Source of the DNA: Escherichia coli | Lineage (GTDB): Bacteria; Pseudomonadota; Gammaproteobacteria; Enterobacterales; Enterobacteriaceae | Direction: 5' to 3' (one strand) | Assembly (NCBI RefSeq): GCF_048403405.1 | Contig: NZ_CP183131.1 | DNA: 64,000 nt | In this document: positions 1 to 64,000 of the stretch, piece after piece | How the letters are laid out: every line of letters begins with the position of its first letter | Numbering within the stretch: the stretch's first letter is position 1 | Translations under genes and position numbers: made by a program | The notes under the pieces: model-generated | Databases searched by the model: none | The model's input: only the letters and a program-made list of their open reading frames with translations | What the model was told of the DNA's origin: nothing

Positions 1-1655
1 TCGCTTCGTTCACAGAGGTCAATCACTGAGCGACATGCCGGGGCGCTTTGAGGCTGCCCGTCAGTCACTACGATCAACATTTTTCGCTCTTCACGGGTCT
101 TGGTGAGTTCAAAAGCTGCATACCACATAGCTTCCGCCATAGGCGTACCGCCAGTTGCTTTGAACCCAAACCGACCGGCCCGATTCTGAACCGTATCTCC
201 ATGCTTCACGACACTGAACACTGGCTGGTTCCGGTTGCCACCAAAAAAGGTGACTGCCGGGTTTACGCCGGGTATTGCTTCCAGAGCCATCGAAATAGCC
301 AAGGACGCTTCCCGCGCAATGTCTTGACGCTCCTTTCCATTGGCGGCCTTGTAGGCCATCGAGGAGCTCATATCAACCAGGATGTGAACCGCCGTATTAG
401 GGCGTTTCTTGGCTTCCGGCTTGAGGAATACGCGGGTATCACCCGTCACTACACGATGTAGTTTCCGAGCATCCACACGCTTCCCTGATCGTTGGTTACG
501 GTGAGCAACTCGCTGGCTGGCCTGGACCAATCCGTAGAGCTGCGTTCTTATCTTTGAAGTGGTGCTCTTCACATCCCCTACCAGGCTTTTGCCAACAGCA
601 GGGTTGTCCTGGGTGTTCACAGCAGAGCGAACAGTCATATAGCTACTGTCCCCCTTATCTTGAGCCACCCGGTTGAGCTCGGCTTTAAGTGCATCATGCG
701 CGTCACCACGCAAATCACCGGCACCGGCATTCAGAACCTGCTGGAGCATTTTGGCCGCGTCTTGTTTCGCCGCGTCAGAATTGCCACCAGCCTGGCTTTG
801 TCCTGCCTTGCTGCCACCATCAGTATCCGACTTGCCTTGGTCGCCCTGTCCTTTCGGATCAGATTTCCCGTTAGCATCGTCTTGCTTCTGGTCTTTACCT
901 TGCTGATCACCACCATTGGCATCAGGCCCTTGGTTTTGATCGTTACCACTTCCGCCCTGACTGTTCTGAGGTTGGTTGCCACCAGCATTCTGCTGGTTGT
1001 TACCATCCTGACCATTCAGGGGCTTTTGCTCTTCTTTCTCCTTTTCCTCCTCGATCATCTTGATGATTTGGTCGGCCAAGGATGTCACCTCTGCGGTTGA
1101 CTTAGTGTTCACAGCCTTACGCAGTAAAGCGTTCAGCCGAACAACAACACCCTGAGGGAACACGCGCTCGAATACGGGGGTAGCCGAATCGAGATAGGGT
1201 TGAAGGACGGATTGCCCTACAGCCTTGGTTTGCAACCAGTACAAACAAAACCCTGTCAGAATGGAGGCAGGGGCCTCTTTGTCTGTGACGTGCTCGTAAT
1301 GACCAGCTTGAGCCATATAGCGAGCAACCTCATTCAGGGTCTGCGACGTACCGGGGAAGAGTTCCATCATGGCCCGTTCTATGCGGCAGTCCTCCAAAAC
1401 GTTGGACAACTCAGCATGAAGACCTCTGCGGCGCTCAACACCAAAGTCCGTAAACCGGACATGGGCTGCTTCATGGGCCAAATACCCCCAGACAGCATCC
1501 ATGTGAGGATAGTCGTCGGGGATATTCGGAACCACGATGGTCTTACCATCGGTGTATGCGTCATCGTTACCGATGGCGACTTTGACACCGAGTTTTTCAC
1601 CATAGGCTGCGGCCACGATTGGTAGAGCGCTGTAAATGGTGCGTTTTTTGGACAT
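1..1655 (-). CDS. vWA-domain protein (CobT-like partner of the CobS-like ATPase); 3' end runs off the window start
   Basis: Open minus-strand frame from ATG ~1655 (AGGAG 7 nt upstream) to position 1; absent from ORF track because no stop lies in the window. Hand translation of several stretches gives a Q/G/N/D-rich linker, then MIDAS-like VHILVDMSSS and VVTDGQPD. Confidence 0.7.
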   Translation of the reverse strand, partial: MSKKRTIYSALPIVAAAYGEKLGVKVAIGNDDAYTDGKTIVVPNIPDDYPHMDAVWGYLAHEAAHVRFTDFGVERRRGLHAELSNVLEDCRIERAMMELFPGTSQTLNEVARYMAQAGHYEHVTDKEAPASILTGFCLYWLQTKAVGQSVLQPYLDSATPVFERVFPQGVVVRLNALLRKAVNTKSTAEVTSLADQIIKMIEEEKEKEEQKPLNGQDGNNQQNAGGNQPQNSQGGSGNDQNQGPDANGGDQQGKDQKQDDANGKSDPKGQGDQGKSDTDGGSKAGQSQAGGNSDAAKQDAAKMLQQVLNAGAGDLRGDAHDALKAELNRVAQDKGDSSYMTVRSAVNTQDNPAVGKSLVGDVKSTTSKIRTQLYGLVQASQRVAHRNQRSGKRVDARKLHRVVTGDTRVFLKPEAKKRPNTAVHILVDMSSSMAYKAANGKERQDIAREASLAISMALEAIPGVNPAVTFFGGNRNQPVFSVVKHGDTVQNRAGRFGFKATGGTPMAEAMWYAAFELTKTREERKMLIVVTDGQPQSAPACRSVIDLCERS

Positions 1656-1739
1656 ATCTTTTCTCCTGGTAGGGAAGGAGATAGTCCACCCCTGGAGGGA
1701 ATGGCTATCCCCTCCGGGTCGGTTTAGTTGAAGTGACTA

Positions 1740-3017
1740 TTAGAAGAAATAGTCGCCATCGTCGTCAGTTTTAGGCAGCTCCTGGTTGAGAGGCTCCTCT
1801 GTCGGCTCCTCTTGGACAGGCTCTTGCTCTACCGGAGTTTCCTCAGGCAAAACCGGCTCATCCTCAACATCAACGCGCTCTTCTCGAACCACATCACCGG
1901 CATTGGATTCATCTTCCGATTCACCCTCGCCTCGTTCTGCAAAACTCTTGAAGAAGTTGTCGATGTCTTCATCCAGGTCAACAGCGTTACCACCGCTGTT
2001 AGTCTGTTCTGATTGAACAGATTCAGTACCACCTACCTGTTGCTGCTTGGTTTCGCCACCCTCTGTTGCAGGGATAAGCTCACCGGCTTTATCGCTTTTC
2101 TGTTCGGCCTTTTCATCTTTAGAACGGTCCCCCATCTGGGCTCCCGAACCGCCAATGTCATTAGCCATGCCCTCTACAGTAATCGAGCCATTGGCATACT
2201 GCTCGATGCGGTCCCTCTCGCTCATGATCAGCACTGCGGCCACGACCTGATAAAAGAAAGGCGCAACGATGTTTCGGCCATCGGCATGTTGCTCGTATCC
2301 CCGGAGGGTTTGGTCGAGCAGCTTGACCAGAGGGTTAAAAGCGCTGTTCAGGAAGCTAAGCCCATCCACCTTGTCGCGGATGTTACGGAGTGTCTGCCGA
2401 GTAGTGACCGCACATTGGTCTCGACCGGCCAAACGTTCCATATAGAACTTATTCGCTTCCTGAACCACTTCGGAGATGAGATCGTCACCCAAGCGCTCAA
2501 CCTTGCGGTTAAGGCGTTTGGCGTTGGCCTCATCTTCGTTCACAGGCTGGATCATGAACACCTGGTACTCAAAGCCAATCCGCTCCTCGACCGTTTCCTT
2601 TGGAAGGGCTCCGGCACGGATAGCTCGTTCATACTCAGGGTTCTCCTGACACCATTCATCCACGGCTTTGTTGTAACCTTTGATGAAATCCTGTTTCAGT
2701 TGGTTAAACTGAAAGTTTATGTCATTCAGCTTGTTACAGATTTCATCGGTCTTGCTGACGGGTACGGCAAATCCGTTCATGAACGGCATACCGAATTTCA
2801 GCAGGAGGCGACGAGTTTCTGTTTTCAGGCGATGAAAGCCTTTCAGCTTAGCCGGATCACAGATCTTCTTACTTCCCAGTTGAGCTACTTTCTCAGGTGG
2901 AATTTCACCACCCTCGCCCAGCTTGAGATCAGATGCAGACAAACGGGTTTGTCCACTCCAGATGTCAAAGTCTACGTGGATAACACAGAGGCTTTGTAGA
3001 TGGTTCACTTTAGTCAT
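1740..3017 (-). CDS. hypothetical protein with acidic C-terminal region ending DDDGDYFF
   Basis: ORF-track frame 1740..3029 uses a TTG; first ATG at ~3017 has GGAG 7-8 nt upstream. No recognisable catalytic motif. Confidence 0.6.
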   Translation of the reverse strand: MTKVNHLQSLCVIHVDFDIWSGQTRLSASDLKLGEGGEIPPEKVAQLGSKKICDPAKLKGFHRLKTETRRLLLKFGMPFMNGFAVPVSKTDEICNKLNDINFQFNQLKQDFIKGYNKAVDEWCQENPEYERAIRAGALPKETVEERIGFEYQVFMIQPVNEDEANAKRLNRKVERLGDDLISEVVQEANKFYMERLAGRDQCAVTTRQTLRNIRDKVDGLSFLNSAFNPLVKLLDQTLRGYEQHADGRNIVAPFFYQVVAAVLIMSERDRIEQYANGSITVEGMANDIGGSGAQMGDRSKDEKAEQKSDKAGELIPATEGGETKQQQVGGTESVQSEQTNSGGNAVDLDEDIDNFFKSFAERGEGESEDESNAGDVVREERVDVEDEPVLPEETPVEQEPVQEEPTEEPLNQELPKTDDDGDYFF

Positions 3018-3039
3018 GATGCACTCCAAAAAGTTGGGG

Positions 3040-3159
3040 GCGCACCACGTCCCGAACCGGGCGGATGCGCCCGGTTGGGCTAGTAAATTAACGTTAATTT
3101 GCTGTTTGTTTTTGGCGACCAGCTATCGCACTTTTCGCTCTCCGAAGAGAACAAAATCT
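3040..3159. repeat. 120-bp direct repeat copy A (hairpin AACCGGGCG-N4-CGCCCGGTT plus palindrome AATTAACGTTAATT), ~25-35 nt upstream of the 1740..3017 gene start
   Basis: Matches 7875..7994 over the full 120 bp by eye. Confidence 0.85.
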
Positions 3160-3216
3160 TGCTTTCCGTTGGAGACTCCCAGAATCCCCAAGGGAAAGCG
3201 GGGGAAAATCCCCCAC

Positions 3217-4227
3217 TCACCAGTAGAACGTCTCTACTTCTTCCGGCAAATCATCAAGAGGAGCAAGCACGTCCTCATCAACAATGTACCGTGGCTTCAC
3301 AGAGCCAGTAACCGTTACACGGCACCGCTCTGATGACTTCTCTCTGTACTGGTCAACATCCTCAGGCTTCACGCCTGACGCCTTATCAGCCAACAGCTTT
3401 TTGTAGTCTACCCGGCCAGCCGCTTTGTATCTCGTTACCATCACACCGCAGTAGTCGGCATGGAAGTATTCCCCCATGAGGGACTTCATGGTGTCGAGAT
3501 GAGGCTTTTGCCTTTCTTGAAGCTCAGACAGTCGCTGTTTCAGCTCCTGAATCTCAGCATCATAGAGGCGGTATTCCTCAGCAGCAGCAATCCAACGGTT
3601 GACCTCTTCACCTTGCGGTATGTACAGGTCTCTCTCTGGATCTTTGTCGGGCTCCTTCTTGTCTACTACCTGTTGCCAGAACTTTTTAGCCTCGGCCAAG
3701 ATTTCTTGAATCATGGCTTCGTCTCGGAGTATTGGAAACTCCTGAATCTGACCTTCAAAGTAGAAGACTAACCAGCCTTGCTTGGCCCCCGTTACCAGGA
3801 GCTGGTGTTGCACCTGCGGGTAATAAAGCTGGTATGCCTTGCTGTTTGCTTTCTCAGCACAAACATCTTCCCAGACAGTCGCACTCGGGCTTTTCAGCTC
3901 GACGGGCTCCCCGTTATCTCTCAGGCCATCCAGGGAGGCCCTCATGAGCGGGTATTGAACCGATTCGACACAGGCGGGGAGCAGCATGTCATCATACTTC
4001 TCCTCGAAAGCGCGTCTTGCAGCATCTTCGTTTTCTATCCCCCGGCGAACCAGCGGATTAAGACTCAGATCGACTTCACGCGCATACCCAGTCTTCTCGG
4101 CCCACAGTCTCCATCGTGTTTTGTACGGAGACCGATTGAGCAGGATAGCGGCGTCAGTGGCTGTTACACCTTGACGCCGCCAATCAAGCCAATCTTCCTC
4201 TCGTTGCGATAGGTTGACTATTTTCAT
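3217..4227 (-). CDS. exo: lambda Exo / YqaJ-like 5'-3' exonuclease
   Basis: 336-aa product resembles lambda exonuclease family; GGAGAGAGG before ATG; sits directly downstream of bet. Confidence 0.8.
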   Translation of the reverse strand: MKIVNLSQREEDWLDWRRQGVTATDAAILLNRSPYKTRWRLWAEKTGYAREVDLSLNPLVRRGIENEDAARRAFEEKYDDMLLPACVESVQYPLMRASLDGLRDNGEPVELKSPSATVWEDVCAEKANSKAYQLYYPQVQHQLLVTGAKQGWLVFYFEGQIQEFPILRDEAMIQEILAEAKKFWQQVVDKKEPDKDPERDLYIPQGEEVNRWIAAAEEYRLYDAEIQELKQRLSELQERQKPHLDTMKSLMGEYFHADYCGVMVTRYKAAGRVDYKKLLADKASGVKPEDVDQYREKSSERCRVTVTGSVKPRYIVDEDVLAPLDDLPEEVETFYW

Positions 4228-4289
4228 GGACCTCTCTCCAATGGTTAGGAGGGAGATCTCCCCCAGCGGGGGAGTCCCCCCCGTTGGGG

Positions 4290-5279
4290 TTAGTAGTAAC
4301 TGCCTTCCGCGCCCTCCTCTTCTGTAACAGGGATCATGTCCTCGTCACTCAAAGGCGGCATTTCTTCGGCACCAGGTTCAGCATTTGCAGAACCACCAGC
4401 GGCGGACTCTTGCTCGTGCGCTTCCTGGTAGTCAGGTTTCGGAGGCTCCATTTGATCCATCTCCTTGTCACGAAGGAATTGAGTCGCATATTGCAGTTCC
4501 GAACCTTCATACCGTCCCTTCACATACTCATGCGCCGCAGACCATGCGTTTTCAGCAATGGCGCGATTTGCGAGTTTGGTTAGGATCGGGTCAAGCTCTT
4601 TGTGCTCAATAGCCAAAGGCTCTTGGCTTTGAACTTGAGATGGTGAAGGGAGATTGGCAATAGCCGGGTTAATGGCCGATGCCTGCTCCATTTCACGGAT
4701 GCGTTCAGCTTCATCCTGGTCATAAATACCAGAGAAACCAAATGCGACACGAGAACACTGGATCAGCGACTTGTGCCGGAGTTGACGCTTGGTGTGCGTT
4801 TGCCAGGGGCCATCAACAGTGTAAGCACCATTGCGACCTTGACCCTGAAACGGTTCACGGTACACCTCATCAATGAACTCCTTGATGCGGATAGGGCGAG
4901 ATCTGTCCTTACGGTAAATCACGCATTCAATCCACTCAGGGCAGTCAACTTTCGCCCCCTGCATTCTGACCATCTTGTCCGAATACACGAACTCGACGCC
5001 ATCATACTGGGGATGCTCGTTGATGATGCGGCTCCAACCATCAACACCTACTACCGGAATGATCCCATTTTGCTTGTCAGGAAACGCATAGATTTCCCGA
5101 GTGAAAGGGTTCAAACCGTACTGTTCAGCCACGATCAGGAGCGTCATCATCTGCTCATCGGTCGGGGCACTTCCATCTCGCTGCTTGAATGCGGTCGCCT
5201 TCAAAGTTTCATAGAACTTTCGGGTGTCCACGCCAAACCGGCTTGCGATACGGGTTACAAGAGATTTGTTATCAGACAT
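4290..5279 (-). CDS. bet: Bet / RecT-family single-strand annealing protein
   Basis: Strong similarity to lambda Bet (LIVAEQYGLNP, EIYAFPDKQNGIIPVVGVDGWSRIINE, RQLRHKSLIQCSRVAFGF). Start moved to internal ATG with GGAG RBS. Confidence 0.9.
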   Translation of the reverse strand: MSDNKSLVTRIASRFGVDTRKFYETLKATAFKQRDGSAPTDEQMMTLLIVAEQYGLNPFTREIYAFPDKQNGIIPVVGVDGWSRIINEHPQYDGVEFVYSDKMVRMQGAKVDCPEWIECVIYRKDRSRPIRIKEFIDEVYREPFQGQGRNGAYTVDGPWQTHTKRQLRHKSLIQCSRVAFGFSGIYDQDEAERIREMEQASAINPAIANLPSPSQVQSQEPLAIEHKELDPILTKLANRAIAENAWSAAHEYVKGRYEGSELQYATQFLRDKEMDQMEPPKPDYQEAHEQESAAGGSANAEPGAEEMPPLSDEDMIPVTEEEGAEGSYY

Positions 5280-5373
5280 GGTGTTTCTCCAATTCACGAA
5301 TGAACGGTTTGAGGACACCATGACCCCCTCGGGGCATGAGTGCCCCCGTGGGGTTTAGTAAGAGTTGGCGGTG

Positions 5374-5901
5374 TTACCCGCCAGCCAAGTGGTGCAGCCG
5401 CATGAACGGGATGTCATCATCCCAGCCATCAGGAGCGGGACCATAGCCTCCGCCCATACCACCTTGCGGTGCTGATTGCTGCACAGGAGCAGATTGCGTA
5501 CCGGCTCCTGTACGTTGCCCTTTTTGGGGCGCTGCACGTTGAGAGTTGTCCTGAGGTGCATTTCCACGACCACCAAGCATCTGCATTTCAACGCAGTGTA
5601 CTTCGGTGGTGTAGCGCTCGATTTGTTGGCTGTCAGTCCACTTCCGGGTGCGGTTGCTCCCTTCGAGATAGACTTGGGAGCCCTTTTTCAGGTACTCACC
5701 AGCGACTTCTGCCAAACGACCTTTAAGCACAATACGGTGCCACTCAGTATGCTCTCTTTGCTCGCCAGACTGCTTATCGCGCCACGTATCCGTTGTTGCA
5801 ACGTTGAAGTTGGCAACGGCAGTTCCGCTTGGCATGTAGCGAATTTCCGGGTCAGAACCGAGATTACCGACCAGAATTACTTTGTTGACGCCTTTAGACA
5901 T
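5374..5901 (-). CDS. ssb: single-stranded DNA-binding protein
   Basis: OB-fold N-terminus ([22 protein letters not shown]), glycine-rich linker, canonical C-terminal tip DDDIPF. Confidence 0.9.
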
Positions 5902-5964
5902 CATGACCTCCAAGTTATTTGGAGAGGGCCAACGCCCCTTTCGGGGAGCAAGCCCCCGTAAGGG

Positions 5965-6873
5965 TTAAAAAAAGTGATCCTCTTGTTCGGCGTCGATCTC
6001 TGCCAGGCGAATCAGCTCAGATACAAGGCCAAGCCTTTCTGCATCTGCTCTTACTTCGTCGTAGCTGAAACCAAACCGTTCAATGAGGGGTTTTAGTGAA
6101 TCAAAACGCTCGTAGTCGAAGGTATCACCCTGTTCATCACAGAATGCCACCAGCGGCTTCTCTACGTTTGAAAAGTCATCCGCGAAACGCTGTTGCAGGT
6201 AAACCAACATCAGCAGGGGTTTGTGACCATGTTCCGGGCGGAGTTCACCAGCGCCTTCCAGCGTAGCTGGATGGATAGTGTTTTCGCCTAGTCCAGTGCT
6301 AACCCCAAGCTCATAACCGCTGTCAGTACGCATCAGCACACTGGGTAGCAAGTCATTTGAGCCTTCGCTCCGAGCAACCTCAAAGCCGATTAAACCGGCT
6401 CCTTTGGCAAAAACCCCAGCAACAAAACCTTTGAAGAGGTTTATGTCACCTGGAGGTAACTCAGAGGGCGGAGATAACAGCCAGTTGAGAGATCCCAAGC
6501 TGGCTGTTTGTCCGGCTGAAACATTCCCCCCTTCCAGCACCGTCTGTGTCTCTGCGTTTACCAGCACCTCATCCAGAAAGGTGTACCCCTGGCTGAGAAA
6601 CTGTGACACATACTGGCTTTCTTTGTCCTTGTAGGACATTGGGATCGTGTCTGGGCCGTTAGCTTCAAAAGGTCCTTCGAGCTTTGTCTCAGACCAATTT
6701 TCAGCTTTCCCATCAGTGACGGTTCGGCGTAGCTCGACCATCGTGAATTGGCCTGGCTCCGAGGAGCTGGGCTCCCGGAGCAACTTGTAGCCAATGAAGA
6801 CTTCTATTGTGGTTTCGTCATTGCCCCACTCTTTAGCAGTGTAACGACGGCACAAACAGTCATTTTTCTTCAT
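5965..6873 (-). CDS. hypothetical protein, C-terminus EQEDHFF
   Basis: 302-aa ORF packed between cobS-like gene and ssb on the same strand. Confidence 0.55.
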   Translation of the reverse strand: MKKNDCLCRRYTAKEWGNDETTIEVFIGYKLLREPSSSEPGQFTMVELRRTVTDGKAENWSETKLEGPFEANGPDTIPMSYKDKESQYVSQFLSQGYTFLDEVLVNAETQTVLEGGNVSAGQTASLGSLNWLLSPPSELPPGDINLFKGFVAGVFAKGAGLIGFEVARSEGSNDLLPSVLMRTDSGYELGVSTGLGENTIHPATLEGAGELRPEHGHKPLLMLVYLQQRFADDFSNVEKPLVAFCDEQGDTFDYERFDSLKPLIERFGFSYDEVRADAERLGLVSELIRLAEIDAEQEDHFF

Positions 6874-6883
6874 GCGTCACCCC

Positions 6884-7852
6884 TTAGCGCCATTGGTCCC
6901 CGAACACATCCTTCGCAACACGCAGGATGGCTTCACGCTCCTCTTTGGCCGCACGGATAAGCAGAGCTTGATCCAGGGCGTATTCAAGAGCATTTGGGGC
7001 ACCACGGAACGCTAGAGACAGTTTCGCCCAACGCACCAACGTCCGAGTGGACATGGTGACGCTGATCTGACCATCTTCACCGTTTTCGCCAAGAAACAGT
7101 TTGCGGACCTGATTAGCAATCCGAACCATTCCCTTCCGCACATTTTCCGGAAGTTTCGGAGTAACACGGCCAAGAATGCTGAGTTCAGCTTCCTCATCCG
7201 CATACCCTACTTTGGTGAAACGATAGCGATCCATAGCTGCGAGGTTCTGCATCATCACCCCCTGGTACAAACCAGAAGCATCACCGGACCCCGTAGAGTT
7301 ACCAGTAACGACCACACGAAACATCGGGTGCGGCTTGATGATTTCCCCGCCATTCTGAGCGATCACAAGGGGACGCCCTTCAAGGACATCGTTGAGACCA
7401 GCCAGCTCGGCAGGGTCGGCCAAATCCACCTCGTTGATGAGGAGCAGATGACCTTCACGCATAGCGACTGCCAGAGGTCCATACATGAACTTCATGACAG
7501 GTGGTTGACCAGGCTTTTCCGCGACCAGAGCGTGATGTCCAATCAGATCTGTCAGCTCCATCCGCCCGTGGGCAGTGATTTGCTGAACAGGCCAGTTGAG
7601 ACGACCAGCGATCTCGGTGATACCTGAGGTTTTGCCAGACCCGGTAGGGCCGGTTACGAACAATGCGTCACCGCCAGGCTCTTTGAGATAGGCCAAGACC
7701 TCTCGCAGAAACTCTTTGCGGAAAACGTAGTTGGTATCAGTGGCAGGGATGAAAGGGTTTGAACCGTCAGCGTAGCCGATGGCCGTTACCTTCTCCGGAA
7801 TGCTGGGCATACCGAAAACCTTGCTTACTGAGAATTGAGAGTATTGAGACAT
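6884..7852 (-). CDS. CobS-like / MoxR-type AAA+ ATPase
   Basis: Walker A GPTGSGKTS; Walker B-like LLLINEVD; AGGAG 7 nt before ATG. Confidence 0.8.
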   Translation of the reverse strand: MSQYSQFSVSKVFGMPSIPEKVTAIGYADGSNPFIPATDTNYVFRKEFLREVLAYLKEPGGDALFVTGPTGSGKTSGITEIAGRLNWPVQQITAHGRMELTDLIGHHALVAEKPGQPPVMKFMYGPLAVAMREGHLLLINEVDLADPAELAGLNDVLEGRPLVIAQNGGEIIKPHPMFRVVVTGNSTGSGDASGLYQGVMMQNLAAMDRYRFTKVGYADEEAELSILGRVTPKLPENVRKGMVRIANQVRKLFLGENGEDGQISVTMSTRTLVRWAKLSLAFRGAPNALEYALDQALLIRAAKEEREAILRVAKDVFGDQWR

Positions 7853-7874
7853 AGGTGCGCTCCTATTGTGACAG

Positions 7875-7994
7875 GCGCACCACGTCCCGAACCGGGCGGA
7901 TGCGCCCGGTTGGGCTAGTAAATTAACGTTAATTTGCTGTTTGTTTTTGGCGACCAGCTATCGCACTTTTCGCTCTCCGAAGAGAACAAAATCT
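7875..7994. repeat. 120-bp direct repeat copy B, immediately upstream of the cobS-like gene start
   Basis: Identical by eye to 3040..3159. Confidence 0.85.
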
Positions 7995-8071
7995 GCTTAC
8001 TGATGGTATTCACCATGAGTAAGAAGACTTTTAAGGAGCGAGGAGAGTAGCCTCTCCTGGAGGCCACTCCC

Positions 8072-8323
8072 TCAATGGACGAACATCACCACATCGTCGT
8101 TTTGACCAATGACCCCGGTTTCTTTGGCCCACTTCACTGCTTCACTGTGCGCCTGGTAGGAGCTGGAATACAGTTTCGGATCAAATTTCACCTCGCGTCC
8201 ATCAGCCAGATAGATGATGCCTGCGTGATCGTCGTAAACATGAAGATTCTGTTGCATTCGACATTCCCCCTGTAGCTTGTCGTCAAAGCCAACTGACACC
8301 AGAAGACTTTGAGGACAAGCCAC
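8072..8323 (-). CDS. hypothetical small protein (83 aa)
   Basis: ORF only; position between repeat copy B and upstream small genes. Confidence 0.4.
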   Translation of the reverse strand: MACPQSLLVSVGFDDKLQGECRMQQNLHVYDDHAGIIYLADGREVKFDPKLYSSSYQAHSEAVKWAKETGVIGQNDDVVMFVH

Positions 8324-8370
8324 AGAGGCTTGACCAGAAAGAGAGGGGTTGCCCCCTCCCTTTGCGTTGA

Positions 8371-8466
8371 CTATCAGCAGTAACCGAACGATTCAGCGAT
8401 TCTCACGAAAGGACGAGAGATTGCCCAACCAGTAGGGATACACAAAGCGATGATAGCGATTTCCAT
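8371..8466 (-). CDS. possible small hydrophobic peptide (31 aa, MEIAIIALCIPTGW...)
   Basis: ATG preceded by AGGAGCAACATC, nearly identical to the initiation region of the 8561..8881 gene, and placed right after a terminator hairpin; below ORF-track size cutoff. Confidence 0.3.
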
Positions 8467-8487
8467 GATGTTGCTCCTAAGCAAAAA

Positions 8488-8520
8488 GGGGCAACATCCC
8501 CGTCGGGGTATGGTTGCCCC
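8488..8520 (-). terminator. rho-independent terminator-like hairpin (GGGGCAAC...GTTGCCCC + U-run on minus strand)
   Basis: Inverted repeat followed by T-run on the coding (minus) strand, just downstream of the 8561 stop. Confidence 0.5.
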
Positions 8521-8560
8521 GATGGGTTTGAAAGTGTCGAAGATTACTCAGCGACAGTTA

Positions 8561-8881
8561 TTACCAAACAAGTTCCTTGCCCTTACGAAGGTAAGTCGGG
8601 ATTTCGAGATAATCCCAGTCAGGTTCTTGTTTAGCGACTTCTTGAACTTGAGTTACCTCAGGTTCAACGACTGCTTTGGCTTGTTCAGCCTTGGCAGCAC
8701 GTTCTTTGATGACGGCCTGTACAGACCGCATTGCAGGAACTGCGAATTTGTTCCAAAGGAACAAACCGATACGCTGGAACACTTTAGCGAGAACGATGAA
8801 GGAAAAAGCAAATGCCTTCGCGCCTACGTACAGTGCGCCCAGAGATGCAAGCAGAACTACAATGAAAGTGATGATGTGCAT
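8561..8881 (-). CDS. small membrane protein whose C-terminus (EPDWDYLEIPTYLRKGKELVW) mimics the conserved FtsZ C-terminal peptide
   Basis: N-terminal hydrophobic segment IITFIVVLLASLGALYVGAKAFAFSFIVLA; AGGAG 7 nt before ATG; tail matches E. coli FtsZ ...EPDYLDIPAFLRKQAD. Confidence 0.65.
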   Translation of the reverse strand: MHIITFIVVLLASLGALYVGAKAFAFSFIVLAKVFQRIGLFLWNKFAVPAMRSVQAVIKERAAKAEQAKAVVEPEVTQVQEVAKQEPDWDYLEIPTYLRKGKELVW

Positions 8882-9078
8882 GGTGTTGCTCCTATGTAAA
8901 AAAACAGGGGCAACACCCGAAAACCGGGAGAAGCCCCCGGCTTGGGGTTAAGTAATGCCATACGGCATAAGACTAGATGCTGTTTGTTTTCGGAGACCAG
9001 CTATCTCACCTATAGCCGCAGAGCGACTAAGATGATTCAAATATAGCTCACCTTTGCTAAACAGAAAACGCTGTAACT

Positions 9079-9093
9079 GTCCATTTTGGGCAC
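9079..9093. promoter_or_regulatory. GCCCAWTTTGGRCA-type box (candidate AcaCD/SetCD-like activator site)
   Basis: GTCCATTTTGGGCAC preceded by CTGT; one of five similar boxes. Confidence 0.45.
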
Positions 9094-9174
9094 TTCGAGA
9101 GGTCAGGTTACAGATTGACCGCATTTATCCTTTCCAGTGCGTTTATCTGTACCTCAAATTTAGGAGTATCTCTA

Positions 9175-9816
9175 ATGGCAGAAGCACAAGTAGCACTGGA
9201 CACAAACAACGACCGCAGCAACCACTACTCTCGCCCTGTTTTCAAGCAAGTTCTGAAAGTAAACAGCCTCCAAGCTCAGCGCGTCATGGAACGCAGCTTT
9301 GAGCGAGTTTCCAACTCCCTGTTCTCCATCGACGTGATCCTTCGCATCATCGGTGAGCAGGACGAAATCGACCAGGTTGAAACCGTCATCCTGGAACACA
9401 TTTCCAAGGTCTCCGAAGACCTGGACAAAGCTACCGCCCAGCTCAACAAGCTGATGGAAGACAACGGCATCGACATGATGCCCGGCTACACCAACCCGAA
9501 TGAATACACCATCGAGATCAACTCTCCTCAGGTTGCTCAGTTTGCACACCTGATCCGCAAACTGGATACCCTGATGGGGATCGTTGACACTCTCTGGCTG
9601 AACACCGTACTGACCAGCAAGCAGCGCACCGACGCCACTTACCAATGGCAGCAACGCCTCATCAAGCTGGCCGGTCGAATCATCGGCATCGAGAAACGGG
9701 CTCGCATTTCCGCCCACAGCAAAGGCAAAGAAGGTGAAGTGGCCGAAGCCGCTCCGGAATCTGCAACCGGCGACAAGGAAATCGCAGACGAAGCCGAGAA
9801 AACAAAAGCAGCATAA
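9175..9816 (+). CDS. hypothetical protein (213 aa)
   Basis: AGGAG 8 nt before ATG at 9175 (ORF-track frame 9115..9816); followed by a terminator. Confidence 0.6.
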   Translation: MAEAQVALDTNNDRSNHYSRPVFKQVLKVNSLQAQRVMERSFERVSNSLFSIDVILRIIGEQDEIDQVETVILEHISKVSEDLDKATAQLNKLMEDNGIDMMPGYTNPNEYTIEINSPQVAQFAHLIRKLDTLMGIVDTLWLNTVLTSKQRTDATYQWQQRLIKLAGRIIGIEKRARISAHSKGKEGEVAEAAPESATGDKEIADEAEKTKAA

Positions 9817-9832
9817 CCCAGCCCAAACCTTT

Positions 9833-9858
9833 GCCCCTCGCCCGAGGGGCTTTTTTTT
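9833..9858 (+). terminator. rho-independent terminator (GCCCCTCG/CGAGGGGC + T8)
   Basis: GC hairpin followed by TTTTTTTT. Confidence 0.75.
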
Positions 9859-9938
9859 GTCTTTTATGGTTGCATTTTTTGATGCTGTGATATTATCGAA
9901 GTAAATCAGATTCAACTCAGGTAAGAACGGAGAACAAC

Positions 9939-10799
9939 ATGAAAAAGGCTTTAATCACCACCGTGGCTCTGGCTGTAGCAGCTCTATCTGGCTGTGCATC
10001 CACCAGCAGTTACGAACCCACAGCGTACAAAACCAATCACAGTCGCGCTTACAACATCGCGGAGGCCGGTGGCCTGGTAACAGGCATCCAAGACGCTTCT
10101 GTTCCGCGTGACAAGCTGGAGCGTCTGACCGACACCAAAACGTTTGGGGCAGCCTACGTGCTGTCTGGCTACATGTCCCCTCAGCTCGGAATGACCGACT
10201 GGCAAGGTGGCTTGGTCAACCTTGCGAACTGGGCTATCGGCCCCAAACAGCATGGCGCTCGCAATAGCTTGATCGCTTGGATGCCTGCTAACGAAGCAGT
10301 TTCACCGGCAGACGCTCAGGCCAAATTTCTTTCACATGTGAAAGTTTCCATTGAGTCAGCGCTGACTGATTTGGGTGCCAATTTCACGCTTCTGTATGAC
10401 AAAGATGGTCGCCTAACCTATCAGTTCTACAAGAATGAATGGGGTTGCCCGACGTGGGTGAACGGACAAAGTAAGGTAGCTGACATGTGTTCCGTTAAGG
10501 TGAAAATCGTGGAGCCTCGCCTAGGGTCAGCTCCTAATTTTGTCTCTGGCGTTCAAGGTACAGCGTATGCCTTCACATCAGGCCATGAGACCGCATACAA
10601 CTTTGTGAATGTCGGTAATGGGGCAGCAAGCCATGCTCCTCAGCAAGCGATCTACGCAGCTATTAGCAAACAGCTACCAGCTTGGGCCTACCTCTACCTT
10701 GCTCCAAAATCGGTTGAGCTGGATAATGGCGAAAAAGTTGCTTTCCCTTACCTTCTTGATCAGGGAAAAGCAGAGTTATTTGTTTACCCAGAAGCGTAA
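9939..10799 (+). CDS. lipoprotein (lipobox LSGC), function unknown
   Basis: MKKALITTVALAVAALSGCAS signal peptide. Confidence 0.65.
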   Translation: MKKALITTVALAVAALSGCASTSSYEPTAYKTNHSRAYNIAEAGGLVTGIQDASVPRDKLERLTDTKTFGAAYVLSGYMSPQLGMTDWQGGLVNLANWAIGPKQHGARNSLIAWMPANEAVSPADAQAKFLSHVKVSIESALTDLGANFTLLYDKDGRLTYQFYKNEWGCPTWVNGQSKVADMCSVKVKIVEPRLGSAPNFVSGVQGTAYAFTSGHETAYNFVNVGNGAASHAPQQAIYAAISKQLPAWAYLYLAPKSVELDNGEKVAFPYLLDQGKAELFVYPEA

Positions 10800-10811
10800 T
10801 CAATCTACATG

Positions 10812-10838
10812 AGAAAGGGGCCGAAAGGCCCCTTTTTT
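10812..10838. terminator. bidirectional terminator hairpin (GGGGCCGAAAGGCCCC) between lipoprotein gene and traN
   Basis: A-run / hairpin / T-run shared by convergent genes. Confidence 0.7.
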
Positions 10839-13648
10839 TATCCACCACCACCAGTTGGCGCGCCTGTTTGAGGGTCTATGCTGTTTGTCGCCTCTTTTCG
10901 CTTCGCGTCAATATCAATCCCTTCCAACCGCTCCAACGCCCTTTCCTGAGCATTCTTCCGCGTCCCGTCAATATTGAAGTCATTCCCTGCTCCAGTCAGC
11001 GAGTCGAGATTTATTGAGGCCGGATCAGGGAATTTACCGTTCTGCTGTAATATCCCAAGCCACTCATCCAAATTAATTTTGCTCCAATCAATTTCGGCAA
11101 TTTTATCTAGTGGAATCCCTTCACACTGAGGATTTTTGGGGTCTCCAAAGTTCTGCCCCAATTGAGGGCGAACCTGTTCTTGTATAATACGAGAGAGCGG
11201 AGAATTGAAGCAGCAATACGCTTCTCTTTTTTCAATACAAGCGCCCAACACCTTAGATTTACAATAAGAGCCTACATAGGTGCAATTCTTGAGCGCTCTT
11301 TTGGCGTTCATAGTGAACTCTTCTTCCTCGCACTTATAAATCATCTGGATCATCACCATCGCAACGACATAGACGGTATATATCGTCATGGCAGTGCTAA
11401 GCCATGTTGTCGCAGTCTCCATCATTGCTTCGGCAGCTTGTTCAGATGCTGCGGCAGCCGCCTGCTCTGTTGCTGCATCTTGGCCTGCTGATTTCATGAC
11501 ATCCATCATCACTTCTTTGACTTGCTCTTTGAGCTGGTCAATGAGTTGATCAACAAACTGCTCTACAGGCTGGAAGAACGAATCAACAGCACCTGAAACG
11601 TTCTCTATATAACTTGTGAACGGTTTTGTGACTTCTGTCCACCCTTGAAGGGCAGGTTCCCTAAGTACCTGATAAGCACCTTTAAGCGCATTACCATCAG
11701 TCAGCCCCATCACTGCGCCATCGAGCTTTGGAACGGCCATTATTAGGTTCAGATAATCGGCAAGAGATATATTGGTTGGCTTTTCACAGCAATCAGAAAC
11801 TCCCCCAACAGCTATCTTGCATTCGCCAGCTTCCCCTGCAAAAGCAGAGCAAATAACGTTTTCATCCCCGGTAGGATTGTCATCCCCATCTTGGCCTGTG
11901 CAGCTCATATCCTGCGTCATGAATTGGGCTGCATTGAGCAACGCAGTAGCGCGAGCAAAATCAGTGCTTTGTGTTTTGGTCAAATCAAGGCAGTCATCTC
12001 CCATGCAGCGTATAGGCCCACCGCACTGGTACTCAGTTTCCTTTTCCAAGGTCGGAACAGAAACATCTGTACCACAGTCATAAGTATCCTCGTGGACGTA
12101 GCACGTACCAGAACTTCCCTGAGCACCATCAACACATTTGGAACTGATGAAGCCGCACTGAGGGTTTTCTTCATATTTCTGACAGCTATCGAGATTCCCG
12201 CCCGTGTTTACCGGACAGTGCGTTTCACCTTGAGGGTCTGTCCAGCAGTCCATTTGCCCCTTATAAAAGTCATAGTCAGCTTTAACTCGAACCTTTTTGC
12301 ATAGTTTTGGAATACCAGGCAAAGGTGACGGCTTGAGTTGAGATTCGCAAACTTTGATCCCATTGATGACTGTGCAGCCCGTAGCATCAGTCGGGTCATC
12401 TATACATGTGATCTCGCCTTCCGCAAAACCATCTACAACCCCTTTGGCTGAATCCATGCAGCTCTGTGGAGCCCACTCATCCTTGGTAATGGCTTTTGAT
12501 GGGTCATAGCGTAGCTTTATGCGGCCAAAACCCTCACCTGCGCCAGTTACTGAAACGCGGATCTTAAACGTAACAACATCACCATCTTTCACATTCTTGA
12601 AATAGGGAGTGACATCAATATTAGGGTTTCGCTCCCAACTTGTTGACAATTCACATCGGCCAGCCGTTTCTGGAGGGAAATTGCCGTCAGGGCCGGACCA
12701 TACTTTAGTTTCCTGACCTGATTTACCAACCCAAACTTGCATGTAGTCATCCCACTTGGCGTACTCAAGAGTTGCAGACACTATGGCGTCTGGATTACTG
12801 ACTTGGACCCGCGTGTATTCCTCATAAATCGAACAGTTGCCACTCCAGTAGTCGTTACCAACTCGGCCAATCCACAACTCAGTACAGCCTTCTCCACAAG
12901 ATTTGAGGTTATATGGACCATCATAGTGCTTCACCACAGAGGCATCGTAGTCATGGACAACCTCACAGTCCGCGCTTTGATCTACAACACGCTGACACCG
13001 TTCATACTCTGGAATGTGGGCGTTGATAGTATTCTGATTGATGGTTGTTTCGGCAGAACAATCCCCAAAGCCACCTGCGATGAGGTCCATATCCTCATAG
13101 GTCTTTTTGCTTAGATTTAGTACAGGGTCATTACTGAAATCAGGGCGTGATCGATTAGAGGCATCGAGAAGAACCTTGTATGCCGCACCAGAGATTGATG
13201 GATTAGCACTATTGGCATCACTCCACAGCGACCCTTTTGCATTATTCCCCACGCTGTCCATGTCATCGCCAGAGTCGTAAATGCCTTGCAGACCGCCCAC
13301 ATCAGGTTTATTGGCATCAGGGAAGTAATAACTATCAGGTTTATTGTTGGTCCCGCTCGTTCCGGGGAATAGATCATTGACATTAATCTGACTCCCCCCG
13401 TTCATTTGGAATTGACCGTCTTTCAACGTCGGCATAGAGATTGTGCCATCTTGCACAGTCCCCGAGCTCGACTTGAATGAGTTTGAGAGGTTTTGTCCGA
13501 AAGCCTGGGCCTCTTTACCCACCGCTGTGATGTCCTGGTCTTGGCTACCGTTAGCGTAGGAATGTATCGGCAGCGCAGACATGGTTACTGTCAACAGCGA
13601 GGCCACAGCTTTCATAAAGTAATTATGACTTCGCATTGTGTTCTCCAT
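10838..13648 (-). CDS. traN: TraN-like mating-pair stabilisation outer-membrane protein
   Basis: 936 aa, signal peptide, very cysteine-rich C-terminal half; order traW-traU-traN. Confidence 0.8.
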   Translation of the reverse strand: MENTMRSHNYFMKAVASLLTVTMSALPIHSYANGSQDQDITAVGKEAQAFGQNLSNSFKSSSGTVQDGTISMPTLKDGQFQMNGGSQINVNDLFPGTSGTNNKPDSYYFPDANKPDVGGLQGIYDSGDDMDSVGNNAKGSLWSDANSANPSISGAAYKVLLDASNRSRPDFSNDPVLNLSKKTYEDMDLIAGGFGDCSAETTINQNTINAHIPEYERCQRVVDQSADCEVVHDYDASVVKHYDGPYNLKSCGEGCTELWIGRVGNDYWSGNCSIYEEYTRVQVSNPDAIVSATLEYAKWDDYMQVWVGKSGQETKVWSGPDGNFPPETAGRCELSTSWERNPNIDVTPYFKNVKDGDVVTFKIRVSVTGAGEGFGRIKLRYDPSKAITKDEWAPQSCMDSAKGVVDGFAEGEITCIDDPTDATGCTVINGIKVCESQLKPSPLPGIPKLCKKVRVKADYDFYKGQMDCWTDPQGETHCPVNTGGNLDSCQKYEENPQCGFISSKCVDGAQGSSGTCYVHEDTYDCGTDVSVPTLEKETEYQCGGPIRCMGDDCLDLTKTQSTDFARATALLNAAQFMTQDMSCTGQDGDDNPTGDENVICSAFAGEAGECKIAVGGVSDCCEKPTNISLADYLNLIMAVPKLDGAVMGLTDGNALKGAYQVLREPALQGWTEVTKPFTSYIENVSGAVDSFFQPVEQFVDQLIDQLKEQVKEVMMDVMKSAGQDAATEQAAAAASEQAAEAMMETATTWLSTAMTIYTVYVVAMVMIQMIYKCEEEEFTMNAKRALKNCTYVGSYCKSKVLGACIEKREAYCCFNSPLSRIIQEQVRPQLGQNFGDPKNPQCEGIPLDKIAEIDWSKINLDEWLGILQQNGKFPDPASINLDSLTGAGNDFNIDGTRKNAQERALERLEGIDIDAKRKEATNSIDPQTGAPTGGGG

Positions 13649-13751
13649 TTCAACCTTCCCATGCTATCTGAGAAGACAAGGGCCACCTGTACGTGTAGTG
13701 GCCCTTTTGGGGCATAATCTAAAATGCCCGTGCAAATTCGTTAGGGTCTGC

Positions 13752-14759
13752 TCAATTGTTACAGCAATCATTCCATCGCCAGATGGTGTAAATAGGGTCT
13801 TGCCCAATTGCCGGTATAGTTCGCGCCAGACCCCACGTAAGAGTGGATTCGCCAATTACGTGAGATGAGTTTGTCTCTGGAACCGGATGCAATAGCGTGA
13901 ATTTGTACTGCGTTTTGGGTAGTGTTGGGCTAATAACACCTCTACACATAGCCTCAGAACCCATTGTCTTCCACGCTAACCCCCGGCGATGCAAAGCAGC
14001 CAGAACCCTTGTGCTAAGAAGACTGCTATCGCGGATAACACCTTTTCCACCATTCTGGTTGCCACTAAATGGATACAGGGTGCCCCATGAACCAGCACAC
14101 CAGAAAAGCTGTTTTAAAGGTTTTCCAGCGGTTGATGAGACAGCATCAGCAGTACACGCAGCCGCCGCAATTGGGTTTGCTACTGCCGCCGCCTCTGGAT
14201 TGGTAAAAAAAGCGAGCTCATCATTGTTCCAGGTCGGGTCGAGCTCCGACATGTACATGATGTCGAGATCCATATACCCATCAGCATTACAGGTCTGCTT
14301 AATAAATAAATCGAGCATCACCAACAGAGGAAACGCATAGTAGTGATAGTGCATAAAAGAACCATCACCACCATCCATGTCTCCCATGCCATGATGCCCT
14401 TGGTTAGTCCTATCAAACGGGAACCTGACACCATTCAAGACAGATGAGCAGCCAGGCACTCTCTGAAATTCAACAAGCCGTGCTGGCTCCCACATAGAAG
14501 TGGTGACTCCAGGCCGAGGGACCCCTAGATTATCCTCGCACATACACAGAGGGTTGCTTACGGCTTCACTCGGGAATGATCCGCCTCCACCACTTATAGG
14601 AACCCCTGCTACTTTGATGGGAAAAATACAGCTCCAGCAGATGTCAGTAATCAGTTTTCCGCCGATTACTTCCGCATTCTGGCACCCAGGGTCAGCCGAT
14701 ACCGAACGAACCCAAAAGACCGCGCTAACGGCAATGACCCGTAGAATTTTTTGCATCAT
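13752..14759 (-). CDS. traU: TraU-like T4SS pilus assembly protein
   Basis: Start set at ATG overlapping the upstream TGA (ATGA); signal peptide MMQKILRVIAVSAVFWVRSVSA; order in tra operon. Confidence 0.8.
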   Translation of the reverse strand: MMQKILRVIAVSAVFWVRSVSADPGCQNAEVIGGKLITDICWSCIFPIKVAGVPISGGGGSFPSEAVSNPLCMCEDNLGVPRPGVTTSMWEPARLVEFQRVPGCSSVLNGVRFPFDRTNQGHHGMGDMDGGDGSFMHYHYYAFPLLVMLDLFIKQTCNADGYMDLDIMYMSELDPTWNNDELAFFTNPEAAAVANPIAAAACTADAVSSTAGKPLKQLFWCAGSWGTLYPFSGNQNGGKGVIRDSSLLSTRVLAALHRRGLAWKTMGSEAMCRGVISPTLPKTQYKFTLLHPVPETNSSHVIGESTLTWGLARTIPAIGQDPIYTIWRWNDCCNN

Positions 14760-15427
14760 GGTAAGGCCTTTACGTAATTCAAGTGTTTCTCCATGACAGC
14801 AGGCTTCCCGTGATAGAAACCTTGTTGCCATGACAGTCCAAGTAATTTGGCGCTCTCCCCCAATGGGAAGCTCTCCACCTGCTCAGCAATGAGCTGTATG
14901 CCTTTTCGGCGGCAGTGGAGGATGGCCGAGTAGTCTTCAAGCGACCGCAGTCTTCTCGCGTCAAACTTGCAATAGTGCCAGTCATAACGACTCAGGCGCT
15001 CCAGCGAAGAGTTTTTGTCTCCATAGTCATCCAGCGCCAGCTCAACCCCTATTTCGGTAAGAGCCTCCCATCTCAATGCGAGAGAGGCATCCTGAATGCC
15101 CTCGGTAATCTCGATGACAAGCCGTGATGAGTGATTCTTAGCAATGTCGCGGACAACCCTCCACCACGCTTTGAAAATGACGTCTGATTGCAAAGTATGT
15201 TCAGAGACATTCAGAAAAAGAGCTGGGTACAGATCCAAGCAATAATGAAGGTTGTCCTGAATGAACCGTGCCATCTCCATATCCACCAGCCCCCAATAAG
15301 GAGGTGATGACAGAGAGGATGGTGTAAGAACCCGGCCTTCGTCGTACCAACGAGCCAGTACCTCAGCAGCGACAAACGAACCTGTGCCGACGTCTTTAAT
15401 TGGTTGGAAAGCCGGGGCAAAAATCAT
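14756..15427 (-). CDS. stand-alone EAL-domain protein (putative c-di-GMP phosphodiesterase or binder)
   Basis: EAL-type motifs AAEVLARW, LVIEITE, LALDDYG, HYCKFD, QQGFYHGKP; start overlaps traW stop and stop overlaps traU start. Confidence 0.75.
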   Translation of the reverse strand: MIFAPAFQPIKDVGTGSFVAAEVLARWYDEGRVLTPSSLSSPPYWGLVDMEMARFIQDNLHYCLDLYPALFLNVSEHTLQSDVIFKAWWRVVRDIAKNHSSRLVIEITEGIQDASLALRWEALTEIGVELALDDYGDKNSSLERLSRYDWHYCKFDARRLRSLEDYSAILHCRRKGIQLIAEQVESFPLGESAKLLGLSWQQGFYHGKPAVMEKHLNYVKALP

Positions 15428-16689
15428 TCACCGCCCTCCTCAGCAAGTTCGCGGACAACAAACTTCTTGCCTCTGGCAGTAATGACGCTCGGTGTGTGCT
15501 CCAGCTCGAACCGGGTAATCAGATCTGGCGTCAGCAGATATACCGGCGCGTCAAAGTTGTCGGTGACACTCTTGTAGGAATCCCAGCCTTTGTCTTTGTC
15601 GAACTCTGTGGCGATATAGGTAATCCGTTGTACGCCAGGTTCCTGCTTAATTTCAGGCAGCTTCTTGGCGAGCAGCTCCATTTGCTTTTTGTCCAGCGGG
15701 TCGAAAACTACGACCGCTTGGGTAAATGGCCGCGTTCCAGGCTTGCAAACTTCCTTCGGATCGCACAATGGGTTGATCACGTCACCCGCGTGAGCGAACA
15801 CAGTGCCATCCGGAGTGCTGATGTCACTGGTGATCATGACGCTAGGGTCAATTTCTCGTGTTCGAGATTTTGGCGCTCTGGGCAGCTCATTGAAATTCTG
15901 CTTGGTCCAGAAGCGCTCTATAGCCTGTTTCTTCTTCTCTTCCCAGTCGATATTGGCAAGGCGTTTCTTGGCAACATCAATAAGGTCTGGCTCACTGATT
16001 TTCTCCACCGGCCCCTTAACGCCGAGATCGCCTTTTTCTCCGTTATCCACTTCCCGAGCCAACCATACCGGGTCGGACAACCCGGAGACCTGGGCGACGA
16101 CGTTTGGTTGTTCGCCAGGCAGCGGCTCATCCTCCAGCATCACAATCGTGGGAACGGCTGTGATGTTGTACGTTTTGAACAACGTAGGGTTGATGATGAT
16201 GTTCGGCACTGGGTCTTTTTTGGCCGCGAGCGCCTGAATAGCTTTAACTCCCTGCCCCAAGTTCATTCCTTCCGGGATGCCACGGAACACAATTACAGAA
16301 TCAGGCTGGCCTGACACCGCCGTTAGGACGTCATCTAACCCCTGTTCGCCAAGAGACAACGAGGCGAAAACCAGTATCCGATGGTCAGAGTAGATACCCT
16401 TTTCAGCCTGTTTCCGGTGCATCTCCTTGAGCGTTGGGTTAGTAGTTTGGAGCTGCTTGAAAAATGCCTTGGCTTCGGCCTGAGCCTCGTCCATGTGTTG
16501 GTTTTGCAACAGAGATGGCATTTCCATCTTCTGGGCCTTTTGGGCAATTTGCTTTCCTTTCTCAATAAGCGCCTTATCCTGCTCTGTGAGCGGAGACTCT
16601 TGAGCGTATGCCCCGCCAGCCACAGAGAATATCAACGCCACCAGAACGCTCTTAGAACAGGGGATATGCGCGGCCAATGATCTGATCAT
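15424..16689 (-). CDS. traW: TraW-like T4SS protein (421 aa, signal peptide)
   Basis: Position between trhF and traU; N-terminal signal peptide; assignment by synteny. Confidence 0.65.
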   Translation of the reverse strand: MIRSLAAHIPCSKSVLVALIFSVAGGAYAQESPLTEQDKALIEKGKQIAQKAQKMEMPSLLQNQHMDEAQAEAKAFFKQLQTTNPTLKEMHRKQAEKGIYSDHRILVFASLSLGEQGLDDVLTAVSGQPDSVIVFRGIPEGMNLGQGVKAIQALAAKKDPVPNIIINPTLFKTYNITAVPTIVMLEDEPLPGEQPNVVAQVSGLSDPVWLAREVDNGEKGDLGVKGPVEKISEPDLIDVAKKRLANIDWEEKKKQAIERFWTKQNFNELPRAPKSRTREIDPSVMITSDISTPDGTVFAHAGDVINPLCDPKEVCKPGTRPFTQAVVVFDPLDKKQMELLAKKLPEIKQEPGVQRITYIATEFDKDKGWDSYKSVTDNFDAPVYLLTPDLITRFELEHTPSVITARGKKFVVRELAEEGGE

Positions 16690-17182
16690 TTTTCACAGTC
16701 CCCCAGTAACGTGAGTCGAAGCTGAATGGGCTTTTGCCCATAAACCAGTAGTTATTCTCTTTCAGCGTGGTCTTGCCGTAAAAGTGGCTCTCTGGCAGAT
16801 GTAGTTTCCCTGCGAGCTGGAGCCCCTCTCCGACGACATCACCATTGACGGTGATCTTCCACTTATCGTTGATCTCGACTTTATCCCCCGGCATACCGGT
16901 GAGGATTTTGACCATGCGAGTCCCGTCCTTGTAGAAAGGCTGCATGTTCTTGGCTTGGAAGGCGTAAACAGCTCCCCTCTCCAGAGTTTGGTCGTTCAGA
17001 TCAATGAGGAAGAAGGTGTAACCCGGCAGGCACTTCTCCTGTTGTGGATCAATGCCAATACGGTAGCGGCTGGCAAAGGCCGCACCAGCAGCCCAAAGAA
17101 CCAGTAGTGTCACACCGGCCTTAACCCCGAAGCGCTTCCAGGATTCCTTTTTGACGAAATACTTCTTGAGTGGAAAATTCAT
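16652..17182 (-). CDS. trhF: TraF/TrhF signal-peptidase-like (S26 family) T4SS protein
   Basis: 176 aa with N-terminal membrane anchor; synteny downstream of traC. Confidence 0.65.
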   Translation of the reverse strand: MNFPLKKYFVKKESWKRFGVKAGVTLLVLWAAGAAFASRYRIGIDPQQEKCLPGYTFFLIDLNDQTLERGAVYAFQAKNMQPFYKDGTRMVKILTGMPGDKVEINDKWKITVNGDVVGEGLQLAGKLHLPESHFYGKTTLKENNYWFMGKSPFSFDSRYWGTVKNDQIIGRAYPLF

Positions 17183-17496
17183 TTCAGCACCTCATCAGGG
17201 AGGTACACGTCACTTGGAGCACCGACGACAGCACTTGCGTCAAGGACCAAATAACCTGCGTCTTTCAACTTCAAAATTGCGTCATTGGTCTTGACCATCA
17301 GTCTTTCAACTTCCTCCTGAGAGGCACCAGCGGGATACGCCGACGCCACTTTAGCGAAGTCAACCACGACCACTGGCGGGGTTTGATTCAAACGCTGATG
17401 GATGCTTGCCGTTTGTTCGCTCATCACGTAGTAGCTACCGCCGAAGCCACCAGCGGCACCGAGAATGGCGGCGATTGCGATTGATTTAATGTCCAT
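17179..17496 (-). CDS. hypothetical exported protein (105 aa)
   Basis: AGGGAG RBS; hydrophobic N-terminus; ATGA overlap with trhF start. Confidence 0.55.
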   Translation of the reverse strand: MDIKSIAIAAILGAAGGFGGSYYVMSEQTASIHQRLNQTPPVVVVDFAKVASAYPAGASQEEVERLMVKTNDAILKLKDAGYLVLDASAVVGAPSDVYLPDEVLK

Positions 17497-17510
17497 TACT
17501 GTCTCCCTGG

Positions 17511-19958
17511 TTATGCAGCCTGCTGACGGCTTCGCATCACGGCCTTGATTGCCTCAGGAATGCTCATGCCTTGTTTCACAAACTGGTCGATGGCGTTAAC
17601 GTCCACCGGATCGGTCGAATAAAGCAGCTTCTGGAAGTCGCCCACTATCAAGCGTCCGACGCCCATGCCGCTCTTCGATTTGATAAAGATTTCTGAGTAC
17701 ACGCCCTGGATGGTGTGTACCGTCTTGAGGGTGTGGAACCCGCCCTCTGAAAGGGTCAGACGACCGCTACGTTTAACAGATTCCACGGTTTCTTCGGTTT
17801 GGCCGAGCAAGTACATGCTGGCCGAGTTCTCCGCGATGGCGCGGCCCACTGCGTTCTCATAGAGGTCGTTGATGGACTGCGTTGCAATGACAACGGAGCC
17901 ACCGTACTTACGGAATTTGCGGTAGGCATGTTCCATGAAGACCGAGACCTCGCCCTCTTTGAGCAGGTCCCAGGCCTCATCCACGATGACGACTTTCTTG
18001 CGGTTACGTTCACCCAGGAATACTTCTTGCTGGATCTGGTAAATAAGCTGGAGCAGTACAACCTGACGCAAGTGCTTACGCCCTTGCAGTTCATCGAGCT
18101 CCAGTACAGTGAACTGGTTCTGGAAGCTGACGTTGTTCTTGCGAGAGAAGTATTTCCCGTAGCTACCTTTCGACGTAAAGGCGTAGAGCTGCTGACCAAT
18201 ATCCTTGAGGCGCTGGTCGTTTTCTTCTTCCAGACAGCGCTCAGCGATGTCGTCAACCTTCATCTCTTTACCTTTCTCTTCCCACAGGCGAGAAAGGACC
18301 TGTTTCAGCGCAGAGATTTGCCATTCATCCAGCAAGCCTTTGGCCGACGCCATTGCACAAACGAGGCTGACAATCGCGTCTTCTTCGTCCTCGTAGTTCT
18401 GTATGAGCTCGAACGGGTTGAGGCAGACGTGCGTTCCTTCTTCAAAGTGAACGAAGTCGCCATTGAGCATTTCCGACAGCTTCTGGTAGGACTTACCGGC
18501 ATCAATAACCCAGACCTGAGCACCCTCGGACAAGTAGGAAAAAATCAGTTCGTTGGTAAGGAACGATTTACCCGAGCCGGATTCGGCTGCGATCACCAGG
18601 TTTTTGTTGGTATTACTGTCGTGAAGAGACAGACTCATGAGCTGGCCGTTGCGGGAAATCAGCGCTGCATGATAGGTCCCGGTCCCCTTCCATTCCCCAA
18701 ACACCGGCAGGACCACAGCCGCCTGCTCGGTTGTCATGGTCTTGTAGCGGAATAGGTCTCGCACTGCATCCCGGTCTGTACAGAATGGCAGGCAGTTGAG
18801 GAACATCGGCAGAGCAACGAACTTATCCTCCATCAGCTCGAACCGAGATTCACGCCAGATGTTTCGTGCGGCCATCGCCGCCGCTTCAACACGTTCTTTG
18901 GTTGGAGCAAATAAAACCACCGAGTAGGTGATCTTGACTGGCTTAGCCCCCTCTTTCATGGACTCATAGAGAGTGTCGAAGCTCTCCTTTTTGTCCGCCA
19001 GCACCGGCACGAATTTGAGCATCGGCCCGTAGGCTTGGTTTACAGTGAACTGGCGTTTGCGCTCCAGAGTGTTTTTCGTGCTTTCTGCCTCAGGGAAAAA
19101 CACATTGGTCACAACCATGTAGTTTTCTTTGATGCTGGAGTTGCCGCCGCTGAGATCCCCGGCATAGGTCAACGCATCACCAAAGTAGAAAACGTCAGGC
19201 AGCTTTTTCGCTGACATGACTTTCGCGTGGTAGTCCCCCAGCCTGATGCCGTTCTTGCTGACTTCCACATCAGTGCCGTAATCGAAGATTTGCTCGCAGA
19301 TGGGCTTATCCATCTCCCAATCCACAGAGTCATGTCGCCATGAAGCATCCGGCCCCCAATTCAGGATGGTGCTCATGATCCGGATGTAGTTCACCGCCGT
19401 CATTGTGCGGGGACGCAGACCAACGGTTTGAAGCGATGATTCGACCTTCGTGCGAAGCTGTGCGAGCTGCTGGAGTTCGCTTTCAGTCGGGTTATTGTTC
19501 TTGATGGGGACTTTGCACGTAACGAACAGCTTGAGGTCTTGGATCAAGCCATTGTCGTAGATACCTTTGTTGGTCTTGGCAAATATGCGTTCTGTCGTGT
19601 GGTGCTGGAGGAAGTTAATCCGTTCCTTGATGACAGATGTCAGCAGCTCGTGACGGAAGCCATCACGCAACCCCATCATCCGGTACATCTCCTGATTGAT
19701 GTCCGGGGAGCGGAACAGAACAAACTGGAGCGTAGTCTTCGACGGGAACTCCTGATTCAGGAAACCGTTCATTCGCTCCTGAACTTTTTCATCGGCACCA
19801 CACAGGGGCTCACACATGAAACCAAAGCCTGCACTGTGGTCATCCATAAGGAAGACATGATCGTCTTCGTCATAGGCCAGGACAGGAATAATCCCGGCAG
19901 CTCGCAAGTGCTCCGGGATCAACGTTTCTTCGAGTTTCTTTTTGATGGTTACGATCAT
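17511..19958 (-). CDS. traC: TraC/VirB4-family T4SS ATPase
   Basis: 815 aa, Walker A AAESGSGKSF, Walker B-like VVIVDEAWD. Confidence 0.9.
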   Translation of the reverse strand: MIVTIKKKLEETLIPEHLRAAGIIPVLAYDEDDHVFLMDDHSAGFGFMCEPLCGADEKVQERMNGFLNQEFPSKTTLQFVLFRSPDINQEMYRMMGLRDGFRHELLTSVIKERINFLQHHTTERIFAKTNKGIYDNGLIQDLKLFVTCKVPIKNNNPTESELQQLAQLRTKVESSLQTVGLRPRTMTAVNYIRIMSTILNWGPDASWRHDSVDWEMDKPICEQIFDYGTDVEVSKNGIRLGDYHAKVMSAKKLPDVFYFGDALTYAGDLSGGNSSIKENYMVVTNVFFPEAESTKNTLERKRQFTVNQAYGPMLKFVPVLADKKESFDTLYESMKEGAKPVKITYSVVLFAPTKERVEAAAMAARNIWRESRFELMEDKFVALPMFLNCLPFCTDRDAVRDLFRYKTMTTEQAAVVLPVFGEWKGTGTYHAALISRNGQLMSLSLHDSNTNKNLVIAAESGSGKSFLTNELIFSYLSEGAQVWVIDAGKSYQKLSEMLNGDFVHFEEGTHVCLNPFELIQNYEDEEDAIVSLVCAMASAKGLLDEWQISALKQVLSRLWEEKGKEMKVDDIAERCLEEENDQRLKDIGQQLYAFTSKGSYGKYFSRKNNVSFQNQFTVLELDELQGRKHLRQVVLLQLIYQIQQEVFLGERNRKKVVIVDEAWDLLKEGEVSVFMEHAYRKFRKYGGSVVIATQSINDLYENAVGRAIAENSASMYLLGQTEETVESVKRSGRLTLSEGGFHTLKTVHTIQGVYSEIFIKSKSGMGVGRLIVGDFQKLLYSTDPVDVNAIDQFVKQGMSIPEAIKAVMRSRQQAA

Positions 19959-20662
19959 TCAACACTCTCCAACCATGATTTCAGGTTCTTCGGACGTCCT
20001 TTGCTGACACGACCATCCGGAGCAACCACGAACGGAACGCCCTCAATCCCAATGAAATGAGCTGTCAGCAGCGTTTGATCGTATTGGCCGGGGTCGCAGG
20101 TTTCTTTTGAAGGAAGGGAACCCAAGGTGTTGTTCATCAGCGCATCGAGCGCGTGGGTTTTGTCTTTCGCGCAGTACAAGTTCTTTGCCAAGCGGTTGGA
20201 CTCAGCACCCAGAGCAGGAATCACGATAAATTTAAAGGTGTAATCATCCACCAGCGATTTGGCATCACCCATGAGCTGATGGCAAACCGCGCATCTAGGA
20301 TCGACAAAGACCACCACCTCTTTGTCACCACGCCCCATCGAAACGGTGTTCAGCGTGTCCACATCCATGCCCATGCTCTTGAAGTGGATACGCTCCGCTA
20401 CATCCCTCATTTGGGACATCGTGTTGAGGGGCTTCTTGCTCCACAGGTCGTAGATTTGTCCTGAAATAACAAATCGCCCGTTTTCAGAGAGGAACATGAT
20501 CTGCCCATCACTTTGGACGGCTCGAACCCCTTTGATGGGTAGCTCTACGATGTCCTCTATCTTCGCCGCTCTGGGATCGGTGATTTCCAATTTCGATGAC
20601 GCATGAGCCGTGCCGGTAATAATCCCGAACACCATCAGCGCCCCGAGTAATTTTGTCCGCAT
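19955..20662 (-). CDS. dsbC: DsbC-like thiol:disulfide interchange protein
   Basis: Signal peptide; thioredoxin CxxC (DPRCAVCHQL); stop overlaps traC start. Confidence 0.8.
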   Translation of the reverse strand: MRTKLLGALMVFGIITGTAHASSKLEITDPRAAKIEDIVELPIKGVRAVQSDGQIMFLSENGRFVISGQIYDLWSKKPLNTMSQMRDVAERIHFKSMGMDVDTLNTVSMGRGDKEVVVFVDPRCAVCHQLMGDAKSLVDDYTFKFIVIPALGAESNRLAKNLYCAKDKTHALDALMNNTLGSLPSKETCDPGQYDQTLLTAHFIGIEGVPFVVAPDGRVSKGRPKNLKSWLESVE

Positions 20663-20738
20663 GTCTATCCCCTAAGATTGGATTACTGGATGCTGGGCAG
20701 TGTATCCGGGGGAGGGAAATAGACTCGCCTCTGTAATA

Positions 20739-20754
20739 GCCCAATTTGGACAAT
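20739..20754. promoter_or_regulatory. GCCCAWTTTGGRCA-type box ~77 bp upstream of dsbC start
   Basis: GCCCAATTTGGACAA preceded by CTGT. Confidence 0.45.
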
Positions 20755-20766
20755 TCCAGCGCGATA

Positions 20767-20796
20767 CAAAAAAAAGCCCGGTCTGAACCGGGCTTT
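20767..20796 (-). terminator. rho-independent terminator after the giant gene
   Basis: AAAGCCCGG...CCGGGCTTTTTTTT on minus strand. Confidence 0.7.
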
Positions 20797-20810
20797 GAGA
20801 GGAATGAACC

Positions 20811-23800
20811 TTAGTTCATGGTAACAGCTTCGGATTTGCCACCAGAGTCATCGACCCCAACCAGAGAGATGGTCGGCATCGTTTCATAGGTGCCCTTGCT
20901 GATAGTCACTCGATCAGAGCTGATGCTCTGCAACTCACCGGCAATGGTCCATTCGTAGGACTTCATGCGGCCATCGGTATCTTCGCAGTTCGCATAAACG
21001 ATCCACGACCCAACGGTCTCTCGTGAGCTCAGGCTACATGCAGGCAACTTGTTCTCTGCCACATTGATGTTCACCTCGCCCTCAGCTTCATGCCCCATTT
21101 CTGAGGTTATTTTCAGCTTGATGCTGTGCTCACCAGCGCCCAGAGTTGCTCTGCCGTAGTAACCGCTGCTTTCCAACGGCGTACCATCTACCGAGTAGAC
21201 GCGAGTCGAAATACGGTCGCGTGGGTGGCCGCCAGAAATGTACGGTCGCAACAGCACATCCAGAGGCTCACGCTCGTATTTGTTCGAGCCAGAGTATTGC
21301 AGGTCGATAGCATAGGGCTCTGCCTGGCCGATCTTGAGCGGTTGCTCGATCACGGTTTCATGGCCGCGAGCATCACGGACAGTCACCTTGATGTTGTAAT
21401 CGCCCGGCTCATTGATCACAAAGGACCGGACAATATCCTGCCGCTGATCCTGAATCACTGCGTCTTCCGGCAACTCCCACTCGTAGGTCGGTTCTTCCAG
21501 CTTGCCGTTGAAGGCAATTGGCCGCACTGACGCGGTGATCGTCGCAGGAGCCACGTCAGCGTTCTTCCTGACCTGCATTCCGAAGCTCGGCCATACATAC
21601 TGCCACACGCGGGAGCGTAGGCTATGCGAGGCTTCTGCACCCTGATCTCGGTATCCTTCGATCCAGGTGGTGTACTTCGTTTCTACAGTAGCCTGGTTGA
21701 GGTCAGTGTCCGAAGGCACGTACTCAGCAGTATCACCCTGCACAATTGAGCCATCAGGCAGCGTGAAGAACCCGTTCAGCTTCACGTCCATCCCACGGTA
21801 AGGCAGGCTGGTTTCGGCTTTGAACACATACTTCTTACCGGTCTCAATGACTCGCGGCCCTGTCACGTAAGGACGGGGGGCCTTCACTGCTCGGAAGTCA
21901 ACTGCCGTTTTCGCAACTTCATAGGCATAGCCGTCATCAGCCGGTGCAGTGGCAGAGCGCACACGAGCCCACAGGCGGTATCGGGTTTCTTCATCGCTCG
22001 AAAGCGTGATGCTATCCCCTGTCTGCGCGTAGGTTTTGCCACCGTCAGTAGACCACTCAACAATGGCATTGCCACCGGAGATTGGCTCATCGTTCAACGT
22101 CAGGTTCGCTGTGTACTTGCCTTCACTTCCGACAAACAACGTGGTCGGGCCGATAACAGCAATATCAGGTTTGTCGTAAGCGACAACACTGACCGCTTCG
22201 GTGTACTTTTCCGCACCTGAGTTGACGTTCACCACCTTGGCCCGAACCTGGTACTCCCCCTTGTCGAAGGTCTTCACAAGCTGATACTTGTATCGATCTT
22301 CTGGGATGAACTGCTCCCAGGTTTTACCGTCGTCCTTACTGGTTTCCCACACAACCTGGCCGGTAGCCCGGAGATCCTGACGGTCGTCCAAAGATAGCTT
22401 GAACACAGCAGTGAACGGAGCTTCACCAGACAACTTGCGAGCCTCCACGCCAGCACCGATGGCACCACCACGAAGCACTGTCAAGAAGGCAGGTCTGATA
22501 GACAACTCTGTGCGGTTGTAACCCTCAACAGGGCTTTCCAGAACAGCCTCAGCAGCGATACGGACGGAGGAAGTATCCACACCAGACAGGTCTACTGAGA
22601 ACTGAGCTTCACCGTTCGATGCTTCCGCATAATCAGTGAGCGCAACCGTCTCGTTGTAGGCCTTTTGCTGGATCAGGCGTACTTTCCACACCCCCATCGT
22701 GTTAGCGTCATAGTCACCATCAGGTTTGTACTGATCACGGATGAGAACCCTAACCGGCAATGCCTGGGTGTCAATCGCGGTATCACCTTTAACTTCAACG
22801 ATAGGACGGATACTGTCAGAAGGTGCAGAGATAGCCCGGTAGACAACCTCAGTCTTCACATCAGGCACCTTGTTGTAGGCCGCGTTCACCTTGTAGGTGG
22901 TCTCCTCCCACAACGCTCGCTCATCGGTATTGATGCGGCGATACACCTTATTGGTGGCACCCCATCCCGGAGTGAAGGTCTCAGACTCAAGAACATCAGA
23001 GTTGCGCGATATGGCAATATCCAGATCAGCTCGTTCAGAGTTGATAATGGCATCACCCAGGTAGTTACCTGTCATCGGCACCAAGTAGATGTTGTCTTTG
23101 AAGTTGTAGTCGGAGGCTAGTTCAACGGTCGGAGCTGGTGGGTCAACCGCTTCGACATTGAAAGTCTCGTCGTTCAACGTCACCCGAGTGCCGTTACGGG
23201 TGAAAATACTTACCCGCCACCCCAGAGGGTGATCACCGTTCTCGGCCAGGGAACCTGACAACGAAGGAGATTCCGATAACGGGTCTTGGACCAGTCCATC
23301 GGGGATCTGCTGCCACTCGAACAGACAGGTGCGGCTTGCACTGCCAACAGCTTTGTTCGCGGCCTCGTTTTTCGCACGGTCAGCACTGAGAGTGATTGAA
23401 CAATCAGGACCTTTGCTCTGCTTGAAGTTCACATCAAAGTCTTCAATGACGCGATTCACCTGAGCAATGTCATCAATCGGGGTGTAACCAACAGAGCCAT
23501 AGGCAGTAGTTACCGTCAGGTTCTGAGAGCCAGACCCAACTTTTACCTTGGAACCGTCACCACTGAACAGGTACAGGCTGTATTCGACAGGTTGTTCACC
23601 AATGCTCACAGCCTGCCCCACCAGCCCGGCAACTTTCATCCCGTTGTTGTCCTGCGTAGTTTGTTCAGCCTCATCCGGAGTTCTGTCCCATTGGAGCAAA
23701 CACACCGGGTCACGAATTGGGTCTGCGGCCATAGCCACATCCTCTTTCGTGGTGAACCGGCAAGGCACACCCGACTCTGGCAGGGCATAGATTTTCACCG

Positions 23801-26342
23801 GGTCAATAACCTGGCGAATTGTCCATGATTCAGCCGAGAGCTTGGCCGTCCCTTTCCAGGTATTGATGTCCACAACCAAGATGGGTGAGTTCGGCGCGGA
23901 GGTCATGACAAGAAGACTGGAAGAGCCGACCACATCAGGAACAGCCGGTTTAACCGGAATGCTCAAACGACCACCTGACGCACCGAAATCATGTTGGCTC
24001 ATGATCCCCATTGTCTGGCCCGGCTCGATACGCACCCCATTCACCACCAGCGGCACTTTCGCATCAGAACGGAGGGTCGCAAACACGTCGTATGAACCTG
24101 TCACGACAGCACCATCACTGAGCGTCAGCGGCTTGGTCTCGATGATCCGCTTGCCATCTGCATGAACAAATTCATGAGTGACAGCGGGGACCATAACCTT
24201 GCCATCCATCCCATCCGCCAGCATCACCTGACGCGGTTTGTACTCGAAGCCAACCGCCTTTTGAACCGCGTTGCCTTGTGCGTCCTCACCGGAAACAGTC
24301 AGCGTGTAAGATTCCCCTTCCTTCAAAGACGGGAACATTACCGGGTACTCAAGGCGGAATCGACCTTTCGACTCCTCACGCCAAGACAACTGCACCTTGT
24401 CATCGGCTGGGCCTCCGACGAGGGCAATAGAGGTCAGCTTAGGACTCGGGTCGGCAGTATCAGTCAAGGTGATTACAACATCATCCAAAGACTGGATTGG
24501 TGCTCCATCACTGATCGATACGGTTAGTGTCGGCGCTGAATTATCTATGCTCATAGCATATTGGGAGCCAGTGAATACCTGCTTAACCTCATTACCGAAA
24601 GCATCTTTAGCTACGAGAGATATGCCGGTATATGTGCCCTCTGACAGATTCTCAGCAGAAAATGTGAAAAACCAATCATTTGTGCTACTACGAAGAACTT
24701 CAGTACGAGACAACGGACGTTCTTCGCCAGTCGAGGTTATCGCAGACGCACTTGAGTTGTTAGAAATAACCCACTGGTTAACACCCCAACCGTCAAATGA
24801 ATCAGGCTCACGGAAATGAGCTTTAAAAATCCGCCCATTTCGTTCTAACCCAGCAATTTCAGGAGGGTTAAGGTCATAGCAGAACGTTGCCCCAATCCGA
24901 TCAGACGGAAGTTCAGGCTTCCCTTCCGGTCGAGACCAATATCCAGGCCATGAACATGAGCGCCCACTGAACGATATATCCGTATCCACTTCTGCATAAG
25001 AAGCATTTGCCGGAATTTTAGTAGTAGGCAACCAAGATCCCCATAACTCCTGAGCGTAAGGTCTCGGCTCAACATGAAATCTCAGTTTTTTATAATGGTT
25101 AACTGAGCTCATATTAATGGTTTCACCGCGGACCCACTGACCATCATCCCTAAGATATTCAACATACTTACCGATGGGAGCCAAGCTAACCGATGGATCA
25201 GCTTTCACACTGACGGATGTATTACCAAGAGAGTTCATAACCCAGTCGTAAATAATAAACGACTTAGTTTTTGTCCCATGTTGCTGGAATACATCAGCTT
25301 GCGTCTGCCGATAATCATATGTACCGTCTTCGGCAATGATATTGCCTTCAATACAGTTTTTATAATCACACCAGTTACCGCTTTGAGCACCGTAAGGTGA
25401 AGAAGGATAGGAGTTTGTTTTGGGTATCCGGTAGAGCACCCTGTAGGTATCGGAATAAATGGTCATTCCGTTCTGATAAGGCGCAAAACCTGATAGGGCC
25501 TGACCATTAACCTTAAAAGTTGAGGCCTGCGGGTTCTTAGGGTCATACACTGCTACTGGCTCAGGATTCTCTCCAGACTTTGCACCTACTGAATCCCAAG
25601 CAATAGGATAGGCTATTGACCCTTTGTTCCCTGCTTTATCCAGGGCCTCGAAATGAAGCGTATATAGATCCTCCCCATTAGGGAACACAGTGCTCCAGTT
25701 CAACAACTGGCCTTGGCCGTTGGCGTAATTAACCGAGACAACAGGACTCCTCTTGCCTTTGCTATCTACAGCATACGCCTGTATAGAGGAAACCGAAGAA
25801 CCGGCATCAGATGCAGACACATCTATACCTGAAAATCGGTTAGGACCTCGCAGTAGCGTTCCATCAGAAAGCGCCCGGTTCCATTCCCCTTTTACTGTCA
25901 CGTTTGCCAAACTTGGCGCTGTCGTATCGACTTGAAGCGGGTATTCATCAGTCTGAACGGAACTTCCGTCTGACGCCAGTATTTCGGCCCTTAGTTTGTA
26001 GACTCCCTCGGAAGGAGCCGGTAGTTGAAGTTCCGCACCATAGTAGGATTTTCCACCCACTGTGATGCGATCAGTAGCCCCAAGAAGGTGGCTGGTCGCT
26101 GTCGAAACCACTGTTCCATCCGACCGAATCACCGAAATCTTTACCTTTCGGTCGATACCGGCACTCAAGGCAAACGAGATATTGCCCGTTGGGTTGGCAT
26201 AGTTGGCATTCGGAGTCAGAGACCGTTGCGTACCATCTGGAGCCTTAAAGGTGTATTCCAGCAGCTCTGCATGAGCAGCACCAGCGGTAAGAACCGCCAG
26301 AGCCCCAAGCATCGCCGGAATTTTAGGCTTGAAATTGATCAT
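20811..26342 (-). CDS. giant secreted protein (~1,840 aa), probably built of repeated beta-rich / Ig-like modules; putative surface adhesin
   Basis: Single uninterrupted ORF; start set at ATG with GGAGA RBS giving signal peptide MINFKPKIPAMLGALAVLTAGAAHA; T/S/G/V/D-rich repetitive composition; own terminators on both sides. Confidence 0.7.
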   Translation of the reverse strand: MINFKPKIPAMLGALAVLTAGAAHAELLEYTFKAPDGTQRSLTPNANYANPTGNISFALSAGIDRKVKISVIRSDGTVVSTATSHLLGATDRITVGGKSYYGAELQLPAPSEGVYKLRAEILASDGSSVQTDEYPLQVDTTAPSLANVTVKGEWNRALSDGTLLRGPNRFSGIDVSASDAGSSVSSIQAYAVDSKGKRSPVVSVNYANGQGQLLNWSTVFPNGEDLYTLHFEALDKAGNKGSIAYPIAWDSVGAKSGENPEPVAVYDPKNPQASTFKVNGQALSGFAPYQNGMTIYSDTYRVLYRIPKTNSYPSSPYGAQSGNWCDYKNCIEGNIIAEDGTYDYRQTQADVFQQHGTKTKSFIIYDWVMNSLGNTSVSVKADPSVSLAPIGKYVEYLRDDGQWVRGETINMSSVNHYKKLRFHVEPRPYAQELWGSWLPTTKIPANASYAEVDTDISFSGRSCSWPGYWSRPEGKPELPSDRIGATFCYDLNPPEIAGLERNGRIFKAHFREPDSFDGWGVNQWVISNNSSASAITSTGEERPLSRTEVLRSSTNDWFFTFSAENLSEGTYTGISLVAKDAFGNEVKQVFTGSQYAMSIDNSAPTLTVSISDGAPIQSLDDVVITLTDTADPSPKLTSIALVGGPADDKVQLSWREESKGRFRLEYPVMFPSLKEGESYTLTVSGEDAQGNAVQKAVGFEYKPRQVMLADGMDGKVMVPAVTHEFVHADGKRIIETKPLTLSDGAVVTGSYDVFATLRSDAKVPLVVNGVRIEPGQTMGIMSQHDFGASGGRLSIPVKPAVPDVVGSSSLLVMTSAPNSPILVVDINTWKGTAKLSAESWTIRQVIDPVKIYALPESGVPCRFTTKEDVAMAADPIRDPVCLLQWDRTPDEAEQTTQDNNGMKVAGLVGQAVSIGEQPVEYSLYLFSGDGSKVKVGSGSQNLTVTTAYGSVGYTPIDDIAQVNRVIEDFDVNFKQSKGPDCSITLSADRAKNEAANKAVGSASRTCLFEWQQIPDGLVQDPLSESPSLSGSLAENGDHPLGWRVSIFTRNGTRVTLNDETFNVEAVDPPAPTVELASDYNFKDNIYLVPMTGNYLGDAIINSERADLDIAISRNSDVLESETFTPGWGATNKVYRRINTDERALWEETTYKVNAAYNKVPDVKTEVVYRAISAPSDSIRPIVEVKGDTAIDTQALPVRVLIRDQYKPDGDYDANTMGVWKVRLIQQKAYNETVALTDYAEASNGEAQFSVDLSGVDTSSVRIAAEAVLESPVEGYNRTELSIRPAFLTVLRGGAIGAGVEARKLSGEAPFTAVFKLSLDDRQDLRATGQVVWETSKDDGKTWEQFIPEDRYKYQLVKTFDKGEYQVRAKVVNVNSGAEKYTEAVSVVAYDKPDIAVIGPTTLFVGSEGKYTANLTLNDEPISGGNAIVEWSTDGGKTYAQTGDSITLSSDEETRYRLWARVRSATAPADDGYAYEVAKTAVDFRAVKAPRPYVTGPRVIETGKKYVFKAETSLPYRGMDVKLNGFFTLPDGSIVQGDTAEYVPSDTDLNQATVETKYTTWIEGYRDQGAEASHSLRSRVWQYVWPSFGMQVRKNADVAPATITASVRPIAFNGKLEEPTYEWELPEDAVIQDQRQDIVRSFVINEPGDYNIKVTVRDARGHETVIEQPLKIGQAEPYAIDLQYSGSNKYEREPLDVLLRPYISGGHPRDRISTRVYSVDGTPLESSGYYGRATLGAGEHSIKLKITSEMGHEAEGEVNINVAENKLPACSLSSRETVGSWIVYANCEDTDGRMKSYEWTIAGELQSISSDRVTISKGTYETMPTISLVGVDDSGGKSEAVTMN

Positions 26343-26481
26343 CGCATTCTCCATTCGTTTTGAGTTACAAGAACCCAATGCTGGAGGTTACGGGAGGGAG
26401 TGCATAAACATGGGCTGTGGAAGTGCCCTTTTTGAGCAAATAAGGAAATAGTTGGAATTTGTTATGACTGGACTTTTTGCC

Positions 26482-26510
26482 AAAAAATAAGGGCAGCTTT
26501 TAGGCTGCCC
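26482..26510 (-). terminator. rho-independent terminator after traA
   Basis: GGGCAGCC...GGCTGCCC hairpin + T-run on minus strand. Confidence 0.7.
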
Positions 26511-26542
26511 CTATCACCCGTTGATTAACGGCAAGGTGTCTT

Positions 26543-26926
26543 TTACACCCCCAGGCCATTGCTGAGTTGCACAACAGCCGGGATGACCTTCTCTGCATGT
26601 TCCAGAGTAGCAGACATGATGGATTCCACTACGGTCGGGGAGTTGTACAGGCCCATACCGCCACCGATACCCATAGCGAAAGCCATGAGGCTCTGGCGAG
26701 CGATACCACCAACAACACCGACCAGGATCATCGCACCCGCAACGATTCGACCCAAAGTACCTTGGGTCCAATCCTTGAGAGTTACCCATACGTCGTCAAA
26801 CGCTGTACCACCAGTACCAGCGTGGGCCTGATCCGGCACGAGCAGGAAGGCTACCACCATCAACCCCAGGAAGAGGAAGAGTGCGTTGTTTTTACTTGAG
26901 GCATTCGCCAACTGATTTGCGTTCAT
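26543..26926 (-). CDS. traA: TraA-like pilin precursor
   Basis: Small, very hydrophobic, glycine-rich; last gene of traLEKBVA block; start set at ATG with AGGAG 9 nt upstream. Confidence 0.7.
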   Translation of the reverse strand: MNANQLANASSKNNALFLFLGLMVVAFLLVPDQAHAGTGGTAFDDVWVTLKDWTQGTLGRIVAGAMILVGVVGGIARQSLMAFAMGIGGGMGLYNSPTVVESIMSATLEHAEKVIPAVVQLSNGLGV

Positions 26927-26938
26927 CAAGAACATCTC

Positions 26939-27517
26939 CTATTTGGTTGTTTCAGACTTCGGTTCGTGTTGTACCGTTTGCAGCGGTCTCAAAACTGGCT
27001 CACTTTGCGGTGTGCCATCCCCAATCACCCACCTGCGCGGTTCGATTTCGGTATAGACATACCCTGTCACGATGAGATCACCATTGGTGTCCTCCCAGGG
27101 AGCTACCCAAATCCGCATAACCTGTGCTGGTGTACGAATTGGAATCGGGCGATCCGGAAGACGCGGTGCGACATAGTTGTCAATCACCGGGTCTCCGGAG
27201 CTAGATGAGTTCGCTGAAACGTTTGAGGAACCTTCGCCATCCGCTTCCGCTTTGGCCTCGACTTCCTCTGGTTTCATTGGGCGCGGGACATTTCCGTCAT
27301 TGGTTGCGGCGTAAACGTCTCGCGCTGACATACACTGAACACCATTCGGCATTCCCGGACAGCTATACTCATCCTTGCCGATGTTGAACGTCGAACAGCC
27401 CGACAAAATAAGTAGCGCTGCACCCACCCCCAACATCTTTGCGGATCTTACTGCCTGTTCCTTTTGAGCCTCGCCTCTGGAACTGCCCTTTCTGGTCAAA
27501 ATGTTCAAATTTTTCAT
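26939..27517 (-). CDS. traV: TraV-like T4SS lipoprotein
   Basis: Lipobox LILSGCS; conserved cysteines; true start may be an internal ATG. Confidence 0.7.
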   Translation of the reverse strand: MKNLNILTRKGSSRGEAQKEQAVRSAKMLGVGAALLILSGCSTFNIGKDEYSCPGMPNGVQCMSARDVYAATNDGNVPRPMKPEEVEAKAEADGEGSSNVSANSSSSGDPVIDNYVAPRLPDRPIPIRTPAQVMRIWVAPWEDTNGDLIVTGYVYTEIEPRRWVIGDGTPQSEPVLRPLQTVQHEPKSETTK

Positions 27518-28830
27518 TTCTTGGTTCCCCCGGTGGAACGAATTTGTAGCTTGGTTCCTTTGGTCACGATGATGTCTACCTGACGGCCAGCATCGACCTC
27601 GATAACGGGGAAGATGCCTTCGGCCATGTCGATATAGAACTGAGCGATGCGATCTAGCGCCTTACTGGCCCCCTTCACTGCTGCTCCCTGCAACATCTGG
27701 TCGGAGAACACAGACTGGTACTGGGTATTTGAGCCAGGGTTAGTGCTGACGACCGGCACAGGATTGACGTCAAAGGCTTCGGAAACGCCACCAAGGAAGC
27801 CTGCCATCAAGCTCTTGGCGATGATTTGCCCCTGCTTCGATACGACGCGACCACGGACACCGGCCTTACCGTCTTCACCCACTGCATAGGAATCCAGCTT
27901 CGCTTCTATGACCCCCCCATCATCCCGAACGCACGAGAAGGTCTCGCCACGCAGGTACGCTCGCTCTGAACTGAGATCTCCATAGCCTGAAACAATCAGG
28001 AAGCACTCACGAACATCCGCACGGAAGCGGTTAGGCAAAATAGCCTCTTTCTGAATCCTGAGGGTCGAAGGGAACGGATCTCGACGAGCACCTTGAGATG
28101 TTGGTGCGTCCATACCGTTGATGAGCACCCCTGTCAGGATGGAGCCAGAAGGTAGGTAGATAGACTCATCATCCTTGTTGTCCTTCTCTTCAACTTCTGG
28201 CGCTTTCTGCGAGTAGCTCACTATTTGGATGCCTGGTTTAGTTGCATCACGACCGTCTCCCTTGCCAGTTGCAGGAGCCCCACCCTTCGAGTCAGGAAGC
28301 GGTGCGTCCCGAAAAAAGGATGCTGGATCTTTGTAGTCGAGCTTTTTCTCCATGAACTGACCATCACCACCAGATGCACCATTAACATCGGCTCTGGCAT
28401 CCTCTGATGAAGAGGATGTTTTTCCACCAGCAGCGCCGGTTTCGACTTTCTTAGCCAATTCCATGTTCTTCTGGGTCAGGCGGTCCAAATCTTGACGAAG
28501 GCGGGTCATCTCACGGCCAACATCACTGGATTTCCCGGCAGTGGTTTTGGTTTCCTCCAGCTCTTTCTTGACTCGTTCCAGCTCCTTTTTCAGGTCGGAG
28601 TTTTCACGAGACACCATCTTCACATCGGCAGACAACGAATCTATCCCGATCTCACGGGTGTTTTTGTCTGTGAGAACGTGCTTGATGGTTTCTTGGCGAC
28701 CGCGCTTCTCTTCTTTCTTGGGTTCACCAGAGAACATTGTCACGACCGCAAAAAGAACGAAGACGCCGCCAGCGATAGACACCCAACGCTTCTTGTTGGG
28801 GTCTAACTGTGTCCAAAATCGCTTAATCAT
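27514..28830 (-). CDS. traB: TraB-like T4SS inner-membrane protein
   Basis: 438 aa, N-terminal TM helix, coiled-coil, synteny. Confidence 0.7.
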   Translation of the reverse strand: MIKRFWTQLDPNKKRWVSIAGGVFVLFAVVTMFSGEPKKEEKRGRQETIKHVLTDKNTREIGIDSLSADVKMVSRENSDLKKELERVKKELEETKTTAGKSSDVGREMTRLRQDLDRLTQKNMELAKKVETGAAGGKTSSSSEDARADVNGASGGDGQFMEKKLDYKDPASFFRDAPLPDSKGGAPATGKGDGRDATKPGIQIVSYSQKAPEVEEKDNKDDESIYLPSGSILTGVLINGMDAPTSQGARRDPFPSTLRIQKEAILPNRFRADVRECFLIVSGYGDLSSERAYLRGETFSCVRDDGGVIEAKLDSYAVGEDGKAGVRGRVVSKQGQIIAKSLMAGFLGGVSEAFDVNPVPVVSTNPGSNTQYQSVFSDQMLQGAAVKGASKALDRIAQFYIDMAEGIFPVIEVDAGRQVDIIVTKGTKLQIRSTGGTKK

Positions 28831-29744
28831 TGGGCACCTCCCAGCAGCGATGGACGCTTAGACGTTGGTGCGAGACCACGCTTCTGCTTCTTCGCCACAT
28901 AGATCTCCGTCTTCTGGCCGGGCTCAAGCACGTTAAGCGGCCACGTAGTCACCGCAGCCACATCCCAGCTCCCACACAACGCCTCTTTGAACTCAATAGG
29001 CTGATCAGAGACGTTCAGGGCGACACCGATGAACACGTTAAGGTGGTGGCCCATCATGTATTGCCCCTTGCTAAAATCCACCTTTACCCCAGGATGAGCG
29101 CAGCTCGGCACCGCAGCACCAGCAGGGATGCGGTTCAACGTGTAACCTTGAGGGACTTCACCAAGAGCAATCTTTCGGAATACTGACCGGATGGTTTCGA
29201 CATAAGGCTGGCTCTGTTCCCAGGTCTCAGCCTTGGTATTGGCAAAAGCACCAGTGATACCTACACCACCATCGAGCTTGAGAAAGACTTCTCTGGGCGG
29301 AATACGACGGGGAACCATCGTCAGGCTGAGAGCTTGGGCTTCCGAGCCTTTTTCAGTAATGAACATAGTCACCGGATACTGCTTATCCGTGGCGACATAG
29401 ACCACATTCTCTTTGATGCAGACCTCACCACACTGGCCGTTATCCGTCGCCCCGGTCAGAGATGTTGAAACGATCTCAGGATTGCTGAAAGGCGTGACGA
29501 TTCGGTTCGGATGACCAACGGCTATCGGGATGATCTGGTTAACCCCCGGCTTCATCGTCAGTAAGGGGTTTTCATTCATGCTGCCCACAACCTCATGGGA
29601 GCTTTGTCCTGACGTCACAGGGGCAGGAACATCCTTTTTCATAACACTGGCCGGGACAACAGGAATGTCATCCGAGGCATAGGCCATTGAAGTTCCAAGC
29701 GCCAAGGACAGCGCCAGGAGCGAAAGTTTAGCGTTGTTCTTCAT
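28827..29744 (-). CDS. traK: TraK-like T4SS secretin-like protein
   Basis: Signal peptide; synteny traE-traK-traB; overlapping stops and starts. Confidence 0.65.
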   Translation of the reverse strand: MKNNAKLSLLALSLALGTSMAYASDDIPVVPASVMKKDVPAPVTSGQSSHEVVGSMNENPLLTMKPGVNQIIPIAVGHPNRIVTPFSNPEIVSTSLTGATDNGQCGEVCIKENVVYVATDKQYPVTMFITEKGSEAQALSLTMVPRRIPPREVFLKLDGGVGITGAFANTKAETWEQSQPYVETIRSVFRKIALGEVPQGYTLNRIPAGAAVPSCAHPGVKVDFSKGQYMMGHHLNVFIGVALNVSDQPIEFKEALCGSWDVAAVTTWPLNVLEPGQKTEIYVAKKQKRGLAPTSKRPSLLGGAQ

Positions 29745-30354
29745 GCTTTCTCCGGTTTTCTTCTTTGCGCTGGAGTTGCTCCAAAACAGTTTTGGTGCGT
29801 GGCTTTCCTACATAGGTGTCGATGTAGTCCAGCACGGGCGCGTAGTTTGAAATCTTGATGGCGAACTCGTAGGAGCGTTCGCTACGCTCTTCGTTAGAAG
29901 AAGCCCCTTTGACGTAGGAATATCCGTAGACAAACACCTTGTCGCTCTTGGGCTCGTACTCAACAAAACGCGGCTCAAACCGCATGGTTACGCGGTCGTT
30001 CTTGATCTGTTGAGCTTGAATTTCGATGGCATCAATCACGTCCTGATAGATGCTCGGGGAGAGAAGCGGGGTGATCCGTTCTTTCACAAAGTCAACGGTT
30101 CCTGGCGTCACATTGCCAAGGAGCTGAGCAAAAGCGAAACCCCAAGCCTCTTTATAGGACTGAGAGGCGTTATTTTTCGTCACCCAGGCTTCTTCCGTGA
30201 GCGTGAAAGGCTGGATAGTGACGATGGTTTCCTTGCTGAATACTTGGACCACCAGCAGGAAAACGATAGCAATAAGACCACCCTGGAAGATTCGTCCCCA
30301 CTTATTTTCTGTTTGGGTCCCTTCCCAGGTCTTGAGATACTTTTTCAGGTTCAA
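29728..30354 (-). CDS. traE: TraE-like T4SS protein
   Basis: N-terminal TM helix; synteny. Confidence 0.65.
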   Translation of the reverse strand: MNLKKYLKTWEGTQTENKWGRIFQGGLIAIVFLLVVQVFSKETIVTIQPFTLTEEAWVTKNNASQSYKEAWGFAFAQLLGNVTPGTVDFVKERITPLLSPSIYQDVIDAIEIQAQQIKNDRVTMRFEPRFVEYEPKSDKVFVYGYSYVKGASSNEERSERSYEFAIKISNYAPVLDYIDTYVGKPRTKTVLEQLQRKEENRRKHEEQR

Positions 30355-30632
30355 GGCAAATACCTCCGGACAAACGGATTCTTGAGAGATTTGGCCTTGG
30401 TCATGATGAACCCGGCCCAGTAGATCATGTGGAGCAGGTATCCATCCGGATGGTTATCCCTGAATCGGCGATAAAGGTTGGTTACAAGTAACCCCCCCAG
30501 AAAGCAGATCAGGGCCTTACCGATGATGACCCCTATCGTTAGCCCCAAAAGCATCGGGGCCAACTCATCTGCGCTCCACAACAGCAGATGCGGGGGCTCA
30601 TCGACCCGGCGCGGTATCTTTACAGGCTTCAT
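30351..30632 (-). CDS. traL: TraL-like T4SS protein
   Basis: 93-aa membrane protein at head of traLEKBVA block. Confidence 0.65.
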   Translation of the reverse strand: MKPVKIPRRVDEPPHLLLWSADELAPMLLGLTIGVIIGKALICFLGGLLVTNLYRRFRDNHPDGYLLHMIYWAGFIMTKAKSLKNPFVRRYLP

Positions 30633-30776
30633 AGCAACCCTCTTCTTTTCCTAGTGGCCTGTATTCTCATTCAGGGTCACTGATTTTCTGCCACGGCTTC
30701 GCGCCCTTTTCGGGCACTTCCAGCGACAAATAAAAAAAGGCGGCCTAAGCCGCCTTTTTTGCGTTTACTGGATCGG

Positions 30777-31142
30777 TTATTGATTTTGAGGAACCGCTTC
30801 CGAATGTTTTTCCGAAGCCGCAACGCTAACTTCATTGGCTGGTCGGGCCACCCCCAGAGTTTTCACTTCCTTGTTAGCATTGGCTTTAAACTTGAACATC
30901 AGACTGTACGCCGCCAGCAGGAAGAAGCTGAGAATGCCCCAGTAGGTCTGAACCGTGCCCAGAGCCTTGGCCGGGTCACTTGCAGCTCTGTTGGCCGTAT
31001 CAGCAGCCAACTTAACCCACTGACTCCAGTCAAAACCTGCCGCAAAAGCAGACAGCCAAAACGCGACGGCCACTGGAACGATGAAGATGCACATCAGCAC
31101 CGCGTTCATCAAAAACCAGAAAAATTGTTTATTAAGGTTCAC
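30777..31142 (-). CDS. hypothetical membrane protein
   Basis: Two predicted TM helices; probable GTG start after GGAGGA; first sizeable gene downstream of the 31371 box. Confidence 0.5.
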   Translation of the reverse strand: MNLNKQFFWFLMNAVLMCIFIVPVAVAFWLSAFAAGFDWSQWVKLAADTANRAASDPAKALGTVQTYWGILSFFLLAAYSLMFKFKANANKEVKTLGVARPANEVSVAASEKHSEAVPQNQ

Positions 31143-31150
31143 ACTTCCTC

Positions 31151-31297
31151 CCATTAACCTAGAAAATTGAATGCGTGTTCCAGGTTCATCCCTGCAACAA
31201 CACCTATAACGAACATCACCTGCCAGACAAGGAACTGCCAGGAGATGAATGAACCAGATGAGCTTTCGCTTTCTCTGACGTGAGCTTGTGCGGACAT
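31151..31297 (-). CDS. possible small membrane protein (48 aa)
   Basis: ATG preceded by GGAGGG; hydrophobic segment FLVWQVMFVIGVVAG; below ORF-track cutoff. Confidence 0.3.
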
Positions 31298-31370
31298 AGA
31301 CCCTCCAAATAACTTGTCGTCATCACGGAGTAATCGTCTCTTAATTGATCAATCTAGGAACAGTGCTGTT

Positions 31371-31385
31371 ACGGCCCATTTTGGG
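31371..31385. promoter_or_regulatory. GCCCAWTTTGGRCA-type box ~74 bp upstream of the small-ORF/traL operon start
   Basis: GCCCATTTTGGGCAC preceded by CTGT. Confidence 0.5.
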
Positions 31386-31433
31386 CACTTTATGGAGGTT
31401 TATTCGAGGAGATGATAAGAGCGGGAGGCGAAA

Positions 31434-31453
31434 AACTTTCACATGTGAAAGTT
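31434..31453. promoter_or_regulatory. perfect 20-bp palindrome AACTTTCACATGTGAAAGTT (parS-like)
   Basis: Same 16-bp core as at ~49316 and ~52721. Confidence 0.6.
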
Positions 31454-31477
31454 CAAAGCGGCCAATGGCCGCTTGTT

Positions 31478-32140
31478 TCACACTGTTCTATTGTAACGGA
31501 GTTCTCGATAAGCATCCCATGCTTGCTCTGATGAGACACCTCGACAACCAACATCTGTGGCGCACTCAAGGTCCATCTTGTACTGCTTAACCTTCTGGTC
31601 TGCTGTATCGCCCCAGCTCATGGCTGATGGGTACTTGGAAACACTAAACACATTTTCAAGTTCAGCCTGATAGTCGTCGTTTTGTAACAGAGGTTCGGTT
31701 TCACCATCATCCCAGCGAATGTAAGCCTTACCCTGGAGAGCCTTCAAATGCAAAGGCACCAGTAAGGTGGAAATCACTTCGTCAGCCCTGATGTCTTTGT
31801 AAGCACACCAGTGAGGTTTAACGGTGATCACACCATTTACCAAAACGATGTCACACGCCAGTGTCGCTTCAACATTATCGTTAACATCCTGCCGAGCGTA
31901 GATCTCCACGAAACCAACCTGCTCTGGAACAACCTTGTCGATGAAGCTCCAAAAGCTGGGGTACGACGTTCCATCGCTGAGCGTCAACTGACCGTCATGC
32001 TCTTTCAGCATACGGTTCAGTTGTGCAGTGAAGAACTCTGCCGACACTTTTCTTGCCAATGGTTCCATATCACTCAGTCGTAGAGTGGCTCCTGCACCCC
32101 CCTCATACACCTCTCCAAAAAAGAAATCTCTCTTACGCAT
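31478..32140 (-). CDS. hypothetical protein (220 aa)
   Basis: ORF in the traD-to-traL interval; terminator-like hairpin downstream. Confidence 0.55.
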   Translation of the reverse strand: MRKRDFFFGEVYEGGAGATLRLSDMEPLARKVSAEFFTAQLNRMLKEHDGQLTLSDGTSYPSFWSFIDKVVPEQVGFVEIYARQDVNDNVEATLACDIVLVNGVITVKPHWCAYKDIRADEVISTLLVPLHLKALQGKAYIRWDDGETEPLLQNDDYQAELENVFSVSKYPSAMSWGDTADQKVKQYKMDLECATDVGCRGVSSEQAWDAYRELRYNRTV

Positions 32141-32517
32141 TAGACTTTGCCTCCTTTAATCGCTTGCTGGGTCAGCTTGATCCAGTTCAACGGGTTTTCA
32201 CAGTCAACATGGTTGCCAGCGGCACCAACTACCGTTTTGTATGCCTCCGAGCCTGCCGCTGTGTGTACTGCCAGCATAAACGAAAACATAGGGTCATTTT
32301 GCATGGTGCCAATCATCATTGCACTGGAAGTGTCTTTGAGCTGGCAGTTTTCAACCCGCAGATTGAGTACATCTTTTGCCACCATCTTACAGTCGGGACA
32401 CACCTTCTCAAGGTTCTTGAGCTTTGCGTCGTCATTGAGCACATCAGGAGCCGCGATGGCAGTACCGGCCATACACAGCCCCAGTGCCAGCAGTTTGAGT
32501 TTATTGGTTACTTTCAT
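32140..32517 (-). CDS. exported protein with CPDC motif (possible thiol-disulfide oxidoreductase-like)
   Basis: Signal peptide MKVTNKLKLLALGLCMAGTAIA; CxxC motif. Confidence 0.5.
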   Translation of the reverse strand: MKVTNKLKLLALGLCMAGTAIAAPDVLNDDAKLKNLEKVCPDCKMVAKDVLNLRVENCQLKDTSSAMMIGTMQNDPMFSFMLAVHTAAGSEAYKTVVGAAGNHVDCENPLNWIKLTQQAIKGGKV

Positions 32518-32526
32518 GGTTCCTCT

Positions 32527-32973
32527 CTATATCGTTCCAATTTCGTTTCGGTAAAAGAACAGTGGCCCAGTGACTGTTCTGAGTTCCGGCGTTACTTGCT
32601 TTACTCTTGAGCAAATATGCTGCTTGAAAAAGTTGTGGTATCCGTACAAAGCTGGGCGTGTAAAAACGGAATAGATAATGAGGGTGATGGCCGCACCAGC
32701 GGCCCACCCGATCACGTCCGGAGAGATAAGTCCTGGCACGTCTGAGATACGTTCTGGTTCAACCAAGCGGCACACCACCAGCACCCAGAACCACATTACC
32801 GGCATCACAAAGATCATCTTTCCGACGCAAGCAATGAGCACCTTCACCAAATTCAAGCTCTGCGCCCAGTAAAGCCACAACGCAGACAAGGATTGGCGAC
32901 GTATCACCTGGTAGACGTTCAATGGGATGTCGCACAGATGCACCCCATCTTGATTTATAACGGAGTAGCTCAT
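32527..32973 (-). CDS. hypothetical inner-membrane protein
   Basis: Multiple hydrophobic segments. Confidence 0.5.
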   Translation of the reverse strand: MSYSVINQDGVHLCDIPLNVYQVIRRQSLSALWLYWAQSLNLVKVLIACVGKMIFVMPVMWFWVLVVCRLVEPERISDVPGLISPDVIGWAAGAAITLIIYSVFTRPALYGYHNFFKQHICSRVKQVTPELRTVTGPLFFYRNEIGTI

Positions 32974-32982
32974 CCTCCCTCC

Positions 32983-33612
32983 CTATACCCGTTTCTGGAG
33001 GTTGCCGAACGTCAGGCCAACCAGGACACAGCACGTCATCATTGTCATCGGGATGACAACCGGATCGAGCGCTATGGGGATGAAGAACGCGATGAACAAT
33101 CCGGCCATCAGGTACATCGTTCCGCGAACGCTATAACGATGGAGAACCGGACTCGCATAATCGAAGTTGGTCCGCTTAATTCGCCATGTCATCATCCCGT
33201 CATATACCGCAGGTACGAACAGGATCAGCATATAGGGAGCCCACGCGGCTAACAGCGCCAACCGTGTGTAGAACTGGTAAATGACGTTGACAAAGGCTTC
33301 CATGCGGCCTTTGACCCACACAAACCAGCCCTTGCCCATATCCTGCATCCCCTTGGACTTCTGGCGCTCCTCTTCTGATGGGATCAGCGTTTGGTACATC
33401 CCCTCATAGAAGCCTGAATCAATAACGCTCGACCTGAACCAGGTAGATGCTTTGTTCTGTATCCAGTCTCTTGCTTCGACACCAAGACTCTGTTCCACCA
33501 GCACGGATTCCCTTTTGATGGCTCTGTCTGTCCAGTCGCCAGGGATCAGCAGCAATATTGCCAGCAACTCAATAACCAGCAGCCATGCGACCAGCAACCA
33601 CGGCTTCTTCAT
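32983..33612 (-). CDS. hypothetical inner-membrane protein
   Basis: N- and C-terminal TM helices; located downstream of traD. Confidence 0.5.
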   Translation of the reverse strand: MKKPWLLVAWLLVIELLAILLLIPGDWTDRAIKRESVLVEQSLGVEARDWIQNKASTWFRSSVIDSGFYEGMYQTLIPSEEERQKSKGMQDMGKGWFVWVKGRMEAFVNVIYQFYTRLALLAAWAPYMLILFVPAVYDGMMTWRIKRTNFDYASPVLHRYSVRGTMYLMAGLFIAFFIPIALDPVVIPMTMMTCCVLVGLTFGNLQKRV

Positions 33613-34153
33613 AGTCGGTTCTCCTTAAAACAGTTTTCACGCTCTCACAGGTGATGAGCTCATACAGCAAGCCACGCAAAGAGGTCTCATCCTCATGGGG
33701 CTGCGGGTTAATGGATAGTTCTCCTGGATGGGAAGAAAGCCACAGTGAGAACGACTCTCCTGAATCGACAGACCATGAATCACCGCCACTATCGACAATT
33801 TGCACTTCCAACGCCCGGCAGGTTTCGGTGATCAGGGTTTCCAGAAATGCCCCAATTCTGGCCGGGTCTTCATATTTCTCTCTCTGCTCATGAAACACGA
33901 GCTGGCTGTAGCGATGCAGAGCTTCTTCAATGATCGGGTAAATCACAGGCTCCTGATTAGCCTTAATCCCGTCTGTGATGTAGCAGCTCAGCTTCTCGAT
34001 GATGGCCTCCGATGCAGGCCAGTCGAATTGGAGGATGCTCAGGATGTGAGCGTTCTTGCGGCCACGACTTTTCAATTCATTCATAACCCTGTCGAAAGGG
34101 TTCACATCGACCATGATGGCTACCTCGTAATCTCTATACTTCTTGTCACACAT
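33569..34153 (-). CDS. hypothetical protein (194 aa)
   Basis: ORF immediately downstream of traD; start uncertain. Confidence 0.5.
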   Translation of the reverse strand: MCDKKYRDYEVAIMVDVNPFDRVMNELKSRGRKNAHILSILQFDWPASEAIIEKLSCYITDGIKANQEPVIYPIIEEALHRYSQLVFHEQREKYEDPARIGAFLETLITETCRALEVQIVDSGGDSWSVDSGESFSLWLSSHPGELSINPQPHEDETSLRGLLYELITCESVKTVLRRTDYEEAVVAGRMAAGY

Positions 34154-34163
34154 AGCTCTGCTC

Positions 34164-36029
34164 TTACTGGGTCAATATGGGCAGACGGCCTTTTACGATT
34201 GTTCCGCCTGAAATTTTGGCTATGTATTCCAGGTTCGGAAGCATTCCCAATAACTGGGCTGGGAACAGATCAGCTTCCTCCTCCATCAAACGCTCGCCTT
34301 GGTTGCCTCCGTGCATAATGGGCTCCTTGCCATCCGAGTTCTGGCCTTGAGTCCGCATGACGTACTTGAGCCGGGTCTTCGGCAGGTTATCCGCGATATA
34401 CTCCTGGGTTTCACCATCGACGATACGCAGAGCAAACGTGTTGTTGATGTTCCCCAACACCTGGAGCGCTTTGTCTTTGCTACCCAGTCGAGCTGCGAAG
34501 TCAGCAAAAGTCTGAGTTGCAACGAAAAGACGAAGTTTCGCACCGCGACCTTTGTTCAGGAGCTGGATGAACGGGTCGTTGATCACCTCGGCAGCCTCAT
34601 CAACAAAGATATTTACGGGTCTGTTGTTGACGCCGTAGTTGTATCTGTCACCGGCAACCGCTGTCAGGTCTGACAGGAAGATGGACCCCATAGCACTACC
34701 AACCATGTTGTCGGTCAGGGAGTCGAGCCCCAGATAAGCAACTTGAGCGTTGTTGATGATTTTTGCGGAATCGGTGATCTGGCGTTCGTCGCTCAGATCA
34801 GATGAGTCTGGAGACAGCAGAGGGCCTAGCTCCCCGGACGTCAGCATATTCATGATCGGCAGGAGGTTCGCCACCATCTTGGAGAAGTGGGTTTGGTCGT
34901 GCTGGAACATCGACAGCAAGCCTTCCAGGTCAGAGTTCGGGTGCTCAGGTTGGATGATGTCGTAGTAGAACTTCATCAACGCGAAAGCGATCTTCTCACG
35001 CGAACCGTTTTTGGCTTTTTCCAAGTAAGCCGCTGCTTCTGCCTCCCAGTCGGGCATAACTCGCTCTGAGTAAGCCTGAACGGCCTTGATGACCAAGCCA
35101 GCAGCGCCACCTTCAAGGAATCGGCGGAGCTTTGTCAGGTTGGGACGATCATGAGTGATGACCAAGCCCTGAGCGATGTTGTTCAGTGCCTGCCATCCAA
35201 ATGATTTGAACGGGTCGGCCCCTGCTTCGGACGGGATCAACGCTGCCAAACGACTTGCGATTTCAGTCACGCGGGTGAAGTTACGCAGAGGGTCGATACG
35301 CACCGACTCTTCCGGGAATGCTGGATGAAATGAGACGAATCTTTCCGGCTGCCCCATAGCTTCACAGGCACGTCGGGCATTGTCCCGCATCTCCTTATCC
35401 CCTTTCGGGTCTATGATGATCACGGCTTCCCCACGCAGAATGGCCTGTGAAATCAGGATGTCGAACATACGGGTCTTGCCCGAGCCGGTGGTCCCAACGA
35501 TCAGCGAATGCCCCTCAGTGTGCTTGAGTGGCTGCATCAGCTTCTCTTCTTTGGGCTCTACCCCGTGAATCCAGGGCTGGCCGATTGGCAGCTCCTTTTT
35601 CTTACCCTGTATCTTCCGGACAACCTTTTTGACCGTGGACTCTCTCCCTACGATGGAAGTCCAGTCGCGTTTCAGGATCTCAAACACGCGCTGGGCATGG
35701 CGGTTTTCCCACAGGAACCCACTACCAAGCCACATATCGTCCGGCGTGTCCTTGATGTACTTTTGGAGCTCCGCAATGGAAATAAACTCCAGATCACGCC
35801 CCTTCAAATGCTTTTGGAGCAGGTGAAGTTTGATAGCCTTGGGCAAACGAGCCATCGCCATCACGCCACAGATCCCCGTCATCCAATAGAATGGCTCCGG
35901 CGGCATCGTGCTGACTTGCTCTACGGCCAAAGCCGCGCCGGAGGCGGCAAGCCAGCCTGCTACAGCATTTTTTTCATAGTTGGGCCGCCACGGCATCTCG
36001 TAGGCGAGCGGGTCATAACTCATTGTCAT
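34164..36029 (-). CDS. traD: TraD/VirD4-family type IV coupling protein
   Basis: Walker A VGTTGSGKT; N-terminal TM helices; overlaps traI stop. Confidence 0.9.
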   Translation of the reverse strand: MTMSYDPLAYEMPWRPNYEKNAVAGWLAASGAALAVEQVSTMPPEPFYWMTGICGVMAMARLPKAIKLHLLQKHLKGRDLEFISIAELQKYIKDTPDDMWLGSGFLWENRHAQRVFEILKRDWTSIVGRESTVKKVVRKIQGKKKELPIGQPWIHGVEPKEEKLMQPLKHTEGHSLIVGTTGSGKTRMFDILISQAILRGEAVIIIDPKGDKEMRDNARRACEAMGQPERFVSFHPAFPEESVRIDPLRNFTRVTEIASRLAALIPSEAGADPFKSFGWQALNNIAQGLVITHDRPNLTKLRRFLEGGAAGLVIKAVQAYSERVMPDWEAEAAAYLEKAKNGSREKIAFALMKFYYDIIQPEHPNSDLEGLLSMFQHDQTHFSKMVANLLPIMNMLTSGELGPLLSPDSSDLSDERQITDSAKIINNAQVAYLGLDSLTDNMVGSAMGSIFLSDLTAVAGDRYNYGVNNRPVNIFVDEAAEVINDPFIQLLNKGRGAKLRLFVATQTFADFAARLGSKDKALQVLGNINNTFALRIVDGETQEYIADNLPKTRLKYVMRTQGQNSDGKEPIMHGGNQGERLMEEEADLFPAQLLGMLPNLEYIAKISGGTIVKGRLPILTQ

Positions 36030-39004
36030 GTTTCATTTACCTCTAAATACAATTTTCCCTGACGTTTCTTGAGCAAAGGGCGTCTCTGTGCCCGGCTCAG
36101 CATCCCGCAGAGGATGTGTTTGCTGATGCCGATGTTTTCACCGGCAATCATGTCGAAGGCTTTGTCACTGGTTACTAAGCAGCCATCCTCTTCCAGGACA
36201 GGTGTCACGAGCCATCGGCCCGAGCGTTTTTGGATCATGTCCTTGAGCATCTGGAGTGCTTTCTGAGGCGTAACACCAGACGGCAAGAAATCTTCCGCGT
36301 TGATGTCTTTCGGGTTTGTTTTCGCCTTAGGCGGCTCAAACTCCCTAACCTCTGGATCTTCCCTTTCTCGCACCTCGACGTGTCCCAATTCCTTCTCACG
36401 CTCAACTTTGGGCTCAGGAGCCACCGGTTGAGCCTCCCGCTTAGGAAGGCGAGCCACGTTCTGTTTTTCTTGGACCGGCTTGCGCTGTTGCTCTTCAACC
36501 GGAGAAGTAACATCGACCTTCTTCTCCTTCGGCTGTGGCTGGGAGTCCTTACCTTTCGCCTTTTGTTCAGGCGAGGCTTTACCGGCATTAACCTCAGGCT
36601 TCTGCTGCTGCGCCTTTTTTCGGCTTTGTTGTTTCGGTGCAGACTTATTTTTGCTTGCATCCAAGCCAGGGGGAGAGACGAGCTCAAAGGCATCCTGGTA
36701 TCCACCCATTGACGCCTCGGCATCCTTAATGGCCGCCACGACTGCATCTGAAAGCTGCTCCGCCAGTACAATTGCCTTCACTCCGCTGAAATCACGAACT
36801 TTGCGACCTGGCATAATCGGGTCCGGAACAATCGCGTTGGCGTGGGACAGCTTCGAGAGAACCTCTGACGGCGCACCCAGCGACCGAGCGCCATCCGGGT
36901 ACAAAATGACGGCTTGCCCCTTCATCAGGCATAGGACTTCGCCCAGCGTCGTTTTACCTTCCAAAACAGGCATGATCGCTTGTTCAAGCAACGCCGATGC
37001 TTCCCCGTATCCAGACAACATCTCAACGAGCAAGGTCTTTGCGTCCTTCTCATGCTGATTAACGTTGTCCGTATGCGGCATTTCTGGCGTGTGCGTTGGT
37101 TGTTCTGGTGCGTCAGTCAGCATAGGGAGCGGCTCAATCGCCCATGATGGCGGTTCATCAGAACCACCGAACATTGGAAAGTCATCGCCCTGCAGGGAGT
37201 TTTGTTCTTGTGGAACGAAGTCCTGTTTTGGCTGCTCCTCTTGCTTTCCGGGCATTGCCACATCTGGGATTTCTGAGTTTGTTGCGTCAGTGCTGGTTGT
37301 CTCTGCCGATGCGTTGAATGCGTCAAACGGGAAGTCGATGTCCCCCAGTCCACCCCCAACATCCTTGAGTGCTTGTAACGGATTGTCGTTTGCCAAAGGT
37401 GGTGCGTTTTTGGCAATGTCCTGAGGGGACAGATCCTCTTTTGCCTCTGGTTTATGGGGTTGTTTCTCCGTATCACTCTTCGGTTTTGCTTTGCCCGGTT
37501 TGCTCTGCGGCTTACCCTTCTTGCCAGCGTCAGGCTTAGATGATTCCGTTGGTCCCGCATCTTTTTGCTCTGGCTTCTCCTCGACAGCATCGGAGGTGCT
37601 TTTCAGCATCTCCATCGCATCACCAAAGCCAAGGCCAGCTAGAGCTTTCTCTGCTTCCTGCTCTGCGGCCAACATGTCATCGTTCAGAGCTGCTTCACCT
37701 TCCTCTTGGTCGTCACCGTCATCGGCTTCCTCAGGATCAACGAACTCAATCTCAGCGTCCTCAACATCACCAACAACTTCCGCAGCAACAGCCGCAGGAG
37801 GCTCAGTCGTAAACACCAGGTCGTTTGATTCGAGTCGGAGCATCAAGATCTTCACCGAACCCGCCGCCTCCTGGAGCATCTCAGGCAAAACTTCCCAGTA
37901 GCGGTAGTACGCACGTTCACCCTTCTCCTGCACCGTGTTTGGTACAGCAAAACCACGTTCGATGAGAATGTCGGCCAGTGTGTCAGGGTCTCGTGGGATA
38001 CCGGGGATCTTGTCGTGGCTGATCAAGTCATAAAGGTCCCCAAGCTGTTTCCAGGCAATGAATACACCTTGGTTGAGGTGCCAGACTTTCGCGCCTGGCT
38101 CATTGACCTTCCATTTTCCGGTTTTAACCAGGCGGCGGATGGCATCGAACACGTAACGCTCGACGGGCACACCATAGGAGAACTCGTCCACATCGAGACG
38201 ACTCTGGCGAAGGTCCCGTGAGACGCTCTCTTGGTCAGCGCGAAGCATCAGCTTGGTCACAGGCTGATTGACGCTGGTTCCTGAGATAGCTTCCAGCATC
38301 GCTTCCATGATGGACGGGCCAGACTTGGACAGAAACTCCCGAGTCTCAGCCGGAATAATTCGATCCACCGCCAGCAGCGAGAATTGCTCATGTCTTTTGT
38401 GTCGCTTGTCGCGCCACCGGATAAAGTAACGGTCGATTTCGTGACGGTGTGCCCAGTCATGAAGTGACTCCGAATACGGGTTCCATGTGATTGACCCGTC
38501 TTTGTCCGTAATGGACACATCCGAGAGCGGTTTACCCACATCATGCAGCAGCCCAGAGAAACAGCTCGCCAGTCTCCAACGCGGCTCATTGTCACGGCGT
38601 TCCCGAGGCGTCCCCTCGATGGAAAAGATAACTGACTCAGATGCCTGAGCTGCCCAGAAGGCCACTTCAAGCCCATGTCGGAACAGACCACCAGCGCCAC
38701 GGTGGTGGTGTGATTCGGAAGCTGGCAACAGGTGAACAAACGCGGCATACCGCTGGATCACCGGCAAAACAAGCCGGTTGAAGTCGTCCACAGTGAAACC
38801 GAGAGAGTTCCGCACTTTCTCAATCAGTTCAGCTTGGGTTGCCAGTATCTTGTCTAGTGGGGCCACTGGCAGGCCCTTGGCAAAAGGTGGGTATCGAGGG
38901 ATTTCTTCATCTTCCACGTCTTTAAGCGGCAACACTCTGGCGCTCGGCGCGGTCTCGATCACTCCACTTCGCCCACCAAATAACTTGTTAAGGGCTTTCA
39001 GCAT
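36026..39004 (-). CDS. traI: MOBH-family relaxase TraI (HD-domain)
   Basis: 992 aa; HD motifs HHHRGAGGLFRHGLEV and GLLHDVGKP; low-complexity K/P/E/Q-rich C-terminal region; followed by traD. Confidence 0.85.
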   Translation of the reverse strand: MLKALNKLFGGRSGVIETAPSARVLPLKDVEDEEIPRYPPFAKGLPVAPLDKILATQAELIEKVRNSLGFTVDDFNRLVLPVIQRYAAFVHLLPASESHHHRGAGGLFRHGLEVAFWAAQASESVIFSIEGTPRERRDNEPRWRLASCFSGLLHDVGKPLSDVSITDKDGSITWNPYSESLHDWAHRHEIDRYFIRWRDKRHKRHEQFSLLAVDRIIPAETREFLSKSGPSIMEAMLEAISGTSVNQPVTKLMLRADQESVSRDLRQSRLDVDEFSYGVPVERYVFDAIRRLVKTGKWKVNEPGAKVWHLNQGVFIAWKQLGDLYDLISHDKIPGIPRDPDTLADILIERGFAVPNTVQEKGERAYYRYWEVLPEMLQEAAGSVKILMLRLESNDLVFTTEPPAAVAAEVVGDVEDAEIEFVDPEEADDGDDQEEGEAALNDDMLAAEQEAEKALAGLGFGDAMEMLKSTSDAVEEKPEQKDAGPTESSKPDAGKKGKPQSKPGKAKPKSDTEKQPHKPEAKEDLSPQDIAKNAPPLANDNPLQALKDVGGGLGDIDFPFDAFNASAETTSTDATNSEIPDVAMPGKQEEQPKQDFVPQEQNSLQGDDFPMFGGSDEPPSWAIEPLPMLTDAPEQPTHTPEMPHTDNVNQHEKDAKTLLVEMLSGYGEASALLEQAIMPVLEGKTTLGEVLCLMKGQAVILYPDGARSLGAPSEVLSKLSHANAIVPDPIMPGRKVRDFSGVKAIVLAEQLSDAVVAAIKDAEASMGGYQDAFELVSPPGLDASKNKSAPKQQSRKKAQQQKPEVNAGKASPEQKAKGKDSQPQPKEKKVDVTSPVEEQQRKPVQEKQNVARLPKREAQPVAPEPKVEREKELGHVEVREREDPEVREFEPPKAKTNPKDINAEDFLPSGVTPQKALQMLKDMIQKRSGRWLVTPVLEEDGCLVTSDKAFDMIAGENIGISKHILCGMLSRAQRRPLLKKRQGKLYLEVNET

Positions 39005-39084
39005 GTAGGTTGACCATATTCCTATCGTATTTCTCGTCGCTACATGCTCTCAAAACACCTTTAGATCGCACACACGCCTATCTG

Positions 39085-39099
39085 TCCAATTTGGGCAGT
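39085..39099. promoter_or_regulatory. GCCCAWTTTGGRCA-type box ~81 bp upstream of traI, in divergent intergenic region
   Basis: GTCCAATTTGGGCAG preceded by CTGT. Confidence 0.5.
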
Positions 39100-39171
39100 T
39101 TGAGAAACCAGCTTTCCATCCCCCCCCTTTTAGAATGGGCTCATCGACAATTTTTGATGAGGAACGACACG

Positions 39172-39789
39172 ATGAGACAACTGATAGCAATTCTGGGAGT
39201 GGCAATTCTGGCCGGGTGTGCCTCTAACGCCCCCGAGCAAAAGCCTCAGCCCCAGACTGCCCCTGCCGAAAATGACAAACCTGCCCGAGTTAGCCGGGAA
39301 CTGTCGATGGCATGGGACAACATGGGGCGCGGTGGTGCTGCATTACGTCAACCTGGTTATATCCATGTGCTGGGCGACGGTAATGTCAGCGCAACGATGA
39401 ACAAGGTCAAAGATGACTCCGCTGGTTCAGATAAAACTCCAGCAGGGATCAAGCAGCACGGGGATGTGAACGAAGCCATCAATACCTTCAAGTCCATGAA
39501 TAAAGGCAAAGGCTACTCGCTGTACGAGTTGTCACGCTGGGAACGCTATTGCGATGGCGGCAAAGGTATGGACGAGCACGATTGGCGCTTTGTGGAAGCC
39601 GAGGGGACTACAAACATCCCCAAGGATGTTGTAACCGGCTGCATACCACCTACCCACACCTATCAAGATTATCTGAATGCCTGGACGCACTTTTGCACCA
39701 GCCAGGCTGTAACTGACGCAGATCGCCGCATTGTGCGCGAGTCCGTGCGTCCCTATTCAGTGGTGAACCCATGCAAAGCTCTGAAATAA
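39172..39789 (+). CDS. lipoprotein (lipobox LAGCAS), function unknown
   Basis: ATG at ~39172 gives MRQLIAILGVAILAGCASN; ORF-track frame extends upstream. Confidence 0.65.
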   Translation: MRQLIAILGVAILAGCASNAPEQKPQPQTAPAENDKPARVSRELSMAWDNMGRGGAALRQPGYIHVLGDGNVSATMNKVKDDSAGSDKTPAGIKQHGDVNEAINTFKSMNKGKGYSLYELSRWERYCDGGKGMDEHDWRFVEAEGTTNIPKDVVTGCIPPTHTYQDYLNAWTHFCTSQAVTDADRRIVRESVRPYSVVNPCKALK

Positions 39790-40004
39790 GAAACCAGACA
39801 GAGCCAAGCCGTAAGGCTGAGCTCTTCGACGCTTTATCAATCATGCTCCAGGAGGCCGGTTCGAGGGGTAATTCCCGCGAAGCGGCCTATGTCATTTCTG
39901 GAGTCCTCGAAAACCTCTCCAGAGACTACCCCGAAGTCAAAGGTCTGGCCCAAAGCTGGGCTGAGCTGGCGAATCTGGAATCAAAGATGAGAGGAGCTGC
40001 TTAA
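39771..40004 (+). CDS. hypothetical small protein (77 aa), stop overlaps topB start
   Basis: TAATG junction with topB. Confidence 0.45.
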   Translation: MQSSEIRNQTEPSRKAELFDALSIMLQEAGSRGNSREAAYVISGVLENLSRDYPEVKGLAQSWAELANLESKMRGAA

Positions 40005-42196
40005 TGGACCTTTATATCTGCGAGAAGCCTTCTCAGGCCAAAGATTTGGCTGGCGTAATGAAGGCCTCCCAACGAGGTGATGGATTTCTCCATGATGGAG
40101 GAAACCGCGTTATTACGTGGGCGTTCGGCCACCTGCTGGAATTGTATATGCCAGACGATTATGACGAACGCTACAAGTCATGGTCACTGGAGACCCTCCC
40201 TATTGCACCAGAGTCATGGCGGTACAACGTTCGCAAGAGTGCGTTCAAACAGTACAAAATTGTTGAGGGACTGGTCAAAAAGGCGAGCACCATCTACATC
40301 TCAACGGACTACGACCGAGAAGGTGAGGCTATCGCCCGTTCGCTTCTGGATCGATTCCGCTACTCTGGCCCTATTCGCCGGGTTTGTTTGACGGCTCTCG
40401 ATGAGTCAAGCATCAAGAAAGCGCTGAACAACGTAAAGGATGGCAAGGATACGGTCTCACTCTACTACGCCGCATTGGCACGGCAACGCGCTGACTGGTT
40501 GGTAGGCATGAACGTGAGCCGCCTCTACACAGTGCTGGCCCGAGATGTCGGCTTCAACCACACTCTTCACGTTGGCAGGGTTATCACCCCAACCGTCGCT
40601 CTTGTTTGTCAACGGGACCGAGAGATCGCCGGTTTCACCCCCTCACCATACTGGACTCTGGGTGTGAACGTGTCCGTACAGAATGGACAGTTTGCCGCCC
40701 AATGGATACCACCAGAAGAGTGCAGTGACGAGCAAGGCCGGTGCGTCAATAAGGCCTATGCCGAGCAGGTAGCCTCCCAGGTCAATGGTGCCAATGCTGT
40801 TATCAGCAAAGCAGAAACCAAACCAGGTAAAGAGTCAGCCCCCCTCCCCTTCGATCTAACGTCGCTGCAACAATACGCAAGCAAACGATGGGGATACACC
40901 GCTCAGCAGGTACTGGATGCAGCTCAAGCTCTGTACGAGACGCACAAAGCGACCACCTACCCTCGTACTGATAGTCGTTATCTACCCGAGAGCCAAAAGG
41001 AAGACATTCCGGACATTCTCCAGGCGCTCATTTTGTCCGATCAGAACGTCTCTGGGCTGGTGGCTGGCGCAGATCCTCATCGCAAGGCCAGGGTATTCAA
41101 TGACGCCAAAGTGACCGCGCACCACGCGATCATTCCAACACCGGCCAGAACAGACATCAGTGCCATGTCTGAGATCGAGTTCAATCTTTACGACGCCATC
41201 CGTCGTTTCTACATCGCGCAGTTCTACAGCGAGTTCGAGTTCACCAAAACCTCCATCGAGGTGCAGTGTGGGCGTCACCTCTTTGCGGCCTCTGGTAAGA
41301 CACCTGCCAAACAAGGCTGGAAGGTTTTGTTTGCTTCTGATAGTGAAAGCAGTCCCAAGGACGAGGGGGAAGACACCGACGCGCCGGTTGAACAAGAGAA
41401 GCTCCCCAGGGTTAGCCAGGGCGAACCCGCTTTGCTTAATGGTGCCGAGCTGGCAAACAAAATGACGCGGCCAGCACCGCACTTCACCGAAGCCACATTG
41501 CTTGCCGCGATGGAGAACATTGCCCGGTTCGTGACTGAGGAGAAGTTCAAGCAAATTCTCAAAGACACAGCCGGTTTAGGCACTCCAGCAACACGCGCAA
41601 GCATCATCCAGGGCGCTGTTGATAAAGGCTACTTCAAACGTCAGAAAAAGGTACTGCTTGCAACTGATAAGGCTCATGCGCTTATCGCAGTGCTTCCACC
41701 AGCCATCAAATCACCCGGCATGACTGCGGCTTGGGAGCAGGAGCTTGAGAAAGTCGCCTCCGGCTCCGGGAATATGTCTGTCTTCATGAAGCAGATTTCC
41801 ACCTGGATCTGCCAAATGGTTGAGCAGCTCAAAGTGCCCGCACCGGTTCTGACCAAAGAAGGTGGCGCGATGGCTAAAGCCTTCGAGGGCGCTAAGCCGC
41901 CTTCACACGAATGCTTCAACTGCGGTGGAGAGATGCACCGGATCAAAGGGAAGAACGGATTTTTCTGGGGCTGCCAGAACGAGGCTTGCAAGAAGACGTT
42001 CCCAGACAACCGAGGGAAACCCGAGAAGCGTATCGCGGCTGAGGATTGTCCAGACTGCCCAGATTGCGGTAGCCCGATGCGTCTCAGGAAAGGAAAAGCG
42101 CCCGGCAAGAAGCGAGCTTCTAAGTTCTGGGGCTGCACCGCCTATCCCGATTGCAAAGGCACTATGCCCTTCAAAAAGTCGGACTTTATGGATTGA
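40004..42196 (+). CDS. topB: DNA topoisomerase III (type IA) with C-terminal zinc ribbons
   Basis: TOPRIM N-terminus MDLYICEKPSQAKDLAGV; C-terminal CxxC...CxxC ribbons. Confidence 0.9.
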   Translation: MDLYICEKPSQAKDLAGVMKASQRGDGFLHDGGNRVITWAFGHLLELYMPDDYDERYKSWSLETLPIAPESWRYNVRKSAFKQYKIVEGLVKKASTIYISTDYDREGEAIARSLLDRFRYSGPIRRVCLTALDESSIKKALNNVKDGKDTVSLYYAALARQRADWLVGMNVSRLYTVLARDVGFNHTLHVGRVITPTVALVCQRDREIAGFTPSPYWTLGVNVSVQNGQFAAQWIPPEECSDEQGRCVNKAYAEQVASQVNGANAVISKAETKPGKESAPLPFDLTSLQQYASKRWGYTAQQVLDAAQALYETHKATTYPRTDSRYLPESQKEDIPDILQALILSDQNVSGLVAGADPHRKARVFNDAKVTAHHAIIPTPARTDISAMSEIEFNLYDAIRRFYIAQFYSEFEFTKTSIEVQCGRHLFAASGKTPAKQGWKVLFASDSESSPKDEGEDTDAPVEQEKLPRVSQGEPALLNGAELANKMTRPAPHFTEATLLAAMENIARFVTEEKFKQILKDTAGLGTPATRASIIQGAVDKGYFKRQKKVLLATDKAHALIAVLPPAIKSPGMTAAWEQELEKVASGSGNMSVFMKQISTWICQMVEQLKVPAPVLTKEGGAMAKAFEGAKPPSHECFNCGGEMHRIKGKNGFFWGCQNEACKKTFPDNRGKPEKRIAAEDCPDCPDCGSPMRLRKGKAPGKKRASKFWGCTAYPDCKGTMPFKKSDFMD

Positions 42197-42210
42197 TAGA
42201 GGAATTAAGT

Positions 42211-42699
42211 ATGTTTGGAACAATCATTTTAACTGCGATGCTCACCACCAGCTCAGCCACTGCCGAAGATGCAGGGAAGAACATCGCCTCAGGCTTGGCG
42301 GCGGCATCCGCCAGCCAAATGGGGCAGGCCGTAATGCCAACTTTAGCTACCAGCTCGGCCATTGCAAAAAGCGCAGGTAAAGGCATGGTGTCAGGTTTGG
42401 CTGCGGCGACTGCCAGCTACATTCCCCAAGACGAGCTGAGCTTTACTCGAAGCTATAAGAACTCTGAGGCTGTGGATATGGCAAAGGGCCTGGGGACATT
42501 GAAAGAAGCGCCTGAGTTTCTCTACGTTGTTACAGACGTAAATGCCAACATGGCGGTCAAATGCAAGCGCGTCTGGGAGCCTCAATCTCTGGCTTTAAGT
42601 CCAGTGATTGTTGAGCTGGTGGAACTACGTAAGACGAACAACAAAGACAGCTACGAACAAGCACTATCCCACCTCGATTGTTCAATGTTCACAGACTAA
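42211..42699 (+). CDS. hypothetical secreted protein with Ala/Ser-rich repeats
   Basis: GAGGAA RBS; signal peptide MFGTIILTAMLTTSSATA. Confidence 0.55.
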   Translation: MFGTIILTAMLTTSSATAEDAGKNIASGLAAASASQMGQAVMPTLATSSAIAKSAGKGMVSGLAAATASYIPQDELSFTRSYKNSEAVDMAKGLGTLKEAPEFLYVVTDVNANMAVKCKRVWEPQSLALSPVIVELVELRKTNNKDSYEQALSHLDCSMFTD

Positions 42700-42708
42700 A
42701 ACAATTAA

Positions 42709-42730
42709 GGGGCCGATGGCCCCTAATTTT
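42709..42730. terminator. terminator hairpin (GGGGCCGATGGCCCC + T-run) between convergent operons
   Basis: GC hairpin followed by TAATTTTT. Confidence 0.7.
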
Positions 42731-42790
42731 TAATAACCCAATTTCTTTTGATACCTGATTTTCCTACCAAGCACAGTTGTCATACACCAT

Positions 42791-43069
42791 TCAATTCACA
42801 TGGATAGCGAATACTTCAACCGGACAATCTCCAAAGTGCGGGTGCGTTATAACACTCCTTGAGAAGCCACGCCAAGGGCGAATCTCTATCCTGGACATAT
42901 CTCCAGCCTTTGGGTAGCCACACTTAACATGGACTTCATCATACTCGCGCCCCTCTAGTCTTTTTATCCAGTAGTCTGTAACGAGGCGATATTCATCTGG
43001 TTTTTCTCCAGATTTGATCTGATCGAAGTAAATCTTTTTTACGGGCAGATGAAGTATTCTCTTTTTCAT
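42791..43069 (-). CDS. ASCH-like (PUA-fold) domain protein
   Basis: GxKxxExR-type motif IKSGEKPDEYR; ~92 aa. Confidence 0.5.
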   Translation of the reverse strand: MKKRILHLPVKKIYFDQIKSGEKPDEYRLVTDYWIKRLEGREYDEVHVKCGYPKAGDMSRIEIRPWRGFSRSVITHPHFGDCPVEVFAIHVN

Positions 43070-43094
43070 AATCACCACCTGATAGCCCATCAGA

Positions 43095-43301
43095 CTATCT
43101 AACTATTCGACAAAACATCCCTTTTTCAATTTCTGTCTCTCTCGCCTCATGGGCCAATACAATATCCGCGATAACACGAATATTCCCTTCATAGTTGCGA
43201 ATGGCCGCATCCCTCATCGTGTCTAAAGTGTCCTGACACTTCGCTCGCCTGAATTTAACGAGCCAACTTTGCCGATCTATCTTGTCCACACCAAATCCCA
43301 T
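43095..43301 (-). CDS. hypothetical small protein (68 aa)
   Basis: ORF contiguous with neighbours. Confidence 0.45.
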   Translation of the reverse strand: MGFGVDKIDRQSWLVKFRRAKCQDTLDTMRDAAIRNYEGNIRVIADIVLAHEARETEIEKGMFCRIVR

Positions 43302-43919
43302 TTAGCGAACCATGTATCCAGCTTTTTTGGCCGCAGCATCAAGCTCGGAGGAGAAGTTAACGTCGGACTTTTCTGCCGCGTTATAGAGGGCTCCACACTT
43401 GGGCCATGAGCGTCCTACCAGTTTCATCGCCAACGCATCCGCCAGCATTTCTCGGATCTGTGTTTCAGCCTCACCAAAATCGGCCAGAGTTTCGTCTATG
43501 CCCGACTCTTCCATCAGCTCGATGAGCTGTGGTTGTTTGAGCCAGACGCCTGTTTGCATTTCCAACTGATCTCTTGCATCGGCCACCAATTGGCGTTCAA
43601 GGGTTACGCCATTCACGGTCTTAACAAATTGCTTTGGCTGACGCTTTACCTTTTTTGGCCTGGACACATCAGAGATAACCGTCACCGGCTTCCCACGCAG
43701 TTCACGCGGCAACGGTCCACTTAGCCCCAGAACTAAGCGACGAGCGTACTCATGCTCGTATGGTTTCAACCCTCGACCTTCACGGTACATTTCAGTATCC
43801 ACCAGCAGATCACCGCGCAGCCTCGCATTTTTCCGCACTTGTTCGGACAAGACCGATTTACCCTTCCCGCTGGCTCCCATTACGAGCGAGTGAGATTCTA
43901 CTTTGTTATCAAAAAACAT
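43302..43919 (-). CDS. P-loop NTPase, dNMP-kinase-like
   Basis: Walker A LVMGASGKGKSV near N-terminus; 205 aa. Confidence 0.55.
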   Translation of the reverse strand: MFFDNKVESHSLVMGASGKGKSVLSEQVRKNARLRGDLLVDTEMYREGRGLKPYEHEYARRLVLGLSGPLPRELRGKPVTVISDVSRPKKVKRQPKQFVKTVNGVTLERQLVADARDQLEMQTGVWLKQPQLIELMEESGIDETLADFGEAETQIREMLADALAMKLVGRSWPKCGALYNAAEKSDVNFSSELDAAAKKAGYMVR

Positions 43920-44012
43920 AATTCCGCCCCCAAGGAGGTGTTGCTATAAAACATGGTTTGAACATCCGTATTTTCACGGCAATAACCGCCGGATAATGCA
44001 AGACTCCCAAAC

Positions 44013-44231
44013 CTAAATAGGTCTCCAGGTGATGACATCGAAGTCATAGCTGACTTCCGAGTTGTCGTCCGCCGTTCGCCACGAACAATCATCTTCCTGA
44101 ACATGGATCAAGTCGTACTCAACAATTTTGCCCGACCAACATCCTTTAAGCTGGCAATGAACAGGCACACCGACGACCGGCATCTTGTCGTTGACGCTGA
44201 TCCACGGTTCTTGCTTTTGATCCAGATCCAC
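44013..44231 (-). CDS. DUF551-like small protein
   Basis: WISVNDKMP motif typical of phage DUF551 proteins (recalled). Confidence 0.45.
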   Translation of the reverse strand: MDLDQKQEPWISVNDKMPVVGVPVHCQLKGCWSGKIVEYDLIHVQEDDCSWRTADDNSEVSYDFDVITWRPI

Positions 44232-44234
44232 CGG

Positions 44235-44516
44235 TTAGTCCTCTATGAACGATTTAATGGATCGCCCATCAAAAAACAGTTTCCCAGTTCCTGATACCGA
44301 ATGTACTTCTGGAGCTGCCTTCCCTTTCAGGAGTTTCTGATAGCGCACCGCGTCTTTGAGCTCAGAGATCCTGACGCCAATGAGTGTGGCCGTCTCCTCA
44401 ACTGTTAAAATACGGTCCCAAAAGCTGGTGGCGCTGTTATTGCGCCCACCGATACTCTGGGCAACGCACTCTGTTCTGGCCGCTTTTCCCTTTGCCATTG
44501 GCAATGTCCTCTTCAT
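44235..44516 (-). CDS. hypothetical protein, possible HTH
   Basis: ORF; start uncertain because of overlap with upstream gene. Confidence 0.4.
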   Translation of the reverse strand: MKRTLPMAKGKAARTECVAQSIGGRNNSATSFWDRILTVEETATLIGVRISELKDAVRYQKLLKGKAAPEVHSVSGTGKLFFDGRSIKSFIED

Positions 44517-45093
44517 TCTTCTCAGCCCCCAGCTTACTCAGTATTTCAGCTTTTGTAGCGCGATGGCCGCGCATTAAAAGAGCATTCAGCAGGTATCCAG
44601 TGAACACCTCTGTACTCGGCATACGGTCAAGCAACTCAACATACTGCTCATCCGTCAAATCATGGATCTCACAATATTTTTCCACCGCCTTTTCGTAGGC
44701 TTCTGCGTAGCCATGAGTGGAAATCCTGAAAGCAATATCCCCATTGCCGTAGCCTGGCTTTGTGACGAGAAAACAAGGCGCGAAGTAGGTTCTCTTCACC
44801 CCCATCCGGCTCCGGTTCTCAATGCTGATATAAGCCCTCAGCCCCTCAGCAATGATGTTTGGCCCGGAGTTGCGTCGCCGCTTACAAGTCTTATTCTGAC
44901 GCTTCACCTCTTCTGCCTCAGCTTCCCACTTTCGGTCCAAGCTGTAGGCCAGCCGGTGAGCTGTTGCGTAGGAATACTCTCTCAAGGAGAAGTATTCCTG
45001 CCGGTAATCATCCGCCACCCCAACTGTTCGTGCGACACGGAACCCGACGAAACCGGCGTCATGGGTTCCCTCGCCGTAGTAAATGACTGCCAT
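44437..45093 (-). CDS. hypothetical protein (218 aa)
   Basis: ORF directly downstream of Dcm-like gene; stop-start junction. Confidence 0.5.
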   Translation of the reverse strand: MAVIYYGEGTHDAGFVGFRVARTVGVADDYRQEYFSLREYSYATAHRLAYSLDRKWEAEAEEVKRQNKTCKRRRNSGPNIIAEGLRAYISIENRSRMGVKRTYFAPCFLVTKPGYGNGDIAFRISTHGYAEAYEKAVEKYCEIHDLTDEQYVELLDRMPSTEVFTGYLLNALLMRGHRATKAEILSKLGAEKNEEDIANGKGKSGQNRVRCPEYRWAQ

Positions 45094-46520
45094 TATCTAC
45101 CTTCCTTACTTCTGATACCGTGCTGCACCACGGTATGGCGACCGCAATTCACATTCAGGTGATCCCGAACTGCGGCCATGACCGCTGAATGCAATCTGTA
45201 ATCCACACTCTGCCCAAGCGTTTCTGTCGCTTGTTCTTTTGCCATCCACGAAACATCAAAGCTATCAGGTATCGACATCAACTCCTGAACCAGATCGACC
45301 GATGGCTTGTAAATGCGGCCACCGTCTTGGATGTACACTGCATCCTTTACCCCACGATCCTGAGACTTGAGGATGGTCGGGCAACTGGTGCTTTCTCTCG
45401 TCAAGAACGCAGGCATCCTGCGAGAAGTTGACTCTCTGGCCTGAATTGACTTCAACACTGTGACGTCAGCACAATCCCCGAGGTGCTTCTCGATCACCGG
45501 CCACAATCGTCCACCAGCTCTCTGCTCAGGTTTCGGTGGAACGAACCCAGGGAAGACCGACGCCACCATGTAATAGCGTTCTCGCCCCTGGTAAGCGCCG
45601 AAATCCAGACCGTTCAAGACCATCTCAGTGAGGAAGTACCCCATCCGCCGCAGTGTCGTTCCCATCATCGCCCCGGCTCCGGATGCTTTGAAGTTCGGGA
45701 CGTTTTCCACCAGCACGACGGCAGGGTTCACGACCTCGATCTGTTTTAGTGCCGGGTAAACCATGTCGAGCATGGTGGAGAGATCCTCAAGAGAACGCTC
45801 TTTGTCCCTTGGACTTTTGGCGTTTGAGTGGTCATCACACCCCAACGAGTAATGGGCCAAACCAATTGGTGGGCACTCCGCCAGCAAGGCTCCAAGGCGA
45901 TCCAGCTCCAGGTGATGAATGTCTTCATTCAGCAGGATACGCGGGGAGCTGTTCACCAGCGTATTGAGCGCATGTACTTCACTCAGGTTCCGCCCGGATG
46001 CTCTGTCTCTGGCTTCAACTGGACGATGCTCCAAAACAATCTCAGCCTTCCAGCCAAGCGCTTCCATAACATGAATGTCTACCCCGCCAGTCAATGCCAC
46101 AAAGGCACGGAAAGGGCTGGTTTTTCTGAACCGATCCGCAATGGCAAAGGCTCTGTTTGCGACAGGAGTGAAGACTACTCGGCCTTTTCGCATTTCGACG
46201 TGGAAACGCTCTGTATAGCGAGGGAAGCACTTATCTATGAGCCCTTGTCCAGAAAACTCAATAACGGTTTCCAGCGGGTTGTTGGAGCGACTCTTTGGTT
46301 GATACCGGCGCTGATAAACCTGGTGTGTCTGTAGTTCATCGGTCGCTGGGATCACCGAAAAACCGCCCATCCCCTCCCCTGGCTCAACGGCGATGCCCAT
46401 ACCTGGCTTGAACCCCATAACATCCAAAAAGTTGGACGAAACCCTAACCTTGCGTTTATCGCCTACTCGATTGAACGCAAGTTGTTTGGTTACTACGGAG
46501 GGGGAGACGATCGGTAACAT
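45093..46520 (-). CDS. C5-cytosine DNA methyltransferase (Dcm-like), no adjacent endonuclease recognised
   Basis: ENVPNF motif and QGRERYYMVA (QxRxR) motif; 475 aa. Confidence 0.7.
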   Translation of the reverse strand: MLPIVSPSVVTKQLAFNRVGDKRKVRVSSNFLDVMGFKPGMGIAVEPGEGMGGFSVIPATDELQTHQVYQRRYQPKSRSNNPLETVIEFSGQGLIDKCFPRYTERFHVEMRKGRVVFTPVANRAFAIADRFRKTSPFRAFVALTGGVDIHVMEALGWKAEIVLEHRPVEARDRASGRNLSEVHALNTLVNSSPRILLNEDIHHLELDRLGALLAECPPIGLAHYSLGCDDHSNAKSPRDKERSLEDLSTMLDMVYPALKQIEVVNPAVVLVENVPNFKASGAGAMMGTTLRRMGYFLTEMVLNGLDFGAYQGRERYYMVASVFPGFVPPKPEQRAGGRLWPVIEKHLGDCADVTVLKSIQARESTSRRMPAFLTRESTSCPTILKSQDRGVKDAVYIQDGGRIYKPSVDLVQELMSIPDSFDVSWMAKEQATETLGQSVDYRLHSAVMAAVRDHLNVNCGRHTVVQHGIRSKEGR

Positions 46521-46523
46521 TGG

Positions 46524-47024
46524 TCAACCTCTTTTCTTCTTGTTTTGCTCGCGCTTCACCATTGCTCCAGCAGCTTTCAGAAGTCTCTGGTTCTCCGCCA
46601 GCTCCTCTTGGAGTTCCTGAGTATCCTCTTCTGTCTGAGGCTTTTTCAGCTCGGCCTCGCAATATTGGACCTCTTCCTGCAAGCTGACTTTCGCAAACTT
46701 GAGAGCGGCCAGTCGCGTCGTATAAACGCCAAAAGGCAATTCGCCACCTTCCCGGAACTGCTTCAAACACCAGCTCGGTATAGATGGCAACCAACCAAAG
46801 TCCCCATTCTTCCGTGACCTTTTCCCCCACGTAATCCCATCTAACTTTTGGGCAAGATTGACATAGCGTTGATCGCTGGTTGAGTTGCGTCGTTTCTGAA
46901 TAGAGCGAACTATCCACTCTGTAACCTCGACCTTTGCTTTATCATCATCAGAGATGTAATAAAGGGCTGCGTACAACACAGCGCCTTTACGAATGACTGA
47001 TGGTGGGTATGCCTGGGCTTTCAT
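46524..47024 (-). CDS. hypothetical protein (166 aa)
   Basis: ORF in operon. Confidence 0.5.
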   Translation of the reverse strand: MKAQAYPPSVIRKGAVLYAALYYISDDDKAKVEVTEWIVRSIQKRRNSTSDQRYVNLAQKLDGITWGKRSRKNGDFGWLPSIPSWCLKQFREGGELPFGVYTTRLAALKFAKVSLQEEVQYCEAELKKPQTEEDTQELQEELAENQRLLKAAGAMVKREQNKKKRG

Positions 47025-47032
47025 CTATCCCC

Positions 47033-47365
47033 CTATCGCTTTTTCTGTCCGACAAGACGGAGATGATCGGCGGCCAAGTCATACTGCTCGTTTTTGTCGC
47101 GGCGGCGGAATCTGTCAAAAAACTTCCCTCGTGGCAGGGTTTCTTCCATAGCGATCAGGCGGTTCAGCCACACTTCTTGAGGTAGCATCCCTGCTGGAGT
47201 CGGCCCGAGCTTACGTCCTTCCTTGACGTGCTCCATTGTTTGCGTGGCAGTAAAAATCGCACCACCAAACTTTCTCCACTTGAATTGCAGGGGCATATCT
47301 GGAGACTCATCCAGCATCAATTTCTTATTGGTTTGTTCTGTCACGACAATTACTCCACCATCCAT
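47033..47365 (-). CDS. hypothetical protein (110 aa)
   Basis: ORF in operon. Confidence 0.45.
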   Translation of the reverse strand: MDGGVIVVTEQTNKKLMLDESPDMPLQFKWRKFGGAIFTATQTMEHVKEGRKLGPTPAGMLPQEVWLNRLIAMEETLPRGKFFDRFRRRDKNEQYDLAADHLRLVGQKKR

Positions 47366-47874
47366 TCTTCACTAAGCAGGAACGCCCAGCGCTCTTCTGC
47401 TTTTTCTGGGTTGTCTTTGGCCTGTTTGATCATGATCTCGGCGGCGTTAAAGCCTACCTCTCCACTGAACCGGCCCCATGAATGGCTATGCCACTCGCGC
47501 ATCACACTTCGGCCAAGCGATGCAAGTTCTGGACTTACACCCTCATGGAGGGCATAGAGCTCCCAAGCATCCCACCCGTATCGTAATAGGTTGTGCCCTG
47601 GGGCGTTAAAGGCCTGAGCAGCCTTGAACCGCTCTCCAGGCTCCTTCCCTCTAACATCCACACCCTGGAGCACCAACCCCATTACCACTTCAATGACCGG
47701 CTCGCGTTGCTTCTTTGCCAGCTCGATGGCAGCCACCAGCATTGCTTTGGCGTCAGCAAATTTCCCATGCCCTTGGCACATACCGCAGGTTTCTTTGGAA
47801 GGGGAAAAGTCATAAACACCGGAACCAGCACAGAGGCGGCATGTCATGTCAATCATGGGCTCTTCTCTCCTCAT
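47350..47874 (-). CDS. protein with DnaJ-type zinc-finger repeats (CRLCAGSG, CGMCQGHG)
   Basis: Two CxxCxGxG motifs near N-terminus. Confidence 0.55.
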   Translation of the reverse strand: MRREEPMIDMTCRLCAGSGVYDFSPSKETCGMCQGHGKFADAKAMLVAAIELAKKQREPVIEVVMGLVLQGVDVRGKEPGERFKAAQAFNAPGHNLLRYGWDAWELYALHEGVSPELASLGRSVMREWHSHSWGRFSGEVGFNAAEIMIKQAKDNPEKAEERWAFLLSEEWMVE

Positions 47875-48556
47875 ACTCTTCGATGCGCTCTTTCAGACGC
47901 TGAACCACTGGTGCGAGCTCAGGGATAGCTTCCGCTTCCTCAAGCGTGTATCGCTTGTCTTCCTGGTAATCGACTATTTGAGGAGGCCTTGGCTGTTTAG
48001 GGAACTCAGCAAAGTCATTCAGCGACATCGAGGTAGGAAGTCCTCCTTCAATCTCACCTTTTTCGTTGAGTGACTGGGTGACGATAAGCTGTGTTCCGCC
48101 CACCTCGGTATCAAAGCGGTCATCAAAGCGCTCACCGATAGTCCAGCCGCCACGGCCAAGAACACAGGTCGTACTCATACGTAGGCGATTGAATGCTTTA
48201 GCGTCATCCCAGTTCAAAGGATTTTCATCCATGAGGAAAAAAGGCGCTTCGTCCCGAACGAACACCTTGGACTTGGCGTTATCGAAGATCGGCCCAAACA
48301 CCCCCTGCTGGAGGTATGGTTCGACCTTCTCTGCAAGATCCTGGTGCCCTTGAGAACGCAGCGCCTCATAGAGCTGGGTGATTGTTTGTTTGCCGGTGCC
48401 CGGAAGGCAGGACAATACTGTCTGCTTTTCCTCGTCACTCAGGCTTACCATTCTGGACAAAAAGCTGACTACCAGCTCGTTGTGCCCATCGACCGTTTCA
48501 ATGTTGAGCTTGTTCTCGTCCATCTTCTTCCTCAGTAATCGGTTCGATAAATTCAA
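47849..48556 (-). CDS. hypothetical protein (235 aa)
   Basis: ORF in operon. Confidence 0.5.
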   Translation of the reverse strand: MNLSNRLLRKKMDENKLNIETVDGHNELVVSFLSRMVSLSDEEKQTVLSCLPGTGKQTITQLYEALRSQGHQDLAEKVEPYLQQGVFGPIFDNAKSKVFVRDEAPFFLMDENPLNWDDAKAFNRLRMSTTCVLGRGGWTIGERFDDRFDTEVGGTQLIVTQSLNEKGEIEGGLPTSMSLNDFAEFPKQPRPPQIVDYQEDKRYTLEEAEAIPELAPVVQRLKERIEEYEERRAHD

Positions 48557-48866
48557 TGGAGTCCATGCTTACATGACTGATAATGGCTTTCAGGCCGCAG
48601 CAGTCGCATGGTTCAAAGGTCAGTTCTGATCCCTTGGGAGACTGATGCGTGACCGTTGCCACAGCCCCTAGAGGGATCACCCCCCAGCCGTTTTTTAGTA
48701 CCCGAGTAGTTCTGACCAGCCGACCTTTGTACTCTCGTTTCAGTTTCGGATGCGGCACTACCGCATATCGCTTACTCATTTCGGTCCCCTTGTACCAAAG
48801 GCTCGACAACCAGCTCTTGAGCTTCGTCCCAGTCGGACACCTTTGCATCACCAAACGCAAAGGCAA
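48498..48866 (-). CDS. hypothetical protein (start probably internal ATG ~48779)
   Basis: ORF; overlap with upstream gene suggests later start. Confidence 0.4.
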   Translation of the reverse strand: MPLRLVMQRCPTGTKLKSWLSSLWYKGTEMSKRYAVVPHPKLKREYKGRLVRTTRVLKNGWGVIPLGAVATVTHQSPKGSELTFEPCDCCGLKAIISHVSMDSIEFIEPITEEEDGREQAQH

Positions 48867-49158
48867 TTCGCATAGCCACTGTCGGCCTGCCTATTTTCAT
48901 CAAGTAAGCCGCAGCACCGGCACACATCGACTCTTGTCCCGAAGGTGCATAGTTACCCTCTTCATCCCATTCACCACCTGACTTTGAATGCACGGTCTTG
49001 TGGCAATGAAACGTCGTCATGTCGTTTTCAACGATGTCGTTGATGATGCCTTCTAATCGCCCAGGGACCAGCTCGATAGCGCCCTCCTTCCGGAATGGAC
49101 AGTTGGCGCAAGGTTTCTTCAAACGGAGATGATTTGCTTGCTTTGGCATACATATCAC
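48772..49158 (-). CDS. cysteine-rich small protein (CANCPFR...HCHKTV), first gene of the operon
   Basis: ORF ~89 bp downstream of a box. Confidence 0.5.
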   Translation of the reverse strand: MICMPKQANHLRLKKPCANCPFRKEGAIELVPGRLEGIINDIVENDMTTFHCHKTVHSKSGGEWDEEGNYAPSGQESMCAGAAAYLMKIGRPTVAMRIAFAFGDAKVSDWDEAQELVVEPLVQGDRNE

Positions 49159-49246
49159 TTTTACAGTATCATTTTATGATTCTATGATATAGCCATATTC
49201 CGTGTAGTCAATATCTCACTAACAATTACTTTCTATCGGACGCTTA

Positions 49247-49261
49247 CGCGCCCATTTTGGG
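49247..49261. promoter_or_regulatory. GCCCAWTTTGGRCA-type box ~89 bp upstream of the 49158 operon start
   Basis: GCCCATTTTGGGCAG. Confidence 0.5.
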
Positions 49262-49314
49262 CAGATAGACAAGTTATTTGGGCGTTTGGAGTGTGCGAGG
49301 TGGACAGCGGGGAG

Positions 49315-49332
49315 ACTTTCACATGTGAAAGT
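49315..49332. promoter_or_regulatory. perfect palindrome ACTTTCACATGTGAAAGT (parS-like)
   Basis: Same core as 31436 and 52721. Confidence 0.6.
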
Positions 49333-49467
49333 TTTGTTTCTTGGTATCGTTTTATTGTCCCTTGATATTATTTTATGATGCTGTAATAATCATAAATAAG
49401 GGCCGCATCGCTCTTCGACCTTCGTTGCAGCCCTTACAACACAATCAAGCAATTAAGGAGCTTTGTT

Positions 49468-49611
49468 ATGCTGCAAGGCAATACTAACACGAATAAGCGC
49501 ATCCCGCTCGCGGCGTTCATGAAATGGCCGCTGGCGAAACGTCAGGACTTCATCGACCGGGAAATGTCCGGTTGCCCCGACTTTATCAAGACGTCTTTGC
49601 TTCGGCATTAA
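49468..49611 (+). CDS. possible small protein (47 aa)
   Basis: AAGGAG 8 nt before ATG; followed by hairpin; below ORF-track cutoff. Confidence 0.35.
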   Translation: MLQGNTNTNKRIPLAAFMKWPLAKRQDFIDREMSGCPDFIKTSLLRH

Positions 49612-49702
49612 GGCGATCAGGCAGGAAAGCAAAGAACCTCGCTTCGGCGGGGTTCTTCGTTTCTACCTCTTGAATGTTTCGTCAGAACAAACTGGAGCGC
49701 TT

Positions 49703-50338
49703 ATGTCACCAGAAACACAGCAACTTACATCCAAGGCTTTATCTCTCATCGAGCAGTCCCGATACAGAATGGGCACATCTCGGTTTGTTGAGGCCTTTAT
49801 TGACCAGTGGGCATACTTGCAGACTGGCCTATACCCAGCCAAGGAGGAGATCCCGGAAGAACTTCAGCCGGTCGCCTTCGAGCTCTCTCACGTCCTGTCT
49901 GCCGCCATTAAGCGCGACCCCACCAGCGATGTTTTGGGTTACGTCCTAAGCATGTCTGGCTTCCACAAGAAGGGCACCAATTACTTCCCCACTCCTCCAG
50001 AGATTGGCCGCTTGATGTCACTCATTGTTGGCTCACAGTCTTCGGCAGACTTTTATGAGCCCTGCTGTGGTTCTGGCATCAACGCCATTCACTGGATGGA
50101 AAACCTGATCGAGAACCACGGTCCCGAAGCATTGAGAGAAGCCTCAATCTACCTGGAAGACATCGATCCGTTGATGGTGAAGTGCTGCATGATCCAGCTA
50201 TTCCATTATTTCGAGTCCCGCAATACCACTCCCAAAACGCTGAGTATCGTCGGCATAGACACCCTTAGCAGACGAACCAAGAACATCGCCTACTACGCCG
50301 AAAAACCTCCAGCAACCGCCGCTACCGTGGCAGCATAA
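49703..50338 (+). CDS. N6-adenine methyltransferase-like SAM-binding domain protein, apparently lacking catalytic (D/N)PP(Y/F) motif
   Basis: FPTPPEIGRLM and FYEPCCGSG motifs; GGAG RBS; only 211 aa. Confidence 0.5.
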   Translation: MSPETQQLTSKALSLIEQSRYRMGTSRFVEAFIDQWAYLQTGLYPAKEEIPEELQPVAFELSHVLSAAIKRDPTSDVLGYVLSMSGFHKKGTNYFPTPPEIGRLMSLIVGSQSSADFYEPCCGSGINAIHWMENLIENHGPEALREASIYLEDIDPLMVKCCMIQLFHYFESRNTTPKTLSIVGIDTLSRRTKNIAYYAEKPPATAATVAA

Positions 50339-50364
50339 AAAAACCCGCCGATTGGCGGGTTTTG
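50337..50364. terminator. bidirectional terminator (CCCGCCGATTGGCGGG hairpin)
   Basis: A-run / hairpin / T-run. Confidence 0.7.
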
Positions 50365-50390
50365 CATTCAATGCGCTGCTCTATGGCACC

Positions 50391-50669
50391 TTACAGTTTT
50401 CCGTACCGGTTCAAGAACGAAGACCTGTCTAAGATCCCCCAGTCTGTCAGCATGTAGTAGCCGGTGGCACCTCGTTCGCCGGTAGACTCCCTGACGAACA
50501 AGATATTCATTCCGAACTCATCACGCAGGGCAGACAACTGTCTCTTGATCGTTGATTCAGGAATATTTGTTGCCTTGTGAAGGTCTTGGAGACTTGGCTT
50601 CTCCGTTTTAGACAGGGCATTCACCAAAGCAAATTTTCTTTTCATGTCCTGTGAGATCTTCATATTCAC
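50391..50669 (-). CDS. small HTH-type protein downstream of parB
   Basis: 92 aa; helix-turn-helix-like segment ESTIKRQLSALRDEFG. Confidence 0.5.
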   Translation of the reverse strand: MNMKISQDMKRKFALVNALSKTEKPSLQDLHKATNIPESTIKRQLSALRDEFGMNILFVRESTGERGATGYYMLTDWGILDRSSFLNRYGKL

Positions 50670-50711
50670 CTGTTCTTGACAGGCCCAACCTCTCTGGCTG
50701 GGCCTCCTTTA

Positions 50712-51893
50712 TTAGCCTTCGACACTCAGGAGTTCAATGTCTGACACAGGCACATGAACATGCTTTTCCTTGCCTTCGCCATCGAGCGTTTTAACCCAGA
50801 CAGTAGACGGAACCAGAGCAACACGGTCGGTCATGATGACTCCACGTTTGGTCTCGCCATCCAGGTTAACGTTGACAGCAAAAATCAAACTGTCAGCCCG
50901 GACGTTCTTCCATTCCTTGTCCTTCGGCAGAGGAGGAAGAGCATCACCGCCTTCTTCATCTTTGTCCTTGCCGCTGTTATCTGGCTGCTTGACAGGATCT
51001 TTGTGCTCACCCTCTTCATCACGCAAAGGGTCTTCGTCATCATCGTCCTGACCATTGGAATTTTTACCCCCTTCCAGTTCCTCCTGGGCAAGGTTCAGGT
51101 CGTCATTCCCGGTTTGTTCCGACGTACCATCCCCACCCGAGTTGAGGGATTGCTCGTCGGTGTTGCCAGCGCCAAGCTCATCATTCTGGTGGGAGCCAGT
51201 CAGTGGGCCTTTTTCCATTTCGTCTTTGATACGTTTGGCATCATTCAGCAGCTCACGGCTTTGTTTACGAGTAATCCCGTCAGACATAGCCACCGCGCAG
51301 ACGGCGCGACATCTTTCTTCATTCAGATCGAACAAGAGACGAAGGTTATTCAAGGTCTCTGTATCAGAACATACTTCATTATCGTATAACTCACGCACAC
51401 AGTCAGGTAGCTTGAGCAACGACAGATGCGTAGATACGAAAGTGATATTCTTACCGAGCCGATCAGCAATATCCTTTTGCTTCCAACCTTCTTCAATAAA
51501 CAGGTTTAACGCCTCGGCAATCTCTACCGGAGTCAAGTCATCCCGCTGGATGTTTTCGATCAGCTCACCAGCAGTCTCGTCCAAGTTGTTCTGGACCTTA
51601 TCATTCACCACCAAGTCAATGGTCTCGATACCAGCGTGTTTACACGCTCTCCAACGCCGCTCCCCTTTTTGGATGACGAACTTGCCTTCTTCGTTCTTCG
51701 GGAACACGATGATCGGAGACTGCTGCCCTTCGGTCAGCAAGGTTGCCGCCAGCTCTTCAATGTTACGGAAGCGCTTACGAACCTGGACCTTGGATACAAC
51801 GTCGTCAACAGGTACGGTAAGAACCTCTTTGCCTTTCTTGCCTTTGGCGGCTTTAGCAAGTTCGGACAGGCCTTTTAAATTGTTCAATGCCAT
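50712..51893 (-). CDS. parB: ParB-family partition / DNA-binding protein with acidic low-complexity linker
   Basis: ParB box GERRWRA; 393 aa; downstream of parA. Confidence 0.85.
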   Translation of the reverse strand: MALNNLKGLSELAKAAKGKKGKEVLTVPVDDVVSKVQVRKRFRNIEELAATLLTEGQQSPIIVFPKNEEGKFVIQKGERRWRACKHAGIETIDLVVNDKVQNNLDETAGELIENIQRDDLTPVEIAEALNLFIEEGWKQKDIADRLGKNITFVSTHLSLLKLPDCVRELYDNEVCSDTETLNNLRLLFDLNEERCRAVCAVAMSDGITRKQSRELLNDAKRIKDEMEKGPLTGSHQNDELGAGNTDEQSLNSGGDGTSEQTGNDDLNLAQEELEGGKNSNGQDDDDEDPLRDEEGEHKDPVKQPDNSGKDKDEEGGDALPPLPKDKEWKNVRADSLIFAVNVNLDGETKRGVIMTDRVALVPSTVWVKTLDGEGKEKHVHVPVSDIELLSVEG

Positions 51894-51896
51894 CGC

Positions 51897-52688
51897 TTAG
51901 CCCACCTTCTCTAATAGTTCTTCCAACACCGCCTCAACTTCTTTGGCCGCGACATGTCCATAGCGAAGCTCCCAGACAGGGATGCCATCAGTCGTCGCCG
52001 TATCGAGCGGAGGCCGGTGCATAATTTTGTTCTCAAACAACAGATCCGGAACTGTGTTCTCCAGCGACTTGAGGGCTTTGTCGTGATTGACAGAGCGGTC
52101 CATGTCGTTGATCACGATGCCCAGGATCTCCAAATCTTGGTTGTACGCCTCGCGCACACCAATAATCGTGTTCAGGAGACCTTCTACGCCGTCCACAGCG
52201 AAGCCAGAGAGCTTTACTGGACATGCCACATGGGTAGACATCACCAACGCTGCCACCAGCTTTCTGCCGAGGCTAGGCGGACAATCAATCAGCACGTAGT
52301 CGTAGTTCTCAAACAGCTCAGCCAAATGGCGAGCCGGATTCATGGCCTGGTCAAGAGGCACAGCCTCCATCTCAAACAGATCCGGGTCGTTTTTCGGCGT
52401 ATGAATGAGGTCTGCACCGCAAGGGCAGTGCATGACCTCAATGCCGTCCAGCTCGTAAGCGAACAGCTCTGCGGTTTTGGTTCCTGTGAGGATGGGCTCG
52501 TAGTCACCATCCTCAAGCTCTCGTCTGGGGGCCAGTCGAGAGGACGTGTTCCCCTGACCATCCATATCCAAGACCAGCACTTTCTTTTTCTTCTGTAACG
52601 CCAGATAAAAGGCCTGCTGGATACAGAGGGTACTCTTACCCACTCCGCCTTTCTGGTTGGCGAAGCTGATTACTTTTGCCATACCCAC
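51897..52688 (-). CDS. parA: ParA-family partition ATPase
   Basis: Deviant Walker A KGGVGKST. Confidence 0.9.
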   Translation of the reverse strand: MGMAKVISFANQKGGVGKSTLCIQQAFYLALQKKKKVLVLDMDGQGNTSSRLAPRRELEDGDYEPILTGTKTAELFAYELDGIEVMHCPCGADLIHTPKNDPDLFEMEAVPLDQAMNPARHLAELFENYDYVLIDCPPSLGRKLVAALVMSTHVACPVKLSGFAVDGVEGLLNTIIGVREAYNQDLEILGIVINDMDRSVNHDKALKSLENTVPDLLFENKIMHRPPLDTATTDGIPVWELRYGHVAAKEVEAVLEELLEKVG

Positions 52689-52718
52689 CTCTATTTTGGT
52701 TTCTCGCAGGTGATCAAG

Positions 52719-52736
52719 ACCACCCCCAAACTTTCA
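52719..52736. promoter_or_regulatory. parS-like palindrome CTTTCACATGTGAAAG ~33 bp upstream of parA start (candidate centromere/operator)
   Basis: Third copy of the palindrome; ATCATAAAATGAT motif 12 bp away. Confidence 0.6.
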
Positions 52737-52855
52737 CATGTGAAAGATTGTAGCGATCATAAAATGATACTGCAATATCTAATTATGGTTCTGTTAAAAC
52801 AAACTTTAAACAAAAAAACGGCCATGAAGGCCGCTTATTGACAAGGTTTGTGCTG

Positions 52856-53167
52856 TCAGCGCAATTGATTTGCTGCTCCAAGCCCATTCGCCAATAACTG
52901 CATCGCATCGTTGAACAGCGCGGAGCCCCGTTCCGGTGTGAGCAATTCCGGCATATCTTCTCGCGGCCAAGTACCGGCTACTTGAATGAGCAAACTGGCA
53001 GCCCAGTGGATCTGCTTTTCTTCACTTTCATCGGCCAGAGTGCATACGACGGGGAAACCGTACTTACGCCCCCAGCGACTCACCTCTTTGAACGATACCA
53101 GCTCAGGCTTTTGCAAATCCCGGCTGTAGGCCTCAGCTATCATGTGGTTCAGTTCTTTAGCGTCCAT
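52856..53167 (-). CDS. hypothetical protein (103 aa)
   Basis: ORF with downstream terminator hairpin; last backbone gene before resistance island. Confidence 0.5.
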   Translation of the reverse strand: MDAKELNHMIAEAYSRDLQKPELVSFKEVSRWGRKYGFPVVCTLADESEEKQIHWAASLLIQVAGTWPREDMPELLTPERGSALFNDAMQLLANGLGAANQLR

Positions 53168-53473
53168 TTATCCCACTCTATTGTAAACAAGACATTTTTA
53201 TCTTTTATATTCAATGGCTTATTTTCCTGCTAATTGGTAATACCATGAAAAATACCATGCTCAGAAAAGGCTTAACAATATTTTGAAAAATTGCCTACTG
53301 AGCGCTGCCGCACAGCTCCATAGGCCGCTTTCCTGGCTTTGCTTCCAGATGTATGCTATTCTGCTCCTGCAGCTAATGGATCACCGCAAACAGGTTACTC
53401 GCCTGGGGATTCCCTTTCGACCCGAGCATCCGTATGAGACTCATGCTCGATTATTATTATTATAGAAGCCCCC

Positions 53474-54289
53474 ATGAATAAATCGCTCATCATTTTCGGC
53501 ATCGTCAACATAACCTCGGACAGTTTCTCCGATGGAGGCCGGTATCTGGCGCCAGACGCAGCCATTGCGCAGGCGCGTAAGCTGATGGCCGAGGGGGCAG
53601 ATGTGATCGACCTCGGTCCGGCATCCAGCAATCCCGACGCCGCGCCTGTTTCGTCCGACACAGAAATCGCGCGTATCGCGCCGGTGCTGGACGCGCTCAA
53701 GGCAGATGGCATTCCCGTCTCGCTCGACAGTTATCAACCCGCGACGCAAGCCTATGCCTTGTCGCGTGGTGTGGCCTATCTCAATGATATTCGCGGTTTT
53801 CCAGACGCTGCGTTCTATCCGCAATTGGCGAAATCATCTGCCAAACTCGTCGTTATGCATTCGGTGCAAGACGGGCAGGCAGATCGGCGCGAGGCACCCG
53901 CTGGCGACATCATGGATCACATTGCGGCGTTCTTTGACGCGCGCATCGCGGCGCTGACGGGTGCCGGTATCAAACGCAACCGCCTTGTCCTTGATCCCGG
54001 CATGGGGTTTTTTCTGGGGGCTGCTCCCGAAACCTCGCTCTCGGTGCTGGCGCGGTTCGATGAATTGCGGCTGCGCTTCGATTTGCCGGTGCTTCTGTCT
54101 GTTTCGCGCAAATCCTTTCTGCGCGCGCTCACAGGCCGTGGTCCGGGGGATGTCGGGGCCGCGACACTCGCTGCAGAGCTTGCCGCCGCCGCAGGTGGAG
54201 CTGACTTCATCCGCACACACGAGCCGCGCCCCTTGCGCGACGGGCTGGCGGTATTGGCGGCGCTGAAAGAAACCGCAAGAATTCGTTAA
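53474..54289 (+). CDS. sul2: sulfonamide-resistant dihydropteroate synthase Sul2
   Basis: Protein matches Sul2 along its length (MNKSLIIFGIVNITSDSFSDGGRYLAPDAAIAQARKLMAEGADVIDLGPASSNPDAAPV...). Confidence 0.95.
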   Translation: MNKSLIIFGIVNITSDSFSDGGRYLAPDAAIAQARKLMAEGADVIDLGPASSNPDAAPVSSDTEIARIAPVLDALKADGIPVSLDSYQPATQAYALSRGVAYLNDIRGFPDAAFYPQLAKSSAKLVVMHSVQDGQADRREAPAGDIMDHIAAFFDARIAALTGAGIKRNRLVLDPGMGFFLGAAPETSLSVLARFDELRLRFDLPVLLSVSRKSFLRALTGRGPGDVGAATLAAELAAAAGGADFIRTHEPRPLRDGLAVLAALKETARIR

Positions 54290-54349
54290 CTGCACATTCG
54301 GGATATTTCTCTATATTCGCGCTTCATCAGAAAACTGAAGGAACCTCCA

Positions 54350-55153
54350 TTGAATCGAACTAATATTTTTTTTGGTGAATCGCATTCTGACTGGTTGCCT
54401 GTCAGAGGCGGAGAATCTGGTGATTTTGTTTTTCGACGTGGTGACGGGCATGCCTTCGCGAAAATCGCACCTGCTTCCCGCCGCGGTGAGCTCGCTGGAG
54501 AGCGTGACCGCCTCATTTGGCTCAAAGGTCGAGGTGTGGCTTGCCCCGAGGTCATCAACTGGCAGGAGGAACAGGAGGGTGCATGCTTGGTGATAACGGC
54601 AATTCCGGGAGTACCGGCGGCTGATCTGTCTGGAGCGGATTTGCTCAAAGCGTGGCCGTCAATGGGGCAGCAACTTGGCGCTGTTCACAGCCTATCGGTT
54701 GATCAATGTCCGTTTGAGCGCAGGCTGTCGCGAATGTTCGGACGCGCCGTTGATGTGGTGTCCCGCAATGCCGTCAATCCCGACTTCTTACCGGACGAGG
54801 ACAAGAGTACGCCGCAGCTCGATCTTTTGGCTCGTGTCGAACGAGAGCTACCGGTGCGGCTCGACCAAGAGCGCACCGATATGGTTGTTTGCCATGGTGA
54901 TCCCTGCATGCCGAACTTCATGGTGGACCCTAAAACTCTTCAATGCACGGGTCTGATCGACCTTGGGCGGCTCGGAACAGCAGATCGCTATGCCGATTTG
55001 GCACTCATGATTGCTAACGCCGAAGAGAACTGGGCAGCGCCAGATGAAGCAGAGCGCGCCTTCGCTGTCCTATTCAATGTATTGGGGATCGAAGCCCCCG
55101 ACCGCGAACGCCTTGCCTTCTATCTGCGATTGGACCCTCTGACTTGGGGTTGA
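54350..55153 (+). CDS. aph(3'')-Ib: aminoglycoside 3''-phosphotransferase APH(3'')-Ib (StrA)
   Basis: Protein recognised as StrA (MNRTNIFFGESHSDWLPVRGGESGDFVFRRGDGHAFAKIAP...). Confidence 0.95.
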   Translation: MNRTNIFFGESHSDWLPVRGGESGDFVFRRGDGHAFAKIAPASRRGELAGERDRLIWLKGRGVACPEVINWQEEQEGACLVITAIPGVPAADLSGADLLKAWPSMGQQLGAVHSLSVDQCPFERRLSRMFGRAVDVVSRNAVNPDFLPDEDKSTPQLDLLARVERELPVRLDQERTDMVVCHGDPCMPNFMVDPKTLQCTGLIDLGRLGTADRYADLALMIANAEENWAAPDEAERAFAVLFNVLGIEAPDRERLAFYLRLDPLTWG

Positions 55154-55989
55154 TGTTCATGCCGCCTGTTTTTCCTGCTCATTGGCACGTTTCGCAACCT
55201 GTTCTCATTGCGGACACCTTTTCCAGCCTCGTTTGGAAAGTTTCATTGCCAGACGGGACTCCTGCAATCGTCAAGGGATTGAAACCTATAGAAGACATTG
55301 CTGATGAACTGCGCGGGGCCGACTATCTGGTATGGCGCAATGGGAGGGGAGCAGTCCGGTTGCTCGGTCGTGAGAACAATCTGATGTTGCTCGAATATGC
55401 CGGGGAGCGAATGCTCTCTCACATCGTTGCCGAGCACGGCGACTACCAGGCGACCGAAATTGCAGCGGAACTAATGGCGAAGCTGTATGCCGCATCTGAG
55501 GAACCCCTGCCTTCTGCCCTTCTCCCGATCCGGGATCGCTTTGCAGCTTTGTTTCAGCGGGCGCGCGATGATCAAAACGCAGGTTGTCAAACTGACTACG
55601 TCCACGCGGCGATTATAGCCGATCAAATGATGAGCAATGCCTCGGAACTGCGTGGGCTACATGGCGATCTGCATCATGAAAACATCATGTTCTCCAGTCG
55701 CGGCTGGCTGGTGATAGATCCCGTCGGTCTGGTCGGTGAAGTGGGCTTTGGCGCCGCCAATATGTTCTACGATCCGGCTGACAGAGACGACCTTTGTCTC
55801 GATCCTAGACGCATTGCACAGATGGCGGACGCATTCTCTCGTGCGCTGGACGTCGATCCGCGTCGCCTGCTCGACCAGGCGTACGCTTATGGGTGCCTTT
55901 CCGCAGCTTGGAACGCGGATGGAGAAGAGGAGCAACGCGATCTAGCTATCGCGGCCGCGATCAAGCAGGTGCGACAGACGTCATACTAG
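55153..55989 (+). CDS. aph(6)-Id: aminoglycoside 6-phosphotransferase APH(6)-Id (StrB)
   Basis: Protein recognised as StrB starting MFMPPVFPAHWHVSQ; start overlaps strA stop. Confidence 0.95.
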   Translation: MFMPPVFPAHWHVSQPVLIADTFSSLVWKVSLPDGTPAIVKGLKPIEDIADELRGADYLVWRNGRGAVRLLGRENNLMLLEYAGERMLSHIVAEHGDYQATEIAAELMAKLYAASEEPLPSALLPIRDRFAALFQRARDDQNAGCQTDYVHAAIIADQMMSNASELRGLHGDLHHENIMFSSRGWLVIDPVGLVGEVGFGAANMFYDPADRDDLCLDPRRIAQMADAFSRALDVDPRRLLDQAYAYGCLSAAWNADGEEEQRDLAIAAAIKQVRQTSY

Positions 55990-56255
55990 ATATCAAGCGA
56001 CTTCTCCTATCCCCTGGGAACACATCAATCTCACCGGAGAATATCGCTGGCCAAAGCCTTAGCGTAGGATTCCGCCCCTTCCCGCAAACGACCCCAAACA
56101 GGAAACGCAGCTGAAACGGGAAGCTCAACACCCACTGACGCATGGGTTGTTCAGGCAGTACTTCATCAACCAGCAAGGCGGCACTTTCGGCCATCCGCCG
56201 CGCCCCACAGCTCGGGCAGAAACCGCGACGCTTACAGCTGAAAGCGACCAGGTGC

Positions 56256-57453
<1,198 letters not shown>

Positions 57454-57919
57454 GCCTGTGGGAGGAAAATAAAGTGTCATCCTAACTACAGGACCCTGCA
57501 ACGTAGCAATTCCTGCAAAAATCCATTTAAAACAATGACTTATTTCAATTCTGCCATCTGCAAGCGTTTTGTGGGGATGGAGGCCGGAATCATTAAAGTA
57601 TCATCCTAATTTTCGCTCAACCTTGGAAAATGCTGAGAATCGTAAAAATAAAGTTTCATCCTTTCCGCTACTAGTTCAAGGCTTTCTTCCGGCCGCCGGC
57701 AACAACGCTGCTTGGCTGAGGCGATCCACTTGCGCTACCGCTCACTGATCAGATCGAACTTGAACTCGACGAGCAGCCAACCATCAGGCCGAGCGTGATC
57801 GCCAAAAAAAACGGATCATGCGAAATCCTTCGTTGAGTTTGGCGCGGGTTTTAGCAAATCAGCTGGCCCGCGATCCGGTTGAGAGTGATCCGAAGCGGTC
57901 CTTGACGACCGGCACAAAT

Positions 57920-59536
57920 CGGCCGATTCTGTTGAAAAAGTAGCTTTAGCGGCAGCCTGCCGATCAGGTGTGCCTGCTGTCGAAGTGGCTGCAAGCCACT
58001 TCAAGTTGCCTTCCGGCGTTTCACTGAGCGTCCTTGCTCAGGTTTAAGGGTTAATTTGAGGGTTTCTGCTCGTAGCAGGCATACCTATCCCGTCAGCGGT
58101 GGCCCTTGAGGCAAAAGCTTGGCCATGCGGCGCAGGTTCTGCACCATCGCAGCCAAGGTGAATTCGTCAGTGGCACCCGTTAGGCCACGCAGTCGTAAAC
58201 GGTCGAGTTTCATGATCCGTTTGAGGTGGGCGAAAAGCATCTCCACCTTCTTTCGTTCGCAGCGAGAGACGAGGTACTCCGGTGTCTTGGCGATGCGTCG
58301 AGCCACGTCGCGGGCAGCCTCATGGATGCTGCGGACGATCTTCCGATTCGGCGTGTTGGGGCAGCATTTCGCTTTCAACGGGCAGGTGGCGCAGTCGGTT
58401 TGGCTGGAGCGGTAAATGACGGTTTTGGCCTTAGTTACCCGCGACCTTTGCTGGGTGAAGGCGCGCCATTCACTGCGTAGCGGTTTGCCGGCTGGGCAGC
58501 GATATTCATTGGCGTCCTGACTCCAGTGAAAGTCGTTACTGGAGAGGCTGTCGTCCTTGCGCTCGGTCTTGTCCCACACCGGCACATGCGGTTCGATGTC
58601 CTTTTCTTCGACCATCCAGGCCAGCATCGGGGCGGTGCCATAAGCGGTATCGCCGATAAGGCGTTCCGGTGTGAGATCGAACTGCGCCTCGACACGCTCG
58701 ACCATCGTCCTAGTCGAATCGACTTCGGCGGTACGGTGCGCCGGGGTAGCTTCCACGTCCATGATCACACCGTGCTCAGTGTCGATCAGGTAATTCGTGG
58801 AGTAGGCAAAAAAGGCCGGGCCACCTGGCGCTGCTGTCCAACGGGACTGAGGATCAGTGAGCGAAATTTTCTTGGGAAGAGCCTCAGCCAGCGCCTCTTC
58901 ATCAAGGGCTTCGAGGTACTCGCGCACTGCGCGGCTGCTGAGCTTTGGATCGTTCCAATCGACCTCATCTCCCGCCACCCCACGTTGCCGGCTGGCATCC
59001 GCCTTAATGATGCTGGCGTCGACGGCGAAACCTTCACCCTTGACTAGGCCGGCTGCCATGCAGCGCCGCAGCACCTCATTGAATAACCAGCGGAATAGAT
59101 CGCTGTCACGAAAACGCCCATGGCGATTCTTCGAGAAGGTCGAGTGATTGGGGACTTCGTCTTCCAGACCCAACCGGCAGAACCAGCGATAGGCCAGGTT
59201 CAGGTGCACCTCTTCGCACAATCGCCGCTCGGAACGAATGCCATAGCAGTAGCCGACGACCAGCATGCGCACCATCAACTCCGGGTCAATCGAGGGACGC
59301 CCGATGGGGCTATAGAAATCTGCCAGGTAGGCACGTAGATCACTGAGATCCAAGCACTGGTCGATGCTGCGCAGGAGATGTTGGGCCGGGACGTGATCTT
59401 CCAGATTGAACGAGTAGAACAGGCGCTGCTGTCCTCCCGGTAACTGTCCCATCATGCTGTTCGCCCCCACGCTCGCTGACAAAGCAATTTTGCCAACGGC
59501 ATGGGGAGGCCGCTACTTTTTCAACAGAATCGGCCG
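57920..59536 (-). mobile_element. insertion sequence with 25-bp perfect terminal inverted repeats (IS1182/IS5-superfamily-like; possibly ISCfr1-related, name from memory)
   Basis: CGGCCGATTCTGTTGAAAAAGTAGC at ~57920 and its reverse complement at ~59512; single transposase ORF. Confidence 0.7.
58085..59482 (-). CDS. tnpA: IS transposase (DDE type)
   Basis: 465-aa ORF filling the TIR-bounded element. Confidence 0.7.
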   Translation of the reverse strand: MSASVGANSMMGQLPGGQQRLFYSFNLEDHVPAQHLLRSIDQCLDLSDLRAYLADFYSPIGRPSIDPELMVRMLVVGYCYGIRSERRLCEEVHLNLAYRWFCRLGLEDEVPNHSTFSKNRHGRFRDSDLFRWLFNEVLRRCMAAGLVKGEGFAVDASIIKADASRQRGVAGDEVDWNDPKLSSRAVREYLEALDEEALAEALPKKISLTDPQSRWTAAPGGPAFFAYSTNYLIDTEHGVIMDVEATPAHRTAEVDSTRTMVERVEAQFDLTPERLIGDTAYGTAPMLAWMVEEKDIEPHVPVWDKTERKDDSLSSNDFHWSQDANEYRCPAGKPLRSEWRAFTQQRSRVTKAKTVIYRSSQTDCATCPLKAKCCPNTPNRKIVRSIHEAARDVARRIAKTPEYLVSRCERKKVEMLFAHLKRIMKLDRLRLRGLTGATDEFTLAAMVQNLRRMAKLLPQGPPLTG

Positions 59537-59569
59537 CACACAGCCATTCGGCTCAACAGAACCCTGCCT

Positions 59570-60727
59570 TTACCCCACCAAACTCCGGAAACTCGCCCGG
59601 TAGTCCGTCGGCTTGAGATGCACATGTTGGCTGAGGTCGCCGGGTAGCGTGAACAGGCGCGGACCGTCCCGAAACTGGAACACGCGATACAGATGGAATT
59701 GATCGCCCGCCTCCTTGGAGAATTCGAGTTCGTTGTGGCTGACCAAGAAAGACGAGCCTACCCCGCCATTGGTGGTTTTCACCTCGATGAAGCGCTCATG
59801 GGCGTCCTCTTCGAACGACAGGATGTCGAACCCCGCACCGTCTCCCTGGGTGTCGGACACCCAATCCAGCCGCTGAAAAAGCTCTGGGTGGCCGAGCTCG
59901 GTCAGGCGTTGCTGTTCGTAGCCAATCACCCACTGCTCCCCTGCCCGGCCCAGCTTGCGGTTGGCTTCATCGCGAGCGGCATAATCGAACTTTCGCGGTA
60001 GGCGTTGCCGTAGAGATGCCGGGGTACGCACAAGCACTTCACGGGCGGGTGGTTCTACCAAAGCCGCTCGGTAGGTTTTGTCACCCGGAAGTTTTACCTC
60101 CTCCAGGGCATCGACAAGAGCGCCGACCGTCTGCTGATGTTCCAGAACGTAGGCGTGTACGGATTTACGCAGCAGCAGTTGGCTGTTGCCGCGTGGCTTG
60201 TAGCCGTTGATATAGGGCAGGCCCAGGGCATCGAGTACGGCGCTAATGTTCTGGTGCTTGAGCTCGACTGAAGACTTGCTGCGACCGTTCAGCAGTTGGC
60301 GCAGTGCCTGGTTGTGCTCGGACTTGTGGTACGGCTCCCCAGCCGCCTCGGCACGCAGCATGTCGAAATAGTCTTCGACCGTGGCCAGGACCTCTTCTTC
60401 GGACCAGTCTTCGCCGATGCGAATGATGCGAAACCCGAGCCGCGTCAGCGCCGGAACGACGGTCGTCTCGCCACCGGAGAAGCTGTCAGCAGTGAGCGGG
60501 CCCTGCTCGGGAAATTGCTTGCCGAAGGCCACACCGGCGATGGCCTTGGAATCGCAATCGGTGCCGGTCTTCGGATCACGTACCAGGAAGTCGCGGGACT
60601 TGCCGTAGCCGTGGCGCGCCAGGAATTTCGTGCGGCCCAGTTGCACGAACTCATCGATGGCAGCCTGCACGGCGGCGGGGCTTCGAAGCTGGGAGAGTTG
60701 AGACACAGGGTCCTTCCTTACTGTCAT
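59570..60727 (-). CDS. DUF3883-like (NOV C-terminal, restriction-endonuclease-fold) domain protein
   Basis: C-terminal region WVIGYEQQRL...GFDILSFEEDAHERFIEVKTT...FHLYRVFQF resembles DUF3883 (recalled); start set at ATG giving MTVRKDP; GC-rich. Confidence 0.5.
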   Translation of the reverse strand: MTVRKDPVSQLSQLRSPAAVQAAIDEFVQLGRTKFLARHGYGKSRDFLVRDPKTGTDCDSKAIAGVAFGKQFPEQGPLTADSFSGGETTVVPALTRLGFRIIRIGEDWSEEEVLATVEDYFDMLRAEAAGEPYHKSEHNQALRQLLNGRSKSSVELKHQNISAVLDALGLPYINGYKPRGNSQLLLRKSVHAYVLEHQQTVGALVDALEEVKLPGDKTYRAALVEPPAREVLVRTPASLRQRLPRKFDYAARDEANRKLGRAGEQWVIGYEQQRLTELGHPELFQRLDWVSDTQGDGAGFDILSFEEDAHERFIEVKTTNGGVGSSFLVSHNELEFSKEAGDQFHLYRVFQFRDGPRLFTLPGDLSQHVHLKPTDYRASFRSLVG

Positions 60728-61288
60728 GGTGTGCCGGGAACCGCCGAGCCACGAGATTATGAGTAGCCCCTGAACAGAAACGTCACGATAAAAGCCGTGA
60801 ACGCCACCAGGCCCATTAAATCCCTTGCGTATTTGCAGCCCGTGCTGTCCAAACCTGTACCAGGTCCGATCAACACGCTCCAACCATTGAGGTACGAAAA
60901 CACCGCCTGACCGAACAAAAAATGCGTGATAGCCGCCGCAGCCATGACGCCGGAATCGTCAGACAGGCTGTAGCTGTTGACCATTGCCCTGTACGCCTGC
61001 ATCTGAAATGGCTATTGCCCTGATGGGAGCCGGCTTTTCAGCCACCGACACCAGCGATGCCGTCAATATTCTTTACCCGATAACCATGACCGTACAAGCT
61101 AACAAGGCCTGGCAAGCCAGCGGACTTAAAAAGTCTTTTTTTCTACCATCCCACAAAAAAGTTCGTGGTGGAGAAAAGATAAGCTATGCAAGGCTTTAGG
61201 AGACGTGGTTTTTCAGGATGACGAAGAACGATTCGGCGCTAGGTGCAACATAGGTGCATCGCACGAGCGCTAGGAACGGCGAAAAAAG

Positions 61289-61587
61289 GCGGACGTGGCG
61301 AAATCGGTAGACGCAGCAGACTTTAAAATTGGAGTGCCCGCGGGGAAATCCGCGGAGTAGAACCGCTCAAAGTCGGGGAACGCTAACGGGCAATACCCTA
61401 AGCCAATCCCGAGCCAAGCCCCTTCGGGGGAAGGTGTAGAGACTGGACGGGCGGCGCCTAAAGCCTTCGGGCAATGGCGAAGGGACAGTCCAGACCACGA
61501 ACGTCATCAGACGGCGGCGAAAGTCGAGGTGGTACGAAAATCTGCTTCTCTGTGAGAGTACGGGTTCGAGTCCCGTCGTCCGCACCA
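61289..61587 (+). tRNA. tRNA-Leu(UAA) gene interrupted in the anticodon loop by a ~213-nt group I intron
   Basis: 5' exon GCGGACGTGGCGAAATCGGTAGACGCAGCAGACTT; 3' exon AAAATCTGC + long variable arm + T-arm ACGGGTTCGAGTCCCGT + CGTCCGCACCA; intron ends in G and carries group I core-like GTGTAGAGACTGGACGG / ACAGTCCAGACC. Confidence 0.7.
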
Positions 61588-61680
61588 CAAAGCCAAACAT
61601 CCCTGCGATGATCGACCTCTGGGCGTTTGGTCGTGAGCCCGCCACCCTCGCGCTACGCTTTGCGCAGGCGTCGAAGGCGA

Positions 61681-62223
61681 TCAGGTGCGCCCATCGATTC
61701 CGTCGAGCACCATCGCTGCGAGTTCATCGCTGGTGTGTGCACCACTATCGAGAACACGGGTTGTGCATGGAAGCCGTTCCCTTGCGGCCAAGCATCGGGC
61801 GACATTCGCTAATCGCCACTCTCGAATCTCCGCATTTCGATTCGGGTCAGGATGCATGGTCTGGTTCGCGATCCGGTGACGCAATAGGTCCTCGTTGAGC
61901 GTCAGAAAGATGTGCAGCAGCTGATCGTCGATCCGCCTTACCCCGTCGAGTATCTCAGTCAGATAGTCCGGGTGCACGAGCGTCATTGGGATGATGATGT
62001 CCTGCGAGTAATTCCTTCGAATCTCCCTGACCGCCGCGATCGTAAGTCCCCTCCACAAGGGGAGATCCTGATAGTCTCCGCTCGCTGGCATGGGGACCGT
62101 TTCTTTCACCACGAACCCGATTTCCTCGGGGTCAAAGATCAGCGATTTGGAACGCCGATCGCGCAGCCGCTTAGCGAGCGTCGTCTTTCCGGCGCCGAAA
62201 GGTCCGTTGATCCAGATTATCAT
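61681..62223 (-). CDS. tmrB: TmrB-like P-loop ATPase (tunicamycin resistance protein family)
   Basis: N-terminus MIIWINGPFGAGKTTLAKRL; adjacent to aac(3)-II. Confidence 0.8.
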   Translation of the reverse strand: MIIWINGPFGAGKTTLAKRLRDRRSKSLIFDPEEIGFVVKETVPMPASGDYQDLPLWRGLTIAAVREIRRNYSQDIIIPMTLVHPDYLTEILDGVRRIDDQLLHIFLTLNEDLLRHRIANQTMHPDPNRNAEIREWRLANVARCLAARERLPCTTRVLDSGAHTSDELAAMVLDGIDGRT

Positions 62224-62235
62224 TGTCGACGGCCT

Positions 62236-63096
62236 CTAACCTGAAGGCTCGCAAGAGCGCTCGACGGCCTCGTGCGGAGGCACGATCGGAGTGGTTCCGA
62301 AATGCTTCTCAAGATAGGTGACGCCGAACGTCACGATGTCCTGCGCGTCGAACAGGTAGCACTGAGCAAAGCCCACGACACCTTCTCGATGGCGACCGAG
62401 CTTCACGTAAGCATTTGCTATAGTTTCAACCGCATCCGGCTTTCCTTCGATAGCAAAGCAATCGAGAATGCCGTTTGAATCGTAATCCGATGCCGTTTTC
62501 CAGGCGACTTCACCGTCTCTTCCAAGCATCGGCATCTCATACGTCACCCACCGTTTGTTGGGGATATCGGCAACCGCCTCGGCGTAGTGCAATGCGGTAA
62601 CGGAGTTTAGCGGCGCACCCAACAGCAGGGCCTTCCCGCCAAGGCGAACGAACCGCTCGACGGGCGATCCTTCCCCCAAGGCGTGACCGAGTTCGTGAGG
62701 CTCCGTCAGCGTTTCAGCCAGCGGACCAACCGCGACCATCGATGCATCGGGGTGCGCGCTGCGCCGCGCGCCGGGGGCTTGAACCAGAAATTGATTCAGC
62801 AGGCCGAACCCACGGTAAGTCCCGGCTGTTGCGGGATCGAACGGCAGCCAGGTACGGCGGGCTTCGTCATCCAGCCGAGCGCCATTCAGAGTCTCCTCGT
62901 AGGGTGATCGGTCCCACGACGCGTATCCCATCACAGTGCCAGTCGGCCCAACCGCGGAGCGTAACGCGGCAACGACCGTCTCCGCTCCTCCTTCGACCGG
63001 ACCAATCGCTTTAAGTGAGGCATGCACCATCAAGAGGTCACCGGTTTGGACTCCGAGTTTTTGAAGCGCCTCCGTTATTGCCTTCCGCGTATGCAT
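62236..63096 (-). CDS. aac(3)-IId: aminoglycoside 3-N-acetyltransferase AAC(3)-II (IIa/IId/IIe group)
   Basis: Protein recognised from MHTRKAITEALQKLGVQTGDLLMVHASLKAIGPVEGGAETVV...; start set at MHTRK. Confidence 0.9.
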   Translation of the reverse strand: MHTRKAITEALQKLGVQTGDLLMVHASLKAIGPVEGGAETVVAALRSAVGPTGTVMGYASWDRSPYEETLNGARLDDEARRTWLPFDPATAGTYRGFGLLNQFLVQAPGARRSAHPDASMVAVGPLAETLTEPHELGHALGEGSPVERFVRLGGKALLLGAPLNSVTALHYAEAVADIPNKRWVTYEMPMLGRDGEVAWKTASDYDSNGILDCFAIEGKPDAVETIANAYVKLGRHREGVVGFAQCYLFDAQDIVTFGVTYLEKHFGTTPIVPPHEAVERSCEPSG

Positions 63097-63120
63097 CGCG
63101 ATATCTCCTCTAAACTGCAA

Positions 63121-63262
63121 AACACTATACGGGGTCTGACGCTCAGTGGAACGAAAACTCACGTTAAGGGATTTTGGTCATGAGATTATCAAAAAGGATC
63201 TTCACCTAGATCCTTTTAAATTAAAAATGAAGTTTTAAATCAATCTAAAGTATATATGAGTA
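63121..63262 (-). mobile_element. second Tn2/Tn3 end fragment (IRR + ~100 bp), direct repeat of 56256..56396, cut by IS26
   Basis: Same IR and adjacent sequence as downstream of blaTEM; diverges into IS26 IRL. Confidence 0.8.
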
Positions 63263-63265
63263 AAC

Positions 63266-64000
63266 GGCACTGTTGCAAATAGTCGGTGGTGATAAACTTA
63301 TCATCCCCTTTTGCTGATGGAGCTGCACATGAACCCATTCAAAGGCCGGCATTTTCAGCGTGACATCATTCTGTGGGCCGTACGCTGGTACTGCAAATAC
63401 GGCATCAGTTACCGTGAGCTGCAGGAGATGCTGGCTGAACGCGGAGTGAATGTCGATCACTCCACGATTTACCGCTGGGTTCAGCGTTATGCGCCTGAAA
63501 TGGAAAAACGGCTGCGCTGGTACTGGCGTAACCCTTCCGATCTTTGCCCGTGGCACATGGATGAAACCTACGTGAAGGTCAATGGCCGCTGGGCGTATCT
63601 GTACCGGGCCGTCGACAGCCGGGGCCGCACTGTCGATTTTTATCTCTCCTCCCGTCGTAACAGCAAAGCTGCATACCGGTTTCTGGGTAAAATCCTCAAC
63701 AACGTGAAGAAGTGGCAGATCCCGCGATTCATCAACACGGATAAAGCGCCCGCCTATGGTCGCGCGCTTGCTCTGCTCAAACGCGAAGGCCGGTGCCCGT
63801 CTGACGTTGAACACCGACAGATTAAGTACCGGAACAACGTGATTGAATGCGATCATGGCAAACTGAAACGGATAATCGGCGCCACGCTGGGATTTAAATC
63901 CATGAAGACGGCTTACGCCACCATCAAAGGTATTGAGGTGATGCGTGCACTACGCAAAGGCCAGGCCTCAGCATTTTATTATGGTGATCCCCTGGGCGAA
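63266..64000 (+). mobile_element. IS26 (left end, continues beyond window)
   Basis: GGCACTGTTGCAAA terminal repeat followed by tnp26 ORF. Confidence 0.9.
63319..64000 (+). CDS. tnpA: IS26 transposase Tnp26 (3' end beyond window)
   Basis: Translation MNPFKGRHFQRDIILWAVRWYCKYGISYRELQEM... matches Tnp26; no stop within window. Confidence 0.9.

Follow-up and report, generated by a model that had tools for sequence, protein, structure and literature searches.

The window analysed here is a stretch of 64,000 nucleotides of Escherichia coli DNA (contig NZ_CP183131.1), and the open reading frame at 8561..8881 on its minus strand was matched by coordinates and length to vcrx087 of the plasmid pVCR94 (65235..65555). 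Hundreds of IncC (A/C2) conjugative plasmids match the region at 100% identity, and the protein encoded in the window, Vcrx087, is 100% identical to the plasmid copies. A tblastn search returned 825 plasmid records carrying Vcrx087, of which 823 are conjugative and 725 match at an identity of at least 99%; the hosts include Klebsiella, Escherichia, Salmonella, Vibrio, Aeromonas, Proteus and Shewanella. The gene is present on essentially all IncC/IncA multidrug-resistance plasmids, and IncC plasmids are vehicles by which resistance genes, those for carbapenemases among them, spread through Enterobacterales, Vibrio, Aeromonas and further groups. An earlier reading of this DNA, made from the letters alone (hereafter the sequence-only reading), had given an identical translation of the reading frame and had called the gene plasmid-encoded, which agrees with its identification as an IncC backbone gene. 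The features of the locus are as follows:

8561..8881, minus strand: coding sequence of vcrx087 (106 aa plus stop), part of the core backbone of IncC/IncA plasmids and of related A/C-like (ACL) conjugative plasmids
8819..8881, minus strand: N-terminal transmembrane anchor, residues 1-21, MHIITFIVVLLASLGALYVGA, from hydropathy and conserved across the family
8750..8815, minus strand: second, moderately hydrophobic segment, residues 23-44, containing K33 and R37 (hydropathy 1.1-1.7, family alignment)
8708..8728, minus strand: RSVQAVI, residues 52-58, the second conserved family motif (R-S-x-x-A-V-I/M in the alignment), just after the membrane region
8621..8707, minus strand: charged low-complexity linker, residues 59-87, variable in length and sequence among relatives and the least conserved of the three regions
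8564..8620, minus strand: conserved C-terminal tail, residues 88-106, DWDYLEIPTYLRKGKELVW, from family conservation, with FtsZ C-terminal peptides as the top PDB matches
8882..8917, minus strand: hairpin pairing the Shine-Dalgarno AGGAG with an anti-Shine-Dalgarno sequence and ending at the AUG, with double-sided changes in 3 of 15 pairs among relatives
8921..8943, minus strand: predicted GC-rich leader hairpin followed by UUUU, within the ~153-nt 5' UTR, attenuator- or terminator-like
9033..9035, minus strand: approximate transcription start of P_vcrx087, mapped from the pVCR94 5'-RACE positions 65081-65083 (PMC4207636)
9069..9098, minus strand: AcaCD activator box CGAAGTGCCCAAAATGGACAGTTACAGCG, from published ChIP-exo and MAST data, common to the divergent acaB (vcrx086, 9175..9816, plus strand)
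8374..8466, minus strand: unannotated 30-aa open reading frame, MEIAIIALCIPTGWAISRPFVRIAESFGYC, directly downstream of vcrx087 and conserved in position in relatives

Durand et al. (2021) list vcrx087 as a "gene of unknown function" that is expressed constitutively and activated by AcaCD and SgaCD (PMC8373056). In a TraDIS study the gene tolerated Tn5 insertions in E. coli and was no exclusion factor (PMC11493245), indicating that any role it has is conditional. The literature that we searched held no prior functional claim for vcrx087 and no link of the gene to FtsZ or cell division, and searches for an FtsZ-tail mimic or decoy, for IncC together with FtsZ and for conjugation together with a division inhibitor retrieved no prior report.

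Transcript and leader RNA

The candidate activator box noticed in the sequence-only reading turned out to be the AcaCD site located by ChIP-exo at pVCR94 65019-65047 (MAST p=2.4e-13; PMC4207636), which falls at about 9069-9098 of the window. The 5'-RACE start lies ~153 nt upstream of the vcrx087 ATG (PMC4207636), and its placement in the window is accurate to +/-1 nt because of a 1-bp intergenic indel relative to pVCR94. By RNA-seq, vcrx087 reached 5 RPKM without AcaCD, 3445 RPKM upon induction and 1454 RPKM in the wild-type plasmid (PMC4207636). RT-PCR by Roy et al. (2020) placed vcrx087, vcrx089 and bet on one mRNA, probably made from P_vcrx087 (PMC7498323). The host-defence-evasion (hde) genes on this transcript are vcrx089-090, which counter type I restriction in the recipient, and ssb-bet-exo, which serve CRISPR evasion; that study defines hde as the five genes vcrx089-093 and names vcrx087 solely as a member of their transcript (PMC7498323). 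The presence of vcrx087 on the P_vcrx087 transcript and the conserved synteny are also what the gene shares with the hde operon as known from IncC plasmids and SXT/R391 elements.

These data show that vcrx087 is the first cistron of the AcaCD-activated and partly constitutive hde transcript, and the gene can be described as a universally conserved, highly transcribed backbone gene heading an operon for survival of restriction and CRISPR on entry. It is not an isolated unit ending at a terminator of its own. What stands of the flanking terminator named in the sequence-only reading is a set of intercistronic hairpins downstream; a scan for canonical terminators found none directly flanking vcrx087, and the RT-PCR data indicate read-through to vcrx089 and bet. 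The ribosome-binding site claimed for the gene, AGGAG, does exist (8889-8893, with a distance of 7 nt to the ATG), but the conserved hairpin pairs and thus sequesters it.

The fold of the whole vcrx087 leader has a z of -5.0 relative to shuffled sequences, and the layout of two hairpins recurs, with compensatory substitutions, ahead of the homologues in five other elements. Rfam gave no matches on the leader regions. The combination of high transcription and restrained translation fits a dose-sensitive product. A duplicate of the vcrx087 ribosome-binding-site hairpin precedes the 30-aa reading frame, for which tblastn detected relatives in three related loci (E=6e-10 in L004, 1e-6 in L003 and 2e-4 in L006); its product is a possible partner or co-translated peptide. 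Further downstream, the start of vcrx089 lies within a predicted hairpin, in the place where Roy et al. predicted a structure sequestering the ribosome-binding site (PMC7498323). Vcrx089 itself, co-transcribed with vcrx087, is an AAA+ protein of CbbQ/MoxR-like type.

Protein architecture, family conservation and the FtsZ-like tail

The full Vcrx087 sequence of 106 aa is MHIITFIVVLLASLGALYVGAKAFAFSFIVLAKVFQRIGLFLWNKFAVPAMRSVQAVIKERAAKAEQAKAVVEPEVTQVQEVAKQEPDWDYLEIPTYLRKGKELVW. Its N-terminus is strongly hydrophobic, with a Kyte-Doolittle value of ~2.3 for residues 1-21 and a mean of 2.27 over residues 1-19, and residues 23-44 may cross the membrane as a second helix or lie at its interface as an amphipathic helix. 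The hydrophobic region is followed by a cluster of positive charges, and the linker is charged and rich in A, E, K, Q and V. The topology would be N-out/C-in or a hairpin; following the positive-inside rule and given the N-terminal anchor, the tail would lie in the cytoplasm with one or with two membrane helices. No domain was found in Vcrx087 below E=0.01 with Pfam, NCBIfam, PHROG or PADLOC.

A word-index search detected 16 Vcrx087 homologues down to 52% identity, and an HMM scan of 1.84 billion representatives detected 15 family members, the distant ones having 98-137 aa. All complete members share the same plan, with a hydrophobic anchor, the R-S-x-x-A-V-I motif, a variable linker and a C-terminal tail, whose consensus is D-W-x-x-[YF]-[DE]-x-P-[TAS]-[YF]-[LI]-R-[KRQ]-G-x-x-[LI]-V-W-COOH. 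Among 24 family members, reaching down to ~30-45% identity, P95, R99 and G101 never vary and positions 97 (Y/F) and 98 (L/I) are conserved, while the linker drifts; K100 is mostly conserved in the family. The copy in the window fits this family in its length (~100-140 aa), anchor, RSxxAVI motif, tail and position between acaB and vcrx088-089-090-bet-exo, and its tail contains the pattern D-W..[YF][DE]xP[TA][YF][LI]R[KRQ]GxxLVW. The order traN, sfx, divergent acaB, vcrx087, small ORFs, an AAA_5/CbbQ_C ATPase, 090, RecT and YqaJ is kept in distant relatives. In six genes compared at the DNA level, about half of the identical tail residues are encoded by different codons, and this synonymous turnover indicates that selection acts on the peptide.

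The core of the Vcrx087 tail, DYLEIPTYLRK (residues 90-100, nt 8582-8614), is identical at 8 of 11 positions to the C-terminal peptide (CTP) of E. coli FtsZ, DYLDIPAFLRK (residues 370-380, translated from MG1655), and the remaining three positions are conservative (D/E, A/T and F/Y). The FtsZ peptides of E. coli (DYLDIPAFLRKQAD) and P. aeruginosa (DDLDYLDIPAFLRRQAD) have with it the common core D-Y-L-[DE]-I-P-[AT]-[FY]-L-R-[KR]. EIPTYLRK, preceded by DWDYL, also fits the FtsZ CTP consensus [DE]-[IV]-P-x-[FY]-[LM]-[RK]-[RKNQ] after an acidic/aromatic stretch. In both proteins the core stands at the C-terminal end of a flexible linker; in Vcrx087 the core comes after the variable charged linker, near the end of the 106 residues, and six residues, GKELVW, follow it. 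The Smith-Waterman score of Vcrx087 with E. coli FtsZ is 52, a value reached by 5 of 3000 shuffles (Gumbel p ~5e-4), and the aligned segment runs to the C-terminus of both proteins.

A search of the PDB with a family profile is a less biased test than a pairwise score against a single FtsZ. Such a profile search with the C-terminal tail had been proposed in the sequence-only reading, and we carried it out with a profile of 26 positions built from 19 family tails, searched against 177,635 distinct PDB sequences. Seven matches were obtained at E<=10 and the top three are all FtsZ. The best is P. aeruginosa FtsZ (2vaw, PQDDLDYLDIPAFLRR) with E=0.0015, followed by the FtsZ chains 9isk (383 aa) and 8h1o (385 aa) with E=0.027 each, both with the tail DYLDIPAFLRK of the E. 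coli/Klebsiella type; B. subtilis FtsZ ranks fifth (E=0.78). All FtsZ matches are aligned at the extreme C-terminal peptide. A profile of the ten distant members, built without the IncC clade, gave exactly three PDB matches (E ~1-2.5 each), all of them gammaproteobacterial FtsZ CTPs, indicating that the likeness is a property of the whole family. Among the tail sequences, it is strongest in the IncC clade, and it is closest to the FtsZ of the plasmids' own host range. By comparison, phmmer with a single 34-aa tail gave no PDB matches, as the query was too short, a limit that the family profile overcame. A tail profile of 44 columns, searched against a set of 5.8 billion proteins, matched only fragments of the same family, and the tail was found on no other scaffold.

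When E. coli FtsZ was compared by tblastn with the whole 64-kb window, the sole match was of FtsZ residues 367-380 to the Vcrx087 tail. We rejected a remnant of an ftsZ pseudogene, which the sequence-only reading had named among the findings that would undo its proposal, since the window holds no other FtsZ-like sequence and Vcrx087 no Pfam domain. Its other claims on the protein agree with our data: the match to the FtsZ C-terminal peptide is as close as it had described, given the core identity and the PDB matches; the order of membrane anchor, linker and FtsZ-CTP-like tail is supported by hydropathy and alignment; and the absence of an FtsZ GTPase domain is confirmed by Pfam and by tblastn. 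Taken at the level of sequence, the mimicry, the conservation and the architecture of Vcrx087 are established, and the resemblance of its tail to FtsZ is beyond chance and evolutionarily conserved. A scan of IMG/VR viral contigs gave no evidence of phage-borne copies of the exact motif D[YF]L[DE]IPx[FY]LR; its sole contig match lies outside any ORF of at least 40 aa and was set aside as a chance match.

The family tails also conserve features that gammaproteobacterial FtsZ lacks, namely the upstream D-W, the invariant Gly after RK and, at the end of the six-residue extension (G-x-x-L-V-W-COOH in the family), the terminal LVW, whereas FtsZ ends in QAD. In addition, the Vcrx087 family shows a systematic preference for T and Y in place of the A and F of FtsZ, and most members have I or V at the I374-equivalent position, where E, Q or T stands in some of the distant members. 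The D-W, Gly101, LVW, the T/Y preference and the variable I374-equivalent temper the interpretation of the tail as a mimic.

Possible partners and roles of the tail

I374 of FtsZ is critical for the binding of ZipA, FtsA, MinC and SlmA, and the residues I374, F377, L378, R379 and K380 matter for ZipA, FtsA, MinC, SlmA or ClpX; the equivalent residues of the IncC Vcrx087 are I, Y, L, R and K. The free CTP peptide binds weakly, with affinities of 20 uM for ZipA, 50 uM for FtsA and 81 uM for SlmA. The FtsZ variants D373E, I374V, A376P, L378V and K380M resist MinC/MinD and still replace wild-type FtsZ. In the IncC tail the D373 position is occupied by E, which suggests a bias of the tail toward FtsA/ZipA rather than MinC. 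As for ClpXP, recognition of the FtsZ C-terminus by ClpX depends on R379 and K380, and RKGKELVW does not reproduce the ClpX C-motif-2 (R/H-x-K/R-K-hydrophobic at the end).

Docking to ZipA was modelled with AlphaFold2 as a fusion of E. coli ZipA 187-328, a 25-residue GS linker and the tail, using an alignment of 40 ZipA homologues. ZipA folded at pLDDT ~90. The Vcrx087 tail reached pLDDT 28-34 with almost no helix, and the control FtsZ tail in the same construct reached pLDDT 65 across the final ten residues and formed a helix at IPAFLRKQA, which is moderate confidence only. The predicted result for the Vcrx087 tail does not favour ZipA binding, and it is weak evidence, because the PDB data used in training included the ZipA-FtsZ peptide complex and the control itself was only moderate.

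Our leading explanation, which we put forward tentatively, is that Vcrx087 acts as an FtsZ-tail decoy, tethered to the membrane, which would engage FtsA and/or ZipA and for a time disturb the anchoring of the Z-ring. The related proposal of the sequence-only reading, that such a tethered peptide could titrate or relocalise divisome partners, is plausible. Its topology, its binding partner and its effect on division are what we infer from the sequence comparisons. Vcrx087 would be a small inner-membrane protein whose cytoplasmic, linker-borne tail imitates the gammaproteobacterial FtsZ CTP, and its disordered linker with a terminal peptide copies the layout of FtsZ. The tail would occupy the CTP-binding site of FtsA and/or ZipA, and possibly of other CTP readers. 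Membrane tethering would give a high local concentration of the decoy near FtsA/ZipA, which could offset the 20-80 uM affinity of the CTP, and together with extra contacts of the flanking residues it would help the decoy to compete. Anchoring of the Z-ring would be weakened or delayed, in a dose-dependent manner, during expression of the operon, an effect to be expected in new transconjugants and in AcaCD-ON donors, and the delay in division may give the incoming plasmid time for repair, recombination and replication by the co-transcribed Hde functions. The conserved hairpin sequestering the Shine-Dalgarno sequence would restrain translation, as expected for a potentially toxic product.

The best match of the tail to gammaproteobacterial FtsZ, that is, to the host range of the plasmids, counts in favour of a decoy, and so do the high, AcaCD-induced and also constitutive expression and the place of the gene as first hde cistron on a transcript that acts in the recipient. 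Constitutive transcription argues against a strong block of division. A more ambitious proposal, which we consider doubtful, is that the decoy of IncC/IncA plasmids, as first gene of the hde transcript, provides a plasmid-controlled division checkpoint in new recipients and mating donors through competition for FtsA/ZipA. DNA repair and establishment would then be coupled to cell-cycle arrest, in a manner SulA-like in function, by ligand mimicry; we know of no precedent for such a checkpoint by FtsZ-tail mimicry in any mobile element.

The same tail may serve another end. We regard it as unlikely that it docks onto a partner outside the divisome, such as the 30-aa peptide, Vcrx088, Vcrx089 with Vcrx090 or a component of the T4SS or membrane, the FtsZ likeness being ancestral or coincidental. 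The strict synteny of acaB, vcrx087, the small ORFs, AAA_5/CbbQ_C, 090, RecT and YqaJ even in distant relatives would fit such docking, as would the invariant Gly and terminal LVW absent from gammaproteobacterial FtsZ, the variable I374-equivalent position and the AlphaFold2 models, in which no confident docking to ZipA was obtained and the true FtsZ tail scored higher. However, the two independent profile searches, each covering the whole PDB, recover FtsZ CTPs and hardly anything besides, and the tail occurs on no other protein scaffold. The evidence of mimicry is shared equally by a further alternative, in which the tail binds FtsA/ZipA as a localisation tag that recruits Vcrx087, along with anything bound by its membrane domain, to the division site or new poles, division not being measurably slowed. 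Constitutive expression and tolerance of insertions fit such a benign role, and binding at 20-80 uM would be enough for recruitment to a multivalent ring and poor for titration; the conserved sequestration of the ribosome-binding site, on the other hand, suggests that dosage matters, and we consider this alternative quite improbable.

That the tail serves mainly to control stability or degradation, either as a ClpXP-like signal or as a hydrophobic C-terminal degron conferring a short half-life, seems very unlikely. The FtsZ C-terminus is a ClpX element that needs R379/K380, the corresponding R99 is invariant and K100 mostly conserved, and the LVW end is hydrophobic, but the ClpX C-motif-2 is not reproduced, and the conserved part D-W..Y-[DE]-x-P-[TA]-[YF] would not be needed in a degron. 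Almost no weight can be given to a chance resemblance or a functionless, decayed ftsZ fragment. The motif is short, and compared with one FtsZ alone it reaches only a modest pairwise significance (p ~5e-4), but 825 plasmids carry an intact ORF, relatives keep the tail despite synonymous turnover, the window has no other FtsZ-like sequence, the gene is transcribed from a mapped and regulated promoter and the profile searches are specific for FtsZ CTPs; conservation and expression effectively refute this explanation.

Comparison with known division factors

Small division inhibitors carried by mobile elements or made under stress are known, and include lambda Kil, DicB of Qin, T7 Gp0.4, CbtA, the SOS protein SulA and B. 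subtilis MciZ. They act on the globular domain of FtsZ, or through MinC or ZipA, and to our knowledge none of Kil, DicB, Gp0.4, CbtA, SulA and MciZ mimics the FtsZ tail. Inhibitors like Kil, DicB and Gp0.4 are small, mobile or stress-induced and interfere transiently with the Z-ring, and Vcrx087 may do likewise; searches of PHROGs and Pfam revealed no similarity of Vcrx087 to known division-inhibitor families. A natural mimic of the FtsZ CTP on a conjugative plasmid would, if true, be new. It would mean that conjugative plasmids manipulate host cytokinesis by copying the hub peptide of FtsZ, and would add a cell-cycle component to plasmid establishment; if so, vcrx087 would also be a natural, evolution-optimised competitor of the CTP, which could serve as a probe or as a starting point for division inhibitors.

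In its layout Vcrx087 can be compared with both partners of the FtsZ-ZipA interaction. Unlike FtsZ, it has no tubulin-like GTPase domain and carries an N-terminal membrane anchor instead. With ZipA, a single-pass protein of N-out topology, it shares the N-terminal membrane anchor, the charged or flexible linker and the cytoplasmic C-terminal interaction module, but in ZipA this module is the receptor domain for the CTP and in Vcrx087 it is a copy of the ligand. No homology to ZipA was found in Vcrx087, Pfam ZipA_C (PF04354) being unmatched. The T. maritima FtsZ tail, which was co-crystallised with FtsA, probably ends in ...DIPAIYRYGLEGLL and would then share with the Vcrx087 family the layout of R-x-G followed by a hydrophobic end.

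Hairpins over the ribosome-binding sites and a small unannotated ORF

Analysis of the region around vcrx087 uncovered conserved hairpins in which the Shine-Dalgarno sequence is paired with an anti-Shine-Dalgarno sequence, and an unannotated ORF of 30 amino acids located between vcrx087 and vcrx088:

8882-8917, minus strand: conserved SD/anti-SD hairpin of vcrx087
8467-8498, minus strand: conserved SD/anti-SD hairpin of the 30-aa ORF
about 7846-7888, minus strand: conserved SD/anti-SD hairpin of vcrx089
8374-8466, minus strand: unannotated 30-aa ORF, MEIAIIALCIPTGWAISRPFVRIAESFGYC

In all three hairpins the 3' limit is the start codon. Hairpins of this kind were also found upstream of the vcrx087 homologues in the DNA of other elements (L003, L004, L006, L009 and L011), and 3 of 15 base pairs display compensatory changes between elements. 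An RBS structure of the same type had been predicted before for vcrx089 by Roy et al. 2020 (PMC7498323), and Rfam contains no family for the hairpins found here. The hairpin preceding the 30-aa ORF is a near-copy of that of vcrx087, and the ORF itself is conserved: tblastn places it at an unchanged position in three remote relatives, with E=6e-10, 1e-6 and 2e-4. This ORF probably encodes a real small membrane peptide.

A second conserved motif and defective entries in the Vcrx087 family

The alignment of Vcrx087 relatives revealed a second conserved motif, which lies directly past the membrane region and is retained even in the most distant family members:

8708-8728, minus strand: R-S-x-x-A-V-I/M motif, residues 52-58 of Vcrx087

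Several database entries of the family, including P0016, P0010, P0024 and P0029, are frameshifted or truncated and have lost the tail; P0016 diverges past residue 60 and later returns to the EPDWDYLEI frame. These entries probably reflect mistakes in assembly or sequencing, or else the occasional pseudogene.

The vcrx087 leader, its repeat and vcrx088

The acaB-vcrx087 intergenic region (about 8882-9174) measures 294 nt from start codon to start codon, versus 293 in the IncC plasmid pVCR94, and because of this additional base pair the published TSS and AcaCD-box coordinates map with an uncertainty of +/-1 nt. The vcrx087 leader shares a 39-nt direct repeat, 85% identical, with the vcrx089 leader (copies at 8978-9016 and 7935-7973, respectively), and a megablast search with 7800-9900 as query returned five matching places per plasmid record. 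The repeat may be a member of the rpt repeats described by Roy et al. 2020 (PMC7498323).

The gene downstream of vcrx087 has no match to any known domain, and tblastn shows that distant relatives have kept it (E=1e-16 and 4e-15):

8072-8257, minus strand: vcrx088, 61 aa

Among the rows retrieved for vcrx084-089 from a published RNA-seq table (PMC4207636), vcrx088 shows the top induced value, an RPKM of 11025.

Follow-up and report, generated by a model that had tools for sequence, protein, structure and literature searches.

The window, by which we mean the whole 64-kb stretch of DNA that was analysed, belongs to the backbone of an IncC (IncA/C2) plasmid and matches hundreds of such plasmids at 100% identity. 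Its transfer genes lie on the minus strand, and its gene order is that of pVCR94 and pVCR94deltaX. Judged by sequence, the window is another copy of this pVCR94-type backbone. A recurrent palindromic box occurs at nine loci that serve 12 promoters, namely those of vcrx035/036, vcrx059/traI, vcrx068, traL, traV, vcrx076, dsbC, traN and acaB/vcrx087 (Table 1).

Table 1. Predicted AcaCD boxes and neighbouring features of the window. Transcription start sites (TSS) are transferred from pVCR94deltaX; the sites in the sixth column are identical to the 29-mers of the window.
Feature	Centre	Coordinates	Strand	Target (TSS)	pVCR94deltaX site	Remark
Bidirectional box	9085	9069..9101	both	minus: vcrx087 (~9034); plus: acaB/vcrx086 (~9139)	65019-65047 (minus-orientation 29-mer)	fifth box of the earlier note
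Box	13707	13691..13719	-	traN (~13655)	60398-60426	absent from the earlier note
Box	20745	20729..20757	-	dsbC-traC...traU operon (~20692)	53360-53388	
Box	26431	26415..26443	-	vcrx076, gene of a 1843-aa Ig-like protein (~26378)	47674-47702	absent from the earlier note
Box	27491	27475..27503	-	'traV' in Carraro et al. 2014 (~27439)	46614-46642	absent from the earlier note
Box	30709	30693..30721	-	traL-traE-traK-traB-traV-traA operon (~30656)	43396-43424	absent from the earlier note
Box	31380	31364..31392	-	vcrx068-vcrx069 (~31327)	42725-42753	'traL block' of the earlier note
Bidirectional box	39090	39074..39106	both	minus: traI(mobH)-traD (~39038); plus: vcrx059-topB (~39143)	35010-35043 (both 29-mers)	
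Bidirectional box	49256	49240..49272	both	minus: vcrx036-vcrx044 operon, includes DNA cytosine methyltransferase (~49204); plus: faces vcrx035, no TSS mapped	20377-20410 (both 29-mers)	
vcrx087		8561..8881	-			106-aa membrane-anchored protein, C-terminus resembling the FtsZ C-terminal peptide (tblastn)
acaB (vcrx086)		9175..9816	+			activator of the acaDC promoter; start 90 nt from the centre of the 9085 box
Leader-core copies		loops at 9003, 7960 and 3125	-			

An earlier note on this DNA had described five copies of the box, at about 9079, 20739, 31371, 39085 and 49247. All five are present, at 9079-9092, 20739-20752, 31374-31387, 39084-39097 and 49250-49263, which is 0-3 nt from those positions, and they far exceed the expectation from shuffled sequence. 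With at most one mismatch, the noted pattern gave 6 matches at 5 loci where 0.12 were expected (0/100 shuffles), and with at most two mismatches it gave 10 matches where 2.23 were expected. However, the set of five was incomplete. Three of the four additional loci (centres 30709, 27491, 26431 and 13707) were already among the two-mismatch matches. A position weight matrix (PWM) trained solely on 7 pVCR94 sites outside the window and 6 genomic-island sites ranked the same nine loci at the top, with 20-32 bits (24.3 bits for traN and 26.6 bits for vcrx076); the next locus scored 12.6 bits, and the null maximum averages 13.9. The 9085 box has PWM scores of 33.9 and 26.6 bits. Beyond the published set of sites, the PWM found none above noise in the window, including its resistance island at 52-64 kb; the best extra matches (12.6-13.2 bits, at 34733 and 38510) are inside the null range.

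The boxes closely match a published operator. AcaCD boxes were defined by ChIP-exo, 5′-RACE and RNA-seq on pVCR94deltaX (Carraro et al. 2014 PLoS Genet, PMC4207636), whose Table S3 gives ChIP-exo peaks, motif coordinates, 5′-RACE starts and expression with and without AcaCD. The site is about 29 bp long; its core is a GCCC-N5-GGGC palindrome, in its typical form TGCCCAAAWTGGGCA, and TnACAG often comes next (PMC4207636). When the coordinates of Table S3 were cut out of NC_023291, the same motif was obtained, and the 29-mers at all nine loci of the window are identical to sites of that table. The surrounding promoter regions are 99-100% identical to those of pVCR94deltaX, with few substitutions at acaB/087. 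It is therefore very probable (about 97%, on sequence comparison) that the boxes are AcaCD operators, which switch on the conjugation genes of IncA/C plasmids. The regulon itself is already known, having been published in 2014 (Carraro et al., PMC4207636). We transfer AcaCD binding, transcription starts and AcaCD dependence from pVCR94deltaX to the present plasmid. As expected for such sites, the boxes lie on an ACL (IncA/C-type) backbone, upstream of orthologous operons. The suggestion of a regulon under an FlhDC-like master activator is borne out. The boxes agree base for base with AcaCD-bound sites, and the published starts map 51-54 nt downstream of each box centre, so neither of the refuting outcomes named in the earlier note (starts not downstream of the boxes, or no match to the activator logo) is seen on the published data.

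On pVCR94deltaX, the site corresponding to the 9085 box has a ChIP-exo peak height of 19009 and TSSs at 65081-83 and 64976-78, and the 'traV' site has the highest peak, 19463 (PMC4207636). ChIP-exo and 5′-RACE data also exist for the traN, dsbC, vcrx076 and traL sites, divergent TSSs were mapped at the traI/vcrx059 site, and induction of AcaCD raised RNA-seq values for these genes from 0-282 to 218-3445 (PMC4207636).

The earlier note had named SetCD and AcaCD together as activators of this kind, and AcaCD is the one that fits. SetCD, the homologous FlhDC-like activator of SXT/R391 ICEs, has 34% (C subunit) and 23% (D subunit) identity (Poulin-Laprade et al. 2015, PMC4344509). Its boxes share the class II-like promoter layout, lying directly upstream of a missing -35 element, serve orthologous tra operons and occur at divergent promoter pairs (PMC4344509). 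Nevertheless, a reading of the boxes as SetCD operators is highly improbable. By the account of its authors, the SetCD motif 'drastically differs' from that of AcaCD (PMC4344509), and the two activators are not exchangeable (PMC4207636, PMC4344509), a published lack of cross-complementation that refutes this reading. Moreover, the window is an IncC backbone and not an SXT/R391 ICE, and its boxes, identical to AcaCD-bound sites, are set apart from the SetCD motif by the authors' own statements.

The AcaCD site covers about -64 to -36, with the centre of its core 51-54 nt upstream of the TSS (PMC4207636), a distance that holds in 17/17 mapped pVCR94deltaX promoters. Transferred to the window, the published starts would fall at this distance downstream of its box centres, and -10-like hexamers are in register at the expected place. 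The constant feature is this distance from box centre to TSS, and not the distance to the start codon. The latter had been given as 74-89 bp for four boxes, which is roughly reproduced (74-98 bp: 77 for dsbC, 74-77 for the 31297 gene, 80-81 for traI and 89-98 for the 49158/49149 gene) but is not the true invariant. The CTGT said to precede each box accompanies four of the five. For 9079, 20739 and 31374 it occupies plus-strand positions -8 to -5, at 39084 it overlaps the box itself, and 49250 lacks it. Read on the other strand, this CTGT is the ACAG that extends the published AcaCD logo on its 3′ side.

Some target assignments must be revised. The box at 31371 had been assigned to the traL block, but it serves vcrx068 and then vcrx069 (coding sequences 31154-31297, 47 codons, and 30777-31142, according to the annotation of an identical plasmid), and traL has its own box. 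The 'traV' box is directly past the traB stop codon and within the annotated 5′ end of traV. Four of the five noted boxes were described as lying upstream of minus-strand operons; such targets exist, but three of the five boxes drive transcription in both directions. Reverse-orientation motifs at dsbC, traL and vcrx076 were considered as further promoters and rejected, because the published 5′-RACE has no starts there (PMC4207636); these motifs score well solely because the core is palindromic.

The boxes also leave a phylogenetic footprint across divergent plasmids. In pC1579 (pAQU1-like), the orthologous promoters of traI, traL, traV, vcrx076 and dsbC retain 77-100% of the 13-bp core, whereas the flanks are 18-51% identical, and the 'traV' box has the same geometry. 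IncA and pAQU1-like plasmids carry boxes at the same promoters, with those of dsbC and traL conserved in both IncA and pC1579; the core of the 39090 box is 92-100% conserved in three divergent plasmids, and the acaB/087 box is kept in pVPH1 and pK520. These data also bear on the idea that the GCCC-N5-GGGC palindromes match by chance or have a structural role, such as that of short hairpins or terminators between operons. Several boxes do lie directly 3′ of terminator-like hairpins of the preceding operon, e.g. upstream of dsbC and traL, and the core could form a 4-bp hairpin. However, this stem is too short and lacks a U-tract, and the core is conserved in sequence without covarying. Given also the enrichment over shuffled sequence, the fixed distance to mapped starts and the binding of these sites by AcaCD in ChIP-exo (PMC4207636), we regard a structural or chance origin as scarcely credible.

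Measured to acaB, a plus-strand gene, the spacing of the fifth box is the usual one. The product of this gene is 97.7% identical to pVCR94 AcaB and matches PDB 6N8B, 'transcription regulator AcaB', over its full length (phmmer, E 1.1e-135). The divergent minus-strand gene vcrx087 was also considered as AcaB and rejected, since its PDB search was empty. As the earlier note had stated, the activator genes are outside the window: acaC and acaD were not found by tblastn in its 64 kb. An IncC plasmid with a resistance island 100% identical to that of the window, NZ_CP023724.1, encodes AcaC and AcaD under the same protein accessions as pVCR94, and the present replicon presumably carries acaCD as well.

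The inclusion of non-transfer genes in the regulon agrees with the published one. However, single-copy lacZ fusions found the vcrx035, vcrx036 and vcrx087 promoters to be constitutively active (Durand et al. 2021 NAR, PMC8373056), so the AcaCD dependence of what had been called the 49158 operon and the FtsZ-tail gene is partial or debated. Activity of three promoters without AcaCD could suggest that AcaCD acts indirectly and that the main protein on the boxes is another regulator: AcaB, Acr1 or the H-NS-like Acr2, all of which modulate transfer (PMC4207636, PMC8373056). This is very unlikely: ChIP-exo with tagged AcaC gave single-nucleotide footprints on the boxes (PMC4207636), promoter-lacZ fusions were activated by AcaCD or SgaCD alone in cells without the plasmid, and AcaB and Acr1/Acr2 are reported to act on the acr1-acaDC promoter, outside the window (PMC8373056).

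With the boxes read as AcaCD operators, a plausible mechanism can be outlined. AcaCD is a master activator of the FlhC/FlhD kind, a heteromer whose genes lie elsewhere on IncA/C plasmids, and its site would adjoin promoters that have a recognisable -10 element and lack a -35 element. Given this lack, we infer that AcaCD, once bound, recruits sigma-70 RNA polymerase in place of a -35 contact, an activation of class II type such as Carraro et al. proposed (PMC4207636). A point against it is that the palindrome is centred at -52, upstream of the textbook class II position (-41.5), and direct contacts between AcaCD and the polymerase are presumed. The nine boxes would then control the operons for relaxase/coupling-protein, pilus and mating-pair functions, together with acaB and several genes of unknown function, with three boxes firing both ways because the core is palindromic. 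Since AcaB activates acaDC and acaB is itself activated by AcaCD, a positive feedback loop would be closed, one arm of which is inside the window.

The pVCR94 regulon has the same nine 29-mers, downstream genes, 51-54 nt spacing and three bidirectional sites as the window. The boxes do not differ; the acaB/vcrx087 intergenic region has few substitutions and a 1-nt indel. The window lacks a 4.4-kb IS and cadmium-resistance insertion that separates traI from the vcrx036 operon in pVCR94, and this insertion accounts for the 4.4-kb offset of the 49256 box. The same motif occurs in SGI1, MGIVmi1 and related mobilisable islands; the SGI1 trhH/trhG site, GGACTGCCCAAATTGGACAGTTTGGGAG, is essentially the traI core (PMC4207636). 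Island sites are bound by AcaCD and by SGI1's own SgaCD (PMC8373056). Unlike these sites, which are on chromosomal islands that hijack the plasmid, those of the window are the plasmid's own. FlhD4C2 belongs to the same protein family as AcaCD, is a heteromer and acts at sigma-70 promoters without a -35 (PMC4344509), but its DNA motif is unrelated (Carraro 2014, PMC4207636; Poulin-Laprade 2015, PMC4344509) and its regulon is flagellar, not conjugative; the annotation of the window includes no flagellar genes.

AcaCD boxes time the transfer of IncC multidrug-resistance plasmids and of SGI1-type islands that mimic the boxes. Their recognition annotates 12 promoters in the window, although their nature has been established since 2014 and is not new. 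What is gained is the complete map of nine boxes, corrected assignments for vcrx068 and traL, and the placement of acaB, half of the activation loop, at the fifth box.

A side lead concerns vcrx087. Its tail aligned with E. coli FtsZ residues 329-380 (pairwise BLASTP, E 6e-4); its C-terminal peptide had no match in a PDB sequence search, and neither vcrx087 nor vcrx036 has a family in NCBIfam. The gene is predicted to be expressed from the 9085 box, through the transferred TSS, via a structured leader of 153 nt (8882-9034; fold z -5.2). The earlier note had placed the fifth box 198 bp upstream of the gene at 8881, and this distance is confirmed; in pVPH1 and pK520, the box is 204-205 nt upstream of the vcrx087 ATG. 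Tentatively, the long spacing could be explained by this conserved leader. The leader may, though we consider it doubtful, act as a cis-regulatory RNA of an undescribed kind, through which the AcaCD regulon would also be controlled after transcription. If so, it might for example be recognised by an RNA-binding factor of the plasmid or the host, which would thereby gate establishment genes.

The core of the leader is a hairpin of 4-5 bp with an invariant UAGCUGG loop, followed by an A-rich tract that ends in CAGCA. Base pairing between this CAGCA and the loop could create an H-type pseudoknot. Within the same core, a two-tier GC hairpin comes next, and behind it a further hairpin in which the Shine-Dalgarno sequence is predicted to be sequestered. 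The module has no Rfam match, either at the gathering threshold in the whole window or at E up to 1 in 2900-9100, and a literature search with its sequence string returned unrelated miRNA papers only. The recurrent leader may merit a separate look. Copies of its core precede at least 8 genes in the 'unknown function' region at 65-90 kb of IncC plasmids, and in betaproteobacterial mobile elements the core precedes genes of the primase/ArdC/RadC type.

The earlier note had proposed five inverted-repeat boxes with particular distances to downstream start codons, and both the boxes and the distances are real. The degenerate pattern used there, GCCCAWTTTGGRCA, matches at 9079, 20739, 31374, 39083/39084 and 49250, and the five sites read TGCCCAAAATGGACAGTTACAG, TGTCCAAATTGGGCTATTACAG, TGCCCAAAATGGGCCGTAACAG, TGCCCAAATTGGACAGATAGGC and TGCCCAAAATGGGCGCGTAAGC on the minus (transcribed) strand. 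With at most one mismatch there are 6 matches versus 0.12 expected (0/100 shuffles), and with at most two mismatches 10 versus 2.23, the new ones lying at 13701, 26425 and 30703. All five boxes exist, but four others (traL, traV, vcrx076 and traN) had been missed. The CTGT said to precede each box is complementary to the ACAG after the palindrome; three sites have it at a constant offset, in one it overlaps the box, and the 49250 site lacks it.

The proposed regulon is the AcaCD regulon of IncC plasmids. On pVCR94deltaX (NC_023291), which serves as the experimental prototype for IncA/C plasmids, Carraro et al. 2014 (PMC4207636) located 17 ChIP-exo peaks of the activator AcaCD, derived its motif, determined transcription starts by 5'-RACE and compared expression in the presence and absence of AcaCD. 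Extracting their Table S3 coordinates from the rebuilt pVCR94deltaX sequence yields the same box as in the window, and 29-mers identical to Table S3 sites occur at nine window positions. Promoter DNA around the boxes (-120 to +220) is 99-100% identical between the window and pVCR94deltaX; the acaB/vcrx087 region differs by a few substitutions and an indel of 1 nt. Given this near-identity, transfer of the pVCR94deltaX experimental data is justified, including the occupancy of these identical boxes by AcaCD (PMC4207636). Working from raw sequence, the earlier note correctly rediscovered a regulon that was already known, though its details are incomplete.

An independent position weight matrix was trained only on the seven pVCR94 sites outside the window and six published SGI1/MGIVmi1 sites. 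It places exactly these nine box loci at the top, with 20-32 bits; the best score elsewhere is 12.6 bits, and the maximum over 200 Markov shuffles averages 13.9. The full 19-site matrix finds the same nine loci and no further site over the window, resistance island included.

Features of the window and of pVCR94deltaX discussed in the text
Feature	Position	Strand	Remarks
AcaCD box	centre 49256		promoters vcrx035 / vcrx036
AcaCD box	centre 39090		promoters vcrx059 / traI
AcaCD box	centre 31380		promoter vcrx068
AcaCD box	centre 30709		promoter traL
AcaCD box	centre 27491		promoter traV
AcaCD box	centre 26431		promoter vcrx076
AcaCD box	centre 20745		promoter dsbC
AcaCD box	centre 13707		promoter traN
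AcaCD box	centre 9085		promoters acaB (vcrx086) / vcrx087
vcrx087	8561-8881	minus	106 aa, small, hydrophobic N-terminal segments
Leader module	roughly 9034-8882	minus	loop 9003
Leader module	roughly 7995-7853	minus	loop 7960
Leader module	roughly 3160-3022	minus	loop 3125
Leader module copies, pVCR94deltaX	65113, 66155, 70987, 75423, 79822, 83604, 86742, 89857
Resistance island, ARI-B type	~52800-64000 (right end, 52-64 kb)		sul2, strAB, blaTEM, ISCfr1, aac(3)-II
blaTEM	56404-57264
ISCfr1-type IS1182-family transposase	58085-59482
aac(3)-II	62236-63162

Hundreds of IncC plasmids, typed MOBH/MPF_F, match a 20-kb piece of the window at 100% identity. The gene order of the window is that of pVCR94deltaX, with the tra genes in minus-strand direction. 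Between traI and the vcrx036 operon (pVCR94deltaX 24929-29700, against window 42200-44500), pVCR94 has an insertion of 4.4 kb that is missing from the window, with ISAs2, ISPpu12, lspA, a cation transporter and cadR. This insertion accounts for the shifted coordinates of the 49256 box. The resistance island, in the order sul2, aph(3'')-Ib, aph(6)-Id, blaTEM, ISCfr1-type element, aac(3)-II, is identical to islands of Taiwanese K. pneumoniae IncC plasmids. As the earlier note held, the activator genes lie outside the window: neither acaC and acaD nor acr1 and acr2 were found in it. All four are encoded, under identical protein accessions, by an IncC plasmid that has this resistance island too.

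The constant spacing that had been reported is real, but the true invariant is the distance from box to transcription start, not to start codon. In all 17 mapped pVCR94deltaX promoters the start follows the palindrome centre by 51-54 nt, so that the 29-nt motif ends 35-37 nt before it. The 74-89 bp between box and start codon arise because leaders measure 24-55 nt. Hexamers resembling a -10 element stand in register with the starts (TATCCT, TATATT, TAGCAT, TAACCT, TAAGAT, GAGAAT, TAGAAT and others), and no -35 element is apparent at the box promoters of the window. Expression of the downstream genes is close to zero before AcaCD induction and reaches hundreds or thousands of units after it (PMC4207636). 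Following the authors of that study, we suggest that AcaCD would stand in for the -35 contact and recruit sigma-70 polymerase in class II fashion, through putative direct contacts. The vcrx035, vcrx036 and vcrx087 promoters were constitutive in lacZ fusions (Durand 2021), and AcaCD control of these three is therefore partial.

Three leaders are outliers in length: that of traN (7 nt), that of vcrx087 (153 nt) and that of traV, whose box falls within the annotated coding sequence. The transferred traN start (13655) precedes the annotated minus-strand ATG (13648), which has no Shine-Dalgarno sequence before it; either the transcript has next to no leader, or the annotation places the start codon wrongly. 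The traV box and transferred start (~27439) are inside a reading frame annotated from ATG 27517 (minus), and the next in-frame ATG is at 27436, 3 nt past the start. The annotated traV may be too long; otherwise the promoter yields a near-leaderless mRNA or mainly serves traA. The same geometry is repeated in the pAQU1-like plasmid pC1579.

Some gene assignments need correction. The 31371 box, attributed to traL, is actually upstream of vcrx068-vcrx069 (from 31297 downwards), and the box that serves traL (30632) is a separate one at 30709. Of the five boxes in the earlier note, three are bidirectional, those of vcrx035/036, vcrx059/traI and acaB/087; divergent starts are mapped for the latter two (Carraro 2014, PMC4207636). 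The fifth box, presented as an outlier, has the usual spacing on the plus strand, where the acaB ATG (9175) is 90 nt from its centre and 83 nt from its edge. The regulon does include non-transfer genes, namely vcrx036-044, which encode a thymidylate-kinase-like protein and a cytosine methyltransferase, and vcrx087; this too was already published.

An IncA plasmid (~91% identity) keeps every box. In pC1579 (~70% identity in traI), 77-100% of the 13-bp core is kept at the traI, traL, traV, vcrx076 and dsbC promoters, with -10 elements in ungapped register, while the flanking DNA is only 18-51% identical. In pVPH1 and pK520 the acaB/vcrx087 box lies 204-205 nt upstream of the vcrx087 ATG, and the vcrx087 protein is only 45-53% identical. 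SetCD, the activator of SXT/R391 elements, is homologous to AcaCD and the promoter layout is common to both, but its motif "drastically differs" and neither complex can replace the other (PMC4344509; PMC4207636). SgaCD of SGI1 binds the AcaCD boxes too (Durand 2021).

The acaB product matches PDB 6N8B, "transcription regulator AcaB", over its full length (E 1.1e-135). Durand 2021 and a 2024 surface-exclusion paper, both citing Hancock 2020, state that AcaB activates the acaDC promoter and that acaB itself is AcaCD-activated. A strong intrinsic terminator follows acaB at 9833-9860 (plus; GCCCCTCGCCCGAGGGGC then T8). The next gene, 9939-10799 (plus, 286 aa), corresponds to sfx (vcrx085), a recently described surface-exclusion lipoprotein whose expression is AcaCD-independent.

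On the other side of the box, pairwise BLASTP (E 6e-4) matches the C-terminus of vcrx087, EPDWDYLEIPTYLRKGK, to the tail of E. coli FtsZ, EPDYLDIPAFLRKQAD; in the same alignment the tail is QEPDWDYLEIPTYLRKGKELVW versus the conserved FtsZ C-terminal peptide KEPDYLDIPAFLRKQAD. Homologues with 45-53% identity on Vibrio and Aeromonas plasmids retain the tail motif, although their linker diverges. The vcrx087 leader (9034 to 8882) has a strong predicted fold (-61.5 kcal/mol, z -5.2), and its first 62 nt are 84-85% conserved across divergent plasmids versus ~65% for the coding sequence.

This leader belongs to a recurrent module, the sole item here that might be new. Eight copies occur on pVCR94, all on the transcribed strand and each 82-122 nt upstream of a start codon. 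The ~130-nt module opens with a variable hairpin, and next comes one of 4-5 bp whose UAGCUGG loop is invariant; an A-rich tract to CAGCA, a two-tier GC hairpin, an SD-sequestering hairpin and the ATG follow. The core is GUG-NGN-UAGCUGG-NCN-CC, then AAAACAAACAGCA. The 4-bp stem shows covariation, with UA/CG/AU at one pair and GC/AU at another, and its score was reached by 0/500 shuffles. The loop GCUG and the downstream CAGC, both invariant, could form an H-type pseudoknot.

When representative genomes were scanned with the exact pattern, the core turned up in 17 betaproteobacterial MAG contigs, including Accumulibacter, Sulfuritalea and Gallionellaceae. At L018, the one locus examined in a series numbered L012-L029, it adjoins helicase/methylase, primase-like, ArdC-like and RadC-like genes. 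Rfam gave no match to the module even at E up to 1, and a literature search found no paper on it. The only related published statement to emerge is about a translational attenuator that lies upstream of bet in SXT and is said to be "also present" in IncA/C plasmids.

Two copies in the window (7860-7995 and 3025-3160, minus) are near-identical over ~100 bp and form direct repeats 4.8 kb apart that flank a block of AAA-ATPase, ssb, bet and exo genes. Such repeats could mediate deletion or duplication. They are also the reason for the multiple BLAST places per record.

Follow-up and report, generated by a model that had tools for sequence, protein, structure and literature searches.

An EAL-domain gene flanked by traW and traU in the AcaCD-dependent transfer operon of IncC plasmids, predicted to encode a c-di-GMP phosphodiesterase

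The characterized EAL phosphodiesterases (YahA/PdeL, RocR, TBD1265, PA3825, and PdeA) and the protein encoded by vcrx082 of plasmid pVCR94 have the EAL barrel and ten catalytic residues in common, with profile E-values of 3e-20 for YahA and 1.4e-19 for RocR and Foldseek TM-scores of 0.7–0.8. The vcrx082 protein differs from these enzymes in several respects: it shares only 19–26% identity with them, it is approximately 20 residues shorter than they and typical EAL domains are, with shorter loops and no N-terminal helix, its loop 6 reads DDYG-DKN-SS, it lacks a sensor or regulatory domain, and it is encoded in a type IV secretion system (T4SS) operon. In Salmonella and E. coli, the EAL-like protein YdiV counteracts FlhD4C2; it lacks the catalytic residues and is not known to act on c-di-GMP. 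It resembles the vcrx082 protein in being a small stand-alone protein with the EAL fold, but the catalytic residues lost in YdiV are all intact in the vcrx082 protein, which therefore does not show YdiV-type degeneracy. Among sister conjugative element families, the SXT/R391 ICEs carry the diguanylate cyclases DgcK and DgcL, which Bordeleau et al. (2010; cited after PMC3915882 and PMC4542580) proposed to aid dissemination by manipulating host c-di-GMP. By their predicted products, both dgcK/dgcL and vcrx082 are c-di-GMP-turnover genes, but DgcK and DgcL synthesize c-di-GMP, whereas the vcrx082 protein is predicted to do the opposite, hydrolysis. In addition, dgcK and dgcL are found in only some ICEs, where they occupy variable cargo hotspots without overlap coupling to tra genes; they are not part of a core transfer operon shared by every member.

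We analyzed a 64,000-nucleotide stretch of an Escherichia coli assembly (GCF_048403405.1, contig NZ_CP183131.1), hereafter called the window, which is IncC plasmid backbone and is 100% identical to NZ_CP023724.1 and many other IncC records. The first-pass annotation had placed a 223-aa stand-alone EAL protein between traW and traU, and this was borne out: the ORF of 672 bp starts with ATG, ends with TGA, and matches the Pfam EAL family (PF00563) with an E-value of 1.2e-22, far beyond chance. The gene is vcrx082 of pVCR94 (RefSeq WP_001337754.1), which is named in a published operon map (PMC4542580). In pVCR94, traW ends at 58693, vcrx082 spans 58690-59361, and traU starts at 59358, so that length, position, and overlaps are all the same as in the window. 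The traW-traU EAL gene is therefore already known as an annotated IncA/C backbone gene, and the window gene shows the corresponding traW-traU position, dsbC operon, and IncA/C-type T4SS. It is labeled "EAL domain-containing protein" in NZ_CP023724.1 and EAL protein or diguanylate phosphodiesterase in other IncC records; the region has matches in 838 plasmid records, and in 791 of these the match is nearly full length. In the literature searched, we found no test of phosphodiesterase activity or of a conjugation phenotype for vcrx082. The coordinates of the gene and its surroundings are listed in Table 1.

Table 1. Positions of the EAL gene, its junctions, neighboring genes, and expression signals in the window
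Feature	Position	Strand	Basis or remark
EAL-domain gene, 223 aa	14756..15427	minus	ORF and translation, Pfam EAL, RefSeq annotation, AF2 model
traW-stop/EAL-start ATGA overlap	15424..15427	minus	read directly; plus strand reads tcat
Shine-Dalgarno-like GAGGAGG	15435..15441	minus	7 nt ahead of the EAL start codon, within the traW 3' end
EAL/traU ATGATG junction	14754..14759	minus	minus strand reads CC ATG ATG CAA
traU, 335 aa	13752..14759	minus	signal peptide; last gene of the operon
traW, 421 aa	15424..16689	minus	TrbC-family F-type pilus assembly protein; signal peptide
trhF	16652..17182	minus	S26 signal peptidase family; 38-nt overlap with traW
105-aa ORF	17179..17496	minus	position of vcrx079 in pVCR94
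traC	17511..19958	minus	VirB4-type ATPase
dsbC	19955..20662	minus	first gene of the EAL-containing operon
traN	10838..13636	minus	downstream, outside the EAL operon; own AcaCD-dependent promoter
Probable AcaCD box, dsbC promoter	20729..20757	minus	offset carried over from pVCR94
Strong intrinsic-terminator-like hairpin	20773..20796	minus	10-bp stem, then T-run

Direct reading of both ends of the EAL gene confirmed the ATGA junctions described before, one with the stop codon of traW and one with the start codon of traU. That description had left out the minus strand of the gene and was otherwise accurate. At the upstream end, the EAL ATG (15427-15425) overlaps the traW TGA (15426-15424), and the same 4-nt ATGA overlap is found in 13 of the 14 resolved orthologous loci. 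The traW/EAL junction sequence, gctgaggagggcggtgaATG, contains the motif GAGGAGG, which presumably serves as the EAL ribosome-binding site and has purine-rich counterparts in most orthologous loci. At the downstream end, where the EAL TGA lies at 14758-14756, the overlap with traU is 4 nt if traU starts at its first ATG (14759-14757) or 1 nt if it starts at the second (14756-14754), the RefSeq start. The EAL gene is the sixth of seven in the order dsbC-traC-orf-trhF-traW-EAL-traU; reviews often omit it from the operon name and write, for example, traWU. The gene before this operon encodes an Ig-like protein and is closed by the strong hairpin, which marks where the dsbC transcription unit begins, and a terminator scan of the minus strand inside the operon gave only two weak candidates with 5-bp stems, both in traU. 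In pVCR94, RNA-seq and ChIP-exo defined dsbC (vcrx077) to traU (vcrx083) as one AcaCD-dependent operon; the RNA-seq values of vcrx082 were 401 in the wild type, 1 in the acaCD deletion, and 2085 upon acaDC induction, with both comparisons significant, and vcrx082 is transcribed only in the presence of the master activator AcaCD (PMC4207636). The AcaCD ChIP-exo peak lies upstream of dsbC, with the motif at 53360-53388 and the dsbC ATG at 53455 of pVCR94 (PMC4207636). The window sequence at the equivalent offset is GGAATTGTCCAAATTGGGCTATTACAGAG, which is, judging from this position, probably the AcaCD box of the dsbC promoter. The plasmid itself carries the FlhC-family regulator AcaC, and the annotation of the rest of the plasmid includes neither a GGDEF nor a PilZ gene.

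Analysis of the EAL protein indicated that the Pfam match covers residues 3-209 and model positions 13-236 of 236, and a family profile searched against the PDB gave 44 EAL-domain matches. The AF2 model (pLDDT of 91.9, pTM of 0.88) shows alternating strands and helices, and Foldseek aligned it with RocR, TBD1265, PdeA, YahA, and MucR (probability of 1.00, TMq of 0.70-0.80); the top matches are EAL domains, mostly from c-di-GMP phosphodiesterases. The model thus points to a TIM-barrel-like EAL fold forming a complete stand-alone domain. No hydrophobic segment, transmembrane segment, or signal peptide was found in the EAL protein, unlike in TraW and TraU. All the motifs quoted in the first-pass annotation are present, namely EVL (E22), EITE (106-109), DDYG (133-136), KFD (154-156), and QGFYHGKP (202-209). 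Residues E22, R26, N73, E106, E109, D133, D134, K154, E182, and Q202 align with the catalytic residues of RocR and YahA/PdeL and make up the full catalytic, metal-binding, and substrate-binding set (E(xL), R, N, ExxE, DD, K, E, Q). A pairwise HMMER alignment to 3s83 had offered H77 as the equivalent of the catalytic Asn; we rejected this placement as a gap-placement artifact because aligning the family profile with YahA, RocR, and DosP puts the invariant N73 of the NVS motif opposite that residue. The ten residues are invariant in all 32 syntenic orthologs, down to 27% identity, and the full set is kept in 69 of the 77 family representatives (50% identity). Loop 6, which is important for the activity of RocR-type enzymes, has the canonical length but reads DDYG-DKN-SS in place of DDFG-(T/A)GY-SS. 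It retains the D, D, aromatic, G, and SS..RL positions, with T/A-G-Y replaced by D-K-N, and the three central positions vary freely across the family. By its residues, the protein looks catalytically intact. Variation in loop 6 could alter specificity, and the PDB stand-alone EAL protein 6ifq is described as a versatile cyclic dinucleotide phosphodiesterase; an enzyme acting on another cyclic nucleotide, for example a CBASS product, in plasmid anti-defense is nevertheless highly improbable, since the RocR/YahA residues that contact c-di-GMP and metals are all conserved, PADLOC gave no family match, and the operon position implies expression with donor-side mating-pore genes, not from an early-entry (leading-region) position. 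A defense role was likewise set aside, with no match in PADLOC and only generic EAL-containing families in PHROGs.

On balance, we lean toward a reading in which vcrx082, conserved in the backbone of IncA/C and A/C-like conjugative plasmids, encodes a small, soluble, cytoplasmic stand-alone EAL protein that would hydrolyze host c-di-GMP in transfer-ON donors as an accessory modulator. Its putative ribosome-binding site and its overlap coupling to traW and traU would lead to the EAL protein being made in step with these periplasmic mating-pore assembly proteins. In the donor sub-population with transfer genes ON, the predicted enzyme would lower c-di-GMP throughout the cell or in the vicinity of the secretion system. 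Host physiology (matrix, adhesion, motility, or another c-di-GMP-sensitive step) would thereby move to a state that favors mating. The protein would act as an accessory modulator and not as a structural part of the T4SS. The hard-wired second-messenger control of conjugation suggested in the first-pass annotation may hold. Points that weigh against the phosphodiesterase reading are the non-canonical loop 6, the shorter domain, degenerate residents of the slot, the EAL-free sister T4SS families, and a deletion in Photorhabdus. Across Enterobacterales and Vibrio, IncC plasmids rank among the major carriers of resistance genes, including those for carbapenemases. If production of an active phosphodiesterase is confined to donors competent for transfer, conjugation would be wired to the messenger of host biofilm formation and motility, and this link would give some grip on the timing and location of IncC plasmid spread. 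The sister SXT/R391 ICEs, with diguanylate cyclases rather than a phosphodiesterase, would then make an instructive counterpart. As an annotated gene, vcrx082 is nothing new; the present analysis sharpens the case for selection on catalysis and for a tie to the T4SS over deep evolutionary time.

In comparisons of related elements, the traW-EAL-traU slot was found again, with its overlap, in IncA, pAQU-like, Aeromonas, Edwardsiella, and Halomonas relatives and in metagenomic ones, at identities as low as 27%, and the slot also holds the EAL gene in Vibrio plasmids. The gene order was the same in all 16 EAL-bearing loci of the genome scan, and it was shared by four plasmid lineages and by nine metagenomic contigs drawn from across the EAL family. 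Direct sequence checks of other MOBH/MPF_F plasmids showed that the EAL gene is absent from Rts1, IncHI (IncHI1), and a Citrobacter MOBH plasmid (pCTEL-2). Its absence from SXT/R391 rests on the published operon map, which shows traWUN (PMC4542580), and the genome-contig scan gave no identifiable SXT/R391 ICE locus. The earlier impression that the best-known relatives lack the gene thus stands for SXT/R391 (by the published map of the traW-traU interval), Rts1, and IncHI, and falls for IncC (the window itself and the 838 records), IncA, and the examined A/C-like plasmids. The traW and traU genes are adjacent with no EAL gene between them in eight genome loci, one of which is an A/C-like element of Photorhabdus in which the EAL gene is deleted, a short remnant precedes traU, and traW, traU, and traN are intact, indicating that the EAL gene is not structurally indispensable. 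The T4SSs of SXT/R391, Rts1, IncHI, and pCTEL-2 are functional without it, and the EAL protein shows neither the presence across MPF_F systems nor the envelope or ATPase role of a structural MPF_F T4SS component. In a neighbor-joining TraU tree, the EAL-positive loci of Halomonas and Vreelandella fall outside the main EAL-positive clade; the support in this tree is not strong enough to tell a single ancient gain with later losses from repeated gain.

These absences, together with the Photorhabdus deletion, could also suit a largely neutral passenger, an old insertion at a permissive site in the operon, kept mainly as a reading frame that passes ribosomes to traU by translational coupling, with little or no effect on conjugation. 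The Shine-Dalgarno sequence of traU is weak (AAGG), every junction overlaps, the omission of the gene from operon names in reviews is routine, and the EAL gene evolves faster than its neighbors, with 73% identity between IncC and IncA compared with 94% for TraW and 87% for TraU. We nevertheless judge a mere passenger rather improbable: ten dispersed catalytic residues invariant down to 27% identity and pairwise dN/dS values of 0.11-0.25 are unexpected of an ORF needed only for coupling, the modeled EAL barrel appears complete and is confidently folded, and the Photorhabdus traU sits behind a short remnant without an EAL ORF.

The EAL proteins of the T4SS slot form a family of 81 library proteins (50%-identity representatives) at E<=1e-30, and every member with an examined context sits in the overlap-coupled traW-traU slot. 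None of the curated NCBIfam models comes near its cut-off with the EAL protein. Beyond the canonical EAL catalytic set, the family-specific residues W45, D49, W150, and R144 are invariant. The representatives P0061 (locus L052), P0097 (L050), and P0104 (L051) have lost catalytic residues and are retained in the slot beside intact tra genes, indicating that catalysis is not the sole reason the ORF can persist; P0093 and P0105 also lack catalytic residues in their sequences, the slot context having been checked for the former three. Such a confined family would fit a local sensor or trigger protein that binds, and maybe hydrolyzes, c-di-GMP and acts by protein contacts and not through the global c-di-GMP pool. 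It might gate T4SS assembly or activity, or act on the FlhDC-like AcaCD through feedback of the kind that YdiV exerts on FlhD4C2; such a loop is conceivable by analogy because the IncC master activator is an FlhDC relative, and the plasmid-borne AcaC agrees with it. An EAL-traU read-through would tether the cytoplasmic EAL protein to the membrane-anchored TraU. We regard this sensor or trigger role as unlikely. Throughout IncC and its close relatives, the complete catalytic set shows no variation, whereas a pure YdiV-like binder would have no need of it; YdiV is missing among the PDB profile matches at E<=1e-3, while known phosphodiesterases rank at the top; and SXT/R391, with the homologous activator SetCD, has no EAL gene (PMC4542580). 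With similar reserve, we put forward as a speculative proposal that the traW-traU EAL proteins constitute a dedicated, unnamed T4SS-associated clade that acts as a local c-di-GMP-responsive conjugation checkpoint and not as a bulk phosphodiesterase, as a trigger enzyme or receptor touching a T4SS or AcaCD component, which would explain why catalytically dead versions stay in the slot. The read-through was seen in one MAG, where the EAL ORF continues in frame into traU, but the fusion ORFs are isolated single cases, one of them in this MAG. A further candidate, P0012 (153 aa, a cluster of 104 sequences), was considered as a frameshifted lineage and rejected: its ORF ends 13 nt before the contig end, which marks it as an assembly or IS-junction artifact and not as a sign of decay.

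The gene between traW and traU encodes a full-length EAL domain (Pfam PF00563, E=1.2e-22, model positions 13–236 of 236). Analysis of the ORF and its junctions confirmed that the first-pass annotation had described a real feature accurately: the 223-aa ORF lies between the two genes, every quoted catalytic-type motif is found in its translation, and the ATGA overlaps with the traW stop and the traU start are present. From the sequence, we infer that the gene is coupled to both neighbors, and its GC content is that of the adjoining genes. TraW and TraU both have signal peptides, whereas the EAL protein contains no hydrophobic segment and should therefore be located in the cytoplasm.

Positions of the EAL gene, its junctions and other features in the window
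Feature	Position	Strand	Basis
EAL gene (223 aa)	14756–15427	minus	ORF and translation
traW stop/EAL start, shared ATGA	15424–15427	minus	sequence reading
EAL stop/traU start overlap, string CCATGATGCAA	14754–14759	minus	sequence reading
Shine–Dalgarno-like GAGGAGG	7 nt upstream of EAL ATG	minus	junction sequence
Putative AcaCD box, containing GTCCAAATTGGGC	20729–20757	minus	positional offset from pVCR94
Strong terminator-like hairpin, just upstream of AcaCD box	20773–20796	minus	terminator scan
Ig-like/Big_3 protein gene (1855 aa, TTG start)	20811–26378	minus	
286-aa ORF	9939–10799	plus	
Resistance island	~53000–64000		

The entire window is identical and collinear with the K. pneumoniae IncC plasmid NZ_CP023724.1 (83352–147351, reverse complement), in which the gene is labeled 'EAL domain-containing protein' (WP_001337754.1); other plasmid records label it 'diguanylate phosphodiesterase'. 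The 3-kb traW-EAL-traU segment matched 838 plasmid records by megablast (791 nearly full length, 345 with at least 99% identity), mainly from Klebsiella, Escherichia, Salmonella, Citrobacter, Providencia, Vibrio, and Proteus. Nearly all of these records were typed conjugative, and those inspected individually were typed IncC, MOBH, and MPF_F. The name vcrx082 has already been given to the gene, and SXT/R391 is on record as lacking it (PMC4542580); recent IncC literature writes 'traWU', leaving the gene out. It is an annotated, named backbone gene of the window's own plasmid family, and is therefore not novel as a feature.

In the IncA/C plasmid pVCR94, ChIP-exo and RNA-seq placed a site for the master activator AcaCD upstream of dsbC, and a single operon was predicted from dsbC (vcrx077) through traU (vcrx083) (PMC4207636). 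The RNA-seq expression of vcrx082 was 401 in the wild type, 1 in the acaCD deletion, and 2085 upon acaDC induction, with both contrasts significant; these published data show co-expression with the mating-pore genes (PMC4207636). In the window, the terminator scan of the dsbC operon gave only two weak candidates, both inside traU. Between traA and dsbC lies the gene of the Ig-like protein, with a strong terminator after it; in pVCR94, the corresponding gene vcrx076 depends strongly on AcaCD (380, 3, and 2495 in the same order; PMC4207636). With moderate confidence, we favor a role as an AcaCD-controlled cytoplasmic c-di-GMP phosphodiesterase made with the mating-pore assembly proteins: the enzyme would lower c-di-GMP in transfer-competent donors. 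As the rest of the plasmid has no annotated GGDEF or PilZ gene, any substrate would be host-made c-di-GMP. Our literature search found no paper testing the enzymatic activity or conjugation effect of the protein, with two possibly relevant TraDIS papers beyond reach.

Profile alignment to the solved phosphodiesterases YahA/PdeL, RocR, DosP, PA3825, and TBD1265 (family profile E-values of 3e-20 for YahA/PdeL and 1.4e-19 for RocR) assigned E22, R26, N73, E106, E109, D133, D134, K154, E182, and Q202 to the canonical catalytic, metal-binding, and substrate-binding positions. All ten are invariant in the 32 syntenic orthologues, and the full set is present in 69 of 77 family representatives. A confident AlphaFold model (pLDDT 91.9, pTM 0.88) gave TM-scores of 0.7–0.8 when superposed on known EAL enzymes. 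Phosphodiesterase activity is predicted, with two caveats: the domain falls about 20 residues short of the usual length, and its loop 6 reads DDYG-DKN-SS, in contrast to DDFG-(T/A)GY-SS in characterized enzymes; the three central positions are free to vary across the family. Pairwise dN/dS values of the EAL gene were 0.11–0.25 (IncC type 2, Shewanella, IncA, Aeromonas, Edwardsiella, and one metagenomic relative), whereas traW and traU mostly gave 0.02–0.07 where not saturated; the closest pair gave about 0.15 for all three genes. These values indicate that the EAL gene is under purifying selection, which is in most pairs weaker than that on its two neighbors. A near-neutral passenger, its ORF retained for translational coupling, fits poorly with the invariant catalytic residues and seems improbable. 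The conservation analysis strengthens the functional idea, which appears reasonable, and we regard the gene as a functional lead of moderate interest, not a discovery.

A minority of the family has lost catalytic residues, yet occupies the slot beside intact tra genes. All three such members are metagenomic: P0061 (L052, 3001–3699) shows EISS, MNDYG, and FGRHIE, while seven of the ten residues are gone from P0097 (L050, 315–983) and nine from P0104 (L051, 422–1075, on a contig that stops short of traU). The degenerate members retain residues specific to the family, including W150 and D49. In these lineages, the ORF is kept by something besides catalysis, which could be c-di-GMP binding, protein contact, or ribosome delivery to traU. 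That the EAL protein works through contacts, as a local sensor or trigger, is a minor possibility, and might include YdiV-like feedback on the FlhDC-related AcaCD. A role as an enzyme for a different nucleotide, or in anti-defence, is highly improbable: PADLOC gave no match for the protein, and the gene sits in the wrong genomic position for such a role.

Searching the EAL profile against 1.84 billion representative proteins yielded 81 at E≤1e-30, nearly all stand-alone and 215–260 aa long; beyond this threshold, ordinary multidomain EAL proteins dominate. All four members sampled over the score range lie between traW and traU, and the proteins of this slot are a T4SS-linked EAL clade, for which NCBIfam has no model at its cut-off. 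The slot is occupied in an IncA-type replicon (73% identity to the IncC protein), an Aeromonas plasmid (65%), Edwardsiella plasmids (53%), a Vibrio pAQU-like plasmid (39%), and metagenomic contigs (47% and 39%), and the 4-nt overlap with traW mostly recurs wherever it is. A TraU-profile scan, one genome per species, gave 29 loci, against which TrhF, TraW, EAL, TraU, and TraN of the window were run by tblastn. EAL lies between traW and traU in 16 (Providencia, Shewanella, Edwardsiella, Citrobacter, Vibrio, Paraglaciecola, Alcanivorax, a Rhodospirillaceae MAG, Azomonas, Halomonas, and Vreelandella), at identities down to 27%. Eight showed traW adjoining traU with no EAL (Photorhabdus, Pseudovibrio, three gammaproteobacterial MAGs, Pseudomonas duriflava, and an Enterobacterales MAG), and five had neither EAL nor traW beside traU (four 'Candidatus Glomeribacter' and one Desulfobacca MAG).

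The more distant MOBH/MPF_F systems examined have no EAL gene: in Rts1, orf216 (traW) is directly followed by orf217 (traU) (PMC10838148), traW directly overlaps traU in a Citrobacter MOBH plasmid, and the IncHI1 order is trhF-trhW-trhU-trhN. The suggestion that the best-known relatives lack the gene holds for SXT/R391, Rts1, and IncHI1 but not for IncC, IncA, and pAQU-like plasmids. In the A/C-like element of Photorhabdus caribbeanensis (L014), which is very close to IncC (TraU 93% identical), an 84-bp gap (3917–4000) replaces the EAL gene, with traW, traU, and traN intact. This spacer can still be aligned with the final ~40 nt of EAL and with the traU start context; the loss is a secondary deletion. 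Absence from sister T4SS families together with this deletion shows that the EAL protein is an accessory, not a structural, T4SS component.

Several rearrangements were observed at this locus. In the Halomonas ventosae plasmid pNRS2HaP12 as deposited (L031, 2049–3974), traW and EAL share one frame with no stop (...FVIQELVRGVMMPKAKVAFQPIV...), a predicted TraW-EAL fusion; the related Halomonas locus L038, unlike L031, has normal stops. In a Paraglaciecola MAG contig (L016, 3188–4945), the EAL ORF continues stop-free into the signal peptide and mature TraU; this fusion, from a single MAG and possibly an assembly error, would keep the EAL domain cytoplasmic, anchored by the TraU signal sequence. 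IS elements lie at or in the EAL gene of the IncC-type plasmids NZ_KX832927.1, CP144326.1, and NZ_CP021956.1 (L043–L045) and hit H4, among them IS1B between traW and EAL, ISKpn18 between EAL and traU with the traU start clipped, and ISEc52 within EAL, of which a C-terminal remnant of 169 aa is left. Polar effects of these insertions on traU are probable. Comparison of window 13752–16689 with the Shewanella element and IncA (L013 and L002) gave dS values for traW, EAL, and traU of 0.17, 0.19, and 1.72 and of 0.43, 1.09, and saturated, respectively, and this uneven synonymous divergence suggests recombination, with breakpoints close to the ends of the EAL gene. Elsewhere in the window, the 286-aa ORF, convergent with traN and 'hypothetical' in NZ_CP023724.1, fits the IncC surface-exclusion gene sfx (PMC11493245) in size and position. 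The resistance island, with gene names from the annotation of that identical record (sul2, aph(3'')-Ib, aph(6)-Id, blaTEM-1, aac(3)-IId, ISCfr1, and IS26), is ordinary IncC cargo.

Follow-up and report, generated by a model that had tools for sequence, protein, structure and literature searches.

A giant Ig-like protein encoded between traA and dsbC of IncC plasmids is a conserved backbone product with homology to RSP2 and RSP of IncHI plasmids

The closest described relatives of the protein considered here come from IncHI plasmids. RSP of the IncHI1 plasmid R27 (R0009, 'IncHI-type conjugal transfer protein RSP', 1,432 aa) is a secreted Ig-like protein of high molecular weight that low-temperature conjugation requires; it is encoded inside an MPF_F/MOBH transfer region, directly upstream of trhF-trhW-trhU-trhN, and it lowers motility by binding flagella. 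RSP2 (R0055, 794 aa) is a polypeptide of its own, made from a gene some 40 kb away from rsp and published as confined to IncHI1. The two proteins co-immunoprecipitate and each binds conjugative pili; RSP2 export requires RSP (PMC8730810).

In IncC plasmids, an 1,843-aa protein of pKAZ3 (200.75 kDa) was detected in the secretome; its knockout strongly lowered conjugation at 25 °C in liquid, not at 37 °C, and left motility unchanged, unlike RSP/RSP2 (PMC8730810). TraDIS of pMS6198A, as far as it is cited in that paper, found the gene dispensable for transfer at 37 °C (Hancock et al., 2020, cited in PMC8730810). Two alleles, orf1832 and orf1847, serve as markers separating type 1 from type 2 IncC plasmids (Harmer and Hall; PMC6872532). 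In pVCR94, where the gene is vcrx076, an AcaCD motif (p 1.7e-11) and the transcription start have been mapped (PMC4207636 supplement), vcrx076 RNA rose from 3 to 2495 upon AcaCD complementation (PMC4207636 supplementary tables), and an AcaCD/SgaCD reporter has been built on its promoter (PMC8373056). The gene, its regulation and its transfer role are therefore already known, and the gene goes unmentioned in a published account of IncC rearrangements. We describe here how the copy in one sequenced plasmid compares with these systems.

The window, a 64,000-nt stretch of contig NZ_CP183131.1 from Escherichia coli (GCF_048403405.1), is the conjugative backbone of a type 2 IncC (IncA/C2) plasmid (MOBH, MPF_F), and its giant ORF is the conserved gene orf1847/vcrx076, with neighbours annotated as TraA and DsbC. 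The segment 20600-26560, which holds the ORF and its flanks, is 100% identical in nucleotide sequence to IncC plasmids including pT212, which is typed IncC. A nucleotide search with this segment matched 977 plasmid records, 406 of them at ≥99% identity, and the exact protein is present on 382 contigs; the long ORF is therefore no sequencing accident. An original prediction, made from the DNA sequence before this analysis, had described a single ORF of about 5.5 kb encoding some 1,840 aa, and such an ORF is indeed present: it encodes 1,843 aa, and the PGAP call has the same coordinates. The longest frame (20811..26378, minus strand) starts at a TTG and would give 1,855 aa. This start is ruled out by the pVCR94 transcription start, which maps to about 26377-26379. 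Two in-frame ATGs follow, at 26354 and at 26342, and the name orf1847 reflects the 1,847 codons counted from the former. ATG 26342 is preceded, at a 6-nt spacer, by a GGAG, the gene's own ribosome-binding site as predicted (Table 1).

The published entries orf1847/orf1832, vcrx076 (pVCR94), ALG87338.1 (pKAZ3) and MS6198_A094 (pMS6198A) are the same gene in the same traA-dsbC position, equal in length (1,843 aa, or 1,847 when counted from the upstream ATG), with no difference of substance. pVCR94 and the window agree in their intergenic lengths (200 and 148 nt), and the computed mass of the window protein, 200.78 kDa, compares with 200.75 kDa for the 1,843-aa pKAZ3 protein. From identical length, spacers and molecular weight we argue that the pVCR94 and pKAZ3 genes are equivalent to the allele in the window.

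Table 1. Features of the orf1847 locus in the window.
Feature	Position	Strand	Basis or remark
CDS including stop	20811..26342	-	orf1847 allele, type 2 IncC; vcrx076 of pVCR94; WP_085281193.1 'Ig-like domain-containing protein'
Shine-Dalgarno GGAG, 6 nt before ATG 26342	26349..26352	-	sequence
Sec-type signal peptide, aa 1-25 (MINFKPKIPAMLGALAVLTAGAAHA, predicted cleavage before ELLEY)	26268..26342	-	read from translation
DUF4165	25920-26276	-	Pfam
Big_3_2	25590-25925	-	Pfam
Big_3_3	24207-24677	-	Pfam
Hyper-variable allelic cassette, aa 145-611	24510..25912	-	entire difference between orf1847 (type 2) and orf1832 (type 1)
RSP2-like module, aa 5-812	23907..26330	-	end-to-end with R27 RSP2/R0055 (794 aa) and with 818- and 806-aa IncHI2 paralogues; E 1e-53 to 1e-65
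RSP-like module, aa 837-1834	20841..23834	-	IncHI1 R27 RSP aa 372-1405 (of 1,432), IncHI2 RSP aa 487-1405
AcaCD-binding box of the gene's own promoter (TTATTTGCTCAAAAAGGGCACTTCCACAG)	26415..26443	-	position transferred from pVCR94 Table S3 (PMC4207636) via identical intergenic lengths
AcaCD box of downstream dsbC-traC-trhF-traWU operon (neighbour, outside gene)	20729..20757	-	pVCR94 mapping, core match
Rho-independent terminator, traL-traA operon: GGGCAGC-loop-GCTGCCC then UUAUUUUUU	26481..26520	-	-22 kcal/mol, z -3.2
Rho-independent terminator, giant gene: AAAGCCCGGT-TCAG-ACCGGGCTTT then T8	20765..20796	-	-18.3 kcal/mol, z -4.4
Break point of ISEcp1-blaCMY-2-blc-sugE insertion, many IncC plasmids	26449..26450	.	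traA-gene spacer; 6 nt upstream of AcaCD box

The gene was predicted to be insulated by terminators on both sides, and hairpins were found at both (26520-26481, -22 kcal/mol; 20796-20773, -18.3 kcal/mol), the latter beginning 15 nt past the stop codon and followed by eight T. A scan for consensus promoters and terminators returned the downstream terminator only, missed the hairpin after traA, and gave no convincing sigma-70 promoter, as expected because the promoter is activator-dependent. The predicted AcaCD box sequence and its spacing are present in the window; AcaCD dependence itself was established experimentally in pVCR94 (PMC4207636). The window contains seven copies of the core TTGNNCAAANNGGGC, where 2.0 would be expected. 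Two of these copies coincide with the vcrx076 and dsbC box positions mapped in pVCR94, and a third, at 27485-27499, lies just upstream of traV, where an AcaCD site has also been published. Taken with the literature, these data indicate that the gene is transcribed alone, under an AcaCD-dependent promoter of its own; the unit is bounded by the traL-traA terminator on one side and the dsbC-traC promoter on the other. The gene would therefore be turned on together with the mating apparatus.

An independent cassette had been proposed, and it is independent in that the gene probably forms a monocistronic unit, with its own promoter, ribosome-binding site and terminators. It is not inserted cargo: under AcaCD control in pVCR94 and represented in 977 plasmid records, it is a conserved part of the IncC/IncA backbone. 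The proposed variability of the position likewise holds for the site and not for the gene. The interval between traA and the dsbC homologue s054 is a variable hotspot of the sister SXT/R391 ICEs (PMC2791158), namely hotspot 2, in which the pilin gene traA and s054 bound the same interval; its cargo varies by element and is unrelated to the IncC giant gene. In IncC, ISEcp1-blaCMY-2 inserts in this interval, just upstream of the giant gene's promoter: matches to CMY-type plasmids end at query position 5850, homology starts at window position 26449, and in one locus (L011) sugE lies upstream of the giant gene. Comparison of the interval among relatives, which had been suggested as a check, went against the cargo reading. 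One conserved gene, at times duplicated, occupies the interval throughout the A/C-like family; the order traA-gene-dsbC is held in relatives down to 30% identity (range 30-56%), and a Pseudomonas megaplasmid has a homologue in the same position, 32.6% identical over aa 699-1840. Since one gene family fills the interval in all of these, we rejected the view that the gene is variable cargo of the traA-dsbC/s054 hotspot. The two paralogues of a distant relative (L006) lack any tra gene within 10 kb.

A cleavable signal peptide had been proposed, and the N-terminus, MINFKPKIPAMLGALAVLTAGAAHA|ELLEY, looks like one of the Sec type; the AHA/AQA-ELLEY junction is kept in homologues. The tandem Ig-like, beta-rich make-up that had been suspected was borne out by the domain search and by structural models. 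Pfam gave DUF4165 (aa 23-141), Big_3_2 (aa 140-251) and Big_3_3 (aa 556-712), all with E ≤ 1e-20, and a further, weak match to PKD. AlphaFold2 models of aa 24-830 and aa 831-1843 are all-beta arrays with mean pLDDT of 84.2 and 82.8, respectively, the first 16 residues of the latter falling below 50. The product is a chain of roughly 20 beta-sandwich (Ig-like) domains. An NCBIfam scan of the whole protein returned no family and a PDB sequence search no match; Foldseek comparison of both models with the PDB gave no specific fold, only generic multi-beta-sandwich arrays (TM 0.10-0.26) from A2M/complement, titin/MyBP-C, contactins, mastigoneme, GhpA and S-layer proteins. Beyond the signal peptide, Pfam and inspection of the sequence revealed no long hydrophobic run, lipobox, beta-barrel or membrane anchor. 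Export of the window protein is accordingly a prediction from its signal peptide and from the failure to find an anchor, and it is the pKAZ3 protein that has been detected in a secretome.

Two modules account for almost the entire length of the protein. The N-terminal one aligns with RSP2 residues 6-788 (E 1e-53), and the homology extends to the signal peptide, both in RSP2 and in the 818- and 806-aa paralogues that flank repHI2 in IncHI2; RSP2 and the IncC protein have the order DUF4165 - Big_3_2 - Big_3_3 in common, at the same residues. The C-terminal module is homologous to the C-terminal ~1,000 aa of RSP (24% identity, E 2e-64 and 2e-70 for the IncHI1 and IncHI2 proteins). RSP differs in its N-terminal ~370 aa and has no DUF4165/Big_3 module. 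In the AlphaFold2 models, a low-confidence linker at about aa 831-850 connects the two modules. By homology, then, the IncC protein is the one-chain equivalent of two interacting IncHI proteins, a complete RSP2 and the C-terminal part of RSP, whereas in R27 these are separate polypeptides; we did not find this equivalence in the literature that could be searched. In contrast with the published restriction of RSP2 to IncHI1, homologues were found in IncHI2 and, as an N-terminal module, in IncA/C-like elements. Homology and domain order place the predicted protein among the plasmid-encoded Big proteins of conjugation (the RSP/RSP2 family of Huttener et al.).

The difference between the type 1 and type 2 alleles is sharply bounded. 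The type 1 protein (orf1832) has 1,828 aa, and its divergence is restricted to aa 145-611, where the nucleotide sequences of the two types are not similar and the aa sequences are about 23% identical; outside this cassette they are 93-97% identical in nucleotide and 95-100% in aa sequence. The GC content of the cassette is 46%, against 53-54% in its flanks. At least four old cassette classes cut across lineages, class C being that of R27 RSP2 and class B that of the IncHI2 paralogues and of IncC type 1, and tandem gene copies bear different classes. This population pattern suggests that the cassette may be a swappable specificity module. A sharply bounded cassette as the type 1/type 2 difference was not found in the literature that could be searched. 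There is a parallel in TraN, the mating-pair stabilisation adhesin of F-like and IncC plasmids, which is also a conjugation surface protein with a variable part that defines specificity groups, is encoded in the same operon block, and determines IncC Sfx specificity (PMC11493245). TraN has no sequence or fold kinship with the giant protein, however, and is an outer-membrane, transfer-essential protein, whereas the IncC giant protein is secreted and conditionally required.

We consider it likely, overall, that this is an AcaCD-driven IncC backbone gene whose product, a secreted Ig-like chain, aids pilus-mediated contact. A role in contact between donor and recipient had been predicted, and it agrees with the published pKAZ3 secretome and the 25 °C conjugation defect (PMC8730810), although it is not new. 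The protein would be exported by Sec, after which disulfides would form (it has five close Cys pairs, and dsbC is adjacent). It would then reach the cell surface and coat the conjugative pilus like RSP and RSP2 in R27, and so stabilise pilus-mediated contact where this is fragile, at low temperature and in liquid. Pilus binding has been demonstrated directly for R27 RSP/RSP2, and for the IncC protein it is presumed by analogy. Because the pKAZ3 knockout showed no motility change, the mechanism may differ partly from that of RSP/RSP2. Contact with the pilus or the secretion machinery may fall to the conserved, RSP-like half, and the exchangeable cassette in the RSP2-like half may decide on the binding target. 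We advance more tentatively, as one possibility, that the protein is a natural RSP2-RSP fusion in which aa 145-611 form a module that is exchanged horizontally and determines specificity, choosing the surface, recipient, pilus or flagellar partner to be bridged; the stand-alone RSP2 paralogues of IncHI share its ancient classes, of which there are at least four.

Other roles for a long chain of Ig-like domains have to be weighed against aid to pilus-mediated contact. The protein might be an adhesin or biofilm factor carried for the benefit of the host, binding abiotic or host surfaces for colonisation and affecting conjugation indirectly through cell aggregation. Its architecture is like that of fibrillar adhesins, Foldseek gives just generic multi-Ig arrays, transfer at 37 °C does not require the gene, some plasmids have lost it, and the L006 paralogues have no tra genes nearby. 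A promoter that depends on AcaCD and is induced alongside the tra genes, a place inside the transfer region that is fixed over 30-100% identity, and homology to the pilus-binding RSP and RSP2, which are required for IncHI transfer, nevertheless make this unlikely, as does the lack of a beta-barrel or lipobox anchor in a protein whose only Pfam families above threshold are DUF4165, Big_3_2 and Big_3_3. An anchored giant adhesin (autotransporter, intimin/invasin or T1SS RTX type) was rejected: the Pfam scan gave no beta-barrel translocator, no LysM/beta-barrel N-terminus and no RTX repeats with a C-terminal T1SS signal, and the protein has a classical Sec signal instead. That the protein is a periplasmic protease trap like alpha-2-macroglobulin is scarcely credible, even though Foldseek ranks E. 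coli ECAM, Salmonella A2M and human A2M high among its matches to both halves. The TM-scores are just 0.10-0.19, a generic beta-sandwich likeness; the CxEQ thioester motif is absent from the protein, the all-beta models lack a helical thioester domain, no A2M Pfam family is significant (the nearest, macroglobulin MG4, has E = 0.55), and the pKAZ3 protein was found outside the cell (PMC8730810). For want of the thioester motif and domain, this identity was rejected.

The cassette bears on a further alternative, in which the protein is a protective or discriminating coat that shields the pilus or surface from pilus-specific phages, antibodies or donor-donor mating, the cassette then serving phage or immune escape and not recipient choice. 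Ancient, sharply bounded classes found across lineages are what diversifying or frequency-dependent selection typically produces in surface molecules, RSP is a strong antigen (PMC11268884), and tandem copies carry different classes. We nevertheless hold a coat to be improbable, as eexC and sfx already explain IncC exclusion, vcrx076 did not emerge as a candidate from the TraDIS of exclusion (Table 1, PMC11493245), and the knockout decreases, not increases, transfer at 25 °C.

IncC plasmids are major carriers of carbapenemase and cephalosporinase genes. This gene already serves in their typing and has already been shown to aid transfer at environmental temperature, so that finding it here is no advance in itself; of possible use are the link of the IncC protein to RSP2 and RSP, and the recognition of the type 1/type 2 polymorphism as a discrete cassette. 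The one-chain IncC form supports functional coupling of the two IncHI partners. If the fusion and exchange proposed above are true, the type 1/type 2 split, so far a typing convention, would mean that the two types differ functionally in their mating range or conditions, and two-copy elements would hold two specificities. Vaccines or nanobodies directed at related proteins have been proposed; if the cassette sets binding specificity, antibodies raised to one class would fail to recognise the others, and the IncC types would gain a testable molecular meaning. Some natural IncC plasmids are without the gene or have an interrupted copy (Table 1, PMC6872532), and in H46 an ISSen4 insertion interrupts it.

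The giant gene is already known, as orf1847 of IncC plasmids and vcrx076 of pVCR94. Window 20600-26560 is 100% identical at the nucleotide level to many plasmids typed IncC, MOBH and MPF_F (977 matching plasmid records in all), and the exact protein is present on 382 contigs, its cluster at 90% identity having 318 members. In pT212, the gene is preceded by traL-E-K-B-V-A and followed by dsbC-traC-(orf)-trhF-traW-(EAL)-traU-traN. Type 2 IncC plasmids are defined by orf1847 together with rhs2, i1 and i2, while type 1 has orf1832 (PMC6872532; PMC9709138). Because the giant gene is this type 2 marker, the window is a type 2 IncC backbone.

The longest frame starts at TTG 26378 (1,855 aa), with in-frame ATGs at 26354 (1,847 aa) and 26342 (1,843 aa). 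The last of these has a GGAG ahead of it, spaced by 6 nt, and is the start annotated in RefSeq; TTG 26378 is excluded as a start codon because the transcription start transferred from pVCR94 coincides with it. Judged by its form, the N-terminus (MINFKPKIPAMLGALAVLTAGAAHA/ELLEY) is a predicted Sec signal peptide, and no further long hydrophobic run was found in the protein. Sequence and folding therefore bear out what the original prediction had claimed here: one long ORF with a signal peptide and its own ribosome-binding site, between terminators on both sides. A consensus terminator scan missed the traA terminator despite its stable fold and U-tract.

Coordinates of features in the window and of homologous genes in relatives
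Feature	Position	Remarks
Candidate sfx	9939-10799 (+)	861 nt, 286 aa; adjoins traN
EAL-domain gene	14756-15427 (-)	within traW-traU part of transfer operon
dsbC AcaCD box	20757-20729	
Giant-gene terminator	15 nt past stop	10-bp GC-rich hairpin + eight T; -18.3 kcal/mol, z -4.4
Giant gene	20811-26342 (-)	longest frame 20811..26378
Cassette, aa 145-611	24510-25912	type 1/type 2 difference
Giant-gene transcription start	~26377-26379	transferred from pVCR94
Giant-gene AcaCD box	26443-26415	TTATTTGCTCAAAAAGGGCACTTCCACAG; position transferred from pVCR94
ISEcp1-blaCMY-2-blc-sugE insertion	26449/26450	in blaCMY-2 plasmids
traA terminator	26481-26520	traA stop at 26543; hairpin then UUAUUUUUU U-tract; -22 kcal/mol, z -3.2
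Third TTGNNCAAANNGGGC match	27485-27499	just upstream of traV
GC-rich segment	58001-63000	GC 0.585-0.60 vs ~0.52 backbone
IncHI2 RSP2-like genes	L003:7929-10385 and 14659-17079	flank repHI2
R27 RSP2-like gene	L005:926-3085	truncated by IS30
Distant paralogue pair	L006:10001-21180	1,838 + 1,832 aa
Enterobacter hormaechei tandem copies	L007, CP042571.1, 4326-15448	1,828 + 1,815 aa
Pseudomonas aeruginosa homologue	L012:5659-12429	2,256 aa

In pVCR94, an AcaCD ChIP-exo peak lies upstream of vcrx076 (47775..53306, 5,532 nt), its motif (p 1.7e-11) covering the stretch from 101 to 73 nt before the ATG. Transcription starts 35-37 nt ahead of that codon, the gene has no operon partner, and its RNA rises from 3 in ΔacaCD to 2495 in the complemented strain (PMC4207636, Carraro et al. 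2014; Table S3/Dataset S1). The gene length and the spacers to traA (200 nt) and dsbC (148 nt) are all the same in the window. The core TTGNNCAAANNGGGC, common to the giant-gene and dsbC boxes, occurs seven times in the window, where 2.0 occurrences would be expected; two matches fall at the positions mapped for these boxes, and a third at traV, another published AcaCD site. Going by these pVCR94 data, the giant gene is probably transcribed on its own, as had been proposed for it, yet as a member of the conjugation regulon. In blaCMY-2 plasmids, an ISEcp1-blaCMY-2-blc-sugE insertion parts the gene from the traA terminator, and the giant-gene promoter remains intact because the insertion lies 6 nt upstream of the AcaCD box.

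The gene had also been taken for inserted cargo in a known variable position, which the relatives with readable gene context contradict. Full-length homologues (1,805-1,874 aa, 100% down to 29% identity) occur in Vibrio, Shewanella, Photorhabdus, Oceanospirillaceae and Enterobacter. The slot between the pilin gene traA and dsbC-traC is kept in a Vibrio plasmid (L009) at 55% identity and in L010 at 30%; it holds two full-length tandem copies in an integrated chromosomal element of E. hormaechei, and a longer version in the 398-kb megaplasmid of P. aeruginosa PA83, 32.6% identical over aa 699-1840 of the window protein and with an unrelated N-terminal ~1,100 aa. No tra genes lie within 10 kb of the tandem pair of full-length paralogues in L006. 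The corresponding interval of SXT/R391 ICEs, the sister family, runs from traA to s054 and is their variable hotspot 2 (PMC2791158), probably the source of the ‘known variable position’; in the A/C-like family, in contrast, it is held by the conserved giant gene.

The beta-rich, tandem Ig-like composition of the protein was correctly foreseen. Pfam places DUF4165 at aa 23-141, Big_3_2 at 140-251 and Big_3_3 at 556-712 (E 1e-20 or better), and nothing but a weak PKD match in the C-terminal half. AlphaFold2 models built on small custom alignments are all-beta and confident for aa 24-830 (pLDDT 84.2) and aa 831-1843 (pLDDT 82.8), together comprising ~20 beta-sandwich domains, with a low-confidence stretch at ~aa 831-850. 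Foldseek against the PDB returned only generic multi-Ig/FN3/MG arrays (TM 0.1-0.26) for both models, and NCBIfam and PDB sequence searches gave no match. The ten cysteines lie in five close pairs, as would suit an oxidised protein outside the cytoplasm whose gene adjoins dsbC.

In a tblastn search of all plasmids, aa 941-1834 match ‘IncHI-type conjugal transfer protein RSP’ (E 1e-60) and aa 28-812 have their counterparts in separate proteins of ~800 aa, the ‘Ig-like domain repeat proteins’ of IncHI plasmids. Compared directly, aa 837-1834 align with residues 372-1405 of the 1,432 of R27 RSP (E 2e-64), and aa 5-812 with residues 6-788 of the 794 of R27 RSP2 (R0055; E 1e-53), the latter end to end and including the signal peptide; the 818- and 806-aa IncHI2 paralogues flanking repHI2 match similarly (E 1e-65 and 2e-54). 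The published RSP2 domains (DUF4165 23-142, Big 143-254, Big_3 537-693) mirror those of the IncC protein. Because of the matches to both proteins and these mirrored positions, the giant protein is, by sequence comparison, a one-chain equivalent of the RSP2 and RSP pair, a Rosetta-stone-type relationship. Synteny agrees: both in R27 and in IncHI2, trhF-trhW-trhU-trhN follow immediately after rsp, and this RSP-like arrangement recurs in a Shewanella plasmid. RSP and RSP2 co-immunoprecipitate, RSP2 export needs RSP, and both decorate the conjugative pilus (PMC8730810). The papers covered credit the IncA/C protein with no more than ‘also containing Big domains’ and treat RSP2 as IncHI1-specific, whereas IncHI2 plasmids (L003) carry two RSP2-like genes; R27 has a further, truncated one (L005). 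Literature searches on vcrx076 and DUF4165 found no paper linking the IncC protein to RSP2 and RSP.

In 50-aa windows, the giant protein is 98-100% identical to orf1832 except at ~aa 130-620, where identity is 12-34%. Nucleotide similarity to type 1 is 93% for 26449-25913 and 97% for 24509-20600; between them, at 25912-24510, even 11-base words pick up none; GC content is 46% in this stretch (47% in the type 1 allele) versus 53-54% in the flanks. What sets type 1 and type 2 apart here is a discrete cassette. When cassettes and flanks of 17 proteins were compared separately, the cassettes formed at least four classes with ~20% identity between them: A (window protein, P0031, P0048; 47-55% among themselves), B (type 1, P0021, IncHI2 Ig818/Ig806 proteins; 33-36%), C (P0019, P0037, P0040, P0047, R27 RSP2; 29-54%) and D (P0046, P0050-52; 38-58%). 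Flank identity follows another tree: the window protein and type 1 share 95% in the flanks and 23% in the cassettes, and P0031, P0040 and P0046 share 78-89% in the flanks with cassettes of classes A, C and D. Tandem copies also differ, being B and C in L007, and A and an unclassified one in L006. The pattern of classes suggests an exchangeable specificity or antigenic module. We regard these classes and the RSP2-RSP fusion relationship as modest new leads.

A role in donor-recipient contact had been guessed correctly, and both this role and the proposed knockout are already published. Huttener et al. (2022) studied ALG87338.1 of the IncA/C plasmid pKAZ3 (1,843 aa, 200.75 kDa; DUF4165, Big_3_2, Big_3_3); the computed mass of the window protein is 200.78 kDa. 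[quoted passage not shown] As cited there, the gene (MS6198_A094 on pMS6198A) had come out of a TraDIS screen at 37°C as dispensable. In some naturally occurring IncC plasmids it is missing or interrupted (PMC6872532; ISSen4 insertion in H46), which fits a conditional accessory function.

The giant gene is switched on by AcaCD along with the T4SS genes, as measured in pVCR94, and its product has a predicted Sec signal; extracellular release and a conditional need in transfer are published for the same-length pKAZ3 protein. We propose that the giant protein would decorate the conjugative pilus of IncC plasmids in the manner of RSP and RSP2, and so would stabilize contacts made in liquid and at low temperature. 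Its RSP-like half, the conserved one, may engage the pilus or the secretion apparatus, while the target may be set by the cassette of the RSP2-like half. Rival readings, both unlikely, are a colonization adhesin, against which the AcaCD control speaks, and a protective or antigenic coat, against which the 25°C transfer defect speaks; an A2M-like protease trap is contradicted by the absence of a thioester motif from the protein.

Elsewhere in the window, the EAL-domain gene (c-di-GMP phosphodiesterase-like) is kept in the Vibrio (L009) and Pseudomonas (L012) relatives. The gene adjoining traN is, by length and position, a candidate for sfx (vcrx085), which encodes a surface-exclusion lipoprotein (PMC11493245). 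The GC-rich segment was probably acquired as an island, for instance a resistance region.
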